Shown piece by piece: positions 1 through 64,000 of a DNA stretch of 64,000 nucleotides. The notes under the pieces were generated by a model. The model was not told the origin of the DNA and did no database searches. It worked only from the letters and a program-made list of their open reading frames with translations. The stretch is taken from NCBI GenBank assembly GCA_036785375.1, contig JAWMAR010000023.1, positions 3,410,001-3,474,000 of the forward strand. The letters are read 5' to 3'. Each line of letters starts with the position of its first letter. Position 1 is the stretch's first letter. A program made the translations under genes and the position numbers. Source of the DNA: Leucoraja ocellata (taxonomy: Eukaryota).

Positions 1-371
1 AGATTAATAACAAATAGGACACCTTCCCACTTGTTTCCTACCCATTTATAGTCATGGCAACCCTGGTTCTGGTTTTGCTTCCTTTCACCTCCAGAGTTTC
101 CCAAGGCTGCCCCTCTGGACTCCATCCATTCTCTCCTTCAACTGCATGCGGCCCTTCAGTGATGTGTGTTAACCAGTGTGACAGCATCCACATGTTTGTT
201 GATATTGCTAGCCAGCATCACCACCTCTGTTATTGGATAGCTTAGTTGATAGTCTCGGATAAGCCTCCCCGCTGAATGATTGGACAACAATCCAGGAGCA
301 ATTCAGCATCTAAACATGAGAAATGTGATGTGACAAGAATACATATGCAACTGAGATACAAGTTTATTGTG

Positions 372-665
372 TTTAGACTTTAAAGATACAGTGCGGAAAT
401 AGGCCCTTCAGCCCACCGAATCTGGGAAGACCTGCGATCACCCCTTCCTAACACTAGGGACACTAGGGACAATTTACAATTTTACCAAAGACAATTAACC
501 TACAAATCTGCATGTCTTTGGAATCTGGAAGGAAACCAGAGCACCCAGAGGAAACCCACACAGTCGCAGGGAGAACATACAAACTCCGTATAGACAGCAC
601 CTGTAGTCGGGGTCAAACCTGGGTTTCTGGAGCCGTAAGACAACAACTCTATCGGTGTGCCACGG
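372..665 (-). mobile_element. tRNA-derived V-SINE (HE1-like)
   Basis: Reverse complement has an A/B-box-like head, the V-core (ttctccctg..gtgggtttc..ctggtttcc) and a CR1-type tail (gggctgaagggcct..ctgtatc-taaa repeats). Confidence 0.85.
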
Positions 666-2682
666 CGTGTTGCTGAATATGTGATATATCCTCTCAACAT
701 GTACAAATTGCAGTTTCATATCTACAAATATTTTTTTTTACTCTCCCATTTCCTTCTCTCTGTTGCCTAGTTGACAGCCAAGATTAGACTAGGTCAGTTT
801 CCCCTCTAGATCACCTAGTTAATTGAAGGAACCACTGTAACCCTCAGAACAACCTGAGGGAATCCACCAGTGAGTCACCAGCGAAGGCCCATCTGTGCCT
901 TTTGTGTTTATTTAAAACTAAACCAAAATTAAGTAAAAACTACCAAGATATTATTGCACTTATTGCATGATCCAAATCTGTTCTACACCCAGATTATACT
1001 TAAGGTTTACTTGCTCTGAAATTTGTGTCTCCTTATTTACTGCAAGCTTCCAGCAGATTGCCTTCAGGAAGGTATTAACCTACTTTTACATTTGCATTAC
1101 CTCTTGTCTTCAGCATGCTGCTAAATCTATTTTGGTTCATCTGGTATTCTGTGAGAGAAGTTTCTGAGGTATGTTTTTTACAGAGGTCAGAACTTGCAAC
1201 CAAGCAAAACAAAAAATGGGGAGGAGAGTCTTTCCTTTTAGTATCATAGTCAGGTTTTCAGGAAAATGTAGGATTCTTGGGTCTAACATGGAGCCTTGTC
1301 TACTTGAGGTATTCCTTCAGAAGAATGATCCATTTTGATGGATGAAAAATAGCAGCCTAGACACGCATGTTGTCAGAAAAGGTTCAATCACTATGAGGTG
1401 AGTGGTGAGACAGGCTTCCACTGTACGGTGTCAAAACATACACAAATGGATTAGAGTTTCTTCGTTGGGCCAATGGTTGTATCCTCGTGTCATCTTTCAG
1501 GGCAGTGGGGGTTGCTGTGGGACATGGAGTGGACCATTGAGAGTTCTATTGCGGCATCAGCACATGATCACTGTCTCCCACTGCCATTCACTGCTGCCTT
1601 GGGCCTCCGCGGCCAAGCCGAAGCAAGCCACGCATTTGCAATGCAGGGCAGCTCCTGCAAGTACCTGCATTGATTGCAGTCCAAGGTTGCATTTGTTGCC
1701 GGCACTTCTAGCTTAATGCATCATACACACCGAGATCCTGGCAGCAAATTCATGGGCAGCATCTAGCACACTCTCTAGTGATGTTCCTTCAGCTCACTTT
1801 GTTCATGCTGACCACTGTAGCATACTGGGCTCGTCCCATTTGCCTGCACTTTGGGTATATTCGACAGTGATAAAAATGATATAGTTGCAGTGATGTAAGG
1901 AGGTTAATCTACTGATCATGCTTTTAAAATTTTGGGCTGCTTCAAGTTGAAATAAACTTTTAAAACATGTCTTCTATAATTTCCTTTAAAAATAGCAGAA
2001 ACAATGTTATCTGTGAAAGGGAGTATATGTGTTCATCTAAATCAACTAAACTAGAAGTCTAAACGTAGATCTTTGGCACTATGACCTTTGTCAGACTCAG
2101 CTATTTGATTAGTGTGAAGAAAAAATGATACTGAGTTCATGTAAATCTTTGCAAGCTGCTTGTTGGCAAGATTCAAAATGTAGAAAGAGATAAAGACTTG
2201 AATCGTGCAAATGAGATTGAGGTTTGTTGAATTTTGCATTCAGAGATTTCTTTGCAAGCAGTAAAGATACAATTATTCTGGCAAGAATAACCAAGAGCGG
2301 AAGAGATAAATCAGGTGTTTTATGTTTCCAGGCTAATCACTAACTTCAGTGTCTTACGCTCATTGCTTTTTGAGGACTAATTTGTAATTATTTGGAGAAT
2401 AGATGAATAATAATATTTGGTTATCAGATCTCACTCAATCACTTGACCAACATAAGGAAAATTTACTAGAAAATCACAGTTTTTTTGGCAGAGTTGAAAT
2501 ATTGTGCAATGCGAAATTTTGAAGCAGTCATATAAATCTGTACCCCAGAATTGCTCTGTGAAAATTCACATTAACTTATAGACTGGTAACCTGTTCCCTT
2601 TTTAGTTATCTTTCTTCCTTGGCTTAAAACTTGGTACTTATTCACTTCCAATACCCTGTCAATCGGCTGTAAACCACATCTG

Positions 2683-2936
2683 ATGGCCCACCGAGTCTGG
2701 GCCGACCAGCGATCCCCCAACACTAGCACTATCCCAAACCCTAGGAACAATTTACAATCTTTACCAAAGCCAATGAAGCTGCAAACCTGGACGTCTTTGA
2801 AGTGTGGGATAGAAACCGGAGCACCCAGAGAAAACCCACTCGGTCACAGGGAGAACATACAAACTCCATACAGACAGCATCCTTAGTCAGGATTGAACCC
2901 GGGTCCAATGGCAGCAACTCTGCCACCGTGCTGCCC
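2683..2936 (-). mobile_element. V-SINE (HE1-like)
   Basis: Same family by visual alignment to the copy at 41308-41594. Confidence 0.85.
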
Positions 2937-3922
2937 TAAATTTAATATTGAATATTTCAAGTGCTCTGGGTAACAATGCAGGACACTCCTATCAAGAAAA
3001 GCTTAGCAATTTACATAGGGATTTGCTATTCCATCCAAAGTCTGGGAGGAATTTCTGGTGCAAGATCATTACTGTGAACTAGCTGAGTGCTTGGTTCACT
3101 GAGCTGCAGTCAGTGGGTATTGGAAGTGGCTATTGGAAGTGGCTTTGTGGAGGGGAGGTCATTTGTATGTCATACTTCAGTATTTGCACCATTGCTCGGA
3201 GTTGAGCCAGCCTAGATTGCTGTGACCCATACAATGATGCGATGGTCTAAAGCAGGTGCCTCTAAGCCACATTCTTTGGTACATTTGGGCAGGCACTGAC
3301 CAAATGAGGCCAACTGACAAGATGGACCTCCTCACCTGTGGCTGCTACCACTGGAAATGTTGGTAAGGACCATGTTACTCAATTGCTGATGCCTCACATT
3401 CCTTACTCAGGTTCAAGAAGACATGTCTCCCTGACTCCCAGAGTTGATCTGACCTCCTGCTTAAAGTATTTCTCCACTCCTTTTTCCTCCTGCCTCGTGC
3501 ATCAGCTGCTTCTGTTCTGTGTGCCCAACCTTTGCTCACCCTTTGTGCCGTCTTCCAAGGAGAGACTGCTGGGGAAGCGAGTCTGGGAGCTGTTGGCTTG
3601 AACAAAGACCTTGCAGTCAGCAAAAGATCCTGCGGCACCTGGAGCACCCTCCCATAGGATTGCGGTTTCAAACAGCTACGTAAAGCAGCAGACACAGAAT
3701 TATAGCAAAGGCTAACAAACAATCAACCAGCAAACAAGCTGGGAGTAGTGAATGGTCTCTTTAAATCGTGCCATTGGAGGTCCTTCCTGTTGCATGCATT
3801 TCCAGTCAGAGCAAACAACAATGGTGTCTAACGTCAAGCTTACATGCGCTACTTAGCATGCATTCTCAATGAAATGAGGTACAGCATGCCATTTTTCCAC
3901 AAGTGATCAAGTGGATCACTTT

Positions 3923-4085
3923 GGCAGCACGGTGGTGCAGCGGTAGACTGTACTGCCTCACAGCGCCAGTGACCCGGGTTTGATCCTGACTGGCTGCAAC
4001 TGTAGTCAGGATTGGAGTTTGTGCATTCTCCCAGTGACTGCGTGGGTTTTCTCCGGGTGCTCTGGTACCCTCCCACACTCCAAAG
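3923..4085 (+). mobile_element. V-SINE 5' half, abutting a CR1 fragment
   Basis: gcacggtggtgcagcggtaga...gacccgggtttgatcc head and V-core, truncated at ctccaaaga. Confidence 0.85.
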
Positions 4086-4630
4086 AACAGTACAGCACGA
4101 GAACAGGCCCTTCGGCCCACAATGATTGTGCCAAACATGATGCCAAGACCATCTCTTATCTACCCTGCACATATCCATATTCCTCCATATCGTATCTGCC
4201 TCAACCACCATCCCCGATATCACCCCTTAATCCAGGTAACCTTCTGGTAAACCTTTTCCGCACCCTTTCATAGACCCCCCCCCCCATAGCCTTCCTGTAA
4301 TGGGGCGACCGGAACTATATGCAACACTCCAAATGCAGTTTAACCAAAGTTGTGTCAAGCTGCATCATGACTTCCTGACTCATGTACTCAATGGCCAGAC
4401 CTATGAAAACAAGCATACAATATGCCTTCTTTACCACTCTACCTAGGTGTTGCCACTTTCAGAGAGATGTCGACTTGGACCCCAAGATCCCTTATCAATG
4501 ATGTTAAGGGTCATGCTCTTTTCCCTTTGCATTTAATTTCCCGAAGTGCAGCACCTCACACTTGCTCGGATTAAACTCTGTCATTTCTCCACTCTATATC
4601 CCGCTGTATACTTTGACAGTCTTTCTCACA
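4086..4630 (-). mobile_element. CR1-clade LINE 3' fragment (internally deleted)
   Basis: CR1 tail (gggccgaagggcctgt) and degenerate RT C-terminus; similar to 46830-47660. Confidence 0.8.
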
Positions 4631-4850
4631 ATTGTTTGAACATGAGAGGTAAGGATATTTCTCCACCTTGCAATAAAATCCAATTGTGAATGTTTGGTTC
4701 GGATGTTCTCTCAGGCCTCTGCCAGAGGGTTACTCTGAGATCTGCATGAGAGACATTCAGGTTAATTTTCTCATCCACTTTGAAGATTGGGAGACAACAA
4801 GAGCTGAATGTTAATTAGTGTGTTAATTACAGGTCAGTAACGATTGAATT

Positions 4851-5056
4851 TAAGGACACAAAGTGCTGGATAACTCGGCGGGTGAACCAGCATGTCTGGA
4901 GAACCTGGGTTGGTTACATTTCGGGTTGGGACCGTTCTTCAGACGAGACCTAAAACATCCAATATCCATGTGGTCCAGGGATCCTATCTGACCTGCTGAG
5001 TTACTCCAGCACTTTGTGTCCTTTTGTGTAAACCAGCACCTGCAGTTCCTTGTTTC
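4851..5056. mobile_element. Hammerhead-bearing element, fold-back (inverted) copy
   Basis: Arms gacacaaagtgctgga.. and ..tccagcactttgtgtc with a degenerate CTGAAGA..GAAA motif on the - strand at ~4913-4944. Confidence 0.75.
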
Positions 5057-6905
5057 AACACAACAATTGAACAAGTTGTTTTCTTGTTTTGCTGAAAATG
5101 ATCGGTAAAAAACAGGCATTTTCTGTTGATTATTTTGTTTCTCTGACTTGGAAACCAGAAGTAGGGTAACATACATCCCACTGCTATAATTAAAATCAGG
5201 TTGTTTTAAAATATTAATGACTGGAGTTTTTGATGGAAACATTTTTTTAATGTTTCAGTGCATATAGATGAGTCATTGAGCAAATATTCATTGAAAATAT
5301 GGACAAGCTAGCATGACTTGTCTAGAGCACATTTCAGAATGAAACAGATGTGCAGTTTTTTTTTTACCCTTTACGGAACAGCGCTAACAGATTTGTTAAA
5401 TTAAGCTGACAGAATAGTTTCCTTTCCCATGAGGACATCTTGGAAGCCCGTACCAGTTACTGCAAGGTTGGGTGGTTTAACCATTCAGATTGTACAGAGG
5501 AATTTAGGAGTTGATATAATAATCTCTAATAAAAGTAAAAATGACCCAGTTAAGATTTGACAGATAAAGCAGGTGATCTAAGCTAAGAAATGCAAGACAT
5601 TGAACAGCTGAGCTATCAAGCACATTTACTCTGTTTGCTTGAATTCCTGGGAGATCAATAAGGGACTGTGTAAACCGATGATTTAAAATTGTTCTTAAAC
5701 CTGTAAAGAATTTCCTTACGGTGTACTGAAGTTGAGTCGAACAATCATTTTTTTTCATAATGTGCTTCTCTCTACATGGCTGAAAGCAATGATTGCATTA
5801 CTACGCTCTGTCACCACCTAAGACTTAGCACCTCCTCCCCAGCTTGTCAGTTTGACTTGCTGCAGTACCAGACACATGAATCTGCCTGTAATGTTCAAAG
5901 CCTTGCCAGTTTTAACGTGGGAGAAGATGGACAAAAATGATGATCTGGCAGAAGAACTGGAGCATGCATAGATAGTATGCTATCATCTGAATGTTTAATT
6001 AATCTTTTTTTAAATATTGAACCAGTAACCAAGTTCTGTGAGAGGAAGCTGGGAGTCCTGTGCTATAGTGCACTGAAATCCCTCGTAGTGTGTGTGACGG
6101 GTTTTACTGGTTCTTGGCCCAGCTGCAAGGGGTGTGGTATCCTCTTTCAGAGAACATAAGCACTTCCTCTGTTCCACCCACTTGGAGAAATAAGTCTGCA
6201 GCAGAGTCTGAAATCTCAGGGAAAAAAATAATTTTCATTCCGACCAAAAGAAGAAATTTGTACTTTTTAATGCCTTTGTTAGAAATTAGTAAAAAGAGGT
6301 GGGATAGGTGGAAGCAACACAATGCAACAGAAAGTGGTGTTTGGGTCAGAAATCCCTACTTCTCCCCATCAATTGAAAACAAAGCCTCTACTGACCATTT
6401 TCCATTGGGGCTCCGCTGATTGCCAAGACATTTTGTTGTTTTTAAAATGGCCTGGCTTTCAGATAACGTTGACAGCCAAAGTTCATGAGCAGTGATTCGA
6501 GCACAATGTTGAATTCTATTTCCCAGCATGACATAATGTTGGCAATCTCTTCTTCAGAATCAAATATATAGTTGAGGGAGTCTCGGTCTGTTTTGTTCTT
6601 GATATTTGGTTGACTGTAATTTGTCTTTCGAGATCCCTTTAATCCCAAGTTTTGTCCATGCTGGTCAATCTTTGATAGGTTTCTGCTGCCAAGCACAGTG
6701 CTGTTACAACCAATTGCTTAATCTCACATTAGTCCCCAACAGGAGCTTCCTCTAAGGGCAGGTGAGACATATTTGCAGACACTTGGAAGAAATTGTGTAA
6801 TGATATATTTTGTTTTATTTATTGAATTTCATAACTAGACTACTTGGACAAACATTACACTTGCTTATACATATTAGTATGTTTATTTACAGATGAGCCC
6901 AAGAC

Positions 6906-7070
6906 TTGGTCATCTGTTGCTGGCTCTGATTTGTTCTGGCCTTTTCCTATCTCCAGTTCCCTCCCCTCTGCTTTCAGTCTGAACAAGGGTTCAGACACAA
7001 AACGTCAACCATCCTTTTTGTCTAGTTGCTGCCTGATCTGCTGAGTTAGTCCAGCACTTTGTGTCCATCT
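6906..7070 (+). mobile_element. Hammerhead-bearing element, degenerate, with TSD
   Basis: ctgaacaagggttcagacacaaaacgtc core, flanked by tgagcccaagac (6894-6905) and tgagccctagac (7071-7082). Confidence 0.75.
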
Positions 7071-8334
7071 TGAGCCCTAGACAACGTAGATGTATGAAGA
7101 CTATGACATACAACACCCTCTCTCCCAATTGTGTTTTAATACAATATGATTTTGTTTGTTCATTAACCTGCCTTTCCCATCCAAGAATTAAGCTGCTGCT
7201 GTAGTGTCAGGCAGACTGTGGTAGTTTTGTTATCATTTACATTAACGTAACGTATCTTCTCATCATTCTCCACAATGTACTCGACGTATTGTCAATACCT
7301 TTGTGCAGGAAACAACTAATAACTCAAACTATCTCTCCAAACATAATACGCCTCTACTCAGATAAATAATTTCAACTAGAACACTGAGCAAATGCCACCA
7401 TTGCTTAAGTTCTTAATGCATGTACAAGTTATCATGCACAAACAGATTAAAATATTAATCCTGTATGATTGTACGTATACACCCAGCTGATAGATGAAAA
7501 AGTGTGCACGCAATAAGTCAGGGGCTGTCAGCCCTAGATGGAATGTATGCATTTTCTGCTGGTATTTGTACAATACAAATATAGATTTGTTATAATGCCA
7601 TTAATGTAGACTTTTTGGGGAATGAACATTCAGAGATTTAATTTGACCAAAGTATTTCCACTGCCAATACACAAATTTATGCTTTTTACATTTCCTAATC
7701 ATGAAAATAAAAAACATGGTATTTAAATTATGATGTACATTTAACTTTCTGAATTTGAACTATGGCTGACTTAATTTTCTCCATTTTAGTATTGAAAGTT
7801 TTAGGACATATCAACATGGAGAATGTTCTGGTATAGGATCCCAGCACATTATCCGGCTCGTTAAACTTGGTGATGTGGCAGTGACTTTCAAGGAGTGGAT
7901 TTAGGTCCATGGTCACCAAATAGTAATGAAAATGTGCTCATCTGCTTTTACAGTGGGATTGAAAACTCACCCATATTTGCATGGGAGAATTTATTATCTC
8001 ATGCCTGAGTCAAGATCATAATTGCTGGCTTGGATTAAGAGGCTTCAAATGGGAAGCCCTGTTACAACAGTTTAAGCAGTACATCCAGCATGAAGAGAAT
8101 TTGGAAACTGTCAAACATGATCATGGCTGTCTGGCTCTATATTTAAACCGCTTGAAAACCCTCCCTGGAACCTCCACTTTAAGTGAAGGAGATAGTCACT
8201 ATTTGAAAGTATGCTGATGCTGGTTTGGTGAGTTTACAGGTCACTGTACTTGGCCAAAACTTTAACAACCAAATTAAAGCCACCTGTACAAGGGAGACTC
8301 CTCTGCCAGGAACAGACCATGGCTTTGTATGTAT

Positions 8335-8590
8335 GTTTAGTTTAGTTTACAGATACAGCATGGAAACAGGCCATTCGGCACACAGAATCCGTACCGACCA
8401 GCAATCACCTTTTCAGTAGTTCTATCCTACACACTAATGACAATTTTCTGGAAGCCAATTCACTCTACAAACCTACACGTCTTTGGAGTAGGGGCGGAAA
8501 CCAGAGCACTCGAAGTAAACCCACGCAATCACTGGGAGAACACTGCACAGTCAGGATTGAACCCAGGTTTCTGGCGCTGTAAGGCAGCAA
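8335..8590 (-). mobile_element. V-SINE (HE1-like)
   Basis: tttag repeats plus gatacagcatggaaacaggcc tail and core. Confidence 0.85.
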
Positions 8591-11259
8591 CATATCTATG
8601 TGAAATGCAGATGCTTTCTAAATAATGTTGGCAGCGGAAATTTCTTTTTTCTGTTTGTTGCTTGGTGGAAAACTCTTCTGATGTCTCGTAATTTGGAAAT
8701 AATCCAGTAACCATTGTTGTTTTGAGAAATCGAAATAGTCCTGATGCTCAAATGAATTGTACTGTGGACGACCATTTAGTTGAATTTAATCTCTCTTTAT
8801 TTCCATTTGATTTGGCAAACTAAATGTAAGGAAATGCACAGATATAATCCATCAAGAACGCTGGAGGGAATTTAATTACACCACCCATTTCAGACTTTTT
8901 TCATGTAAGTTAATAGGCGTCTGACCCCAGCCTGCTAATTGTAATATCACCCGCAGTGACTGTAATTCTGACAGCGTTACGCATAAATTCACTTTGGTTG
9001 AATTAACTGAGCGATGCACAGATCTGACAAGTCAGTTTAAAATGCTTCCAAAAGGAACTATGAGAGACCTGCAGCCAAATAAAATGGTACATTCATACAT
9101 TATAATATTACTTGTGTCAGTTGCTTGTTTAAAAAAAAAAATAAAGGTCACCTATATCATTTTCATTTCTGAAACTGTATTTTTCCATTGGAGGTGCAGC
9201 TGTAGTTTTTTTTTTAATCAAATCGGGCTAAGGTTGGGGTGATCAGAGATTCTCTAGTAAGGTATGTCAGTCTCAGCAGGGCAGCTAAAACGTACTAACT
9301 GAACAAAGTTGTAGGTAAGGCGAGTGGGAAAAATATTTTAAAAATAAATCCCAAATGCAATGCCATGTATTGTAATGCGATGCTAATCCTTCACATTACT
9401 GCTGTGAATTCTATGCAGGCAGGACATTGCACAATTTCAGTCTCATTTTGAGAACAAATTAACAATTTTCCTGTTTGTTGTGGTCGTTTAACAGTAGTCT
9501 GGGAATAAATTCCTTCACAAACAAGTTGGGGTCCAGTTGGAGTCATGGTCTGGGGTGTGTTTGTTACTGCCTGTTGTTAAGCTGTGTGTGCCTGTGCCAT
9601 AGCAAAAAACATTCTGTGGTAATCATTGATATTGAAGGCACCACCTTAAGCTGGCATGCCAGAAATAATTCCTATGGAAGGCACATTAAGATGGTTGGCT
9701 CTGATAAGACCCGACAGAAATGCAGGATTTATTTTGCTACAGAAACACTTTCATGAAATTTTTATTTAATAGAAGAATTAGTGGAAGACTCTTAGACATC
9801 TATAATGTATTGGGAAGACAAGCTAACGATCTTTGAAATATAGAGTAGTCAGCACAGGCTGACCAAAACAAGAGTCTATGTCTATGTGAAGCTGCTTCTG
9901 GGAAGTGAAAACGCTGGTGGCTGTCGATCCTTCCATTCACTGACGCACTCACTGCCCTTGAAAGTACTGACAATGTACTTAGTGCTGCAGAACATTCTTA
10001 ACAATGTTTTACACCACCCAGCAATTAAACTGTGGTTCGGATTCTTTCACAAGGTGTCCCTGGATTTTATATAGAATGTTCTGTAAAATGTAATTCAACC
10101 TTGCTGCATATGTCATTTTTTTGTTCTCTGACCAGTTCACTGTTCCCTGCTTGCTTTTCATTTCTCCCTACCATGGCCAAAGCAAGTATTTTTTTGTCAG
10201 AGCATGGAACTACGTGCCTTCTGTATTTCACTCATCATTCCATCAGTGAATGTTGTCAATGAATAAACTGGTTGTTCCATCACACAGATCTCTGAAATGT
10301 CATTGCTAGATGTCCAAGGGCACTTGCGCATTGTTCGCTGAACGTGTTTAGAAGTATGACACTCCTGCTAGGACAGGGGACTTGCTTTGATATGGCATCT
10401 TGATCAGACTGGAAAAGTATGGCTAAAGAGCCTGTTTCCATGCTGTATAAATCTATGATAGTCCAGAGTTCAAGGCCAATTAGAGCAATTCATACCACCC
10501 AAAAGTGAGTTGACAATGACAGGTACAGGCAATGAGGCTTACTCACCTCGACATTGCATTTGTTTTCCAAGCTGCAGTCAGAATCTGCTGCTGGCCTCTA
10601 TCTTCCATCCACTAGAAGGTTAGGAAGAAGCAACGTTGAATATGCAACTGAGTAGCAAGTCCTTGAATTCCATCCTGGCAGGTAGCTGCTGACTCCTGAA
10701 CTTGCTACGGTGAAGCGTGACAATCCAGCTTGCACCCAGTGCACCCTGACAGTGCTGTTATGTCAGGTCAGGTGTCCAGTGTGACAAAGCACTTGCATTT
10801 GGATTGGGTTTGGCTCTTCCCCAGCTCAGCACCATGCATTAGATTTAGGGCTAACCCTGACCCTAACGCCTCCAGATTAGAGTGCAACAATCATGATGAT
10901 GGTCGGGACAACTCTGGATCAGGTCTTGGGCAGATCTCATATATGAAGTTTACAATGGGATCAATGTTTCAGGTGCATTTATCCTGTTGTTCTGCTATCT
11001 TAATTTCCTGTTGGTGCAGATATGCTCTGCTGTCTATACTGTGCTCTGGTTTCTCAGTGGTAACAGGATGTCTAGATACAAGCCCACTCTACATTGTCAA
11101 CAATTCTATCCCCGGATGGATAGGGTTACGCAGGAACTCCTGGGGAAAGAATACACACCTTGGGCTCAGATTTCACCCTCAGCCATATCTGCAATCAAAC
11201 CATAATTAATACAAGGGTATTGTTAAATCTCACCAACTCATATTTGTGGATTGATAATA

Positions 11260-11410
11260 ACAGGAAATTGTTGGAGATACTCTGCAGGTCAGGCAGCAAC
11301 TATTGAAAGTGAAGCAGAATTGGAGTTTCAAGTCCACAGATGTGTCCTGCTGAATATTTTCAGCATTTTCTGGAGTTTGTCCAGACTTTCGGTATTTGCA
11401 GTTCTTTGAT
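11260..11410. mobile_element. Old fold-back relative of the hammerhead-bearing element
   Basis: tgttggagatactctgcaggtcaggcagca ... cctgctgaatattttcagcattttc diverged arms. Confidence 0.45.
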
Positions 11411-12689
11411 CTTTGTTTTACTTTGGTTTTGTTACATTATCACGCAGGGAGCCAGTGTAAGAATGACTGTGCGTCTGTGAATGTGGGTCAGGACGCTGTA
11501 GTATGCCTCATCTCCAGGGACAAATGGGTCGGTGTGTCTGTGGGCTACTAATTTAGAGGCAGATAATTAATTTTATTAGCTGGATGCAGGAAAGTGCAGT
11601 AGGAAATTGTGCTGGGAATTTCAGGGCACCTTTAGTTGGTAGATAGTCCTGGGAGAACACATCAGTCAGTTCGGTGAACGCCCATCTCCTGGGTTTATAC
11701 TGATCTAATTATTGTGTCATAGAGTCATCAAGTCATACAGCATGGAACAAGGCCCTTCACCCCTATTCTTAAGACTGCGTCCGAGCTTTCAAGCTCCTGC
11801 ATCATCTCTCAGAAGGTAGCAGATAGAAAAGAGTATGGCCAGGGAGACAGGCATCCTCGACGACACTTCTGGGCTGTATTCACCACTCTCTGCAGGTTCA
11901 GATGGTCAAGAGCAGAGCAGTTGCCACACCATGCACCCTGTCAGGGTACTATCCCTGGTATCTGGGATCCAAAATTATGGAGATTTGCTTGAAACAGTGG
12001 GAATAGTAGATTGAGAGGTTGAAGAGGTTTAAAGCCCTTGCTAGATGACAAGTGGCCTTCAGGAAGGATATCCTATTTCATGCTGAAGGAGAATGGACTC
12101 CCCACATGGGCTAGAAATTGCTCCAGAATATTAATTTTGTTATTAAAACAAGGTTGGTTGGCACTCTGTCTCTGTAATTGTAAGTCTCATAAAGTGCAAG
12201 ATCTGCATTTGTGAGAGTGGTGTATGGGCAAAATAGAAGTTGTTTAAGCATTCAGTTCAAGTGGAGTGGAGATGGGGGAATGCAAAAGAATTGCACTATC
12301 AGAAATTTAAATCCATTTCACCCCAGCAACGCTGCACTGCAAATAACATTGTTTTAGGTTCGAGTTCTTGTAATTCTTAGCATGTTACTCAATAGATGTG
12401 ATTGGTGCAGCCAGCTCTGAAAGGGACAAACCGCAGTGCCAGTTAGAAGGGAGGGTTGCTACAGAATTAAGGGAGGGTAGTAGGAGAGTGGTCCTTGTAG
12501 GGTGCTGAAGTAAATGGCCTGCATTGTGAGGAGGTGCTGGCTGAAGGCTACCTGGTTAAGACAACTTCAACAGCTGAACCCTACCTTTTTGTGCTGCCAA
12601 ATGTCTTGTTGCAGTGGCCAGATACTACACTCAAGGCAACTCGGGTTGTCCAGGTCTTAGATGTAAAGAGGCTGATTCCTCAGGACTTG

Positions 12690-12945
12690 GACGGCACATC
12701 GGTAGAGTTATTGTCTTACAGCGCCAGAGACCTAGGTTTGATCCTGACTATGGGTGGGGTCTGTATGGAGTTTGTATGTTCTCCCTGTGTCTGCATGGGT
12801 TTCTTCGTGTTTGTAGGTTAATTGTCTTCGGTAAAATGGTAAATTATCCCAAGTGTGTAGGATAGTGCTAGTGACAAGTACGGGGTGATCGCTGGTCGGC
12901 ACGGACTCGGTTGGCTCATATTGTATTCTAAAGTCTAAAGTAAAA
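12690..12945 (+). mobile_element. V-SINE (HE1-like)
   Basis: Head, core and ctaaagtctaaag tail. Confidence 0.85.
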
Positions 12946-14769
12946 GACTGAGAGTCCAGAACCTTGCGAATGGTGTCAGGACTGATTTCACAAGAAATTT
13001 CCTAAAGGGTTGTCAATTTATTAAGTTATATACCGCGGAGATCTGTGAATGCTCAGTTATCGACAATGTTGAAGGGAAACCTGATAGATTTTTGGGCACC
13101 AATAGAGTCGGGTATGAGGGCCTGTGGGAGTGGATTTGAAGTAGTGGATCCACTCTGCTACTGGATGGTATCTTTCAAGATGTCTTTCAAGAGAAAAAAT
13201 AAAATATTGTGACGCTCAAAGAGAATTGGGTGTGTTGAATTAACTTCTAATCAGTGCTACTTCTAGATCACTCTGTGTAACTCTTTTGCATCCAGCTCGC
13301 TAATGACTGGTGTCAGCTAACAGTGACTTTTTAAAATTTTAAATATGTTTCATTATCTCAATAATGAGCTTCATTACTATTGAATCGATACAATACGTGT
13401 CAGTCTGCCAATAGGAGAGAAATCACTTTTTTTTTAAAGCCTCAGGTATCTCCCCTTACTCCTTAGAGAGTGAAAACAGTCAAATTACTGCAACACCCAC
13501 CCTTCATAAGGCGTTGATGCGTCTTCAACAGTGGGTACTGCAGAACATAAACTTCCAAGTGTGCAGGTTAAGATTCCTATTACAATGCGGCACTGACTGA
13601 TGTTTAACTTCGCCAACCGAATATGTCATCAGTCTCCCAAAGTGTTGCACCACACAAAACTGTAATTCACTGAGGGGGGGGGGTTCCTTCCTTCTGTCAT
13701 CACTCCAGTTGTGTGGATGAACAGTTTTATCAAATGATTGAAACTATTTTTAACAAGTTATGAACACAGAAGCAGATTTGCCAAATGAAACACTCTTTTC
13801 TTTTCCCCCAAAAGAAAACAGAATGTTTGTTTTTTTCAATATCTTAATTTCTTTAACATGGGAGCAAATAGGTGCAGACAAAACTAATTTTAAATCCTTA
13901 ATTGGACACTATTAATAGTGGGTCTGTGCAGACATGACATGTGGATGTTCAGTCATCCTGCAGTGCGTTCCATACACCCCAGGCAATGAATCAGTCACTT
14001 CCCATAGAAAAGACAATCTGTCTTCTCATGTCTCCTCCCACCTTTCTCTTTTTTTGCCACTGCTGCTTACAGACAGGGAAATCATTTTTCCTGATGAGAC
14101 GCAGCAATCTGCTTGGATAGTAGGCTAATGCTGTATACAGCTGGTGCTGTCTTGTCAAATAAAATTAACTCCAGTCTGCATCGAGGTCTGTGGAAATTCT
14201 CCCTCTCCCCCCCCCCCCCCCCCCCTTTTTTTAAATCCCTGTTCCCATGATTTTTCCAGGCTCCTTGTAGAATGCAGTTTTATTGGTGTAGATATTCATT
14301 ATTTATGCATAGTCCTGGGCGAAATGGAATCAGGCGATTGATCCTGGGGGCATCACATCTTCTCCCTGCCGTTAACACATGCATGATCCAGTGTACCTAA
14401 CAGTGGATGCTGTTGGAGGGGTTCAGTTGTGTAATATGGCATGGAATGATTTACCATCAGCCTTTATCAAGAATATAACCTAGAAATCAGTACACGGAGT
14501 CTGTGTTTTTCAGAGCGACAATTTTCAGCATCAGTTCAGTTTAGCATCTAACTGGTGTGGGTCATACTGGAGGTGTTTTGGGGGTGAGATCTCTATAGAT
14601 GCAGGATTACAGTGGACCCAAGTCCTTGCGCTACTGGTGTTTTTCTGACATCATTATTGGCCAATACCCATTTCTGCTTAAACTGACACAAGCTGGAGCA
14701 GAAAGCTCCATGTTACATCTGCTGCACAATGGTCTCAGAAGAACAAGGAGCACGCTGTTGCATTTAAAG

Positions 14770-14912
14770 GGGCACAAAATGCTGGAGTAACTCAGCGGGT
14801 CAGGCAGCATCTCTGGAGAAAAGATTCCTTTTTTCCAGAGATGATGCCTGGCTCGCTGAGTTACTCTAGTGTCTATCTTTGGTGTAAACCAACATCTGCA
14901 GTTCCTTCCTAC
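14770..14912. mobile_element. Fold-back copy of the hammerhead-bearing element (ribozyme core deleted)
   Basis: 44-nt inverted arms (14780-14823 and 14828-14871) plus the element's 3' end (aaccaacatctgcagttcctt). Confidence 0.8.
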
Positions 14913-15603
14913 TCTTTCCTGACACTGGGAGACCAGACTGGACTGTGTCAGCTGTGCCTGTACACTGCACAAACTTGGCATATGTGATGCAATTTGCTTT
15001 GTAACATTCAACATCAGTTTTGTCTTCCCTGCAGGGTTGGACTATTGAATGGTGCAAAACTGCCTTCACTTAGTGAGGTGGATTAATCCAATTCATGTTG
15101 TATTAGTAAATGCGATGTTTAGAAAATAAAAGAGTGTATGGTCTCATGCGGCATTCTATGAAATGCAGTGATGCAAGCAAAAAGATAAATAAAAGGCACT
15201 CTGGCAGGAGATACCCCATTTTACGGATTATCGTTTTGGAAAATAAGTTACAATTCATAAAATGCTGCAAATAAAATACAGATTTGTTCTCTCTGATGTA
15301 GTTTATGCTATACCATAAGTGGCACAAGTGAGTGGATTGATTTTGTCAACTGAATATTGGTGTAGTGTCCATAACCTGTTCCTATGTGCCAAACCATTCT
15401 AACATGTCAGAGCCATCACCAAGTTTGCTCGAACAAATTCTATCATACTGTGCTTGAGTAATGAGTCGGTGAGATGTTTTTATTCCCTCTGCACCAACAT
15501 TTGGATGGGCTTGTTCAGTTGATGAAGGGGGTTCCTGTGGAAACTGGGCCTGGCTTACAGCAGCTCCAGTAAACAGTTGGATCACATTGCTTCCTCAACC
15601 AGG

Positions 15604-15755
15604 GGAGACACAGTGGCGCAGCAGTAGAGTTGCTGCCTTACAGCACCAGGGACACGGGTTCGATCCTGACCTTAGGTGCTGTCTGTATGAAGGTTGTACG
15701 GTCTCCCTGTGACCGCATGGGTTTTCCCCGGCTGGCTGAGTCCCCGTGGAACCAT
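15604..15755 (+). mobile_element. V-SINE 5' fragment
   Basis: cagtggcgcagcagtagagttgctgcc..gggttcgatcc A/B-box head. Confidence 0.8.
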
Positions 15756-16699
15756 GTGGCGACTGAAGACTCAGAAAGAAAGGGGGGACGGTGCCGTGGT
15801 GCAGCAGGTTGAGTACCTGTTTCTTCGGCTTTGATCTGGGGACTTTATTTGCATTTACTAATTTCCCAGCCATTCAACTTGAGGAATCAAATTGATTTTG
15901 ATTGTATTGGAGGATAATGATCAACCTTGTTTTTATTCTGCAAAACCAGCCAAGACATTATAATTCATTTCAAGAGGCCATGAAAGACACAGGTTTGGCT
16001 GTGTGTTCTGATGAGAAATAAACAGAGAATTAAACCACATGTGCCACATTTCCTGGATGTGCTCAAAGCATTAATAAACTTCAATGGACCAATTTTTGAA
16101 CCTATAAAAGTGCAGCCATCCTTTACTTTTGTTGATCTGTACGTTGTAGCCAAATTGAAGCAATTCGATGGGGATTATTCTGTATTTGCTGATCACGTTA
16201 TGTTCCGTACAATGGTCACCAGGTTACATGTTCATGGATCTCGACAAGATCCCCTTCAATGTCACTCAAGTTCCAACAGATTTGTTTTTAAATTTTCTTT
16301 CAACCTTTTCCCCTTCCTGTTGGCTGAGTCCACAGGAGAGTGGGAGGTGAAATTGATTTCCTGGTTGGTGTTTAGCTTTCTCCACAAGCATTTGAATTCT
16401 TTGATGTGAGTTGCAGTAAGTTTGGTTAACCCTTCTATGAGTGTAATGACCGTGTTTCTCTAAAAAGAAAGCACGGGATATTTATGTAGAGCTTTTTAAC
16501 TTGTAATTCATTAATAGGTTGAGGTAATGGTGGCAAGAGATGGTGGGTGGGGTGTTTAGGATGTTGAAATGGTGCTGATAAGGCAGGCTGATTTATCCTA
16601 TCACTCACAGGATCTGTCTGGGTAATCTTGTACATGGTATGCCAACAAAATCTCTTGTGTCACGCTTCTTTGGTGTCTGTGAAGTTGCGCTTATCTACG

Positions 16700-17225
16700 C
16701 AAGTAGACAGTATTTCTTCATACTTCTCACTGCCGTGCAGATGGTGGAAAGGTTCTGAGGAGTCGGGAGGTAAGTCATGCAAATAAATGGAAGGTTATTG
16801 ATGAAACAGTTAAAAATGGTCAGGCCAAGAATCATGAGCTGTGTGGCATTCCTACAGGAATGCCCTTTCACTGAAATAATTGACTTCCAGCAACAGTAAT
16901 CACAACCATCTTGCTTTGCGGAAGGTTTGGCTCAAAACAGTAGAGGCTTTTTCTCCTTTATTCCCATTGAATTCGGTTTTATCAAAGCTCCTTGATGCTG
17001 GACCAGTTTCAATTTTGGCATGATGTCATGAACAGTCATTCTCACTTCAAGCCTGGAATTCATCTTCCATGTTGCCAGGTAATTGCCATCAAAACTTCTT
17101 GTGGAGAGGTAAGCCCAATTATGGAACATATATATCTTCATCATCACAGCAAGGTTATGCGTGTCCCAATGAATGTGGCATTCATTGACCTGGGCCCTCT
17201 TGTTTTGATAGCCCATAACAAAATT
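16700..17225 (-). mobile_element. Ancient CR1/L2-like LINE RT remnant
   Basis: - strand EVRMTVHDIMPKLKLVQHQGALIKPNSMGIKEK resembles the RT motif A region (V..LDI.KAFD.VWH.GL..KL..MGI.G). Confidence 0.55.
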
Positions 17226-17957
17226 TAAATAATACAAAATCTATAGGTTTAATGTAGGAAAGAAGGAGATTTGAGGGAATTTTTTTTTTTGTGCACAAAA
17301 AGTCGTTGATATCTGGACCTCGTTGCCAGAGGTGGTGGTGTCAGATACAATCAGCATGTATAAGAGTCAGTGTTCGGGCATTTGAAAGATGTTTTTGAAG
17401 GCTGGCTGTCGTGGGTCAGAGAACCAACAACCTATAAGCCTGATCAGAGCCTGCGCTGTGGTTGAGGGTTGGAGATGTCTGGGTGGGGAGAAGAATTGAA
17501 TTTGAGAGTTGGTCGAGACCAGGGAGGATTTTCAGGCTTGGAGCCAATGATCCCAGCTGAGCATGGGCCTGTGATGAGGCTAGTGAAAATTTGAGGGCAG
17601 GTTGTTAATCGTGGTCTTTAGTGAGGGTTGAACCTTGGGCCTGATGGTGAAGATTTAAAGGATTTGATAATTGGGATTGGAGTGGTTGAAAGTCAGAGCT
17701 GGGGCCTTGGAGGAATTAAGGTGGAGTTTGGTGGAAGAGTGGGAGATAGTGCATTACGGAGATTCCAAAATGATCAGGAAGTTCCCAGAGTTATGTTGGG
17801 AATCCTGTTGCATTGGGAGCTTAGCTCAAGCTCTTCTGTGGTGCCACATTGACAACTGTCATCCTCTGAAACCCTATCAGATGTGCAAGGGTGGAGAATA
17901 TCAGGAGTGCCCAGAGGAAAATCCAGGTGAGCCCCAGACACAAGTCCTGCTGTGTTC

Positions 17958-18092
17958 AAGAAGGAACTGCAGATGCTGGAAGATCGAAGGGACACAAAAA
18001 TGCTGGAGAAACTCAGCGGGCGCAGCAGCATCTATGGAGCGAAGGAAATAGGTGACGTTTCGGGCCGAAACCCTTCTTCAGACTGATCAAAG
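17958..18092 (-). mobile_element. Hammerhead-bearing element, well preserved, with 12-bp TSD
   Basis: Flanked by the direct repeat cctgctgtgttc (17946-17957 and 18093-18104). Confidence 0.85.
18051..18084 (-). ncRNA. Minimal type-I hammerhead ribozyme motif
   Basis: - strand: agu CUGAAGA A GGGU-UUCG-GCCC GAAAC GUC acc. Intact CUGANGA, stem II, GAAA and GUC. Confidence 0.7.
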
Positions 18093-19199
18093 CCTGCTGT
18101 GTTCTCTCCAGGGGAAAACAGCTTTCAACTGCAGAGCACTGACAAACATAGTAATGGAAACCTAATGCCCAGAGTTGAAGCTCAATTAGTTGAAAATTTT
18201 AAATCCGACTGATGGTTTCTTGTTAGCATGGGTAAGGATGATTTACGGATGTTGGCGGGTGCAGCAAGTCGAGTAATCCAGTATTTTTTGAGGAACCAAA
18301 TGGTTGGCGAGAGATCTCTTGTTTCTCAGCACAAGGAACATTTTGGGTGGGGGTGGGGGGGAATCATATGCACTATAGTTCGGAAGAGAATAAATATTTT
18401 AATAAAACTTGATCTCAAATTAAGTCAAAATTAGGAAGCTGAGACAGAATTGCATTGGATTGCTTACATTAACCTGGCTGTGATGGCTTCAAGATCAAGT
18501 GCAGCCAAAACTACAACATTACAGCGCCAGGCAAATTATTTTTAGGAGTCTATCTCATTATGTTTTGAATTCTTTCGCTGAGTGGAATCGGATCTGCCAG
18601 CAAGATAATCAGTATGATGCTGAGATCGATTGAATAGAAGACTTTCCAACCAGACAGCTCTATTGTAGTTGTTCTAAGGTGAGGACCTGGAATTGCAACT
18701 TTTTCCACGAGAAAATCTATTTAAGTTTTTTTTTTAACTAGGAGTACGTCTGCTTTGCTGATACGTACATTTCCTTATCCAGCCTGGGTCACTGCATTCT
18801 CGACCTGGAAAGCCACTAACTGCATTCTCAGACATGTTGCAAGTGCTCCTAACATTCCTGTAGTTCATGTTCTCAGAGCAGAGTGTGCATGGGCAAAGCT
18901 GTGATGACTACAAGCCATCCCAGACACCACAAAGCTCCCAGACAGGCTAAATTTGGTGATGATTTCAGGAATTCTGAGAAGCTTGCTTTTGATGTGGTGC
19001 AGAAACATAAGTGGCTTTGCGACTAAGTGAGACCACGAGCATAACCGGGAGTTCAAGCACAGCAGTAGTAAAGAGGAAACATTCACTGTGCGCTGTTTCA
19101 TATATAAATAACTCCATAAATTCTTCAATGAAGATATGCACCCAGACGTTGCAGTGCATCACACTGGTGTTTAGTGGCATTCCTTTGCAGGTACTATCG

Positions 19200-19358
19200 C
19201 ATCGTTTAAAAAAGATTTAGACCGGTACATGGGTAGGACAGTTTAAGAGGGATATGGGCCCAATGCAGGCAGATAGGACTAGAATAGATGGGACATGTTG
19301 GTCGGTGTGGGCAAGTAAGGCTGAAGGGCCTGTTTCCATGCTGCATGACTATGACTCC
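19200..19358 (+). mobile_element. CR1 LINE 3' end
   Basis: tttagaccggtacatgggtagg..ggctgaagggcctgtttccatgctg..gactatgact tail. Confidence 0.75.
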
Positions 19359-19914
19359 AAAATGTTGGAAGTTACAGAACAGCCATTACCTTTATTAAAA
19401 AAAAAGACAAAGTGCTGGAATAGCTTAGCGGGTCTGACTTAGCAGTTCCTTGTTCTTTGCTCCTAGCCCCTGCCTTTACCACAGTGAGTCCAAGCTCGGC
19501 ACAATAAACAATTGCACTTGTTCCTCGGCACAATGTGGGTAATTTTCCCACTGTATTGAAAGCTGTGTTGCAGTGGGAGTGTCAGCATTTGGCTTTATCC
19601 AGTGGGGAAGTGGTATCGGGTGAGCAAGCATGTCTTGCCGTTGGAGGCTGCGCTGTGGAATTTCCAGTGGGAGGGGTGGTGCGTGCGCGGGGATTCACAC
19701 ACATCAGGGTACACACAGAATAGTTTCAGATGACCTTGTGTTAACACCTGGATTTGAGGTGGGAGACCTGCCCCAAGTGCTTTTGTGTGAGGAAGAACAT
19801 AATGCAAGGTTCAACTGAAACGGGACACTAGGGTGGAAAACGTATCTGTGCTGAACAGCCACTTTAACCTGCAGACACAAGAAACTGCAGCTGCGTGAAC
19901 CTTGAGGGGGGGGA

Positions 19915-20055
19915 AATGTACTGGAGGAACACAGCAGGTCAGGCTGCATCTGTAGAGGAAATGGACAGACGATTTTCCAGATTGAAAAAAAGGATCCCGA
20001 CCCGAATCATCGTCCATCCATTCCCTCCACAGTTACTACCTGACCCATTGAGTTT
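19915..20055. mobile_element. Degenerate fold-back hammerhead-type element
   Basis: ctggaggaacacagcaggtcagg ... cctgacccattgagtt arms around aggatcccgacccgaa. Confidence 0.6.
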
Positions 20056-21439
20056 AATGGCCCTTCAGCACATTGTTTTGGCCACTTAACCTGATGAACT
20101 AAATACCCTTTGCTACCAGAAATTCTAAGTAATTTTAAGCCTACCATGCAGTGCCTTTCATGCTCCAAAGTGCAGATGTATTTTTAAATATGGCTTTGCT
20201 ATGAGCTTGTTATATTTCATTTGATACCAACTCAATCTGGATTCTTTCTTGAAGACGGTTGTGGATTTGAAACGAATGAAGCCAAGGCTAAGAAAAAAAA
20301 AATACGATTTGACACCTGCCTGTTCAGACATCCTGACACTTTTACATGAGAACCACTTCATATTGACATGAAAGTGGCAGCAGCATCTCAGCAGGCTTAC
20401 AGCTCCAGAGTCTCTGTTTGCAAAGCAGTTAAGTTAACAATCATGGGATGGGGCTGATGCATGATAGAGGGTGGATTTGGGGTGCATTATTTTCTAATTA
20501 AATATCCCAGAAACTAATTATCAGATTACTGAACCATGCTGTTGACAGTTGCACGCATTTGATGTAATTATTTTCCTGTTGACTGAAGCAGCCAAGCATC
20601 ACTTAGCCGTTAAGTACGCTTCAACCTTTGTGAACATTTGCAGTGTAATCATTTCAGAAGATGTAATTTTATTAAAGTTCTCATCAGAAGCTTTTGGGAT
20701 ATAGTCTCGCCATCTCCTTTTCATCTCAGCATCAAGTTCTCCCTGTCCTTGCATTCCATTGTTTGGTGCTTCTGGATTTTCTTTTTACTCACAACTCACG
20801 GCAATCATTTTTGCATGCTTACGTTATTTTATTTTCATAAGCCGTTCTAGCAAGAGATCAGTGGCTTCTGCATCATTGCAGTAGTATTACGGCCAGTAAT
20901 GCTATGGGGTAAATGAGCAGATGGTCGGTATGGACAAGTTGGGCAGAATGGTCTGTTTTCATGCTGTATAGCTCTGTGACTCTATGTCAGGCTGAGGGAT
21001 AAATGTACACCAGGACACTGAGAGAATGTCATTGCGAAGGTTGTGCATTTTACCGAAAGATGAACTGCCTGAAGTAAGTGTCCAGGGCTTCTCATGCCTT
21101 TGTCTCTAAAAGAAGCTTCCATGTGTTGAGGTTTACTCTGCCCGAGTGGCATGTATTCCTGGATGGAAAGCAAAGAAGTGGAGCAGAGAAAAATTCTATT
21201 TTATCATAGCGTGGTGAGCATGGCGAGTGCCTGCATTGGGAGCCAGCGTGGATTTGGACACACTGACAACCGGAAGGGGAACAGTAGTCTCCTCGCTGAA
21301 GACAGGAAGTCCCTGATTTTTCTTCTCCAAACATTTGTCGTGCAGTTTATTTGGTGAATCATTCCAAAAAGGTGCAATTGAATTTCTACGCTATTGCTTT
21401 CAAATTCATCTTTCATTAAGAGAGAAAAAATGCTACTTT

Positions 21440-21660
21440 ATAGTCATGCAGCACAGAAACATGCCCTTTGGCCCAACTGATCCATGCCAACCAAGGTGCC
21501 TCATCCAAGCTAATCCCATTTATCTACATTTGACCCAATATCCCTCCCAACTTTTCTGATCCATGCAACAATCTTTTACATGTGGTCATTATACCTACCT
21601 CAACAGTTCCATGTACTCACCACCCTCTGTGTGAAAATGTTGCCCCTCAAGTCATATTTA
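21440..21660 (-). mobile_element. CR1 LINE 3' end
   Basis: cagcacagaaacatgccctttggccca..caccaccctctgtgtgaaaa. Confidence 0.7.
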
Positions 21661-22864
21661 TTCTTATCTGCAATGACTTTTTCAAAGTGGAAGGAGCACC
21701 TTGCCTTGGACAGTTAGCCGTCTTGCAGTCAACTGGTTAGCCATGGAGTGGACATGGAGAATGACTTCTGGGCCTAAGCTACCAGAAACCCACTGATATC
21801 TGAGAGAATGTTTCAGCTCCTCCAGAAAGGATAGAAACAGCAAAGGCAGTCCATTAGATAAGATTGCTGTACATGGTTGAAATGCAGGCACATGGTAGCA
21901 TTGTTTAAACTTTCCAGGGAAAAGGCTGCAATCACAGAGTAAATGGCACAGTCTTTGCAAAGGTTTATTTTACCTATGTTTCAGTTTCATACTGAATTTT
22001 ACAAAGCCTACTTGAGTTGTACATGACAAATCCCAGTTCCTTGGCCCATTTGGGTCTGAATACATGAAGCTTATTCTCTTGTGTATGGTGCTCGTTCCAA
22101 TTTAGGGAAGGCAATTGTGTTATAATATAACAAAGTTGACCCAGAGGAACAGTGGGTGACAGACAATGCTCCCAGAGGTTTTAAGGTGGAAACAGCAGCC
22201 TCAGTAACATGAGATTGGTCTTGTGCCAGCCCTGTCATCTTGGTGCAGGAAGGAAGAGCCAAGCAGTGCTATCAGCACTTTAATGCTGTAATCCTTGCCG
22301 TGTTGGCAAACAGCCAGGGGTTGAGACTAGGCGAAACCAGGCCTGCGAATTCTATAGAGAAAGCTCTTTTTCCCCTCTGCAGTTTTACTTGGCAGCCCTT
22401 GTGTGGGAACACTACAAAGCGGAGGCTGATAAAGAGGTGGGACCTGGCACAGCTCTCCGAATCTGAACTGTCTCAAAGCTGCAGCTGCAAAGACTGTGCC
22501 ATTTACTCTGCGATTAAAGTACACAGCTCACAAAGCCAATGTTTCAGCGGGGCCTGGAACAAGCACAAAACGTTGATATGTACTTTCAGAGGTTAAAATG
22601 CTTGGAAATCACAGGTTTGGCAAAGTAAGGACTGACAACTGTTTACTTATTTGAAAAATAATAGCACTTTGCCAAAATGCATGGAGATATAGCAACCTTG
22701 GATGTAGCACTTCCACTAATATCTTCCCAGTAACATATTGGAAGTATTTTAACCTAATCTGATCAGTGGACAGATTGGGTTGAAAGCTGATTATATGCAT
22801 GCATAGATGGGTGGGGCGGGGTGGGATCACGTTGAAGGTGCTGGAAATGGCTATTTCACCCCTC

Positions 22865-23162
22865 TCCCCTTCTGTGCCCATGCTCCTATATTCCTTCCAA
22901 TGGCTTCATTTTGTGCCTCCTCGATCTTTATCTCACATCATTTGTCTTTTCATCTCTGGCCTTTGTCGAACCATCTGCCAGTCAAAAAAGAAACCCTCAT
23001 CTGGATCCACCAATCACTGGCTAGACGTCCCTCCCTCGTCTCTTGTCCAGGTTTCTCACCCTTACTACAATCAATTTGAAGAAGGGTCCCAACCCGAAAC
23101 ATCGCCTGTCCATGTGCTCGAGATGCTTCGGAACCCACCGAGTTACTCCAGCACTTTGTCCT
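22865..23162 (+). mobile_element. Longer hammerhead-bearing element (pyrimidine-rich leader plus degenerate motif)
   Basis: ttgaagaagggtcccaacccgaaacatc at ~23076-23103, followed by the family 3' part. The 5' boundary is uncertain. Confidence 0.65.
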
Positions 23163-23894
23163 TGTTCCTCAGGAGCGTCATGGTTGAAATCACCTCATTC
23201 ATTCACTGCTCCGCCCATTGTCCTGTGTGTCCAAGATGGCTGCAACCATACACCATCAAAGACCCACTGATAATGTTGGAAATATCAACAACAATGATTC
23301 GCAGCTCTCGTATTCAGTTCATTTTGAGTCAAGACTGTAACAAAGTCTGGCACTAAGCTGCACTGTTCAAATCTGTCTTGAGCACTGGTGGGCTTGCCAT
23401 TGTTGAGGGGATGTCTGTACAATTGATGAATTGCCACCACTGATAACTCTTCTGGTGCCGTTGCTGAGGATCGGGAAAGAAAAAATGGAAAGCAATCATT
23501 TGAGATTTGCTAATTCTTTACCAGTGGAATGCGAATGAAGCATGCAGTGTTTCGTCTCCTGAGGAATTTGCTTAGTTAGAGACTTGGCTTATTTTAAAAG
23601 AAATAAAGAAACCATTAGTTAACTCTCTAATCAGCAAGTTTAAAAAAATGAGATTTTCATACTGTTTTAGTTTAATTGTGTTGTGCAGTCCAGATGTGTG
23701 GTAAGTGCAGTGAGAACAGGTATGAATGTATAATATTTCTTTTGCTCTTGTACATTGTTAAACGTTTGAAATATGAGCTGGAGTGGAGCGCAGCCATGTC
23801 CAGACTTGCCTCCATCTTCATCTACTGAGATGCAGACAATCTGTGGGCTGAGTTTCCTATCTACCAGATGCAGTGTACTTCTGCAGACAACATT

Positions 23895-24238
23895 TACAAA
23901 ATTATGAAGGGCGTAGAAGATAAATAGTCAAGGTCTTTTTCCTAGGGTAGGTGAGTCTAAACCTAGAGAGCAAAAAATTAAGACGAGAAGGAACAAATGT
24001 AAAGGAGATATGAGGTGCAAGTTTTTGCACACATGGCTATATGAAACAAGCTACCAGAGGTGGGTAGAATTACAGCATTTGAAGGACATTTGGATAAATG
24101 CCTGGATAGGAGAAGAATAGAGAGGTATAGCCCTAATAAAGACAAATGAGATTTGTGAAGAAAGGCATCATGTATGTCATGGATGAGTTGGGCTGAATGG
24201 TATTTGTGTATGCTGTATATCTCTATGACAGTGACTAT
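23895..24238 (+). mobile_element. CR1 LINE 3' fragment
   Basis: aaaattatgaagggcgtaga..gttgggctgaatgg..tgctgtatatctctatgac. Confidence 0.7.
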
Positions 24239-25775
24239 AATCGTTCTCAGCAGATCTTCCAATCCTTTATCCTTGGAGCAATGTCCCTGGTTTATCCCCA
24301 CCCCACTGTGCCCCTCCAGTATCCCCTCTGATTTAGTGAGCATCCCTTTCAGATGTTTGCACATTTTATGCAATAAAGGTTTGGCTTCACTTTTTTCCAT
24401 CGTTTTAGATTCCTGATATTATTGAACTTGTGTCTCTCCGATGTAACAAATAGTTTTTTTTTCCATGGTAGCTCCAGGTTTGCAATGGGTGAAGAAATAA
24501 TGGGAGAGTAGGCAAAGAAAAGCATTGTGCATCTTTTCCACAAATAACTTCCCAAATCAAATCCAATTCCGACAGTGCCACTTCCTCCTCTGGGGACAGT
24601 AAATGGTTGGCTCTGTTCCATCTGCACAGACATGCTTGCACGAAACCCCCTTTGCATGCTCAATCAAATGAAGTATCAATGCCTTAGACAAATCACACAA
24701 AATAGCACAGGTCGGGCCACTTATTACAGATTCAGTATTTTTTTTAAACAACGTAATGTTTTACCGGGTGTGAGAATTACTGTGCATTTTAACAACTATT
24801 TATTGGCCATTTACTTTATCTTTAAGCATTCCACATTTTGTAACAAAATAAATTAAACGCAGATTGATATGCAGATCTACATGCTTTTAATACTGTTTTC
24901 TCTGAATATAAACAATAATGTTTCCGGGTCAAAAAGGCCCCCACGATACATTTTCTTTCTTTGCTGCCAAAAGATTAGCTGTAATAAATACTTTGACTTG
25001 GCATGATAGAGGAAGTAGGGTCTCATTTTTCCTGTTTGTAGATTTTATAACACTAACCAGGTGCCTGCAGTCTGGGTTCAGAAACAGAACGGTATTGATT
25101 ATGTCTGGCTGGATTATTGTGGAGCCCTTCTGTCTTGCTGAACATGAGCAAAGTGGTCTCATGCACAGCAATCTGGACAGTTGTTCCAGTTTGAAGGCAG
25201 GCTCTATAGGGAGACAGAGCAAGCATGGAGCTGACAGCCCTTGCATGTTTCCTTGTGTTCTGAAGTATTTCCCAGTTTTATAAATTCAAATTAAAAAAAA
25301 AAGAAGCAAATACTAGGATTCTAAAAATGAGGAAGTATGAAAAAACAGCCAAACATTTGCCTTTGTTTCTGCTTAAAATTATGACGTGTCTGAGTCACAG
25401 GCTGACAACTGTCCCCCACATGGTCTCTCTCTTCATATAGTGTTCCGCAGTGGGTTCTGTCGCTATCTATATCAGTTTTTGAACAACGTCCACAAGATCA
25501 CATTTTGCCCCAGCAGGAAGTCCTGGCCTGGCCTCCAGACCCTGCATGCTTCACATGATCAGCTCCAGCTCTAGGTTTGGAGCCTGCTGGCAATTCCCAT
25601 GTGTTCCTAGAGGCCTTGGGGGTAGTAGTGGTGGGGGGGGGGGGGGGGGGGGGCAGGAATGCTGCTGCAGATTCCTTAAAGTCAGCCTGGCTCAGCGTCT
25701 CTGTGATTTCTACAGCAGTTGCTTGCTAAACGCCTGGTCTCAAAGGGGAATGAACTGCACTATTATTGTTGGAGA

Positions 25776-25863
25776 TGGACACAAATTGCTGGAGTAATTC
25801 AGCGGGTCAGGCAGCATCTCTGGAGAACATGGATAGGTGACGTTTCGGGTTGGAGCCCTTCAT
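25776..25863 (-). mobile_element. Hammerhead-bearing element, truncated inside the motif
   Basis: - strand gaagggctccaacccgaaacgtcacc; CTGA is missing. Confidence 0.75.
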
Positions 25864-27016
25864 TTATTATTGGATGTTTGGTGGGCATGCTCCCAATAAT
25901 GGTATAAAATCTGCAACAAGGGAGCCTCCATCTTATTGAATCATTTGGAAGAGTGGTATTGTGGCACTGAAGCAAGTCACCAGCATGAAAATTAACTCTT
26001 GAAACATTTGTTCCTATAATGGTGGTGTTCCTTTAAAATAATCAATACATCACATGATCTAGAGCATTATTGGTGAATGATTAGAGTTACCCTGCAACAG
26101 CATTGAAACATGAGTAAATGTTAATTCATCCCAGTAGTTTATTGGACTGTTACATCTACCCACAAAACACCTCATATGAAGCTTCTAAATTAATCAGCTG
26201 CCCGGAGAGTCTGTTCAGCCCATCTTGACTTAAGATAGCTTTTAAGGCCTTTTTTACATTTTGTTTGATATAATTATTTCCAGTAATAAATGTTAAAACT
26301 TAAGAACATGGAAGCTCACCTGCCATCCTTCCTAATCAGTCCTGCCAGCTGGCTCCCTGGACACACAAAAGCAAGCAAGTGTGAACAATGCAGGTCAGGG
26401 AACAGCTACAGATGCAGGCTTCGTCTTGTTAAACTTTAGGCTCGTCTGATCCCATTATAAAGGGTAACATCAAAACAGGAGAGTGCACAGACAGTCGCCA
26501 AAATCCCCAAAGGGCCTAGAAAGCTGCAAGACCTGAGCTTTTTTTCCAAGAACATTTATTACTTATGAAACCTTCCAAGCTCAGAGACTGCGGATGAAGC
26601 CAGACAGCCAATTACTGTATTAGTATTTCAAAGCCTCTTTAGCTGTCTGTAGAAATCACCATCACACTCCCCTCGTAGCACATGTTGTTGCTGCAAAGCT
26701 TCGGGCCATCCTGTTAGTAGAAGCATGCCTCTGCGATCATTCCCAGACTCACATGCTGAGCGCCCTTGAATCTTTTCCTTTCTGAAGCACGAGCCACAGG
26801 CCTAGAAATTGAATTATTTCTTTAGCTTTATGCAATTGAAAATTGTGCTTTTGTTTTCTGGAGTGAAATGCAATAATGGCCATTTTTGTTTGATTTCAAC
26901 CGAGTTGCCCTTGTACCAAAACATGGGCCAGGGGCATGGGATGGTACAGTTGCCGATGTGACCCATTACAGGAGATGAGACCATGTTGTCTTGGGAGCAC
27001 CCATTGTTATGCAGCA

Positions 27017-27215
27017 TTCAGTTTAGTTTAATTTAGTATGGAGATACAGCGTGGAAACAGGCCCTTCGGCCCACTAAGTCCGCACTGACTAGCATTATCC
27101 TCCACACGAGGGACAATTTATAATCTACAAACATGTGCGTCTTTGGAGTGTGGGAAAAAAGTGGAGCACCAATGGAAAACCCACGCACGCACAAGGAGAA
27201 CATACAAACACTCTG
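27017..27215 (-). mobile_element. V-SINE fragment
   Basis: gatacagcgtggaaacaggcccttcggccca tail and partial core. Confidence 0.8.
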
Positions 27216-28569
27216 GAAGGCTTAACTACCCCCCCCCCCCCCCAACATCATAATTCTGCCACCTTCCCTCTCAGTTCTAGCCGTGAGAAGTGGGTGCAGG
27301 GGAGATGTGGCAGACACTGAATCCTGCCTTTGCCTCAGCCCTGCTTTCCAGCCAAGTCATTGGTTTAGCAGCATTCCTGTTTCAATTTTAGCTTCATGTC
27401 ACTACTTGCATTGCTAATTATATTTTCCAAACCTGTATTGTATCTTTTCACTGGAATCCTATCAATTAAAATGATATCACATTGCTATTCAGTGCAGAAG
27501 TTATGAAAAAAAGCAATTGAGTAAAAGCGAAATCCAGAAGTTCCAGCGAAAAATCAGCGAAAAACTGCTGGATGTTCTAACGCTCATTCCATCTCGTGTT
27601 TTAATCAACAGGAAGTGGAAAAAAAACGCAGAGCATCATTTAATCCCCAAAGTGCCTTGCCCTCCCTGGTGCCCCAGCTAAAAGCCTTCAGGAAAATAAC
27701 ACCGCAGGACTGAAAGTCAGACTTGCAGTAAAAATCTTATGTGGAAGCATTGTTGTTAATTGATCAACGAAATCAGCAATTCCCAAATATGTAGGCAGGC
27801 AATGTTTACATTGTACCTTGTTGGCCAATCTTGCTGCTAAGATCTTTATATGTAAACCTTTTGTCAGGATCATGCAACAGTTGAGGCTTGAATACTGTTT
27901 TTAATGTTAGGATTGTGATCAACCACATCTGGTGGTCCATCAGCGCTGTTGTAAAGTTTTGTTGGGTATGCACATGTATCTGGCCCTTTGACCAGTGCAG
28001 ATTAGCTAAAAGAAGAGAGGCTATCTTAAATAATGCTACATCCCTGCTGTTATATATTCATCTGAAATTGGGGTTACTGCTGGTTGCACGATGCAGTTTC
28101 TAGGCAGCACAAAGTATGCATTGAGCGCACCCAATCCCCGGTGCACTCCACAGTGATCCTCAATGCCAACTCTATCCTTCACATCTTTCTGTTGCATGTT
28201 GTTGTGAGAATCCTTCCAGAGTAGCATGTGGGTTCTTTCTTGCTGTTGCAATGGAACAATTACCCCCACTTGGTAATAGCAATATAACGGCAAGTCAACC
28301 TATGTTAGGAGCTTTGCTGATTCAGCTCCTGATCAAACCACGTAGACCAGCTGGCCTGGTGATTCACCAGCTAGTCTGACTTACTCATGAAAACCTGAAG
28401 TATGACCTATCATTGATAGCTAGACGTCTCGTTAGTCGGCTACAGATATTCCGGAAAACCAATGTCTGAATACATACAGTGGACTAGCTTGGTGAGCTGG
28501 AAGCTCAACATCTTTGTATCTTTATGTTGTGAGGCAACATAGTTTTAACTCTGTAAATGCAATACTATT

Positions 28570-28878
28570 TGGGTAGCACAGCAGTAAAACTTCTGCCCCA
28601 AAGAGCCAGAGACCTGGGTTCAATCCTGACCTCAGCTACTGTCTGTGTGGAGTTTGCCCGTTCCATGTGTGACTGCATGGGTTCCTCTGTATGCTCAGGT
28701 TTTGCTCCCACATCCCAAAGAAGTGTGGGTTTTTAAGTTAATTGGCTTCTGTAAATTGCCCCCAGTGTGTAGGATACGAAATTGGGATGATATGGAACTA
28801 CTGTATGGGTGATCGTTTGTCGGTGCGGACTCAGTGGGCAGAAGGGCCTGTTTCCGAGCTGTATATCTACAAACTAAG
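28570..28878 (+). mobile_element. V-SINE (HE1-like)
   Basis: Full head, core and tail. Confidence 0.85.
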
Positions 28879-29619
28879 AGGCTTAACATTACCATTTGGT
28901 AAATTTCCCACCCCACGATGGGTCAACGGGAGAGTTTAACTCAGTTTGATGAATGATGATTTATTTTAAGTTTCTGAAAGATTTAAATATACTGCTAGCC
29001 CAATGATAAAAACCAACGTTAATGCCACAGTTGGTTGTACATGAGCACAACGCCATGGACTGCGTGTTACAGCTGAATAAGATTGTGGACTGACTGGCGG
29101 GTGGTTCCATCAACCACCTGCCAGCTCCCACCTCAGCCCACCCTATCAACCCCCACCTCTTCACTCTCAGCCCTAATGCCGGCTCTTGACCCAAAACATC
29201 AACGTCTTCTGACCCACTGAGTTCTTCAGCACTCTGTTTTTGCTCCAGATTCCAGCTCCAGATGCCAGTCTCTTCTGCCTCCATGTTTGTGGACTTGGTA
29301 CTTTAAATTCACTCTTTGTTGAAATATAGAATTGAGAGCTGTCAAAGAAACCAAATGCAACTAAATTGTTGTGAAAATCAGCAGGAAGGTGAAATTAGGT
29401 GTTCACTAATTGGAACAGTTTGTACCAAAAATGTGGCTCAATGTCAAATGCATGAAGCATTTACTTTTGTGTGGTTGCACCCATTGCCTCAGACGTTATG
29501 ACCTCCTGTTGACTTGGTTCGACTTCCTTCCTACTGTCGTCTCTGCTTGTTTTTTGTATGACTCACGCTCAGAGACCAGTTTGTCTGAACAGCTAGTCCT
29601 TGAAGTCTAAGAGTGGTAA

Positions 29620-30449
29620 CAAACACAAAGAAATCATCTCTCACAGTCCACCTTGAAGCTTACAAACTCCACCTCACTGATTACAAAGATGCCCTCATTG
29701 ATGTAAAATCTGCCTACCTCTCCTCCATATTCACTGATCCCTGCCTAAACCACAGAACCCTCTTCTCCACAGTGGGCAACCTCCTCAAGCCTCGAGCAAA
29801 CACTCTCCCTACCTCTACTCCGGATCTCTGCAACTCATTCCTCCACTTTTTTGCTGATAAAATCAGCACCATCTATCAATCTTTATCCCCAGTACCCGAC
29901 TCCCCAGCATCTACTCCACCACCTACCAAGGTCCCTCCTTTCAACATCTCCACTGACCTCCTTACCCTTCCTCCACACTGCTTCCTCTCCCAGTTTGACC
30001 TGGTCACCCATATTGAAATCTCCAAACTCATCAGCTCTTCCAAACCCACTACCTGCTCCCTCGACCCACTCCCCTGCTGAAGTCCTGCCTCCCCGTTCTC
30101 TGCCCCTACCTCACTAATCTCTTCAACTCCTCATTGTCCCAAGGAATTGTCCCCTCCGCTTTCAAAACTGCTGCGATCACACCAATCTTAAAGAAACCTG
30201 GTCTTAATCCCTCCTCTCTCATTAACTATCGCCCAATCTCAAACCTCCCCTTTCTTTCAAAAACCCTGGAGCGTATCGTTGCGTCGCAACTTAATTCCCA
30301 CCTCTTTGCGTATAACGTACTTGAATGAACCCCTCCAATCTGGCTTTCGCCCCCTCCATAGCACAGAAACTGCTCTCCTCAAAGTCCTCAACGACCTCCT
30401 CTTGAAAGGCGCCCATAAATAAAATGTATTATTATTATTATTATTATTA
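29620..30449 (+). mobile_element. L2-clade LINE ORF2 fragment joined directly to a (TAT)n 3' tail
   Basis: ..KPTTCSLDPLP..VPSAFKTAAITPILKKPGLNP..NYRPISNLPFLSKTLERIV..PLQSGFRPLHSTETALLKVLNDLL (with frameshifts), then ttgaaaggcgcccataaataaaatg(tat)n at 30402-30449. Confidence 0.88.
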
Positions 30450-31019
30450 ACCCACTTCTTGTGGCTTCTTTCACTTTGCATAAAAGCCTTTATCAGAACT
30501 TGTAGCCATTAGTTACACTGCAGAGAGATGCAGAGGAAGTGCCACCCTTCCCCAGTCTAACCACTCGCGCAAGAGTGGAAATATGAGGTGGGGGCCTGTG
30601 GGTGCCAATGTCTTGCTGATATGGAGTTTATATAAACACTTTATGCAAGTGCAAAAAATAAAAATATTTATAATATTACTGATTCTAGGTCATGATAATG
30701 AGTGTAATTTTAACAAGCTGTTGCTTGATTGAAAATACATTTTAAGGAATGGAAACTAAAATTGATTCAATCTTGTTTAATCAACAAATTCTGAGGATAA
30801 AAAAAATTGTAGATCTCAGCAAAAGAGCTGTTTAAAGTAGAGTTTTTGCCACATAAATATCAAATGGAAAGATGTTTAATTGTCGTATGCAATGGAACTG
30901 GGTGAACAATGAAATTCTAACATTCTTGCAGGCCCATTAATGCAATAACACCATAATATGCACAATAAATGATCTATTCTAGCAGGTAAACCAATATCAT
31001 GCGGCTGGTGAGGTCCGGT

Positions 31020-31290
31020 TATTTAGAACATAGAACAGTACAGCACAGGAACAGGTCCTTCAGCCCACGGTACAGCGCAGGAACAGACCCTTCTGAGCCA
31101 AACGTGATGCCAAGTTAACTAATCACCTCTGCCTGCATATGATCCATATTCCTCCATTCCCTGCCTATCTATTTGTCTATCTGAAAGCCTCTTAAACAAC
31201 ACTCTTATATCTGCTTCCACCACTACCCCTGGCAGTATGTTCCAGGCACCCACCACCTTCTGCAAAACAAAATCACTTGCACATCTCATT
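31020..31290 (-). mobile_element. CR1 LINE 3' end
   Basis: agaacatagaacagtacagcacaggaacagg tail with a partial internal duplication. Confidence 0.75.
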
Positions 31291-31786
31291 TTCTTAATAT
31301 GTGGACAAACATAACTAAATATTCAGTAGTATTCAGTTTTTCTATTTTTGTTTATATTTTTCACACATAGGTAGTAATTGTTTGAGGTATAATATTGCCT
31401 GTCATCTTGGTGTTAAATAGTTCATGATTCTACTTTCATTGTTCATACCACTGATATTTCACTGGTATAAAAATGCTTCACTTTTTTGCACCCTTTCCTC
31501 TGTGGCAAAGTCTTTCTGATGGGGTATTGTGCTTTGGACTTGTTGGGAAACTCTTTAAAGTGAATGTAAAGTCGTTTTCATACTTGATTCTGACATCCTT
31601 TGACTCAGACATTTCGAGGTAATCTAATCACGGCCTTTGAAATAATTTAGGGAACCGAGGAGATAGAATTAAAGAAACTATTTGCTGCGATGATAGTGAT
31701 GGTGCCATTCGGAACAACAAGCTGTGCTCTTGCAAGCCCAGTTCCAAAGCATGAAATGAGGGAGCAAAAAGATAATGGGGATGCAT

Positions 31787-31894
31787 TATCTGAAGCAAGG
31801 TCTGAAGAAGGGTCTCGACCCAAAACGTCACCCATTCCTTCTCTCCAGAGTTGCTGCCTGTCCTGCTGAGTTACTCCAGCATTTTGTGTCTACC
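31787..31894 (+). mobile_element. Hammerhead-bearing element with 14-bp TSD; core G12 mutated
   Basis: ggt-CTGAAGA-A-GGGT-CTCG-ACCC-aAAACGTC-acc, flanked by taatggggatgcat (31773-31786) and taatgggaatgcat (31895-31908). Confidence 0.85.
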
Positions 31895-33104
31895 TAATGG
31901 GAATGCATGCTGGCCCATCTGATATATTGAAAACATGATCAAAAGTTTGCTTTAGCTGAGGGTACCAAGGATTGTGGAATAAAACCAGGTAAATGGAGCA
32001 GAGATACAGGTTGGCAAAGATCTAATCGACTGCAGAAGGTCTGAATAACTTTGTTATTTTTGCTGTGCTGCTGTCTCACTTCTTGATGAAGCAAGTTCTT
32101 TCACTGGGGTCACACAGCAAGGCAAAAACTTCCAACATTATCAGAGAGAACATCCCACTCTCTGCTTCTAGATATGGTGACTTCACCCTGACTCAACCCT
32201 GCGGTGAATCAGCAACGTCTCTGTTGCCTTTCCAGAGAGCAGCTTGACAGAATTGAAAAACAAAACCTGTGCTGAAATTATTTGCCAATGATGTTTATTG
32301 TTGTAGAATTAATTTAAATAACAAGCTGGGACTCTAGGGATTGTTATTGCTGAGCAATAAACACAGAGGAGTTAAAATTCCATGGCTTGCCCATTCTAAC
32401 TCCGATGGGAGACTGGCAGATCTCCAGGGATGAGATGGTTATAGCAGGAGATCAATGGAAATCATGCAGACCTACCCTCCGGTTACTTCCAGAGTTATTA
32501 TAAGAAAGAACTTTGGGTATTGAATATATCAAACTGCACACAGCAAGATCCTGCAAACAGTGCATATAATACATGTCTAGTGGTTGAAGGATAATTGTCG
32601 GGTGAGATGCCTGGGTGGCTCCATAGCAGGAAGATCGCAACTCTGCAAAGTACTTCATGCAAAAATGTCTAACATGAGAAATAGAAGCAGCTAAGATCAT
32701 GGCATATATTTTACCTCAACATCCCCTTCACACAATAATTTCACACCTTGTGATTCCTTCTACAGATCTATTGATCCCTGTTTTGGGTGTTTTTGACTAC
32801 TCAGCCTTCACAGCCCCGGGCAGTGAATTCCAAAGATTCTGAAGAAATTTATTTTTACCTCTGTCTTAAATGGTTGTCTACTATGTTGAGACTGTGACCC
32901 TCGATTGTAAACACTATCATCCCTGTCAAGTTCCTTAAAGCAGGGGCCAAAAGCAGGTTCCTGGGTCAAAAGCAGGCAAATGGGCCTAGCTTAGATGTGA
33001 CATCTTGGTTGGCTTGGATTAGTTGGGCTGAAGGCCTGTTTCTGTGTTGTATGACTTTAAGCTCAAGACCTGGGGTGAGTTTGGACCATTTTACGATTGT
33101 TTTG

Positions 33105-33420
33105 TTTTTTTAGTTTTAGTGATACAGCGTGGGAACGGACGTCTGATTTCGAGAAACAGACCCTTCGACCCACTGAGTCCATGCTGATCAGCCAGCAATC
33201 ACCTGTACACTAGTTCTATCCTACAAACTAGGGACAATCTACAGAAGCCAATTAATCTACAAACCTGCATGTCTTTGGAGTGTGGGAGGAGACTGGAGAA
33301 AACCCACGCTGTCACAGAAAGAACTCTGCAAACTCTGTACAGACAGCACCCACAGTCTGGATCAAACCTGGGTCTCTGGCACTGTAAGGCAGCAACTCTA
33401 CACTTGCGCCACTGTGCAGC
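33105..33420 (-). mobile_element. V-SINE (HE1-like)
   Basis: Full-length copy. Confidence 0.85.
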
Positions 33421-34110
33421 ACTGATCACGAGAAATCTGCCAGAGCTGTGGCTGTGTTTCCATTAAAATGTAATTTTGGAACGGCCTAACACTGTGATGT
33501 TGTTATGGTAATGGCTCTTCAGAGTCCTTGTTACAATCATGGTTGCATACTTTTCCTCCCAAAGGATCATGTCTAACTGGCAGAGTGAGAAGTGAATGCC
33601 CCATTTTCCTTCAGCACAGAGGTCTGCTCGGGAATAAAATGAAACCCTGGTGCAGCCCAAGCCTGAGCAACGTCAGGTCTTTCAACCAAGCAACCTGACC
33701 ATTGTCACTGCAACGCGGCCTGCTCCACACAACGCAGCCCATCCATGCTGCCCGCAAATGTCGCACTGCTCTGGGGTTTATTTAGAAAGTTCTACCCAGC
33801 CCAATTGCACTAGAACTAGAGGATTTATAATTTTTTTTCCGAAGCTAACCTGACCCGAATTTCACAGATATTTGTGTCCCGACAGTTCTGAGTCAGGTTA
33901 ACCAGCCACCAGCTATGTTTGTTTCTGTGTGGCAGCAGAATTAGAATTACATAAAGATTAGATCAGGAATAGGCTGCTCTATCCTGCAAATTACTCTTCC
34001 GTTCGATAAGATCGTGGCTGATCTGATTTTTAGCCTTAACTCTACATTCCCGTCCATCCACACTAACTCTTCACTAGTCCCTTCTTCATCAAACAATCGT
34101 TATTATGAAA

Positions 34111-34378
34111 TGGCACGGTGGCACAGCAGTAGAGTTGCTGCCTTACAGCGCTTGCCATGCCAGAGATCTGGGTTCTATCCCGACTACGGGTGCTGTCTGT
34201 GCAGAGTTTACACCCACACTCCAAAGAAGTACAGGTTTATTGGTTTGGAACGTGTAAACAATTGTCTCTAATGTGTGTGTAGGATAGTGTTAACGTGCGG
34301 GGATCACTGGTGGTGCGGACTCATGTGGGCCAATGGGCCTGTTTGCGCGCTGTATCTCTAAACTAAACTAACCTAAAG
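34111..34378 (+). mobile_element. V-SINE (internal deletion)
   Basis: ggcacggtggcacagcagtagag head and ctaaactaaa tail. Confidence 0.85.
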
Positions 34379-35064
34379 TAATATTTATAAAGGGCAGCGT
34401 GGATCCTTATGAATACATAATATTCAAGAAAACGATATAAAATTAAAAGTACTAGAATTTTTTTAGAATTGTGTCTATTAATGTACATTTTCCACATGGT
34501 TGGATTGAATTGGTGCCATATTGTTAGGGTTTAAGTGCTTGATTGGATGTTCGTCTTTATCGAATCAAACCCTTGTCATAACAATCCAGCCTTTTAGCAT
34601 ACAGCACTGGTTGGATAATAATGCATGATTGCCTTTAAACTGAAGAGTTATGACAATTTCAGCCATGGACCTTTTGAAAAGATTACATGTTAATACAAAA
34701 TCTGAAACTGAAAAGGGCTGAAACTGAAAAATCTGAAAAGGGCCGAATGGGATACTCCTGCACCTATTGTCTGTTGTCTATAACTGCCTAATACTGAGGA
34801 TTGGATGTTTTCTGTTACCTTTTTCGTATTATGAATGTTTTCCCCAAGACCGTTGTAAGCATTTCATTGTTCAGAGGGAATCCCGTGAATGGCTTGTCTT
34901 CCTCTCCAAGGGGTGGTGATTACTCTCAGCCAAGGGTTATTCTGAACTGTGATGGCCTCACACCTATCCCAATTAACAGGCCATTACGAAGAGAGTCAAG
35001 AATGTTTTATTGTCATGTGTCCTGAAATGGAACCATGACATTTTTACTTTGTAAATACATCGTT

Positions 35065-35348
35065 TGCTTTAGAGATGCAGTGCGGAAACAAGCCCTTCGG
35101 CCCTCCGGGTCCGTGCTGACCAGCGATCACCCCGTACACTATCGTTATCCTACACATTAGTGCCAATTTACAATTTTATGGAAGCCAATCAACCTTCGAA
35201 CTTGTACATCTTTTGAGTGATGGAGGAAACCAAAGCACCCGGCGAAAACCCACGCGGTCACAAGGAGAATGGATAGATGGGACCCAGTCAGATTCGAACA
35301 CGGGTCTCTGGAGCTGTAATGCAAGCAACTCGACCACTGGCCACTGTG
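35065..35348 (-). mobile_element. V-SINE (HE1-like)
   Basis: Tail, core and head are recognisable. Confidence 0.8.
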
Positions 35349-36234
35349 CTCTCTGAAGCTACAGCTGTTGTGCTGCTGGAAAAATGTCGCCACACACCTG
35401 GAGGCTTCATGTTGTTTTTTTGCCATCATACATTGGAAGGCAAAGTAGTAAATGAAGGGGAGCCTTTGAATTAGTGAGTTTATGTCGTGCCCCTTCCCTG
35501 ACCCTGTTTCCTCCTCCTCTAATCAAGACCAAAGATCCTATAGGATCTTTGATCAAGACTGTCCATTCGCTCCTCCGTCATGCTCCCTGTTGTAAATGAT
35601 GAGCACAAGGCCGGCATAGTTAACAGGCTGCAGTCACTGCCTTCATCGCAGGGAAGGGGGTGGGGTTGTAATGTACTAAGCAGCTGCAACTCATCTGAGC
35701 TCTCTTGACTGTCTCGAGCTTTGCCCCAACATCCCTCTCCCAAAAGCTCACTGGTTTAAAATGTATTTCTGGCCTCAATGGTAAATACAATAAAGAGGTC
35801 AGTCGTCTTTTTGTGGGCTTCTCCCCTTTGCTTAACCTCCTGGTTGTCAGGAAGGTGCTGACTCTGGGTGGGACAGGACTTGCACGTTCTGCCTTAATCT
35901 GACCCACCGCACAGCTTGAGGTGAAAGATAAATCTCAACCTAAGCCTTTGATGTTGTGGGCCCTGGGTTGTCAAACAGCGAATGGCAGGCACAGGGAGTA
36001 TCGCAGTGACGTTCAGAGCAGGGAGGAGCAATTATAAAAGACTGGTTTTGTTCAGCGTTTACAACTAGAATGGAACCTGGAGGGAGCTGAGTGTAAAAAA
36101 CAGCTCTGTGATGGCGTTGGGATAAGTTTGGGGCCCCCTGTGTAGTTTCTGATAACAACACTCCTGCCATCACCACTGCAGATGTCAAGTTGAAGGTTTT
36201 AGGATAATTTTTGAGGTGCTGTAATCGCTGTTAC

Positions 36235-36236
36235 CC

Positions 36237-36275
<39 letters not shown>
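36235..36275. repeat. (CT)n microsatellite
   Basis: Read directly from the sequence. Confidence 0.95.
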
Positions 36276-38152
36276 ATCAGCAATTCCGAAGGAAATTATA
36301 GTGCCCTGAACGATTACCCCCTACCCTGACCGGGGTTTATTAACCCTGTACAAATCCGGGTTCGAATCGGGGTATTCCTGCTGTTATGCCCTTACTCATC
36401 GAAGCGTTTGAAGAAATATCAATGCAAATATCTTGCAAGATCCTGTTAGCTCCCTCTCTGCTTCCTACACACATTGCATTCTCAAACTATTTCAACTTTC
36501 CCAACTTGGCATTTGTTTACGTCTGTTTTTGGATGGTTTGTTAATGGATTTACGATCTGTGCTTAACAACTTTTGAGACAACACAGTGAAGATCAGAATG
36601 CATGGTAGTACAACAAAATCATCAATCAAGCTCTGGATTTTAATTCAAAAGTATTTGGAGTGCTGCGCTCTAATGCTTTTTTTTAAAAAGGTGCTTGGAG
36701 TTTTCAGACGATCTAAGTTGCTGATTTCACTGGGATCTGCAGGCAATGGCCCTCTGACCACATTGTAGTAAACATGGTGCCTATCAATGGCAGTGTTTCT
36801 CCTTTTGATTTGTAAAACTTTGTCCAGATGCAAACATGTCATCCCGATAAAGATGAGATCACTGTACAAGCCTCTTGTTGACAGACTGTGAACAGTGCCT
36901 TGCAGGGCAGACTCCAAATCACAGTGGCGCTTTGAAGCTTGAGCAAGTCAACTTTTCATTCAGTGAAAACTGTGGATTGAACTTTAACCCGAGCAAAAGA
37001 ATTCTAAAGAGGAATAGAGAATGTTTTAATATTGATGGGATGCTGAGGGCCTGTGAAATCCCGGAGAGGATCACGAGGACTGGATGTGTGAAGGAAGAGG
37101 GGAACTGCTCAGATATGAGAAGGGGGAATGCAAAGCAGCTTGAAACATGGGCCCTATTGTCTTATTTTCATCCTGTAAACATGGACTGTTGCTTCTGCTG
37201 AGTAGTTTTTCTCCAACTTTGAGCTGCATATTGGAGAAAGAAAAAGGGTGAGCCACTAACCTTGCAATGCATGGGTCACTGATTCCACGAGAGACCCTTG
37301 GTTGTTCCCTCGCACTATAATAATAGGCTTTATCCTGGCTTGACGCACTCGCACAACAAATCCTTTCATCTGAAAGCATTTTTAGAAATGCCACTTACAA
37401 AGCAGCTCTTAAGACAATGCCTGCCAATGAACTGCTGTGGTGTAGAAATGCAAGGCTCTGGCCTTCTGATTTTTGAGCTGATGGAACTTATTCTGATGAG
37501 TTGCTGCTCAAGTGGAGAACTCAGATGGGATGAGTTTCGATTGTTCGGTGCACAGAGCTCTCGGTTTTCATATTTCTCCTGAGCAAAAGAACAATGCTAT
37601 CGCAAATAAATCCGACTGTTTAGTTATCAATTCAATTTTATTTAAGGAGAAAATGTCTTTGGTGAAGAATGTTTTGCATATTGTATGGTTGTTTGCCAAA
37701 CAGCAACACCATGATGCAGTCTACTCAGTTGCAATGTTTGTCAGTGACGGAAATTTCCCAGAGCATCCTCCCTGTGAGAAAAATGATGCTCCATTCATTT
37801 CTACCTTATTCATTTCCTTCAGTGGGAGTTCACGGATTGTTGCGCTAGAGTTGGTTGGCCATTTGTGATTACTGAACATCCTGAACAGCTTCCCAGTAGG
37901 ATAGGGGTATGTGTGTGATAGCAATCCAAAGCTTCAGAACATTCCATACTTGGCTGTTTTTTATTGAAACCAGCTGTAAGATGCTTGCTTAACTTCAGAA
38001 ATGTAGGTGCACTTTTCAAAATGTGGTTCCAGTAATTTTGACAAAGTTCAGACACACTCAGAGTCACATTAACTCAAACCGTTGATGGTTTGCTCCAACT
38101 GAGTTTCGGCCAGTCGCCAGTTCCCTCAATAACTGAAAGCCCTGCAGCTGTG

Positions 38153-38372
38153 ACTTTAGAGATGCAGCGTGGAAACAGGTCCATTGGCCCATCAAGTCCG
38201 TGCCGACTAGCGATCAACCTGTACACTAGCAATATCCTGCACACTAGAGACGATTTACTTTTTTTTACCAAAGACAATTAACCTACAAACCTGTACATCT
38301 TTTTTGGAGTGTGGGAGGAAGCCGGAGCACTTGGTGAAAACCCACAGGGTCACAGGGAGAATGTACAAACTC
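38153..38372 (-). mobile_element. V-SINE, 5'-truncated
   Basis: Tail and core are present. Confidence 0.85.
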
Positions 38373-38635
38373 CTAGGTTATAGGTTGGAAAAAAATGTGG
38401 TGTAAGTATTATTCAAACAGGAGTGGTGTGGCAGCCTGTGTGTAGTGGAGAATGCACACAGACTACACTGCTGCTGTATTTATTTAGACAAACGAACGGT
38501 GGTATTTCTGAAATAAACAGCATTTGTATATCTTGGTTGCTGAATGGAGATACTGCAAAGCCAGTCAGTCACTGGTGCTTGAACTTGGTGTAGAAGAGTG
38601 GGACATCCAGCAAACCATCTTGTAGTTTCTAAAGA

Positions 38636-38902
38636 CTAGGTTTAGGTTTATTATTGCCACATATACTGAGGTAAAGTGAAATGCTTTGCTTTGCATGGTA
38701 CCCAAACAGATCAGATACACCATATACAGATACAATCAGTTCAAACTCAAGTACAATAAGGGAAGATACAGAGTGCAGAATATAGTTCTCAGCATTGTAG
38801 CGCATCAGTTCGTAAGACGAAGTAGAGGTGAATCAGAGTACCCTAGCTTATGGAAGGACCGCTCAGAACAGAGGGGATGAAGCTGTTCCTGAGTCTGCTG
38901 GT
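38636..38902 (-). mobile_element. Rex1/Babar-type LINE 3' end
   Basis: gaagctgttcctga also occurs at ~60869. The tail tttattgtcacatgtac(t/c)gagg-like recurs at ~39300-39390 and ~60255-60360. Confidence 0.55.
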
Positions 38903-40479
38903 GACTTGTTCACCAGCTGGAGGATATTCTGCTTCACAGCCTGCCTGCTGGGATCAGTGTGGCTTCTCACGTCACTTCCTGGCGGAGCGCGGTTCTCCTG
39001 GCTGTTGGTGGGAATGCTGAATTTCTCGAGGCCGTGCGTGACCTTGCAATTGTATGGAAACATTGGCCGTCCACGGCTCTTGATTTGGGGCCTGGCCTCT
39101 GATCTTTAACGTGGCTCCCACGTGTCCCAGCCAGCTGAGCCCACCAGCTCTGGGCTCTGGGCCGCTTCTCTTGTTGGCTTTTAAATGGTTCAAAAGGCCT
39201 CAGCAGCAGCAGCAGGCATACAACTCCATCGGTCGGCAGTCTAAATGTCCAAGTTGCAACAAACCCTGGAATTCTTTCTGTGCTGGGATTAATAATCTTA
39301 GTTTAGTTTATTGTCACATGTACCAAGGCACACTGAAAAGCTTTTGTTACATGCTAACCAGTCACTGGAAAGACAATACATGATTACAATAGTGAAAAAT
39401 GTTTATGCTTAAATTCTATCAAGACAACTTGAGAATTTGAATTCATTCTTTTTTAATGAAAGCCCAGAATGAGAAGTCCGAGTGACCGTTAAACCAACAG
39501 AGTGTCAGAAACCCCATCTGCTTCTCTCCTGTCCTTTCGGGAAGAAATACCATTGTCTCGCATGAGTACCGCCCCAATCCCCCCCCCCCATCCCCCATCC
39601 CCCATGCTTGCTTCAACTGCCCTCCCAGTGAGTCTATCAAATCACCACTTTCCCAGGACATTTAACAATGAGCATCAACGATTAAATTCCCAAAACGGTT
39701 AAAAAGTGTTGATGAGCAAACCACTAACATTTGCTTATAATGTACAATATCTACATGGTGTCCTACACACAATATGCAAACCACCCTCTGATTTTCCATA
39801 ATTTCAAGGATCCATATTTAAAATGTGTTTTTGTTCCAATAGTTTTTGTTCTAATGTAGTTTTAATAACTAAATAAAATGTAGTTATTAAATGAGCATGG
39901 AATTCCAGATGAATCCTGTTGATCAGTATCTGAATTATTTTCAAAATGTCATCAGAAATGCACTCTGTCACACAAAGGGTTACTGATTTGTAGAACAGAA
40001 GAGTTTTGGCCCACTGTGCATGCTTCACACTTGACCCACAATAGAGGCCGTGTTTGAGCAGTTTTTCCAGCATTCACTGCGAGCCTCAAATTGATGTCTT
40101 GCCGAACAAAATGTTCTGTGTGCTGACAGAAAAATAACAGCCTCCCTTTGGCATTGTCACCTGTTGTGGTTTTAGTGTTGGAACCCCCAACTGAGAGGTT
40201 TGCAGCAATGAAGGGGCATTTGCCAAATACCTTACTGGTGCTGTCATCACTGCCGTTCCAGACACAGTCCTGTTGTTGATCAAATCTTTGCAGGCTGGAG
40301 CTCTGCCTTGCATCAGGGTAATTTACATGCCCTGTCCTGCATTCACGGGGTAGACAAAGCAAAATCTGGCAACTGACCCAACGCATACCACAGCTGCGGC
40401 CTCTGAAACCGGCAACGCCGCCTATCGTAGGGAAACTCGCTTCCTCTGCTTCTCTAGTGCCAGGGAGGGGAGAGGTTTC

Positions 40480-40850
40480 TCACTCCCCCGCCCAACCTCG
40501 GATCTCTTGACTCCTCTCTTCCCCCCCACCCCCCTACACAATCCCGTTTTCTCTCCTCACTTCCCTCCCTTGTCTCCTCCCTTACATCATACTCCCAGTC
40601 CCCAGTCCTCCCCCACCTCCCTGCCCATCTCCTCCCCCCAGACTTCTCTCCCCTGACCTCTGTCCTCTCTCCCCCAAACCCCCCCCACCCCGATCACTAT
40701 CCCTCACCGCCTGCCTAACCCCCAAACCTCTCCGCCCCCCCCCACCTAATCCCCAATCCTTTCTCCACCCAACTCCCTGCCCCTGTCTCTTCCCTATGTC
40801 TCCTCCTCCAACCCTCCACCTCCCCGATCCCTGTATTCCCACATCCATGT
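40480..40850. repeat. C-rich polypyrimidine low-complexity tract
   Basis: Dense runs of 3-8 C on the + strand. Confidence 0.85.
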
Positions 40851-41307
40851 TTATTCCTGTACATTTGACTCAATTTCACAATTCTTTGCTGTTTGTCGGA
40901 AACTGCCAAGCAGATTAATTGCACTCTCTTGCAACTTGAACAGCAGGAATTGTCCCTCTGTGTACAAACTCTCTGCTTGGCAACTTATTGTCGTGACTCC
41001 CGAGCGTTGTTTGCATGAAGGACCAACATGAAAGTTAACAAAGTTTTTATTTTGATGTAACCTTTTAATAACGAAGAATGATTTGAAGGGGAAGCACATG
41101 GTATATGTAAAACCCTCTTTAAATGGTGCAGCACCACCCAGGGGTACAAGCAGAGACCCGGCTAAGTTGACCAGACCTACACCCAGGCTGTGGCACTCAT
41201 TTAAAAAATAGTTCACAGAATAAATAAAAGTTATTACGGACAAACCCCATAGAAATGAAAAACGGTTAAAACTTATTTTATTATATGTATAACATAGGAG
41301 CAGCAGA

Positions 41308-41594
41308 GGGGGGCAGCGGTTGAGTTGCTGCCTTATAACACCAGAGACCCGGGTTTGATTCTGACTACAGATGCTGTCTACGGAGTTTGTACGTTCTCCC
41401 CGTGTCCACATGGGTTTTCCCCTGGTTTCCTCCCACACTCCGAAGACGCACTGGTTTGTAGATTAATGGGCTTCGGTAAAGATTGTAAATTGTCCCTAGT
41501 GTGTAGGATAGTGCTAGTGTATGGGGTCACTGATCAGCGTGGACTCAGTGGGCCAAAGGGCCTGTTTCCACGCTGTATCTCTAAACTAAACTAA
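41308..41594 (+). mobile_element. V-SINE (HE1-like), near full length
   Basis: Head gcagcggttgagttgctgcc, V-core and (ctaaa)n tail. Confidence 0.88.
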
Positions 41595-41611
41595 AAATAA
41601 TATATTTTTCT

Positions 41612-41788
41612 CAGAAACAAAGAAATGCATGTGCTGGTTAATATGCAAAAGGACACAAAGTGCTGGAACAATTCAGCAGGTCAGGCAGTATCTCTGGAGA
41701 GAAGGATCCCAACCCGAATCTCCTCGTATCCGTGTTCTGCTCAGATGCTGCCTGATCCGCTGAGTTACTCCAGCATCTTGTGTCTTCT
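41612..41788. mobile_element. Fold-back hammerhead-type element
   Basis: gacacaaagtgctgga.. and ..ctccagcatcttgtgtc arms with a partial core gaaggatcccaacccgaa. Confidence 0.7.
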
Positions 41789-42229
41789 TTTCCTCCTAAG
41801 CTTCAGGCCTGGAATTTCCATTCAGTTGAATGGGATCCTTGGCCTAGAATCAGGGAGGTAGACTCCGCAGCGTAATGCTACCAATCCATATCAGGCCTCC
41901 CTACAGCGCTGGCTCCATGGACAACCTGAGGTCTCCGTGCGGCAGGACTGACTGCTGGGGATGTCTGAATATCATCGGCACCAGCGACAACACCTTGTCG
42001 TGGAATGTCAGCCCATTCCCTGAGCTTTGTAGGCTTTGGGTCCCATTGAGCCAAGTGCAGGGAATTACAGATAAAAAATGGCAATATAAGGTTGGGGACT
42101 TAAAACAGTTGCTGTTCTTATGTCCAAGAATACCATCTGACCTACTGAAACACTGGACTTCGTGCCTCCTTTTGAGACCCACGCACCACAATATCCCACT
42201 ATCGTTCCCATCTATATCAAGTGCATTCA

Positions 42230-42720
42230 CGTTTATTCAAAAACTCTCAATACTTTGGCTTTGGAACCTACTTTTGGTCATTGGGAAGCTTCTTGTTGTT
42301 GTAGGCATTTGCTCACCATTAACAGTTGCCGCACCACCTCAAATCAAAAAAGCCACTCGCAGACTGAGAACATTGGGATGTGGATGTCAGCGGCCAAGCT
42401 AATGTTTGTTGCTTATCTTGAACTGCCTTTGAAGGTGAAGGCAGTCCAGCTTCCAAGTCACCTTTTTGATGAAGGTGCATCCACGATGCTGTTGGGAAGG
42501 AAGTTTGAGGAATTAAACCCATTAACAATGAATTCCAAGTCCGGAAACGTGCATGTTGGAGATGGTGGCCCAGGTGGTGTCCCATGTGTGTATTGTGCTT
42601 GTCTTCCTCGGTGCTGTTTCACACGGTATACAAAGCAGCCACTGAATGAATGTTCAGGGTGGTGTATGGAGTACCAGTCAAGCAGGGGTTTTGTCTGAGA
42701 TGGTGTCATCTTGTCTGCTC
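42230..42720 (-). mobile_element. Probable ancient CR1/L2-like LINE remnant
   Basis: Degenerate sequence resembling old LINE 3' regions (gaactgcc..gtgcatccacgatgctgttgggaagg). Weak. Confidence 0.35.
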
Positions 42721-43025
42721 CAGCAGTGACGTTTTATTGTATTGCACCATCAGAGGAAATTTCCATCACTTCACTTTTATTTGCTCTTAAAGCTTTGGAT
42801 TAGTAACCATCACTTTGGAAATCTAGTGTCTTCCATTTGGTTGAGTTTTCATCCATATATTTAGACCTTGCAAAAGCTTCAGTTCCTCAATGCAACTTTA
42901 TATTTTTTTAAAAGCTAGACCAGTTTTCATGTTTCTGACCAAATTATTTTTCCAGTTAAGTGCTTTTGCATTGCACACTATCAAAAAGAATCCTAATTTT
43001 ATTCTGTTTTTTGCCTTCTATTTAG

Positions 43026-43154
43026 GTCCCTTTTGACCAAACAGTGTTTAAAAAGTTCAAGAAAGATGAAACTACTTCAGACCATCTGATTACCATCGAG
43101 AAGGAGAAACAGTCCGAATGGTGGAGGTCCTTTTCTTCTCCTTCTGGTGCCAAG
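43026..43154 (+). CDS. SKI: Ski oncoprotein, coding exon 2 (129 bp, phase 0-0)
   Basis: Polypyrimidine tract and tttag acceptor, gtacag donor. Translates VPFDQTVFKKFKKDETTSDHLITIEKEKQSEWWRSFSSPSGAK, positionally similar to human SKI exon 2 (EKDKPSSWLR-like). Confidence 0.88.
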
Positions 43155-43997
43155 GTACAGTACTCAATAATAACTCTGACAAATAACTTCTGTGGAAGCA
43201 CGGGAGGTAGGAAAAAGAAGATGCTTATTTTTTGTCCTTTGAAAAGTGTTGGCTTTTGCTCATCTTACAAGAGGTGGATTTAACATCGGTGTTGTTGTGA
43301 AATTTATGACTGGAGTTGAGCAGAACTGAAGGAGGAACTGACTGCTGGAAAGTTGGCACACACGCTCCAACCGAGAGGAAAAATTGTGGCAACTGTGAGG
43401 AAGGGGAAGGTTCTTAAAAGGGGAAACATGATGGAGCAAGTTTTATTTTAGCAATCAGATGAAGTTCCTTAAACTTGTTGACATGTGTATATAGGAAAAT
43501 CCGCAGGTCCGTGGGCTACCAAAACAAAGGGGCCATCCAATCACAGCTAATCCAAGTTTCCACATGGACCAAGGGAAATGGGTCATTTTGTTCTTAGCAG
43601 CATTGGCTGGTTTCGGCCATAGCATTGCCAAGGACACTACACCTGGCATCTGGATTGAATAGGGAGATGAAAATTTGCGCACAGTTCTGATCATTGATGT
43701 TGAAGGGTATTTATTTGAGTTTGAACATATGTAATTATGCATGTACAAGACTTTAGTGTCCGGCATGGTTACGGGTCAGATGTGAATACTGATTACTTAC
43801 GAATGGCAGTAAGGTCTGTCAGCAACTCTGAAGTAGCTTCCTAACTTTACCATCTTAAAAACATGAAAATGCAGAGAGAAGGGAGGAAGAGTAGGAAAGC
43901 TAAAAAGGCAATCTAGTTGGTGAAGAATTGATGCAGAATGATTGTAAGGAAACCTGTATGAAATGAAGAAAACAACATAATATTTTTTTTCGTACAG

Positions 43998-44122
43998 AAT
44001 GTTCTAAGCAGCAGTTGTGTACATTCTCAGCAAAGACTCTCCGCCTTCAGACCATGGTCACCGGCCATTTCAACAGTTGAGAAAGAAACTCTGCCTCACC
44101 TTCCTGCACTGTCCCGAGACAG
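43998..44122 (+). CDS. SKI: Ski coding exon 3 (125 bp, phase 0-2)
   Basis: tttttcgtacag acceptor, gtacag donor. [41 protein letters not shown] contains the Ski-family SAFRPWSP motif. Not listed in the ORF track; translated by hand. Confidence 0.95.
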
Positions 44123-44444
44123 GTACAGTATTTGACTGAGTCCAAAGTGAAATAATAGCACGTTGATTAAATCAGAAAGGGATGTTAGCAAAGCTATTGT
44201 TGAGTCTGTCACTTAGTTTACATGTTGCTTTAAATAATGACGGGCTGAAGCATCTTCCTTCTGAACACTGGAATCATGAGTGTTATTTGAAGTGAACTGT
44301 TTGTTCAGTCTCACTTCTCTCTGAGGGACAGGACTGAAGACCAGTTGGAAAGCAGCTTCCATATGATCCGACCATATTGGCACTCCAAGACCTTGAACCC
44401 AAAAAAGATTGTTAATGTCTCCGTTTGTGCGTCCTTTTGCAGTT

Positions 44445-44672
44445 TTTATTCTCACAAAGAGGGCTGTGGGTGCGTGGAACGGGTTGCCAGGGGAAGAGGT
44501 TGAGGGGCCAGTACGACACATTTAAAATACATTTGGGAAGGTTCATGGAAAGGAAAGGTTCAGAGGGATATAGGCCATCGCGGGCAGGTGGGACGAGCAT
44601 CAATCGGGCATCCTGATCAGCATGGACAAGTTCTGCCGAATGGCCCGTTTTCTTCCCGTATTATTCTACAAC
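44445..44672 (+). mobile_element. CR1 LINE 3' end in SKI intron 3
   Basis: cacaaagagggctgtgggtgcgtggaac..acatttgg..gccgaatggcc. Confidence 0.75.
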
Positions 44673-44757
44673 TCTTTTCTACAATTCCCAGTCATTCCAT
44701 TCCTCTCCTGCCCGGCATCTGGTGCACCCTGTGCAGATATGCTCATCTATTACTTTG

Positions 44758-45016
44758 TGTAAAAAGGAACTGCAGATGCTGTATATACCGAAGACAGACA
44801 CAAAGTGCTGGAGTAACTCAGTGGGTCAAACAGCATCTCTGGAGATAGACACAGAGTGCTGGAGTAACTCAGTGGGTCAGGCAGCATCTCTGGAGAAAAA
44901 GGATGGGTGAGGTTTCGGGTCGGGTCTGAAGAAGGGTCCCGACCTGAAACGTCGCCTCTCCTTTTACGCCAGATATGCTGTCTGTCCCGCTGAGTTACTC
45001 CAGCACTTTGTGTCTA
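44758..45016. mobile_element. Fold-back hammerhead-bearing element with a tandem duplication in the left arm
   Basis: Two ~49-bp tandem copies of agacaca(a/g)agtgctggagtaactcagtgggtca.., an inversion at ~44921, then a + strand copy. Confidence 0.85.
44922..44957 (+). ncRNA. Minimal type-I hammerhead ribozyme motif (sense to SKI)
   Basis: GGGU CUGAAGA A GGGU-CCCG-ACCU GAAAC GUC GCCU. Stem I GGGU/GCCU, stem II and the core are intact. Confidence 0.7.
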
Positions 45017-45170
45017 TCATCCAACACTTTGGCAGTTTTAAGGTGAAAAGTCCGAACATTAAAAGTACAAAAAGACTCAATTTGTGTAGGGGAGGTAAGA
45101 TTTGATTGTATTTTGAGGATGGATTTGAATTCTTGTCTGTTCTGAATAATGTTGTGCTCTCTCTCCATAG

Positions 45171-45439
45171 TTTCTATGCATACAAAAGTTACGAAAGTTC
45201 AGTAGCACCAAACGTGGCTCTAACACCACTGCCCCAGCAGAGGAGTGGACGACAGTCACCGCTGGCCACTGCAGTCACACAGAACATTGGGACACCAAAT
45301 GAAGTTAGCAGATCTCGGAAAAGGAGGGTAACTGCGGAATCAAGCCTTGAACAGGAAGCAGCTGCTCCCCTTGCTCCTACGTTTCCTTCTGAAGACAAAG
45401 AATCCGAAGCTGAAGTGGAAGTTGAGAGCAGGGAAGGAT
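45171..45439 (+). CDS. SKI: Ski coding exon 4 (269 bp, phase 2-1)
   Basis: ctctccatag acceptor, gtaagt donor. FYAYKSYESSVAPNVALTP...SRKRRVT...EDKESEAEVEVESREG matches SKI. Confidence 0.95.
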
Positions 45440-45583
45440 GTAAGTTTAATTCACACACGGCTTATAAATTTACTCCCACTCTCCCCACCCCCAAACTCCT
45501 CTCTGTATCTATAAGCCTGATGAATGGACTGCCTCCAGATCTCTGCGGCACAGCGCTAGTCGGGGCTGATTGGTTTTACATGC

Positions 45584-45840
45584 TTTAGTTTAGTTTAGTT
45601 TCGAGACGCAGTGTGAAAACAGGCCCTTCGGCCCACTGAGTCTGCGCCAACCAATGATCCCCGCATACTTACACTACCTTACACACTCTGGGGACAATTT
45701 ACTATTATACCAAGTCAATTAATCTACAAACCTGTACGTCTTTGGAGTGCAAACACCATACAGGCAGCACCCGTAATCATGATAGAACCTGGGTCTCTGG
45801 TGCTGTAAGGCTGCAACTCTACCACTGTGCCACAGTGTCA
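45584..45840 (-). mobile_element. V-SINE in SKI intron 4
   Basis: (tttag)n tail and head at the right end; internal deletion. Confidence 0.85.
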
Positions 45841-46020
45841 CTCCTGTGATGGAAGTTTTTTAAACAAGTAAGACAAAGTCACTTTGGTGCAGGCAGCTTT
45901 CCTTCATTCTTTCTTGGGCAGGGTTTAATTTGTACAGTAGGGAGTTTAGGAAGAGGTAAAAATCAACAATCAATTATCCGTGCACGAGCAATAATGCAAA
46001 TGTTTTTTTCCTTTCTACAG

Positions 46021-46319
46021 TCACATCGTCATTGTCATCACTTTCTTCTCCTTCCTTTACTTCATCTGGCTCATCAGCAAAGGATCTGAGCTCACCTGGG
46101 GTCCAGGTCGCATCCAACGGAAACCTTGAGACTTCAGGTCACACAGAGACCCACAACGGCGGACTGGAAGTGGAGCTAGAACAGTTAAGACAGGCCTTGG
46201 ATGTTGGAATTGACACCAAGGAAGCAAAGGAGAAATTCTTACATGAAATCATAAAGATGCGAGTGAAGCAAGAGGAAAAGCTGAATGCTGCTTTGCAGGC
46301 CAAGCGCAGTTTGCAACAG
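46021..46319 (+). CDS. SKI: Ski coding exon 5 (299 bp, phase 1-0)
   Basis: ttctacag acceptor, gtgaga donor. (F)[22 protein letters not shown]...[34 protein letters not shown]. Confidence 0.96.
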
Positions 46320-46829
46320 GTGAGATAAGAAAGTGCGTGAGAAGAAAGATTGTATTCAATGACAGGAGTAAATGAACTAACAGTGCACCCCTACATTAGC
46401 AATCATCAAGCAGATTAGCAACTGACATAAACAACCAATGTGGATGGATTGATGATTGTAAATATTGGTTTTACGGTTTCATTCGCCACTGTGGAGGTTT
46501 GGTTTATGCAAGTTCCAAATTTGTGGCCCTCAAAATTAATTAGCAAGGACTGCATTTCAATGAACGAGAAACAAGGGAGTATTAATTATAAATGCCCTTA
46601 CAAACGTGAGATGTAAAAGGGCTGAGAAGAAAGCAAGCCTTTAAGTTGGCACTTGCGACAAGAATGAGTTAACCTATCGGCAGAAATTCATACTCGCCAT
46701 GTCCAGACTTGCATCTGGATGTGTCTCTCGTTTCTCCATATATCCACCTGTTCAGTCTAGTCTTCTGTAATCCATCATATATTTGGATAATAGTAAAATA
46801 GAAAATGGCTAAGAATAGCCACAAGCATA

Positions 46830-47662
46830 TTTATCTTAATCCCTCCATTCCCTGTTTATCTATGTGCCCATACAAAAGCCTCTTAAAAGCCACTATCGTA
46901 TCTGCCTCCACCACCATCCCTGGCAGCATGTTCTAGGCATTCGCCACCCTCTGTGTAAATAAAACTTGCCCCACATTTCTCAAAGAACATAAAGACTTTA
47001 AACGTTGCTCCTCTAACCTTAAAACTGTCGTCTTTGATATTTCCACCCTGGGGAAGAAGGTTCACACTGTCTACTCCATCTATGCATCTTATAATTTTAT
47101 ATACTTCTATCAGGACTCCCCAAAAAGAAAACAGCCCAAGTCTATTCAACCTCCCCTTATAGCTAATACTCTTTAATCCAGGCATCATTCTGGTGAACCT
47201 CATCTGCACCCTCTCCAAAGCCTTCATATGCTTCCTATAATGGGACCATTTGAACTGCACGCAATACTCCAGATGCTTAACCACAGTTGTATAACCTGCA
47301 ACATGACTTCTGACTCTGATACTCATTGCCCCGACCTATGACAGTAAGCATACCATATGCCTTCTTTACTATTCTACCTACTTGTGTTGCCAATTTAAGG
47401 GAGTTATGGGCCTGAACCCCAAGATCTCTGTACATCAATGCTGTTAAGGTTCATGCTATTAATTGTTTATTTTCCCCTTACATTCAAACTCCCAAAGTGC
47501 AACAGCTCACTCTTACTCAGATTAAACACAGTCTGCCATTTCTCTGCTCATTCCTGTAGTTGATCTATATCCTGCTGTATATCCTGACAGCCTTCTTGAC
47601 AGTCCACGACCTCAGCAATCTTGGTGATGCAAATTTACTAACCAACCCATCTATATTTACAA

Positions 47663-47702
<40 letters not shown>

Positions 47703-48075
47703 TATATGGTATATATATATTGTCATATATCAGTAAGCCATTCTTAATGCATATGACCAAGTCACTGTGGGTGCCATACATCCTAATCTTCGGGATCAGC
47801 CTACAAGGGGGACTCTATCAAATGCCTTACTAAAACATCCATCGCCCTATCTTAATCAACCACTTTCATTAATCACCTTCGTCACCTCCCCACAAAACTC
47901 AATCAAGCTAGTACGACCTGCAACATACAAAGCCATGCTGACTGTCCCTCGTTAGCAAAGTATCTTCCAAATGGGAGTAAATCTTACTCTGAAGAATCCT
48001 CTCTAATAACTTCTCTGCCACTGACATGTTGCTCATTGACTCTCTGGATTCTCTCTACTTCCCTTCTCAAACAAA
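46830..48075 (-). mobile_element. CR1-clade LINE ORF2 remnant, interrupted by (TA)n
   Basis: HLEYCVQF..YRKHMKALERVQMRFTRMMPGL..SY..RLNRLGLFS is a typical CR1 RT C-terminus. The upstream RT region (FSKAFDRVP) lies at ~47810-47836. Confidence 0.88.
47667..47720. repeat. (TA)n microsatellite
   Basis: Read directly from the sequence. Confidence 0.95.
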
Positions 48076-48398
48076 TAATTGCCAGATTGTAAAATTAATT
48101 CTAAACTATTGGTTCCCCATGAGTACATAGGCTAGGATAAAGCAGAACACAGCCCTTGTACTTCTTCGGTATGATCTTTAATCACTGCTTTGAGCCTTGT
48201 TTTCAACTTAAAAGCTCTTTTAGATTAAATGGCATTCATGGCTGCCAGTCAGTATAATGCCTCTGGACTCCAGACACAGAACTGAAAATAGCAAGAAAGT
48301 CATCAGAATCATGCCTATGCATGTGATTCGCAGGGGAAGAAGGCATCTTTGTGTTGATATGAAAGGAATTTACAAAGGTCACAGTTGAAAACTACACT

Positions 48399-49712
48399 TG
48401 GGTGTTTCCGTAAATAAGGGTATCATCTTGTGTGTGACATGGGTGACCAAATTTGAAAGTTATTAACATAATAAAATACCACAACACTAAAAATGGGCCT
48501 ACCTATGATCCCTTTGAGCTAATCAAAATTGACCAAAATGTTACTAAAATTTAATACTTTCAAAATTTGAAAAAAAAAAGAGAAATAAAATTATGATTTA
48601 AAAAAAAACTATATACATAAATGAGAATGAATATAGTAACCTTTAATCAAATTCGATGTTAAATTACTCAAAATTTGCCCAGAACCAAAATCATCTGTAT
48701 AGACAGGAGCATACTTTCAACGAGACTTGGTGTTGCCTGTGACCAGATCACTTTTGATTCCCTTTGCCACAGTGCACACATTTTACAGGAACATAGCAAC
48801 AAGCAATGAAAGTTTAACGGAATTAAAAAAAAATTATAGTAAACAAGACGCAACATTTACAAGAAAAGAACAAAAAATTGCAAAAAGATTTTACCAACCA
48901 ATGATTCGGAGCGAAATAAAGTGAACACAACGGCGTGACCACTGGGACACTGTATCTTATACTGATTTCGAAGCTCCCTTACAAAATGTCGGCACATAAC
49001 CCACCACAGGGCCAGTGGTTCAGAGCAGGGTCATTTCAACCGCGTTGTTTGAATTTGTTTAAAATCGCAATGAGTACAAAAAAAATGTTATAGCATTGAC
49101 GACGTCAAAAAATGGGAGGGTCTTCAGAATAAGACATCGGTAAAATAGGTGAGAAAACTAGATTTTTATTTCATGATTTTAAGTTCTATTCATTATTAAA
49201 TACTTCAATGGAAAGCTTAAACATAAACTATAAACAATAAAAAAAGAAGCACTAAATATAAAAACGGTTACTCTGCTTTTAATTCACACATTCCACACAT
49301 GACCAAGTGGATACTGCTACACACGTTGTGCTGCAAAAAATTGGGGCATCAGAAAAACATCTAATCGGGCGATGAATAATAACAATCATAAGCATAATAG
49401 GAATTTGGCTTGTATAGAGTTATTTAATTACAAAATTAATGTAATCTTTCTGGTATAAATTAGCCTAAGGATTTGATGAAATCTTGCTGGTCACAAAAAA
49501 AAGGCAAGAAAACATCTGATATTTTTCTTTGTAAAAACAGATTTACTTATTTTTGCTTCATCTCATTATTTTGGATATACACCATGATCTATACTACTTA
49601 AAATACAGGATATGAAACAATGGGAATATTACATAAAAAAAACAGGAAAATAACCTGGAAGTTTGGAGACGACCAGTTTCACTACTGAGTGCTGTATTCA
49701 CGGATACACCCA
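48399..49712. mobile_element. Non-autonomous DNA-transposon-like element with 18-bp TIRs
   Basis: tgggtgtttccgtaaata (48399-48416) versus the reverse complement of 49695-49712, tgggtgtatccgtgaata (16/18 identical). These bound a distinctly AT-rich block. Confidence 0.6.
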
Positions 49713-49749
49713 TTTACAAATTGTTCGGCGTCTTTAAAATTCTACTTAA

Positions 49750-50076
<327 letters not shown>

Positions 50077-50964
50077 TGACACTCTGTTGTACATTGCAAA
50101 AGTAGTGATTTGCTGTTGTATCATGTGGTGACTGATAATTTGGGTTATGAGAACAGGAAAGCCAAAATCTTAACATTTGCAGGATGTTATCTGAAATGTG
50201 TTGGGCAGAGGGTGTTCTGGTTGTGAACATAAGATACACCTCTGGTCAATGATGTCGGAGATATGGCAGAGTGGAGTTGGGGAATTAGAGGATGAGTTCA
50301 GGGAGATGGCGTGCAGAAGGCGAGATGTGATTTCCTTAAGACATAGGAGCAGAATTAGGCCATTCGGCCCATCGAGTCTGCTACACCATTCGATCATGGC
50401 CAATCTATTTATCCCTCACAACCCCATTCTCCTGCCTCCCCCCATAACCAATGCTGGATTACATTTCTCCAAGGTGGTCCAGCACCATTTTGAATGGTAT
50501 TCGTAAAGTTGAATCAAAGACGTTCACTGCTTTTCTGCTTGCAGCATAAATTTGGCCATACAGTCCGAACCTGCAGGCAGTAGTGTTGGTTCAGGACCAC
50601 CTTAGCATCTGCATTCATGCCATTATGACAGGGGAGCTGCAAATGGCAACTATCTTTCCCAGTTCCAAGTCCGAGCAACCCAGATTATCCCAAACTGTGA
50701 ATTGTCATGGTTAGCACCAAGGTGTCCTGGTACAAGGAGAAGGGTGGAAGTTTTCATTTCCAAAATGTCATATTCAGTTTATTAACCAAGCAACTTTGAA
50801 GCCTCCTTATCCAATGTAACATGACCGTTGCTCTGCCTTCTCCACAAATTCAAAGTTTTGAACAGATGCTAGTTATAATCCTGATTTTGTCGCATGGTTA
50901 GGTGTATAACACAAATTAATCTTGTGTATTATGTATGTGCAGTTACTTGTTGATTTCACTAAAC

Positions 50965-51305
50965 TGATAGGAATAGATTGGGTAGATGCACAGAGTCTCT
51001 TGCTCAGAGTAGGTGAATTGAGGACATGGGTTTAAGATGAAGGGGAAAAGATTTAATAGGAATCTGAGGGGTAACTTTTTCACACAAAGGGTGGTGGATG
51101 TACGGAACAAGCTACCAGAGGAGGTTGTTGAGGCAGGGACCAACATTTAAGACGCAGTTAGACAGGTACATGGATAGGACAGGTTTGGAGGGATATAGAC
51201 CGAATTCTGGCAGGTGGGACGAGTGTAGCTGGGACATGTTTGCCGGTGTGGGCAAGTTGGACCGAAGGGCCTGTTTCCACACTGTATCACTCTATGACTA
51301 TGATA
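50965..51305 (+). mobile_element. CR1 LINE 3' end
   Basis: ggtagatgcacagagtctct..ggaccgaagggcctgtttccacactgtatcactctatgactatga. Confidence 0.85.
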
Positions 51306-51763
51306 CTGAAACAAGTTGCCTATAATGTGAAAAATGCAGTATAACAACAGCTGCTGCACCAAAAGCAGGAGATTCAACGTGGTTCACTATATTGCACCTT
51401 TAACCTGGGTCAGCTTCTGAATGGAGGAGTGGGAAAGGGTTAAGATTGCAAGATTCAACAATACTTCTCCACTCCCAAAATTGTACAGGAAGTTTAACAA
51501 CAGGGAAAGTCTGGCAGATTCAAGACGTGAACAATCAAGTGAAGGAAGAGGAAATGATGTAGACTTCTGTTTCAACATCAGGAGAAGTTGCAGAGAATGA
51601 CTATGGCAGACTAAACAAAGCTGAGTGGGAACTGCAATACGTTACAGTATGTTCTGGTTCAGGGACAGGGCAGACCTAACCTTACTGCACCCAAGCAGTG
51701 CAGTGGAATAGGAACACACTTTATTCATGTAGGTGAGACGTTATAGCTGTCATGGGCAATGGT

Positions 51764-51893
51764 GTGTGTAGGAAGGAACTGTAGATGCTGGTTTAAACCA
51801 AAGATAGACACAAAAAGCTGGAGTGACTCAGCGGGACTGGCAGCATCTCTGGAGAGAAGCAATGGGTGACGTTACGGGTCAGGACCATTCTTG
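51764..51893 (-). mobile_element. Hammerhead-bearing element (degenerate core)
   Basis: Reverse complement of the 53161-53290 family sequence. Confidence 0.8.
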
Positions 51894-52159
51894 CGATGGT
51901 GACATTGTTTCTAATGTGACATTTTCACAGAGTTTTAGCTAGTGAAACAATCAAATGACATTGTGTGGTGTCTTTAGGTGTAAAATATGTTGAAACCACC
52001 TTCACAGCTGTGTGAAACTTTTTACAATAGAATCACCATTCAAAACCACCCTCTACTCAATGGACACAACGTGCTGAAGTAACTCAGCAGGGCAGCACCT
52101 CGGAGAAAATGGATAGGATAGGTGATGTTAACGTTTTACTGAAAGGGAGATGCTTGTAT

Positions 52160-52392
52160 AGTTTAGTTTAGAGATACGGCATGGAAACAAGCCCACCAAG
52201 TCCATGCTGACAATTAATCACCCGAGTTCTAGAGGCAACTTGCAGAAGACAATTAACCTGCAAACCCGCTCACCTTTGGAATGTGGGAGCTACGCGGTGA
52301 AAGCCCATATGGTCACAGGGGAGAACGTAGAAACTCTGTCCAGACAGCACCTGCAGTCAGAATTGAACCCGGGTCTCTGGTGCTGTGAGGCC
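52160..52392 (-). mobile_element. V-SINE
   Basis: Tail, core and partial head. Confidence 0.8.
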
Positions 52393-53160
52393 ACGTGGGT
52401 GGGGTTATTGTTTTTTTGGCTGTTGAAGCAACGGTGGCTACAAAGCGAGGAGTTGGAGGGAGGGCAGCATGTCGATAGGGAGAAGGGATGCATGGCTTGT
52501 CTACTAACTGCTGCATGCTTCCTAAGAGCTGTTCACAGAGCAGTGGCAGCCTGCTTTCTCTGGTTTGGGTGGGTAATGATGTGTGCTCCAAATGAATGGG
52601 GAAATAATAATAAAGCAAAATTAGGAGAGAGGTGGAGAGAAGAAATATTCCAGTGGTGACTTCCCTGACATTATCTGCACGTGCCAGCAACACTTACGGT
52701 TTTCTGCCACCTCTTCATAGTACAATTTCCACCTATTTCTGCCACGTGTTGCATTGGCTGCTTTCTTTAATTAAGATGTAATTGTCAGAATTGCAATGCT
52801 CGAGTGCTCAGGCATAAACCTGACCTCTAGTTATAGCTGAGCTGTGCTGAGGATTGTTCATTATACTCCACTAGTATTCTCAGTTGAAGCCAATTACACC
52901 TCTCTGACAAATAAATTATCTTCTGTGAGAGGGAAAACTTGGTAAATATAGCAGGTGAAGAGGGGGTGGCAAAACAGCTAACAAGAGTCCAAAGACGACT
53001 TAAGCTGAAGCTGTTAACTCTGCTGGGACGAGTATGTCGGAATGAATTTGGTGCACTTTAATTTTTCATCAGCCTCATCTCCTTTATTTCCTCTTCACAT
53101 TTGTGAAAATAGTACAATTTCCTACACTGGGAAAGTTATTTTCCTCTCTGCTGACTTTTA

Positions 53161-53292
53161 TTCTGAAGAAGGGTCTCAACCCGAAACGTCACCCATTCTT
53201 TCTCTCCAGAGATGCTGCCTGTCCCGCTGAGTTACTCCAGCATTTTGTGTCTATCTTTGGTGTAAACCAGCATCTGCAGAACCTTCCGACAC
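53161..53292 (+). mobile_element. Hammerhead-bearing element, intact core, sense to SKI intron 6
   Basis: CTGAAGA-A-GGGT-CTCA-ACCC-GAAACGTC at 53163-53190, then the family 3' part ending catctgcagaaccttcc. Confidence 0.85.
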
Positions 53293-54127
53293 TCTTAAGT
53301 TATTTCAAATGTTGAAATAACCTTGTGAACGCCAAGACAAGCAAAATCTATGGCACCTCTAGAACATATTCATTCCTTTTCAATTAAATGCTTGCTAAAA
53401 TATTATCAGTTTTGAACCTCAAAAATACAAATGTGTGTATACTTATCTGTGTACACCTGATTAATGTGATTATGGCCCTTCAGTATGAATCATCTGTCAG
53501 GGACATTATTGCTCAGAATTTCTAAAATAAAATTAATAAGCGGAGCACCTTGAACTCATGTTCATCCTAGCAGCGTATCATGCCTTGGAGTATACCTACA
53601 TTACATTGCAGTACTTTTATTCATCAAATTATAATTATATTTGTACTAAACATAAGTCTAAGCCTTCATTTCCACAATAAGGTTGTTCAGAATTTCACCA
53701 AGTAAAATAAATAAGAACATTTCTGGAAACATTCTGTGGGTCAGAAAGCATCTCTGGAGAGAGAAACAGAGTAAAGTTGATGATTTTTTATCGAGACTAT
53801 ATTACTGCAATTACTCCCCACAGTACCACTGAGATACACCAGCCCTGGGTTAAGTGATTTCAAATCCAGTATTGTGGAATTAATTAGCTAATAATATTAC
53901 AGTTAGAGAAACAGGAACAAAAGTCTGGAAGGCCTATCCATGTTCTCCTGAGATACTGCCTGACCCACTGAGCCACTCCAGCACTCTGTGTCTTCTGATG
54001 GTTAGAGAAACTTTGGGGAAGAGTGAAACCATCAATGGCTAACAGTTAATTCATACATAATTTGCGATGTCTACATCCTTTCAGGATGCAAAAGCCTGTA
54101 CACCTGTGGCTGAAATAAGTTAAAATT

Positions 54128-54475
54128 CGGTAGTGGCGTGCTTAATAGAGCTGCCACTCACAGCTCTAACCACCCCAGTTCAGTCCAGTGCTGACAATGT
54201 GTAGTTTGCACGATCTCCCAGTGACTATGTATGATTCTTCCTGCTGCTCCAGTTTCTTCCCACATCCCACAGACATATGGGTTGGTTGATTACTTGGCCA
54301 CTGTAAATTGACCCTGTCTTGTCGGTGAGTGGCAGAATCTGGGAGGAGTTGCTGGGAATGTGGGGAGAACAAAAAAATGGGATTCGTGTAGGATTAGCAT
54401 GAATGATGCTAAATGGTGGTGTGGACTCAGTGGGATGTAGAACCTTCTTTCATTTTGTATGACTCTGACTCTTAT
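54128..54475 (+). mobile_element. Older, diverged V-SINE
   Basis: Diverged head, core (tttcttcccacatcccacagac) and gactctgactct tail. Confidence 0.65.
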
Positions 54476-55216
54476 GACAAGAAACGGTATTTTTAATGTT
54501 GCTAGTGATGTTGGGAACATTTCAGAATGCAGCAAAGGAAATCCAAGACATTGATAAAGAATGGGAAAGGAAAATACAGAATAAGTTGTAAAATCATGGA
54601 AAAAGGAAACGGTTAGTGAGAGCGATACAAAATCCGAATAAAGAAATATAAAATAAAATCAGTGTATTTCTGTGGACTGAAACCTGTACTTCTAAGGATT
54701 TGATGACCTGGGTTTTGAAGAAGCTGGTGAAGATGTTAGTGATGTACTCATTGTCAACTTCCAAAATTCCAGTTTCCAAAATAGTGGCGACAGAAGGAGG
54801 AAGTTAGAGAAGATACGGAGCAGTCAGCTTGACTTCATTTGAAGCCTTACGTACTAGAAACTATGAGTAAAGAATGGTGATAGAGCAGTTAAAATACACT
54901 AATAGAGTGGTTGTATGGATTTTGGGGAAATATTTTGGATTTTTTTGAGATTGGAACAAAGAGGATAAGAAAGGGGAAGATCATGACCCTCAGTGAGCTA
55001 ATGACCACACAGGACTTGCTCTAAAACAGTCTCTTCTCGGTCTGTTATAATTTAATGGTCATTATCAATTAACATGGTTATTTTTAAAACCCATGTATGC
55101 TAACAAAGTTCTTCCAACCTTGCATGGGCTTCAGCTCTGCAGTGCAACCGTTAGAAATGCAATAGTCTGTTTTCTTGTGGAAGCTCTTTAATACGGCATC
55201 TTATTTTGCTTTTCAG

Positions 55217-55405
55217 ATTGAGGAGCTGCAGGTGAAGTTGCAGCATGCCGAGGCGGATCGGGAGCAGTTGCGGGCAGACCTGCTGCGGGAACGAGAGGCA
55301 CGGGAACACTTGGAAAAAATGGTGAAAGAGCTTCAGGAACAACTCTGGCTGAAACCAAGCAACTCCACCTCCTGCAAAGTGCTCTCAAAAGACAGTGAGA
55401 TTTAA
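55217..55405 (+). CDS. SKI: Ski terminal coding exon 7 to stop codon
   Basis: ttttcag acceptor. [62 protein letters not shown], then TAA at 55403-55405. Confidence 0.96.
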
Positions 55406-58400
55406 AAGAAAATCCACAAAACTGCGCGTGTGTGTGTGAGTGTTTGGCTGCGCGTGTGTTTGTGTGAACGTATGTGTATATATTCACACAATCACACGGA
55501 GGATACAAGAGTTGGTTGTTTTCGGAGAAAGAATGTTACTTCAGACACACGCACTGAAACTCCCTTCCCCTAATGACACAGTACAGCACAGGAAAAATGT
55601 GCCTGCCATCCTGCCAGACTCAGATACTCAACTCTTTCTGAAATACTTTAATAAATACGGTTAGTGACAGCACCGAGGATTTCTTCTCTGCTACTTAGAG
55701 TTTTTTTTCTACAACTCGTCACATGATGTACAGGACTCCTGGAAGTCTGTCTCATATTGTACCAAATAAAATAAAAGGGAGGAGGAACAAAACAAAAGGG
55801 TGGGGAGGGTTGTCGGTGCTTTCTCTGGTTAATTTACAGAACTCTTCAAATTCTACTTTTGTAATAAGCTATTGAAGTATAGAAACAAAGACAGACTGTT
55901 TTGAAAACGGAAGACTTAATTTTAAACCAAGTTTGAAACATGTGCAGTCGTTCTGACAACTCGCTTTCTCCTTCACACGTCCCTGTGCTTTCCCCAGGAT
56001 TGGCTGCTGTTGTCACTGCTGTTGCTCTCCACTTCTTTTCCTCTTGATTTAGAGAGCACCATGAGTCAAATCGGAAGCCATGGAACAACGTTACTGCAAC
56101 ACCCCTCCTTGTAAGAAAAAGATAAATAGCTCATGGAGCCTTTCAAAGACTTTTTTGTTTCCTCCCTTCCCACCCTCCCCAGCCACCAACTCCATTTTTG
56201 GTTGGATTATTTTCAGCTGGAGGGGATGTTAAATACTTGCTTGGCCTTATCAGCAACAGAGCATTCTCTGGAAAGACTTGAAATATATTTTGGTTTTATT
56301 TTTGTTTGAGAGATGTGATCACAATGTGATTCTAACTCCAGAACACTTCAATGAAAGAAGAAAATGGATGGAGAGAGAGAAATATCACAAAGAAAACTGG
56401 GACAGTTGTTAAGAGATTACAAGCAACAGAAGAAAATCCAGTATAATTGGGACACCATTCCAAAATATGTTTTTGCAAAATTTAGCAAATTTTACCACAG
56501 CAGCACTTTGTACCAGCTGCAATTCTCTGTTCACAGTATTTACAGAGCTCTTTTGTTTATCAATATTATTGTATCTTTTATTCGGGATTTTTTTTTGTTT
56601 TTTTTTTCTGCATTGTACTGTTCAATGATTCATTGTGTATGTTGAACTAACATTTACAGAGTACAGGATCAATTGGGTACCTTGCTTAGTCAGATACCTA
56701 TGCGCATGCATGCGTGTGTGTATAGGTGACAAGTTTATTGGCTTTAAACATACTGCGTTGTAGCAAAATTCACTTTGTCACAACCTCTGCATGAACAAAT
56801 CTGGCTTCACTGTGAATTCTTCTTGACACAGAATACTTTGATGTGTTTAAGTTCACTTTCTCTGGGGGAGGAATGGTTCTGGGCCTTGTTTTGGTTACAT
56901 GAACTGTCTCAATTCTTTATTCAGACATCTAGATTTATTACCAGATGCATCTGAGCTGTACCATTAAAGAAAACAGTAATTTTTATTTTTCTGGTTGACT
57001 ACGTATTTGTGTCCCCTGCCTCTAGCACTCTCCAAAGTTCATCCACAATAAACCCCTCACCCCCTGCTGTCCACTGTAAGACTATTACATTCTCTCATTG
57101 ACAATGCACGAAGATAGCCCATGTACAGACACCTCTTCCATCCAAAGTGAAGAATATGGCATAAAGTCAAACACCTTGTCTTGCCCTGCCAGTAGTCCAT
57201 GTACCTGCCTCAGATGTTGAATGGTGTGGGGTGGGGTTGGTTAGAACAATGAGGACATACATTCTGCACTTGCTGCATTATCTGACATGAAGGCCAGAAC
57301 CCAATAAGATCTTGTAATCTGATGTTAGTAGAATGCTCTGATGTAAACTACATTAATGTTTTCTCTCTTAATACTTAAAAGACACTTGCTGCTGTGTTTC
57401 ATTAATAAGGATAAAAAATATATTTATCACACGGAATGAATAAAAGCAAAAAAAAAAAAGTGTTTTAAACTATTCTGCATGAATCCAGTATAATCGCCAT
57501 TGTTACTGTGAGACTACAAGGCAGGTCTTCAGAATTTAGGTACAAGTGAAATTTGGAAGCGTTGAGAGGACATCTCCAGACTTGAGGGGTGTGTACGATG
57601 TAAAGAAAAAATCTGGAGGCAATGGGGTGAACATTGTAACCATTTTTAAGGCTGCAACAGTGGATTGTGATAACCCCACTACACAATGGGATCCAGATCC
57701 GCTTTAGCGAATACAAAAATTTTAACACAAATACATAATAATTCCCCCGTTACGTGCAATGTAAACGGAACATAGATCACGCTTATGCAATTATGTGGGA
57801 TATTTCTGCTTTATCTGTTTTTGTAATAGGAAGACTCGATATCTTTCATATGCATGGAGTTACAATATTTCTACCATACAGTACTCTTTAATGGGCATTA
57901 AAACTTGTATATTTAAAGGGTTTTATGTTTATATAATATGCAAAAAAATCAGCCTTATATGTCATTATTCTCTTTCTTGATGTCTCATATGATGTTTTAT
58001 TGACTTTTCCTTGTTTGATACCGTAATGCAAAGCAGGAGGACCAGTGCAATGACAGCACTGACTCTCCTGGCAGAAGATGTCTTTCTGTTCTGTGTTCTT
58101 TTTGTAAGCGGCTTATTGTTCAGTCGGTAGTGATGATTCATGTTACTTTAATACAAACGTTTCAAATAGTTGGGGGGGATAAAAGGCAAAAAAAAAAATT
58201 CAGGAAATTTTTTTTAAATGAATACATTCTTCAGCAATAATGCTTTATATCTGAGGGGCAGCTAACTACAACTGGGTTTTTGCACCAATAATGTCCAGAG
58301 TTACTTGATGGAAAAAATGTTCAAATAGTTTTTAGTTCAATCTTTTTTAATAGAGTTTTGCATGCAGATGAAAGAAGAGTACAGAAGAGGGTTGATTACA

Positions 58401-59610
58401 GTAATAAAAATAGTTTTCATATTTTTATGTTAATGTAGTTTTTTATTTGTAATTTTTTATACCAGTTTTTTGTGTGTGTGGTGTGCAAGGGTTGTCTTTT
58501 TAAGTAATGTATACATAACACATAAAGCAGTATTTAATCCTTTACACACAGTAACACAATAATCTATTATTTTATGGTGCGCTCTTTGTTTAGACTCTGC
58601 TGTCCCCTTTGCTATTGTTTTATGGTCAACCGGTGCCATTCATGTCCATACCACAACAAGGGATTTTTTAAAGGAAAACAAACTCATGCTTTGAATAAGA
58701 GATATGAGCCTTCTATTCAAGGGGATGTATTGGCTTAAAAACCCAGTAATCATTTTAAACTGCTTCACTATGAACTAGCCAGTGTACAAAAAAACCCTGT
58801 AAATACTTTTTTCATTTTATGCTCTGTATTATAAGTGTATATTGTGCTCATCTCCAATATTTTTTTTCTTTTTGATCCGTACTATGTCATAGTTGTCTTG
58901 TTATATTGGGTTGTGTTATTGCCTGAATTACTGCAGTCAGTAACTGCTCCAAAGGAATCACTTAGTAAAGGATTCCTCTTTTACCTGCACCCTCCCAACC
59001 TTTCTTTTTGATGTTTGATAAATTCAACTTTAACCTTTTCTGTCCCCATCCCCCACCAATATTAAGGCTGTTTTTCTTAAAACTAAGTGTCATATTTTTA
59101 CTCTCCTAAGAATGATTTTCAATTAAAAAAAGAATGAGCAGTTGTTATGTGCAACCGTTGATCTTGAGTGACACTGTACATGGGCCTGGTTACTGTGCTC
59201 TCCACATCGGCAGCAAGGCTCACGGTCGCATTACCTATGCATTTCAACATATTTATATTTGATTTTCTTTCATATGTAAGCTGCTGCTAAGATAAGCAAC
59301 TTAATTTCCAATCTTTAGAACTATTTTTATGTAATAATAAATGTATGCTTTCTTGTTTATAAATGCCTAAACAAAAAAAAACTGCTCGGCCTATTTATCT
59401 ACTGCGCTGTGTACCTGTCTGCCCTGTCCCCTCTCTCCTCTCCACCATTCCACTCCTTAACCCTCCTACCAGTCATGTAAAATAAAGGACTTGATGAGAT
59501 ATGTAAGAAATAGCAATGCAAAACCAGTTTGCAATGGACACAGTGACTGAATGTACAGTGTATAGATGGCATTACCATAAATAAAAAATGTTTGCCCAGA
59601 ACATGGTTTT
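55406..59610 (+). other. SKI: Putative SKI 3' UTR (~4.2 kb)
   Basis: Follows the stop codon, is U/A-rich and lacks the SINE/LINE copies found every 1-3 kb elsewhere. Repeats resume at ~59930. The end point is inferred. Confidence 0.7.
59580..59585 (+). terminator. Candidate distal polyadenylation signal AATAAA
   Basis: Last AATAAA in the repeat-free block, followed by GT/T-rich sequence (tggttttgtatcttt). Other AATAAA hexamers occur at 57439, 58403 and 59481. Confidence 0.55.
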
Positions 59611-59934
59611 GTATCTTTCTAACAAAATCCATATCTTTCTGCAGCCATTGCCACTGAGATCTAAGACGACTCACCCATGTAAATATGTTTCTTTTACATT
59701 GGGTTCGGGCAGGTCAGATCAACTGTGTTTGATCCCTGGTGTACAGGTGACAATCTGAACAAGTACAAAGTTTAAAAAGAGTAAACAGAGAGCGAGAGAG
59801 AGAGAGATCAGTCAGTGTCAGATCACCCAGTTCCTCCAACCCCCACAATTTTCCTTTGCCTCGTTCAAAGTGCAGAAAACCTTTGATGTTTTTGCTCAAA
59901 GGATGCACAGCAGCATGGCTTCTTCAGCCAAGTC

Positions 59935-60002
59935 ATGGGTCCCGACTAGAAACGTCACTTATCCATGTTCTTCATAGATGCTGCTTGACTCGCTGAGTTA
60001 CT
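59935..60002 (+). mobile_element. Hammerhead-type element fragment
   Basis: gggtcccgactagaaacgtcacttatccatgttc..gctgagttac. Confidence 0.65.
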
Positions 60003-60589
60003 TTTGAGTACAATTTAATACTGACCCAAGTTGTACACGGCTGGATTCCAGCTTAAACACCATAGCCCAGGGAGAACTAGAATTAGAATTGGTTTCATTC
60101 TCTCCACCCAAATGATACTGGAACTGATGAGAGGATATTGGATGCTGGCCGATCTAACATTGGATCCTTTGTTTGTGTGTGTTGACAGCCATTGCCGGCT
60201 CCTTTGCCAACTGCACCTTAGAGGGGAAAAGCTTATCACTGATTCTGCAATGTTTGAGTTTAGTTTATTGTCACATGTACTGAGGTATAGTGAAAAGCAT
60301 TTGTTGCATACTAGCCAGTCAGTGGAAAGACAATACATGATTACAATCGAGCCATTCACCGTGTGGATGTCGTGGAAAAAGTGACTATGGAAAAGTGAGA
60401 GTCCTGGATTCCAATGCTCTGATGAAGCATGAGTCTGGAAGGCTGAAACAATCAATTTTATTCTGTGCAAAAAAATCAATTGCTGGAAGAACTCAGCGGG
60501 TCAGGTAGACTCAGCGGGTCAGGTAGAACAATGATATTCTTACTTGCTGCAACACAACAATATGCAAACAGTATGATATGACAAACGAG

Positions 60590-60779
60590 NNNNNNNNNNN
60601 NNNNNNNNNNNNNNNNNNNNNNNNNNNNNNNNNNNNNNNNNNNNNNNNNNNNNNNNNNNNNNNNNNNNNNNNNNNNNNNNNNNNNNNNNNNNNNNNNNNN
60701 NNNNNNNNNNNNNNNNNNNNNNNNNNNNNNNNNNNNNNNNNNNNNNNNNNNNNNNNNNNNNNNNNNNNNNNNNNNNNNN
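60590..60779. other. Assembly gap (190 N)
   Basis: Run of N. Confidence 1.
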
Positions 60780-61440
60780 AAACAGTGCAATAATAATAAT
60801 AATAGTCTATTGTAGTTCAGAGTCTATATGAGGTTGTGGTGTTTAATAGCCTGATGGCTGTAGGGAAGAAGCTGTTCCTGAACCTGGACATTACAGTTTT
60901 CAGGCTCTTGTACCTTCTTCCCGATGGCAGTGGTGAAATGAGTGTGATGCCAGAATGGTGTGGGTCTCTGATGATGTTGTCTGTCTTTTTGAGGCAGCGA
61001 CTCCGATAAATTCCTGTGATGGAGGGGAGATCAGAGCTGGTGAGGGACTGGGCCATGTTCACAAGTTTCTGCAGTCTTTTTCGCTCCCGAACCAGACAAT
61101 GATGCAACCGGTCAAAATGCTCTCTACTGTGGACCTGTAGAAGTTCAAGAGAATCCTCTTTGACATACCGAATCTCTGTAATCTTCTCAGGAAGTAGAGG
61201 CGCTGATGTGCTTTCCTTATAATTGCATCAGTGTGCTGGGTCCAGGAAAGATGTTCGGAAATGTGCACGCCCAGGAATTTGAAGTTTCTCTCTCCACCAT
61301 CGTCCCATTGATATAAACAGGATTGTGGGTCCTTCATCTTCCAAAGTCCACAATTGGTTCTTGGTTTTAATGATATTGAGAGCCAGGTTGTTGTGTGCTG
61401 GCACCATTTGGTCAATCGGTTGATCTCACTTCTATACTCT
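60780..61440 (-). mobile_element. Rex1/Babar-type LINE 3' part
   Basis: FKFLGVHISEHLSWTQHTDAIIRKAHQRLYFLRRL..FYRSTVESILTGCIIVWFG and PLPSGRRYKSL...RFRNSFFPTAIRLLN. Confidence 0.88.
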
Positions 61441-62431
61441 AATAATAATAATAATAATAATAATACATTTTATTTGTGGGCGCCTTTCAAAAGTCTCAAG
61501 GACACCTTACAGAAATTAACAAGAGTAATAAAACATATAATCAGAAAAAAAAAATAATAAAGACATCACCAATACACAAATTAAAGACAGAATTCGATCC
61601 AAAGACAAGAAATCAAAAACACAATGTGAAGAGAGAGCAGTGGCAGCCAAACCGCGCCAGCGTCCACTCTCCCTTCCGACAGCCATCTTGGACACAAACT
61701 AAAATATTCACTCACACAAAAATCATCCCCCCCACAGTGGTTACCACTGTGGGGGAAGGCACAATGTCCAGTCCCCATCCCCAGTTCTCCCAAAGTCAGG
61801 CCTATTGAGGCCTCCGCTATTGCCTCTACGGAGGCCCAATGTTCCTGGCCGTTCTGGCCGGGTGCTGTTGCCCCGGCGTCGGGAGAGTCCTCTCCAGCGG
61901 CTGGGCCACCTGGAACGGCCGCTTCCTAACTGGGGACCACGGCTTCCGAAGCCGACAAGGCCGCGCCGGTTTGAAGCTCCCAGGCTCCCGATGTTAAAGT
62001 CGGCGCCGCCCGCTCCGCTCCGCAGACCCGCAGCCCGGAGGTGTTGATCTCGCCGGTCACAGCTCACCGGAGCTCCAGCGCGTCGATCCAGCGCGGCGAC
62101 CCAGGCAAGGCATCGCCCGCTCCGCTCCGCGATAGCGCTCCAGCGCTGTGCCGCCACCGAAGCCGAGGTGCTGGGCGGTCCCCGCCAGGAAACGGCGCTC
62201 CACGCCCGCAGGTAGGCCACGAGGACGGGTCAACGGGGCAGCCCAGAGAAAAAGCTGCCTCACCGACCAGGTAGGGACCTAGAAATATTATTACCCCCTT
62301 CCCCCCCCCCCACATTGAAACGTCTATTTCTCCAACAAACAAAGTACAGGACTCACTAAAACTACAAAAAAAAAGTGAATTAAACGGACGGCTGCTGGTT
62401 AGCAGCCGTTCGCCAAGATGGCTCCTCCCCC
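61441..62431 (-). mobile_element. ~1 kb CpG-rich non-coding retroposon with an L2-type (TAT)n tail, nested in Rex1
   Basis: The 3' tail ttgaaaggcgcccacaaataaaatg(tat)n matches 30402-30449. It interrupts the Rex1 reading frame between ..TDGDE and EYRSEI. Confidence 0.8.
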
Positions 62432-62542
62432 ACTTTGGCTCATCGCCATCTGTAATTCATCCCACAACGGTGCTGTCGTCGACAAACTAGACGATGGAGT
62501 TCGCACTGTCTGGCTACACAGTCATGAGTATAGAGTGAGTAG
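62432..62542 (-). mobile_element. Rex1/Babar LINE continuation (RT catalytic region)
   Basis: - strand YSLYTHDCVAR..FVDDSTVVG*ITDGDE (degenerate FADD motif). Confidence 0.8.
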
Positions 62543-62690
62543 GACAGGCAACATTTCGGATTGGGACCCTTCTACTTGTGACCTAAAACATCACATGTCC
62601 ATACCCTCCACAGATGCTGTCTGACCTGTGGAGTTCCTCCAGCATTTTGTCTTTTGCTGAAGATTGCAGCATCTGCAGTCTCCTGTGTCC
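62543..62690. mobile_element. Degenerate fold-back hammerhead-type element
   Basis: acatttcggattgggacccttct .. gacctaaaacatcac .. cagcatctgcagt. Confidence 0.6.
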
Positions 62691-63324
62691 CCAAACTTTA
62701 CACAATAACTGTCAGACAAAGCATTCTTTGTTTAATGGCCTTGGCATTTCTTTACAAGGAAGTAAAACTGCTCCTTCATTCCAGTCCACGTAGAAATTTT
62801 GACCACCATTCCGTGTTTGTGGGCATAATTCTAAGCTAAGGTCTTCCCAGGGCTGAGTTTGCAGTGTTAACTGATGAAATTTACTTGCACAAATATCTCC
62901 AGGTTGGCCTAATTAGTTGGAATCCCAGAGGAGCTTGTCGGCATATCGGGGAAGTTTGCTTCTGCTCCTGGTTGTCTGTGGTGCAACAGTCTAGTTGCTC
63001 ACCAAGCAACATCACTCCTTTAAAAAGGATTTGAAATTCTCTTGGGGGCAGAGATTAATATTACTTGCGGGTTTTAAATGAAAGGCCCCTCGAAAAGAAT
63101 GTCACAAGGTCCCAAAGGCCTGCACAGCTGCTGAGGTATTTTCAAAATGTAAGCACTGCTAGAGGCAGGTGGCGACCCTTGGTATTTTGCTGGAACACCA
63201 GTCGGGTCTCCAAGCAGACAGGGGCTTGTGCACACAATCTTGGGCCTTGGAGTCAGGATGGTGCCTTAGCCACTGATGATCCTGTTTCCACAACAGGAAC
63301 AGCCATTGGCGATCGTTCCCCTCC

Positions 63325-63420
63325 TCTCACAGTCCTGATGGGGAGTCTCAACCCAAAATATCGATTTACCCCTTTTGCCTCCACAGATCCTGCCTGACCG
63401 ACTGAGTTGTTCTCACCTTC
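63325..63420 (+). mobile_element. Old hammerhead-type element
   Basis: ctgatggggagtctcaacccaaaatatcga..cctgaccgactgagtt. Confidence 0.5.
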
Positions 63421-63504
63421 TGTATTTATACCACTGATGACTTAACCTGTTATATCTGCTCATTTGCACTTTGTCTATTACATCACAAAACCACAATGTT
63501 CATT

Positions 63505-63850
63505 AGTTACAGGAGCAAAATAAGGGCATTTGGCCCATCTAGTCTACTCCGCCAATCACTCATGGCTGATCAATCTTTCCCTCTTCCCTATGCCTTCTCA
63601 CCATAACCCCTGACACCCGTACTAATCAAGAATCTATCAATCTCTGCCTTAAAAATATAATTGACTTGGCCTCTACAGCTATCTGTGGCAATGAATTCCA
63701 CAGATTCAGCACCCTCTGACAAAATAAATTCCTCCTCATCTCCTTTCTAAAGGTACATACTTTTATTCTGAGGCTATGGCCTCTGATCCTAGACTCTCAC
63801 TAGTGGAAACATCCTCTCCACACCCACTCTGGGATAGGTTTCAATGAGAT
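63505..63850 (-). mobile_element. CR1 LINE 3' fragment
   Basis: ggagcaaaataagggcatttggcccatc..gaattccacagattca..ctagtggaaacatcc. A shorter copy lies at ~50340-50450. Confidence 0.8.
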
Positions 63851-64000
63851 CCCTGCCCCCCCTCATCTCTCTAAATGTTTTGTGTCACACTCACGTTCCA
63901 TAGAAAGTAGATTCAATTTTGCAATTGTAGAAAAAAAATTATCAGCCTAGACGTGGTTGTGTTTTTGTTAAATGCCATTTTTGAGCAGCTCCATTAGCTC

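Follow-up and report, generated by a model that had tools for sequence, protein, structure and literature searches.

The 64-kb window analysed here (the whole 64,000-nt stretch of skate DNA) is densely populated by a repeat of ~130 nt, the arm, which occurs as 30 arms at 21 loci and makes up about 5% of the window, a density of 328 loci per Mb. We identified these copies by a profile search of the window that returned 32 matches; the 30 with E<=0.01 were grouped as 21 loci, and the ends of both arms and loci were set by manual curation. In 10 shuffled windows the best match to this profile was no better than E=0.15. The loci comprise 8 inverted pairs and 13 single-arm loci, and the copies are of mixed ages. 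The original prediction had listed 19 positions, all of which (19/19) fall on copies of the arm repeat; however, it did not recognize 8 of the 21 loci as inverted pairs, and it missed the loci at 11265-11408 and 60478-60526 and the arm at 53721-53763. Its motif pattern for the family is found at seven places with up to three mismatches and at none in 100 shuffles, but is exact in only one copy. A protein search with an arm reading frame yielded 45 matches, and the nine that are named are all skate gene models, which agrees with the cartilaginous-fish host that had been proposed. A text search of the literature on skates retrieved no description of the family.

Among the inverted pairs, the head-to-head locus A (4849..5065, from the profile search) joins a minus arm (4852-4943) that lacks a tail and starts at the core to a tailed plus arm (4947-5056) that starts in the stem II loop. 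The plus arm is also the tailed one in an old head-to-head pair recovered by the profile search (locus C, 11265..11408), in a near-perfect hairpin pair whose arms are without hammerhead and start at about position 35-40 (locus D, 14768..14915), and in a head-to-head pair with a short minus arm (locus T, 62541..62690). The minus arm carries the tail in an older head-to-head pair (locus G, 19872..20083) and in another that directly follows a SINE tail (locus L, 41612..41795). Locus M (44758..45025) consists of two minus arms in partial tandem and one plus arm; the latter holds an intact motif (44926-44953), and the tail is confined to the left outer end of the locus. At locus Q (53721..53996) a minus and a plus arm, both without tail, lie head-to-head 170 bp apart and may be two separate insertions.

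The best copy in the window is the tailed single arm of locus P (53142..53296, plus strand), with an intact motif at 53163-53190 and a 20-bp pyrimidine-rich upstream part. Two further tailed solo arms lie on the minus strand, one with an intact minimal hammerhead at 18054-18081 (locus E, 17958..18092) and one with a decayed core (locus N, 51765..51895). Solo arms without tail are found on the plus strand at loci B (6905..7070), H (22860..23169) and K (31787..31894, with one substitution in the core), and, truncated, on the minus strand at locus O (52058..52129). Locus J (29092..29286, plus) is an old solo arm with a decayed tail and a C-rich upstream part, and the 3' end of the solo arm of locus I (25769..25864, minus) is ambiguous between an 8-bp duplication and a decayed tail. 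The others are a short 3' fragment (locus F, 19405..19438, minus; profile E=2.5e-6), an arm truncated at both ends (locus R, 59935..60002, plus), a fragment with an internal 18-bp duplication adjoining an assembly gap (locus S, 60478..60526, minus), and an older variant with a pyrimidine tract and AG ahead of its core (locus U, 63320..63412, plus). The last may span 63280-63430, provided that the 10-bp repeat on its flanks represents a target duplication.

Several loci are bordered by putative target duplications of 9-14 bp that are unrelated to one another in sequence. A narrow test found significant duplications at 3 of the 21 loci, namely 12 bp at E (17946, 18093; p=0.001), 14 bp with one mismatch at K (31773, 31895; p=0.002) and 9 bp at P (53133, 53297; p=0.023); a fourth match, at locus S, is its internal repeat. 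Candidate duplications are present at B (12 bp with one mismatch; 6894, 7071; p=0.098), G (at least 8 bp; 19864, 20086; p=0.08), J (9 bp; 29083, 29287; p=0.098), I and U, and insertion flanks are 64% AT as against 57.5%. Two copies continue upstream of the arm into sequence common to outside copies: locus B for 73 bp, ending in a pyrimidine tract and AG immediately before the core, and locus H for about 210 bp of pyrimidine-rich sequence. These continuations mark the 130-nt arm as a truncated end belonging to a longer sequence, and the non-autonomous element of the original prediction, as a self-contained unit, is only a candidate. Within the window the upstream parts of B, H, J, P and U show no significant mutual similarity; as they differ between copies, they do not define a single short unit.

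The geometry of the copies is strongly constrained. All eight inverted pairs are head-to-head (p=0.008), and outside sequences that hold both arms are in minus-then-plus order in 25 of 27 cases and in the opposite order in two. A tail of 30-40 bp, found on 11 of the 30 arms, is present on exactly one end in 7/7 contiguous pairs (p 0.003-0.008), or in 7/8 when locus Q is added (p 0.013-0.035). Counted from C3, the arm 3' end falls at 92-100 or at 124-134 nt, giving two discrete ends about 32-40 nt apart; of 71 outside matches, 32 terminate at profile positions 29-34, 39 at positions 36-42 and none at 35. Arm 5' ends accumulate at the ribozyme and not at its cut site. Of the 30 arms, one starts at the cut site and 20 run across it, a pattern that uncut templates would produce (PMC11167929). 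No pair has two equivalent outer ends, and the centre differs from locus to locus; the divergence of the two arms of a pair is correlated (rho 0.71, p 0.047, n=8), and diagnostic variants common to both of its arms are few (0.030 vs 0.023 per site). A consensus fold of nine tailed arms gave only one 4-bp hairpin without two-sided change, and thus shows no conserved initiation hairpin.

The ribozyme motif combines CUGANGAH...GAAA, the G10.1-C11.1 pair, a palindromic 15.2-16.2, a UH cut site and an extra base after A9, with only two bases between GAAA and UH in intact motifs. Its original assignment as a minimal type I hammerhead of the Penelope-like element (PLE) type fits Fig. S3 of PMC4209133, in which both the consensus and individual rows match the motif. 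The full descriptor is matched by 3 of the 30 arms (18081-, 44926+ and 53163+), against a shuffle mean of 0.03 per window when the palindrome is included; the remaining 27 have lost the full motif or never received it. Helix I in the intact motifs is 1 bp (P), 2 bp (E) or 4 bp (M, where the junction supplies part of it); in the covariation analysis of the copies, 60.7% of helix I cells are paired. Identity to the consensus is 148/165 in the core, 121/140 in stem II, 1324/1596 in the body and 50/70 in the stem II loop. Thus, of the earlier description of a variable loop on a preserved stem, the greater variation of the loop stands, but the stem shows no two-sided change among 14 copies, which for neutrally decaying copies of one family is a weak test. 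The whole hammerhead structure did not exceed the shuffled control (297/500), nor did the covariation of stem II and helix I exceed shuffles. The Rfam scan that had been proposed as a check gave nine weak matches over the whole window, all under the gathering score and none a hammerhead, and RNAfold returned no active fold for monomers or the homodimer. A covariance model of the core added nothing, because 14 of its 16 matches are its own training copies. We infer that the ribozyme role belonged to the source element and not to most copies, which after insertion decayed neutrally.

A search for a coding partner found no Pfam match to RT or GIY-YIG domains in 89 stop-free frames (87 of at least 95 aa and two shorter) or in nine read-through frames taken at 39901-40922 and from the sequence preceding H and J; truncated copies would not carry an ORF for these domains. 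Taking the arm as the N-terminus of a PLE protein, three protein searches with two arm frames retrieved no RT or GIY-YIG protein, and in one of them all 71 matches were 239 aa or shorter. In P, K and M one frame, placed like the start codon of the anole PLE, still crosses the arm without a stop. Elsewhere in the window, a candidate endonuclease remnant near 40300 and a 175-aa frame (39955-40479, minus) found no support. ARAGORN detected no tRNA in the window, as the lack of a tRNA head noted earlier would have it. A tRNA-derived SINE or a LINE 3' tail was rejected on this result and on the arm and SINE profiles, which match separate places save for abutting flanks.

The minimal hammerhead, the one-tail head-to-head pairs and the putative target duplications correspond to published PLE signatures, which supports the proposed Penelope derivation. 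Minimal hammerheads of PLEs (PMC4209133) have the same CUGANGAH core, G10.1-C11.1 and palindromic 15.2-16.2 without helix III, are mostly solo motifs from truncated PLEs, and also form opposite-strand pairs 100-700 bp apart; they number about 4,000 in coelacanth and 9,000 in Xenopus, and Fig. S3 of that study has no chondrichthyan row. Relative to them, the skate helices are at the short end of the published range, with 1-3 bp in helix I and 4 bp in helix II, which would gain a fifth pair by further closing of the loop. The skate copies would also be locally much denser, provided that the window is typical. Penelope/Poseidon elements of Adineta vaga (PMC3846280) likewise show an inverted truncated pLTR and a 31-bp tail on one end, and have an 8-10 bp duplication that parallels the putative ones in skate; head-to-head is their most frequent pLTR layout, a general scheme of which is given in PMC8557442. 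Solo pLTRs and a 30-40 bp tail on one end are further likenesses to this architecture (PMC3846280, PMC8557442). Unlike those pLTRs, the skate insertions retain just the terminal 70-300 bp, which hold no ORF, and the hammerhead is the usual end point of both arms. The Poseidon element PAc of Anolis carolinensis (PMC11167929) resembles the skate family in that two initiation sites follow its hammerhead at a distance of about 90-130 nt; the two also have in common an AC-rich end (by eye, CCUUC followed by an AC-rich run in both), AT-rich targets and uncut RNA as template. However, PAc has its start codon where stem II begins, a place at which most skate arms have AAG, and the searches above linked no protein partner to the skate family.

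Together, these sequence features suggest that the loci are very probably 5'-truncated, often 5'-inverted pLTRs of one or more endonuclease-positive skate PLE families. As described in the literature, the PLE protein nicks AT-rich DNA on both strands, the main template is uncut RNA (PMC11167929), and reverse transcription can begin at two alternative sites inside the RNA, both a short way downstream of the hammerhead, which makes the tail optional. Each skate locus would then be one insertion, whose reverse transcription set out from one of these sites and in most cases ran no further than the hammerhead or its vicinity. Priming of both target strands, or a template switch, would bring two cDNAs together at their far ends, and this meeting would produce the minus-then-plus polarity with one tail, after which the copies would decay neutrally. 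A bolder version, which we consider unlikely, is that the hammerhead would serve mainly as a docking and stopping point of the insertion complex and not as a cutter: palindrome-paired uncut RNAs would feed a dimeric PLE protein priming both strands, one per initiation site, and both cDNAs would end at the ribozyme to give head-to-head pairs with exactly one tail.

The nature of the source RNA bears on a sub-case of the PLE explanation, favoured by the original prediction, in which most copies would stem from a dedicated short non-autonomous derivative of a few hundred bases, lacking an ORF and mobilised in trans. We regard this as a genuine possibility, if well short of an even chance: coding sequence is not reached at any locus, upstream parts extending for about 210 bp at most, neither tested frame runs into a long protein, and the density is high; moreover, such derivatives exist (PMC8557442; bioRxiv 10.64898/2026.07.22.740005). 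However, the dissimilar upstream parts of B, H, J, P and U and the open frame in P, K and M argue against it, and autonomous PLEs that are heavily truncated at the 5' end look no different (PMC4209133). Animal non-LTR retrozymes (PMC7229834; bioRxiv 10.64898/2026.07.22.740005) are likewise non-coding, bear a type I hammerhead and are related to PLE pLTRs, and are reported in one chondrichthyan genome with a mean consensus of 363 bp. As tandem units cut by their hammerheads, circularised and reinserted via circular RNA, they were originally defined by tandem arrays, canonical hammerheads and circular RNAs, although the 2026 preprint (bioRxiv 10.64898/2026.07.22.740005) accepts minimal motifs too. 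The skate copies are dispersed, solo or inverted, with a minimal motif; the unit forms no tandem arrays in the window, where only partial duplications of 51 bp and 18 bp occur, a single arm begins at the cut site, and the inverted pairs and tail point to PLE insertion. A retrozyme origin is accordingly very unlikely, and the label retrozyme-like is not supported by comparison with the canonical tandem retrozymes of PMC7229834.

Whether the motif is coincidental, or catalytically dead even in the source element, is a separate matter. The lack of covariation and of an Rfam match, a helix I that spans 1-2 bp in E and P, the best of the solo copies, the RNAfold results and the failure of 8 of 9 tested Xenopus dimers to cleave (bioRxiv 10.64898/2026.07.22.740005) speak for this, but the core, extra base, G10.1-C11.1 and palindrome stand in the right order at the PLE position at a low chance rate, published rows include a 2-bp helix I (PMC4209133), and the anole PLE hammerhead cleaves only with protein (PMC11167929); we judge it quite unlikely. 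A MITE whose terminal inverted repeats by chance hold a hammerhead-like string is extremely improbable: eight loci do resemble inverted-repeat elements of 140-280 bp, and an abundance of elements annotated as TcMar has been reported for skates (PMC12361510), but a single arm makes up 13 of the 21 loci, among which E, K and P have duplications of their own, the pairs have non-equivalent outer ends and variable centres, and the duplications are of variable length and unrelated sequence.

PLE-derived pLTRs thus remain our preferred reading, and the class is a known one, truncated and opposite-strand minimal hammerheads of PLE ends having been reported in 2014 (PMC4209133). Its potential importance in this family lies in how abundant the copies are and how they are arranged. 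PMC8557442 and PMC11167929 still describe as unclear what the PLE hammerhead does and how the inverted ends and tail arise; with roughly 330 loci per Mb, a constant polarity, a single tail in each pair and arm 5' ends clustering at the ribozyme, the family provides a very large natural data set on these questions. The repeat contaminates skate gene models, nine named predicted proteins containing it, and its hairpin-like loci are prone to being misfiled as MITEs or microRNAs. If the window is typical, a skate genome would hold several hundred thousand such fossils, with intact motifs on the order of 100,000, far denser than the coelacanth or Xenopus counts, and the docking and stopping mechanism would be testable from sequence alone. 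The back-to-back layout of the copies records how such elements insert.

We found seven places in the window that fit the pattern of the original prediction, which had proposed a dense family of short retroelements bearing a hammerhead ribozyme, at three or fewer mismatches, against none in 100 shuffles. An iterated profile of the ~130-nt repeat unit (the arm) returned 32 matches, 30 of them at E≤0.01, which group into 21 loci; ten shuffled windows gave a best E of 0.15. All 19 copy sites listed originally are among these matches. By hand-set bounds the loci span 3,211 bp (5.0% of the window, 328 loci per Mb), and 2,636 bp lie under the profile matches. The copies are 61–94% identical to the consensus, and are therefore of mixed, mostly considerable, age. 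Scaled from this single 64-kb window, a 2.2-Gb skate assembly would hold ~7e5 loci and 1e5 intact motifs.

In its 5' part the arm has CUGAAGA-A, then a 4-bp stem enclosing a 4-nt loop, and finally GAAACGUC. As had been claimed, this agrees with the minimal hammerhead consensus of Penelope-like elements (PLEs) in PMC4209133; the agreement extends to G10.1-C11.1, the palindrome and the additional base that follows A9. With 30 arms in 21 loci, the repeat is real and was rightly recognised as PLE-type. The alignment of minimal hammerheads in that paper contains no chondrichthyan rows. A descriptor search requiring the palindrome recovered the complete motif in three of the 30 arms (shuffle mean 0.03), namely in loci E (17958..18092, minus strand) and P (53142..53296, plus strand) and in the plus arm of locus M (44758..45025), where the motif lies at 44926-44953. 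The expected conservation of the core above background proved to be a slight excess (148/165 identities to consensus vs 1324/1596 in the body), with the loop lower (50/70). Among the arm copies a covariation check found no two-sided changes in stem II, the structure score of the motif was equalled or exceeded in 297 of 500 shuffles, RNAfold did not return the active hammerhead fold, and the Rfam comparison proposed originally gave no match for the motif. Helix I is 1–2 bp in the best solo copies. Work by Lunse et al. from 2017 reportedly deals with dimer cleavage by minimal hammerheads. Low dimer cleavage is reported for such minimal motifs in PMC4209133. The covariation, fold, Rfam and helix I results count against a functional reading. 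Given that a 2-bp helix I occurs among the published hammerhead rows, and that the hammerhead of the anole PLE needs protein in order to cleave (PMC11167929), they would still be compatible with ribozyme activity in the source element.

The arms are arranged in a layout absent from the original prediction: 13 loci are solo arms and the other eight inverted pairs, of which seven are contiguous and the eighth (locus Q, 53721..53996) has a 170-bp spacer. This spacer (53764-53932) is weakly palindromic in its own right. In all eight pairs the minus arm comes first and the hammerhead sides face inward (p=0.008). Arms end 3' at one of two places, 92–100 or 124–134 nt from C3, the longer end (the tail) being present in 11 of the 30 (locus I is ambiguous). 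Exactly one outer end is tailed in 7/7 contiguous pairs (p 0.003–0.008), or in 7/8 pairs with locus Q counted (p 0.013–0.035). Divergence is correlated between the arms of a pair (rho 0.71, p 0.047, n=8), and few diagnostic variants are common to both. The junction is of one and the same type in four of the seven contiguous pairs (4943/4947, 19986/19985, 44924/44925 and 62573/62579): one arm starts from the core (positions 1–7) and the tailed side from the stem II loop (15–18). This could reflect a composite master copy or a point at which switching recurs.

Significant target duplications flank three of the 21 loci: E (12 bp), K (14 bp; 31787..31894, plus strand) and P (9 bp). Candidates were seen at B (6905..7070, plus strand), G, I and J (p 0.08–0.10) and at U (63320..63412, plus strand; p 0.03 in a wide test); a supposed fourth at 60478..60526 (minus strand) is actually an internal repeat. 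Flanks of the loci are 64% AT vs 57.5% for the window, a weak control. No more than a few tens of bases separate each of the loci at 41612-41795 and 52058-52129 (the latter on the minus strand) from an AT-rich SINE tail, possibly an effect of AT-rich target choice.

By hand curation, 17/30 arms begin at most 20 nt from the first core base, ten begin 21–60 nt in and three further upstream; locus U would be a fourth upstream starter if its flanking repeat is real. The cut site is spanned by 20/30 arms and is the exact start of one. A constant-hazard truncation model fits these starts poorly (p=5e-5), this null being crude and upstream ends uncertain for solos without duplications. For the 15 arms in contiguous pairs the partner sets the limit, and none of these arms extends appreciably upstream of the core. 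Directly 5' of the core, B and U carry a pyrimidine tract and AG, which we liken to the end of the intron of a Drosophila virilis element, located at the corresponding place (PMC4209133).

For comparison with outside sequences, the arm was translated in two frames and searched against proteins. The first searches gave 45 matches, and all nine named ones are skate gene models (seven Leucoraja erinacea, two Rhinoraja longicauda; P0003, P0007, P0010, P0022, P0023, P0025, P0032, P0044 and P0045), in which no RT or GIY-YIG domains were found; their repeat pieces represent either exonisation or annotation error. A further search gave 71 matches, every one ≤239 aa; these end at profile positions 29–34 (32) or 36–42 (39) and never at 35, consistent with the two arm 3' ends. 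Both antisense and sense arms occur in 27 of 105 distinct proteins, 25 antisense-first and two in reverse order. The upstream extension of locus H (22860..23169, plus strand) has matches in P0071 and P0021, and that of B in P0083, with no such matches in a reversed control. The arm is therefore the terminal part of longer repeats, of which there are at least two kinds, and most copies are truncated. One frame is open across the whole arm at 53163-53294, 31802-31891 and 44926-45021 (all plus strand), in a position corresponding to where the ORF of the anole PLE begins; the searches with the translated arm found no long protein beginning with this frame.

The loci behave like a set of truncated PLE terminal repeats (pLTRs), and very probably constitute one. 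PMC3846280 describes inverted truncated pLTRs with a 31-bp tail at one end, 8–10-bp duplications and head-to-head junctions as the commonest, and PMC8557442 gives the general form of this layout. In PMC11167929, cutting and extension by the PLE protein are shown for both strands, uncut RNA is the preferred template, and two internal initiation sites define the tail, one of them 111–118 nt into an ORF beginning at stem II; the spacing from motif to 3' ends in the skate arms resembles that of these sites. Each locus would be a single insertion, begun at either of two sites and mostly stopping near the hammerhead; pairs would arise where both target strands were primed or where the template was switched. 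Alternatively, pairs may form by self-priming on an antisense template, as PMC3846280 proposes. More speculatively, the pair geometry suggests a step in which two RNAs are paired through the palindrome. A dedicated non-autonomous element is a possible, if less favoured, source of the copies. The leaning toward retrozymes had to be abandoned, as neither tandem arrays nor the canonical motif were found in the window; the arm loci also fail MITE and SINE tests.

PMC4209133 had already described solo motifs derived from truncated PLEs, as well as pairs lying on opposite strands. The preprint bioRxiv 10.64898/2026.07.22.740005 reports retrozymes in one chondrichthyan, and its families may overlap with the skate arm family. 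No description of the latter was found in the literature searched, and the word Penelope is missing from the main text of two skate genome papers.

A second repeat family of ~320 bp has a head resembling a tRNA and ends in a short simple repeat. At E≤0.001 it is represented by 28 complete or fragmentary copies, including profile matches at 41300-41599 (plus), 371-673 (minus) and 33153-33420 (minus). We take it to be of HE1/V-SINE type, presumably resembling the human MER6 entry, a likeness that, speculatively, could inflate 'TcMar' counts in skate annotations. Decayed LINE-like coding fragments, assumed to be of CR1/L2 type, lie at 29604-30325 (plus), 46886-47335 (minus) and 60820-61469 (minus); the last matches Pfam ALKBH8_N (E=3.9e-15), presumably as a LINE-derived domain. 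A stop-free frame of 175 codons (39955-40479, minus), for which no match was found, adjoins a 400-bp C-rich tract (40470-40870, plus). Finally, coding exons on the plus strand at 45106-45585, 45960-46325, 49750-50076 and 55166-55402 have Atlas leads to 'Ski-like protein' and, marginally lower, 'Ski oncogene', both good yet short of high confidence, and we take them to resemble the SKI proto-oncogene. If these exons are SKI, many arm loci would lie within introns, and RNA hairpins would form from the inverted pairs in the pre-mRNA.
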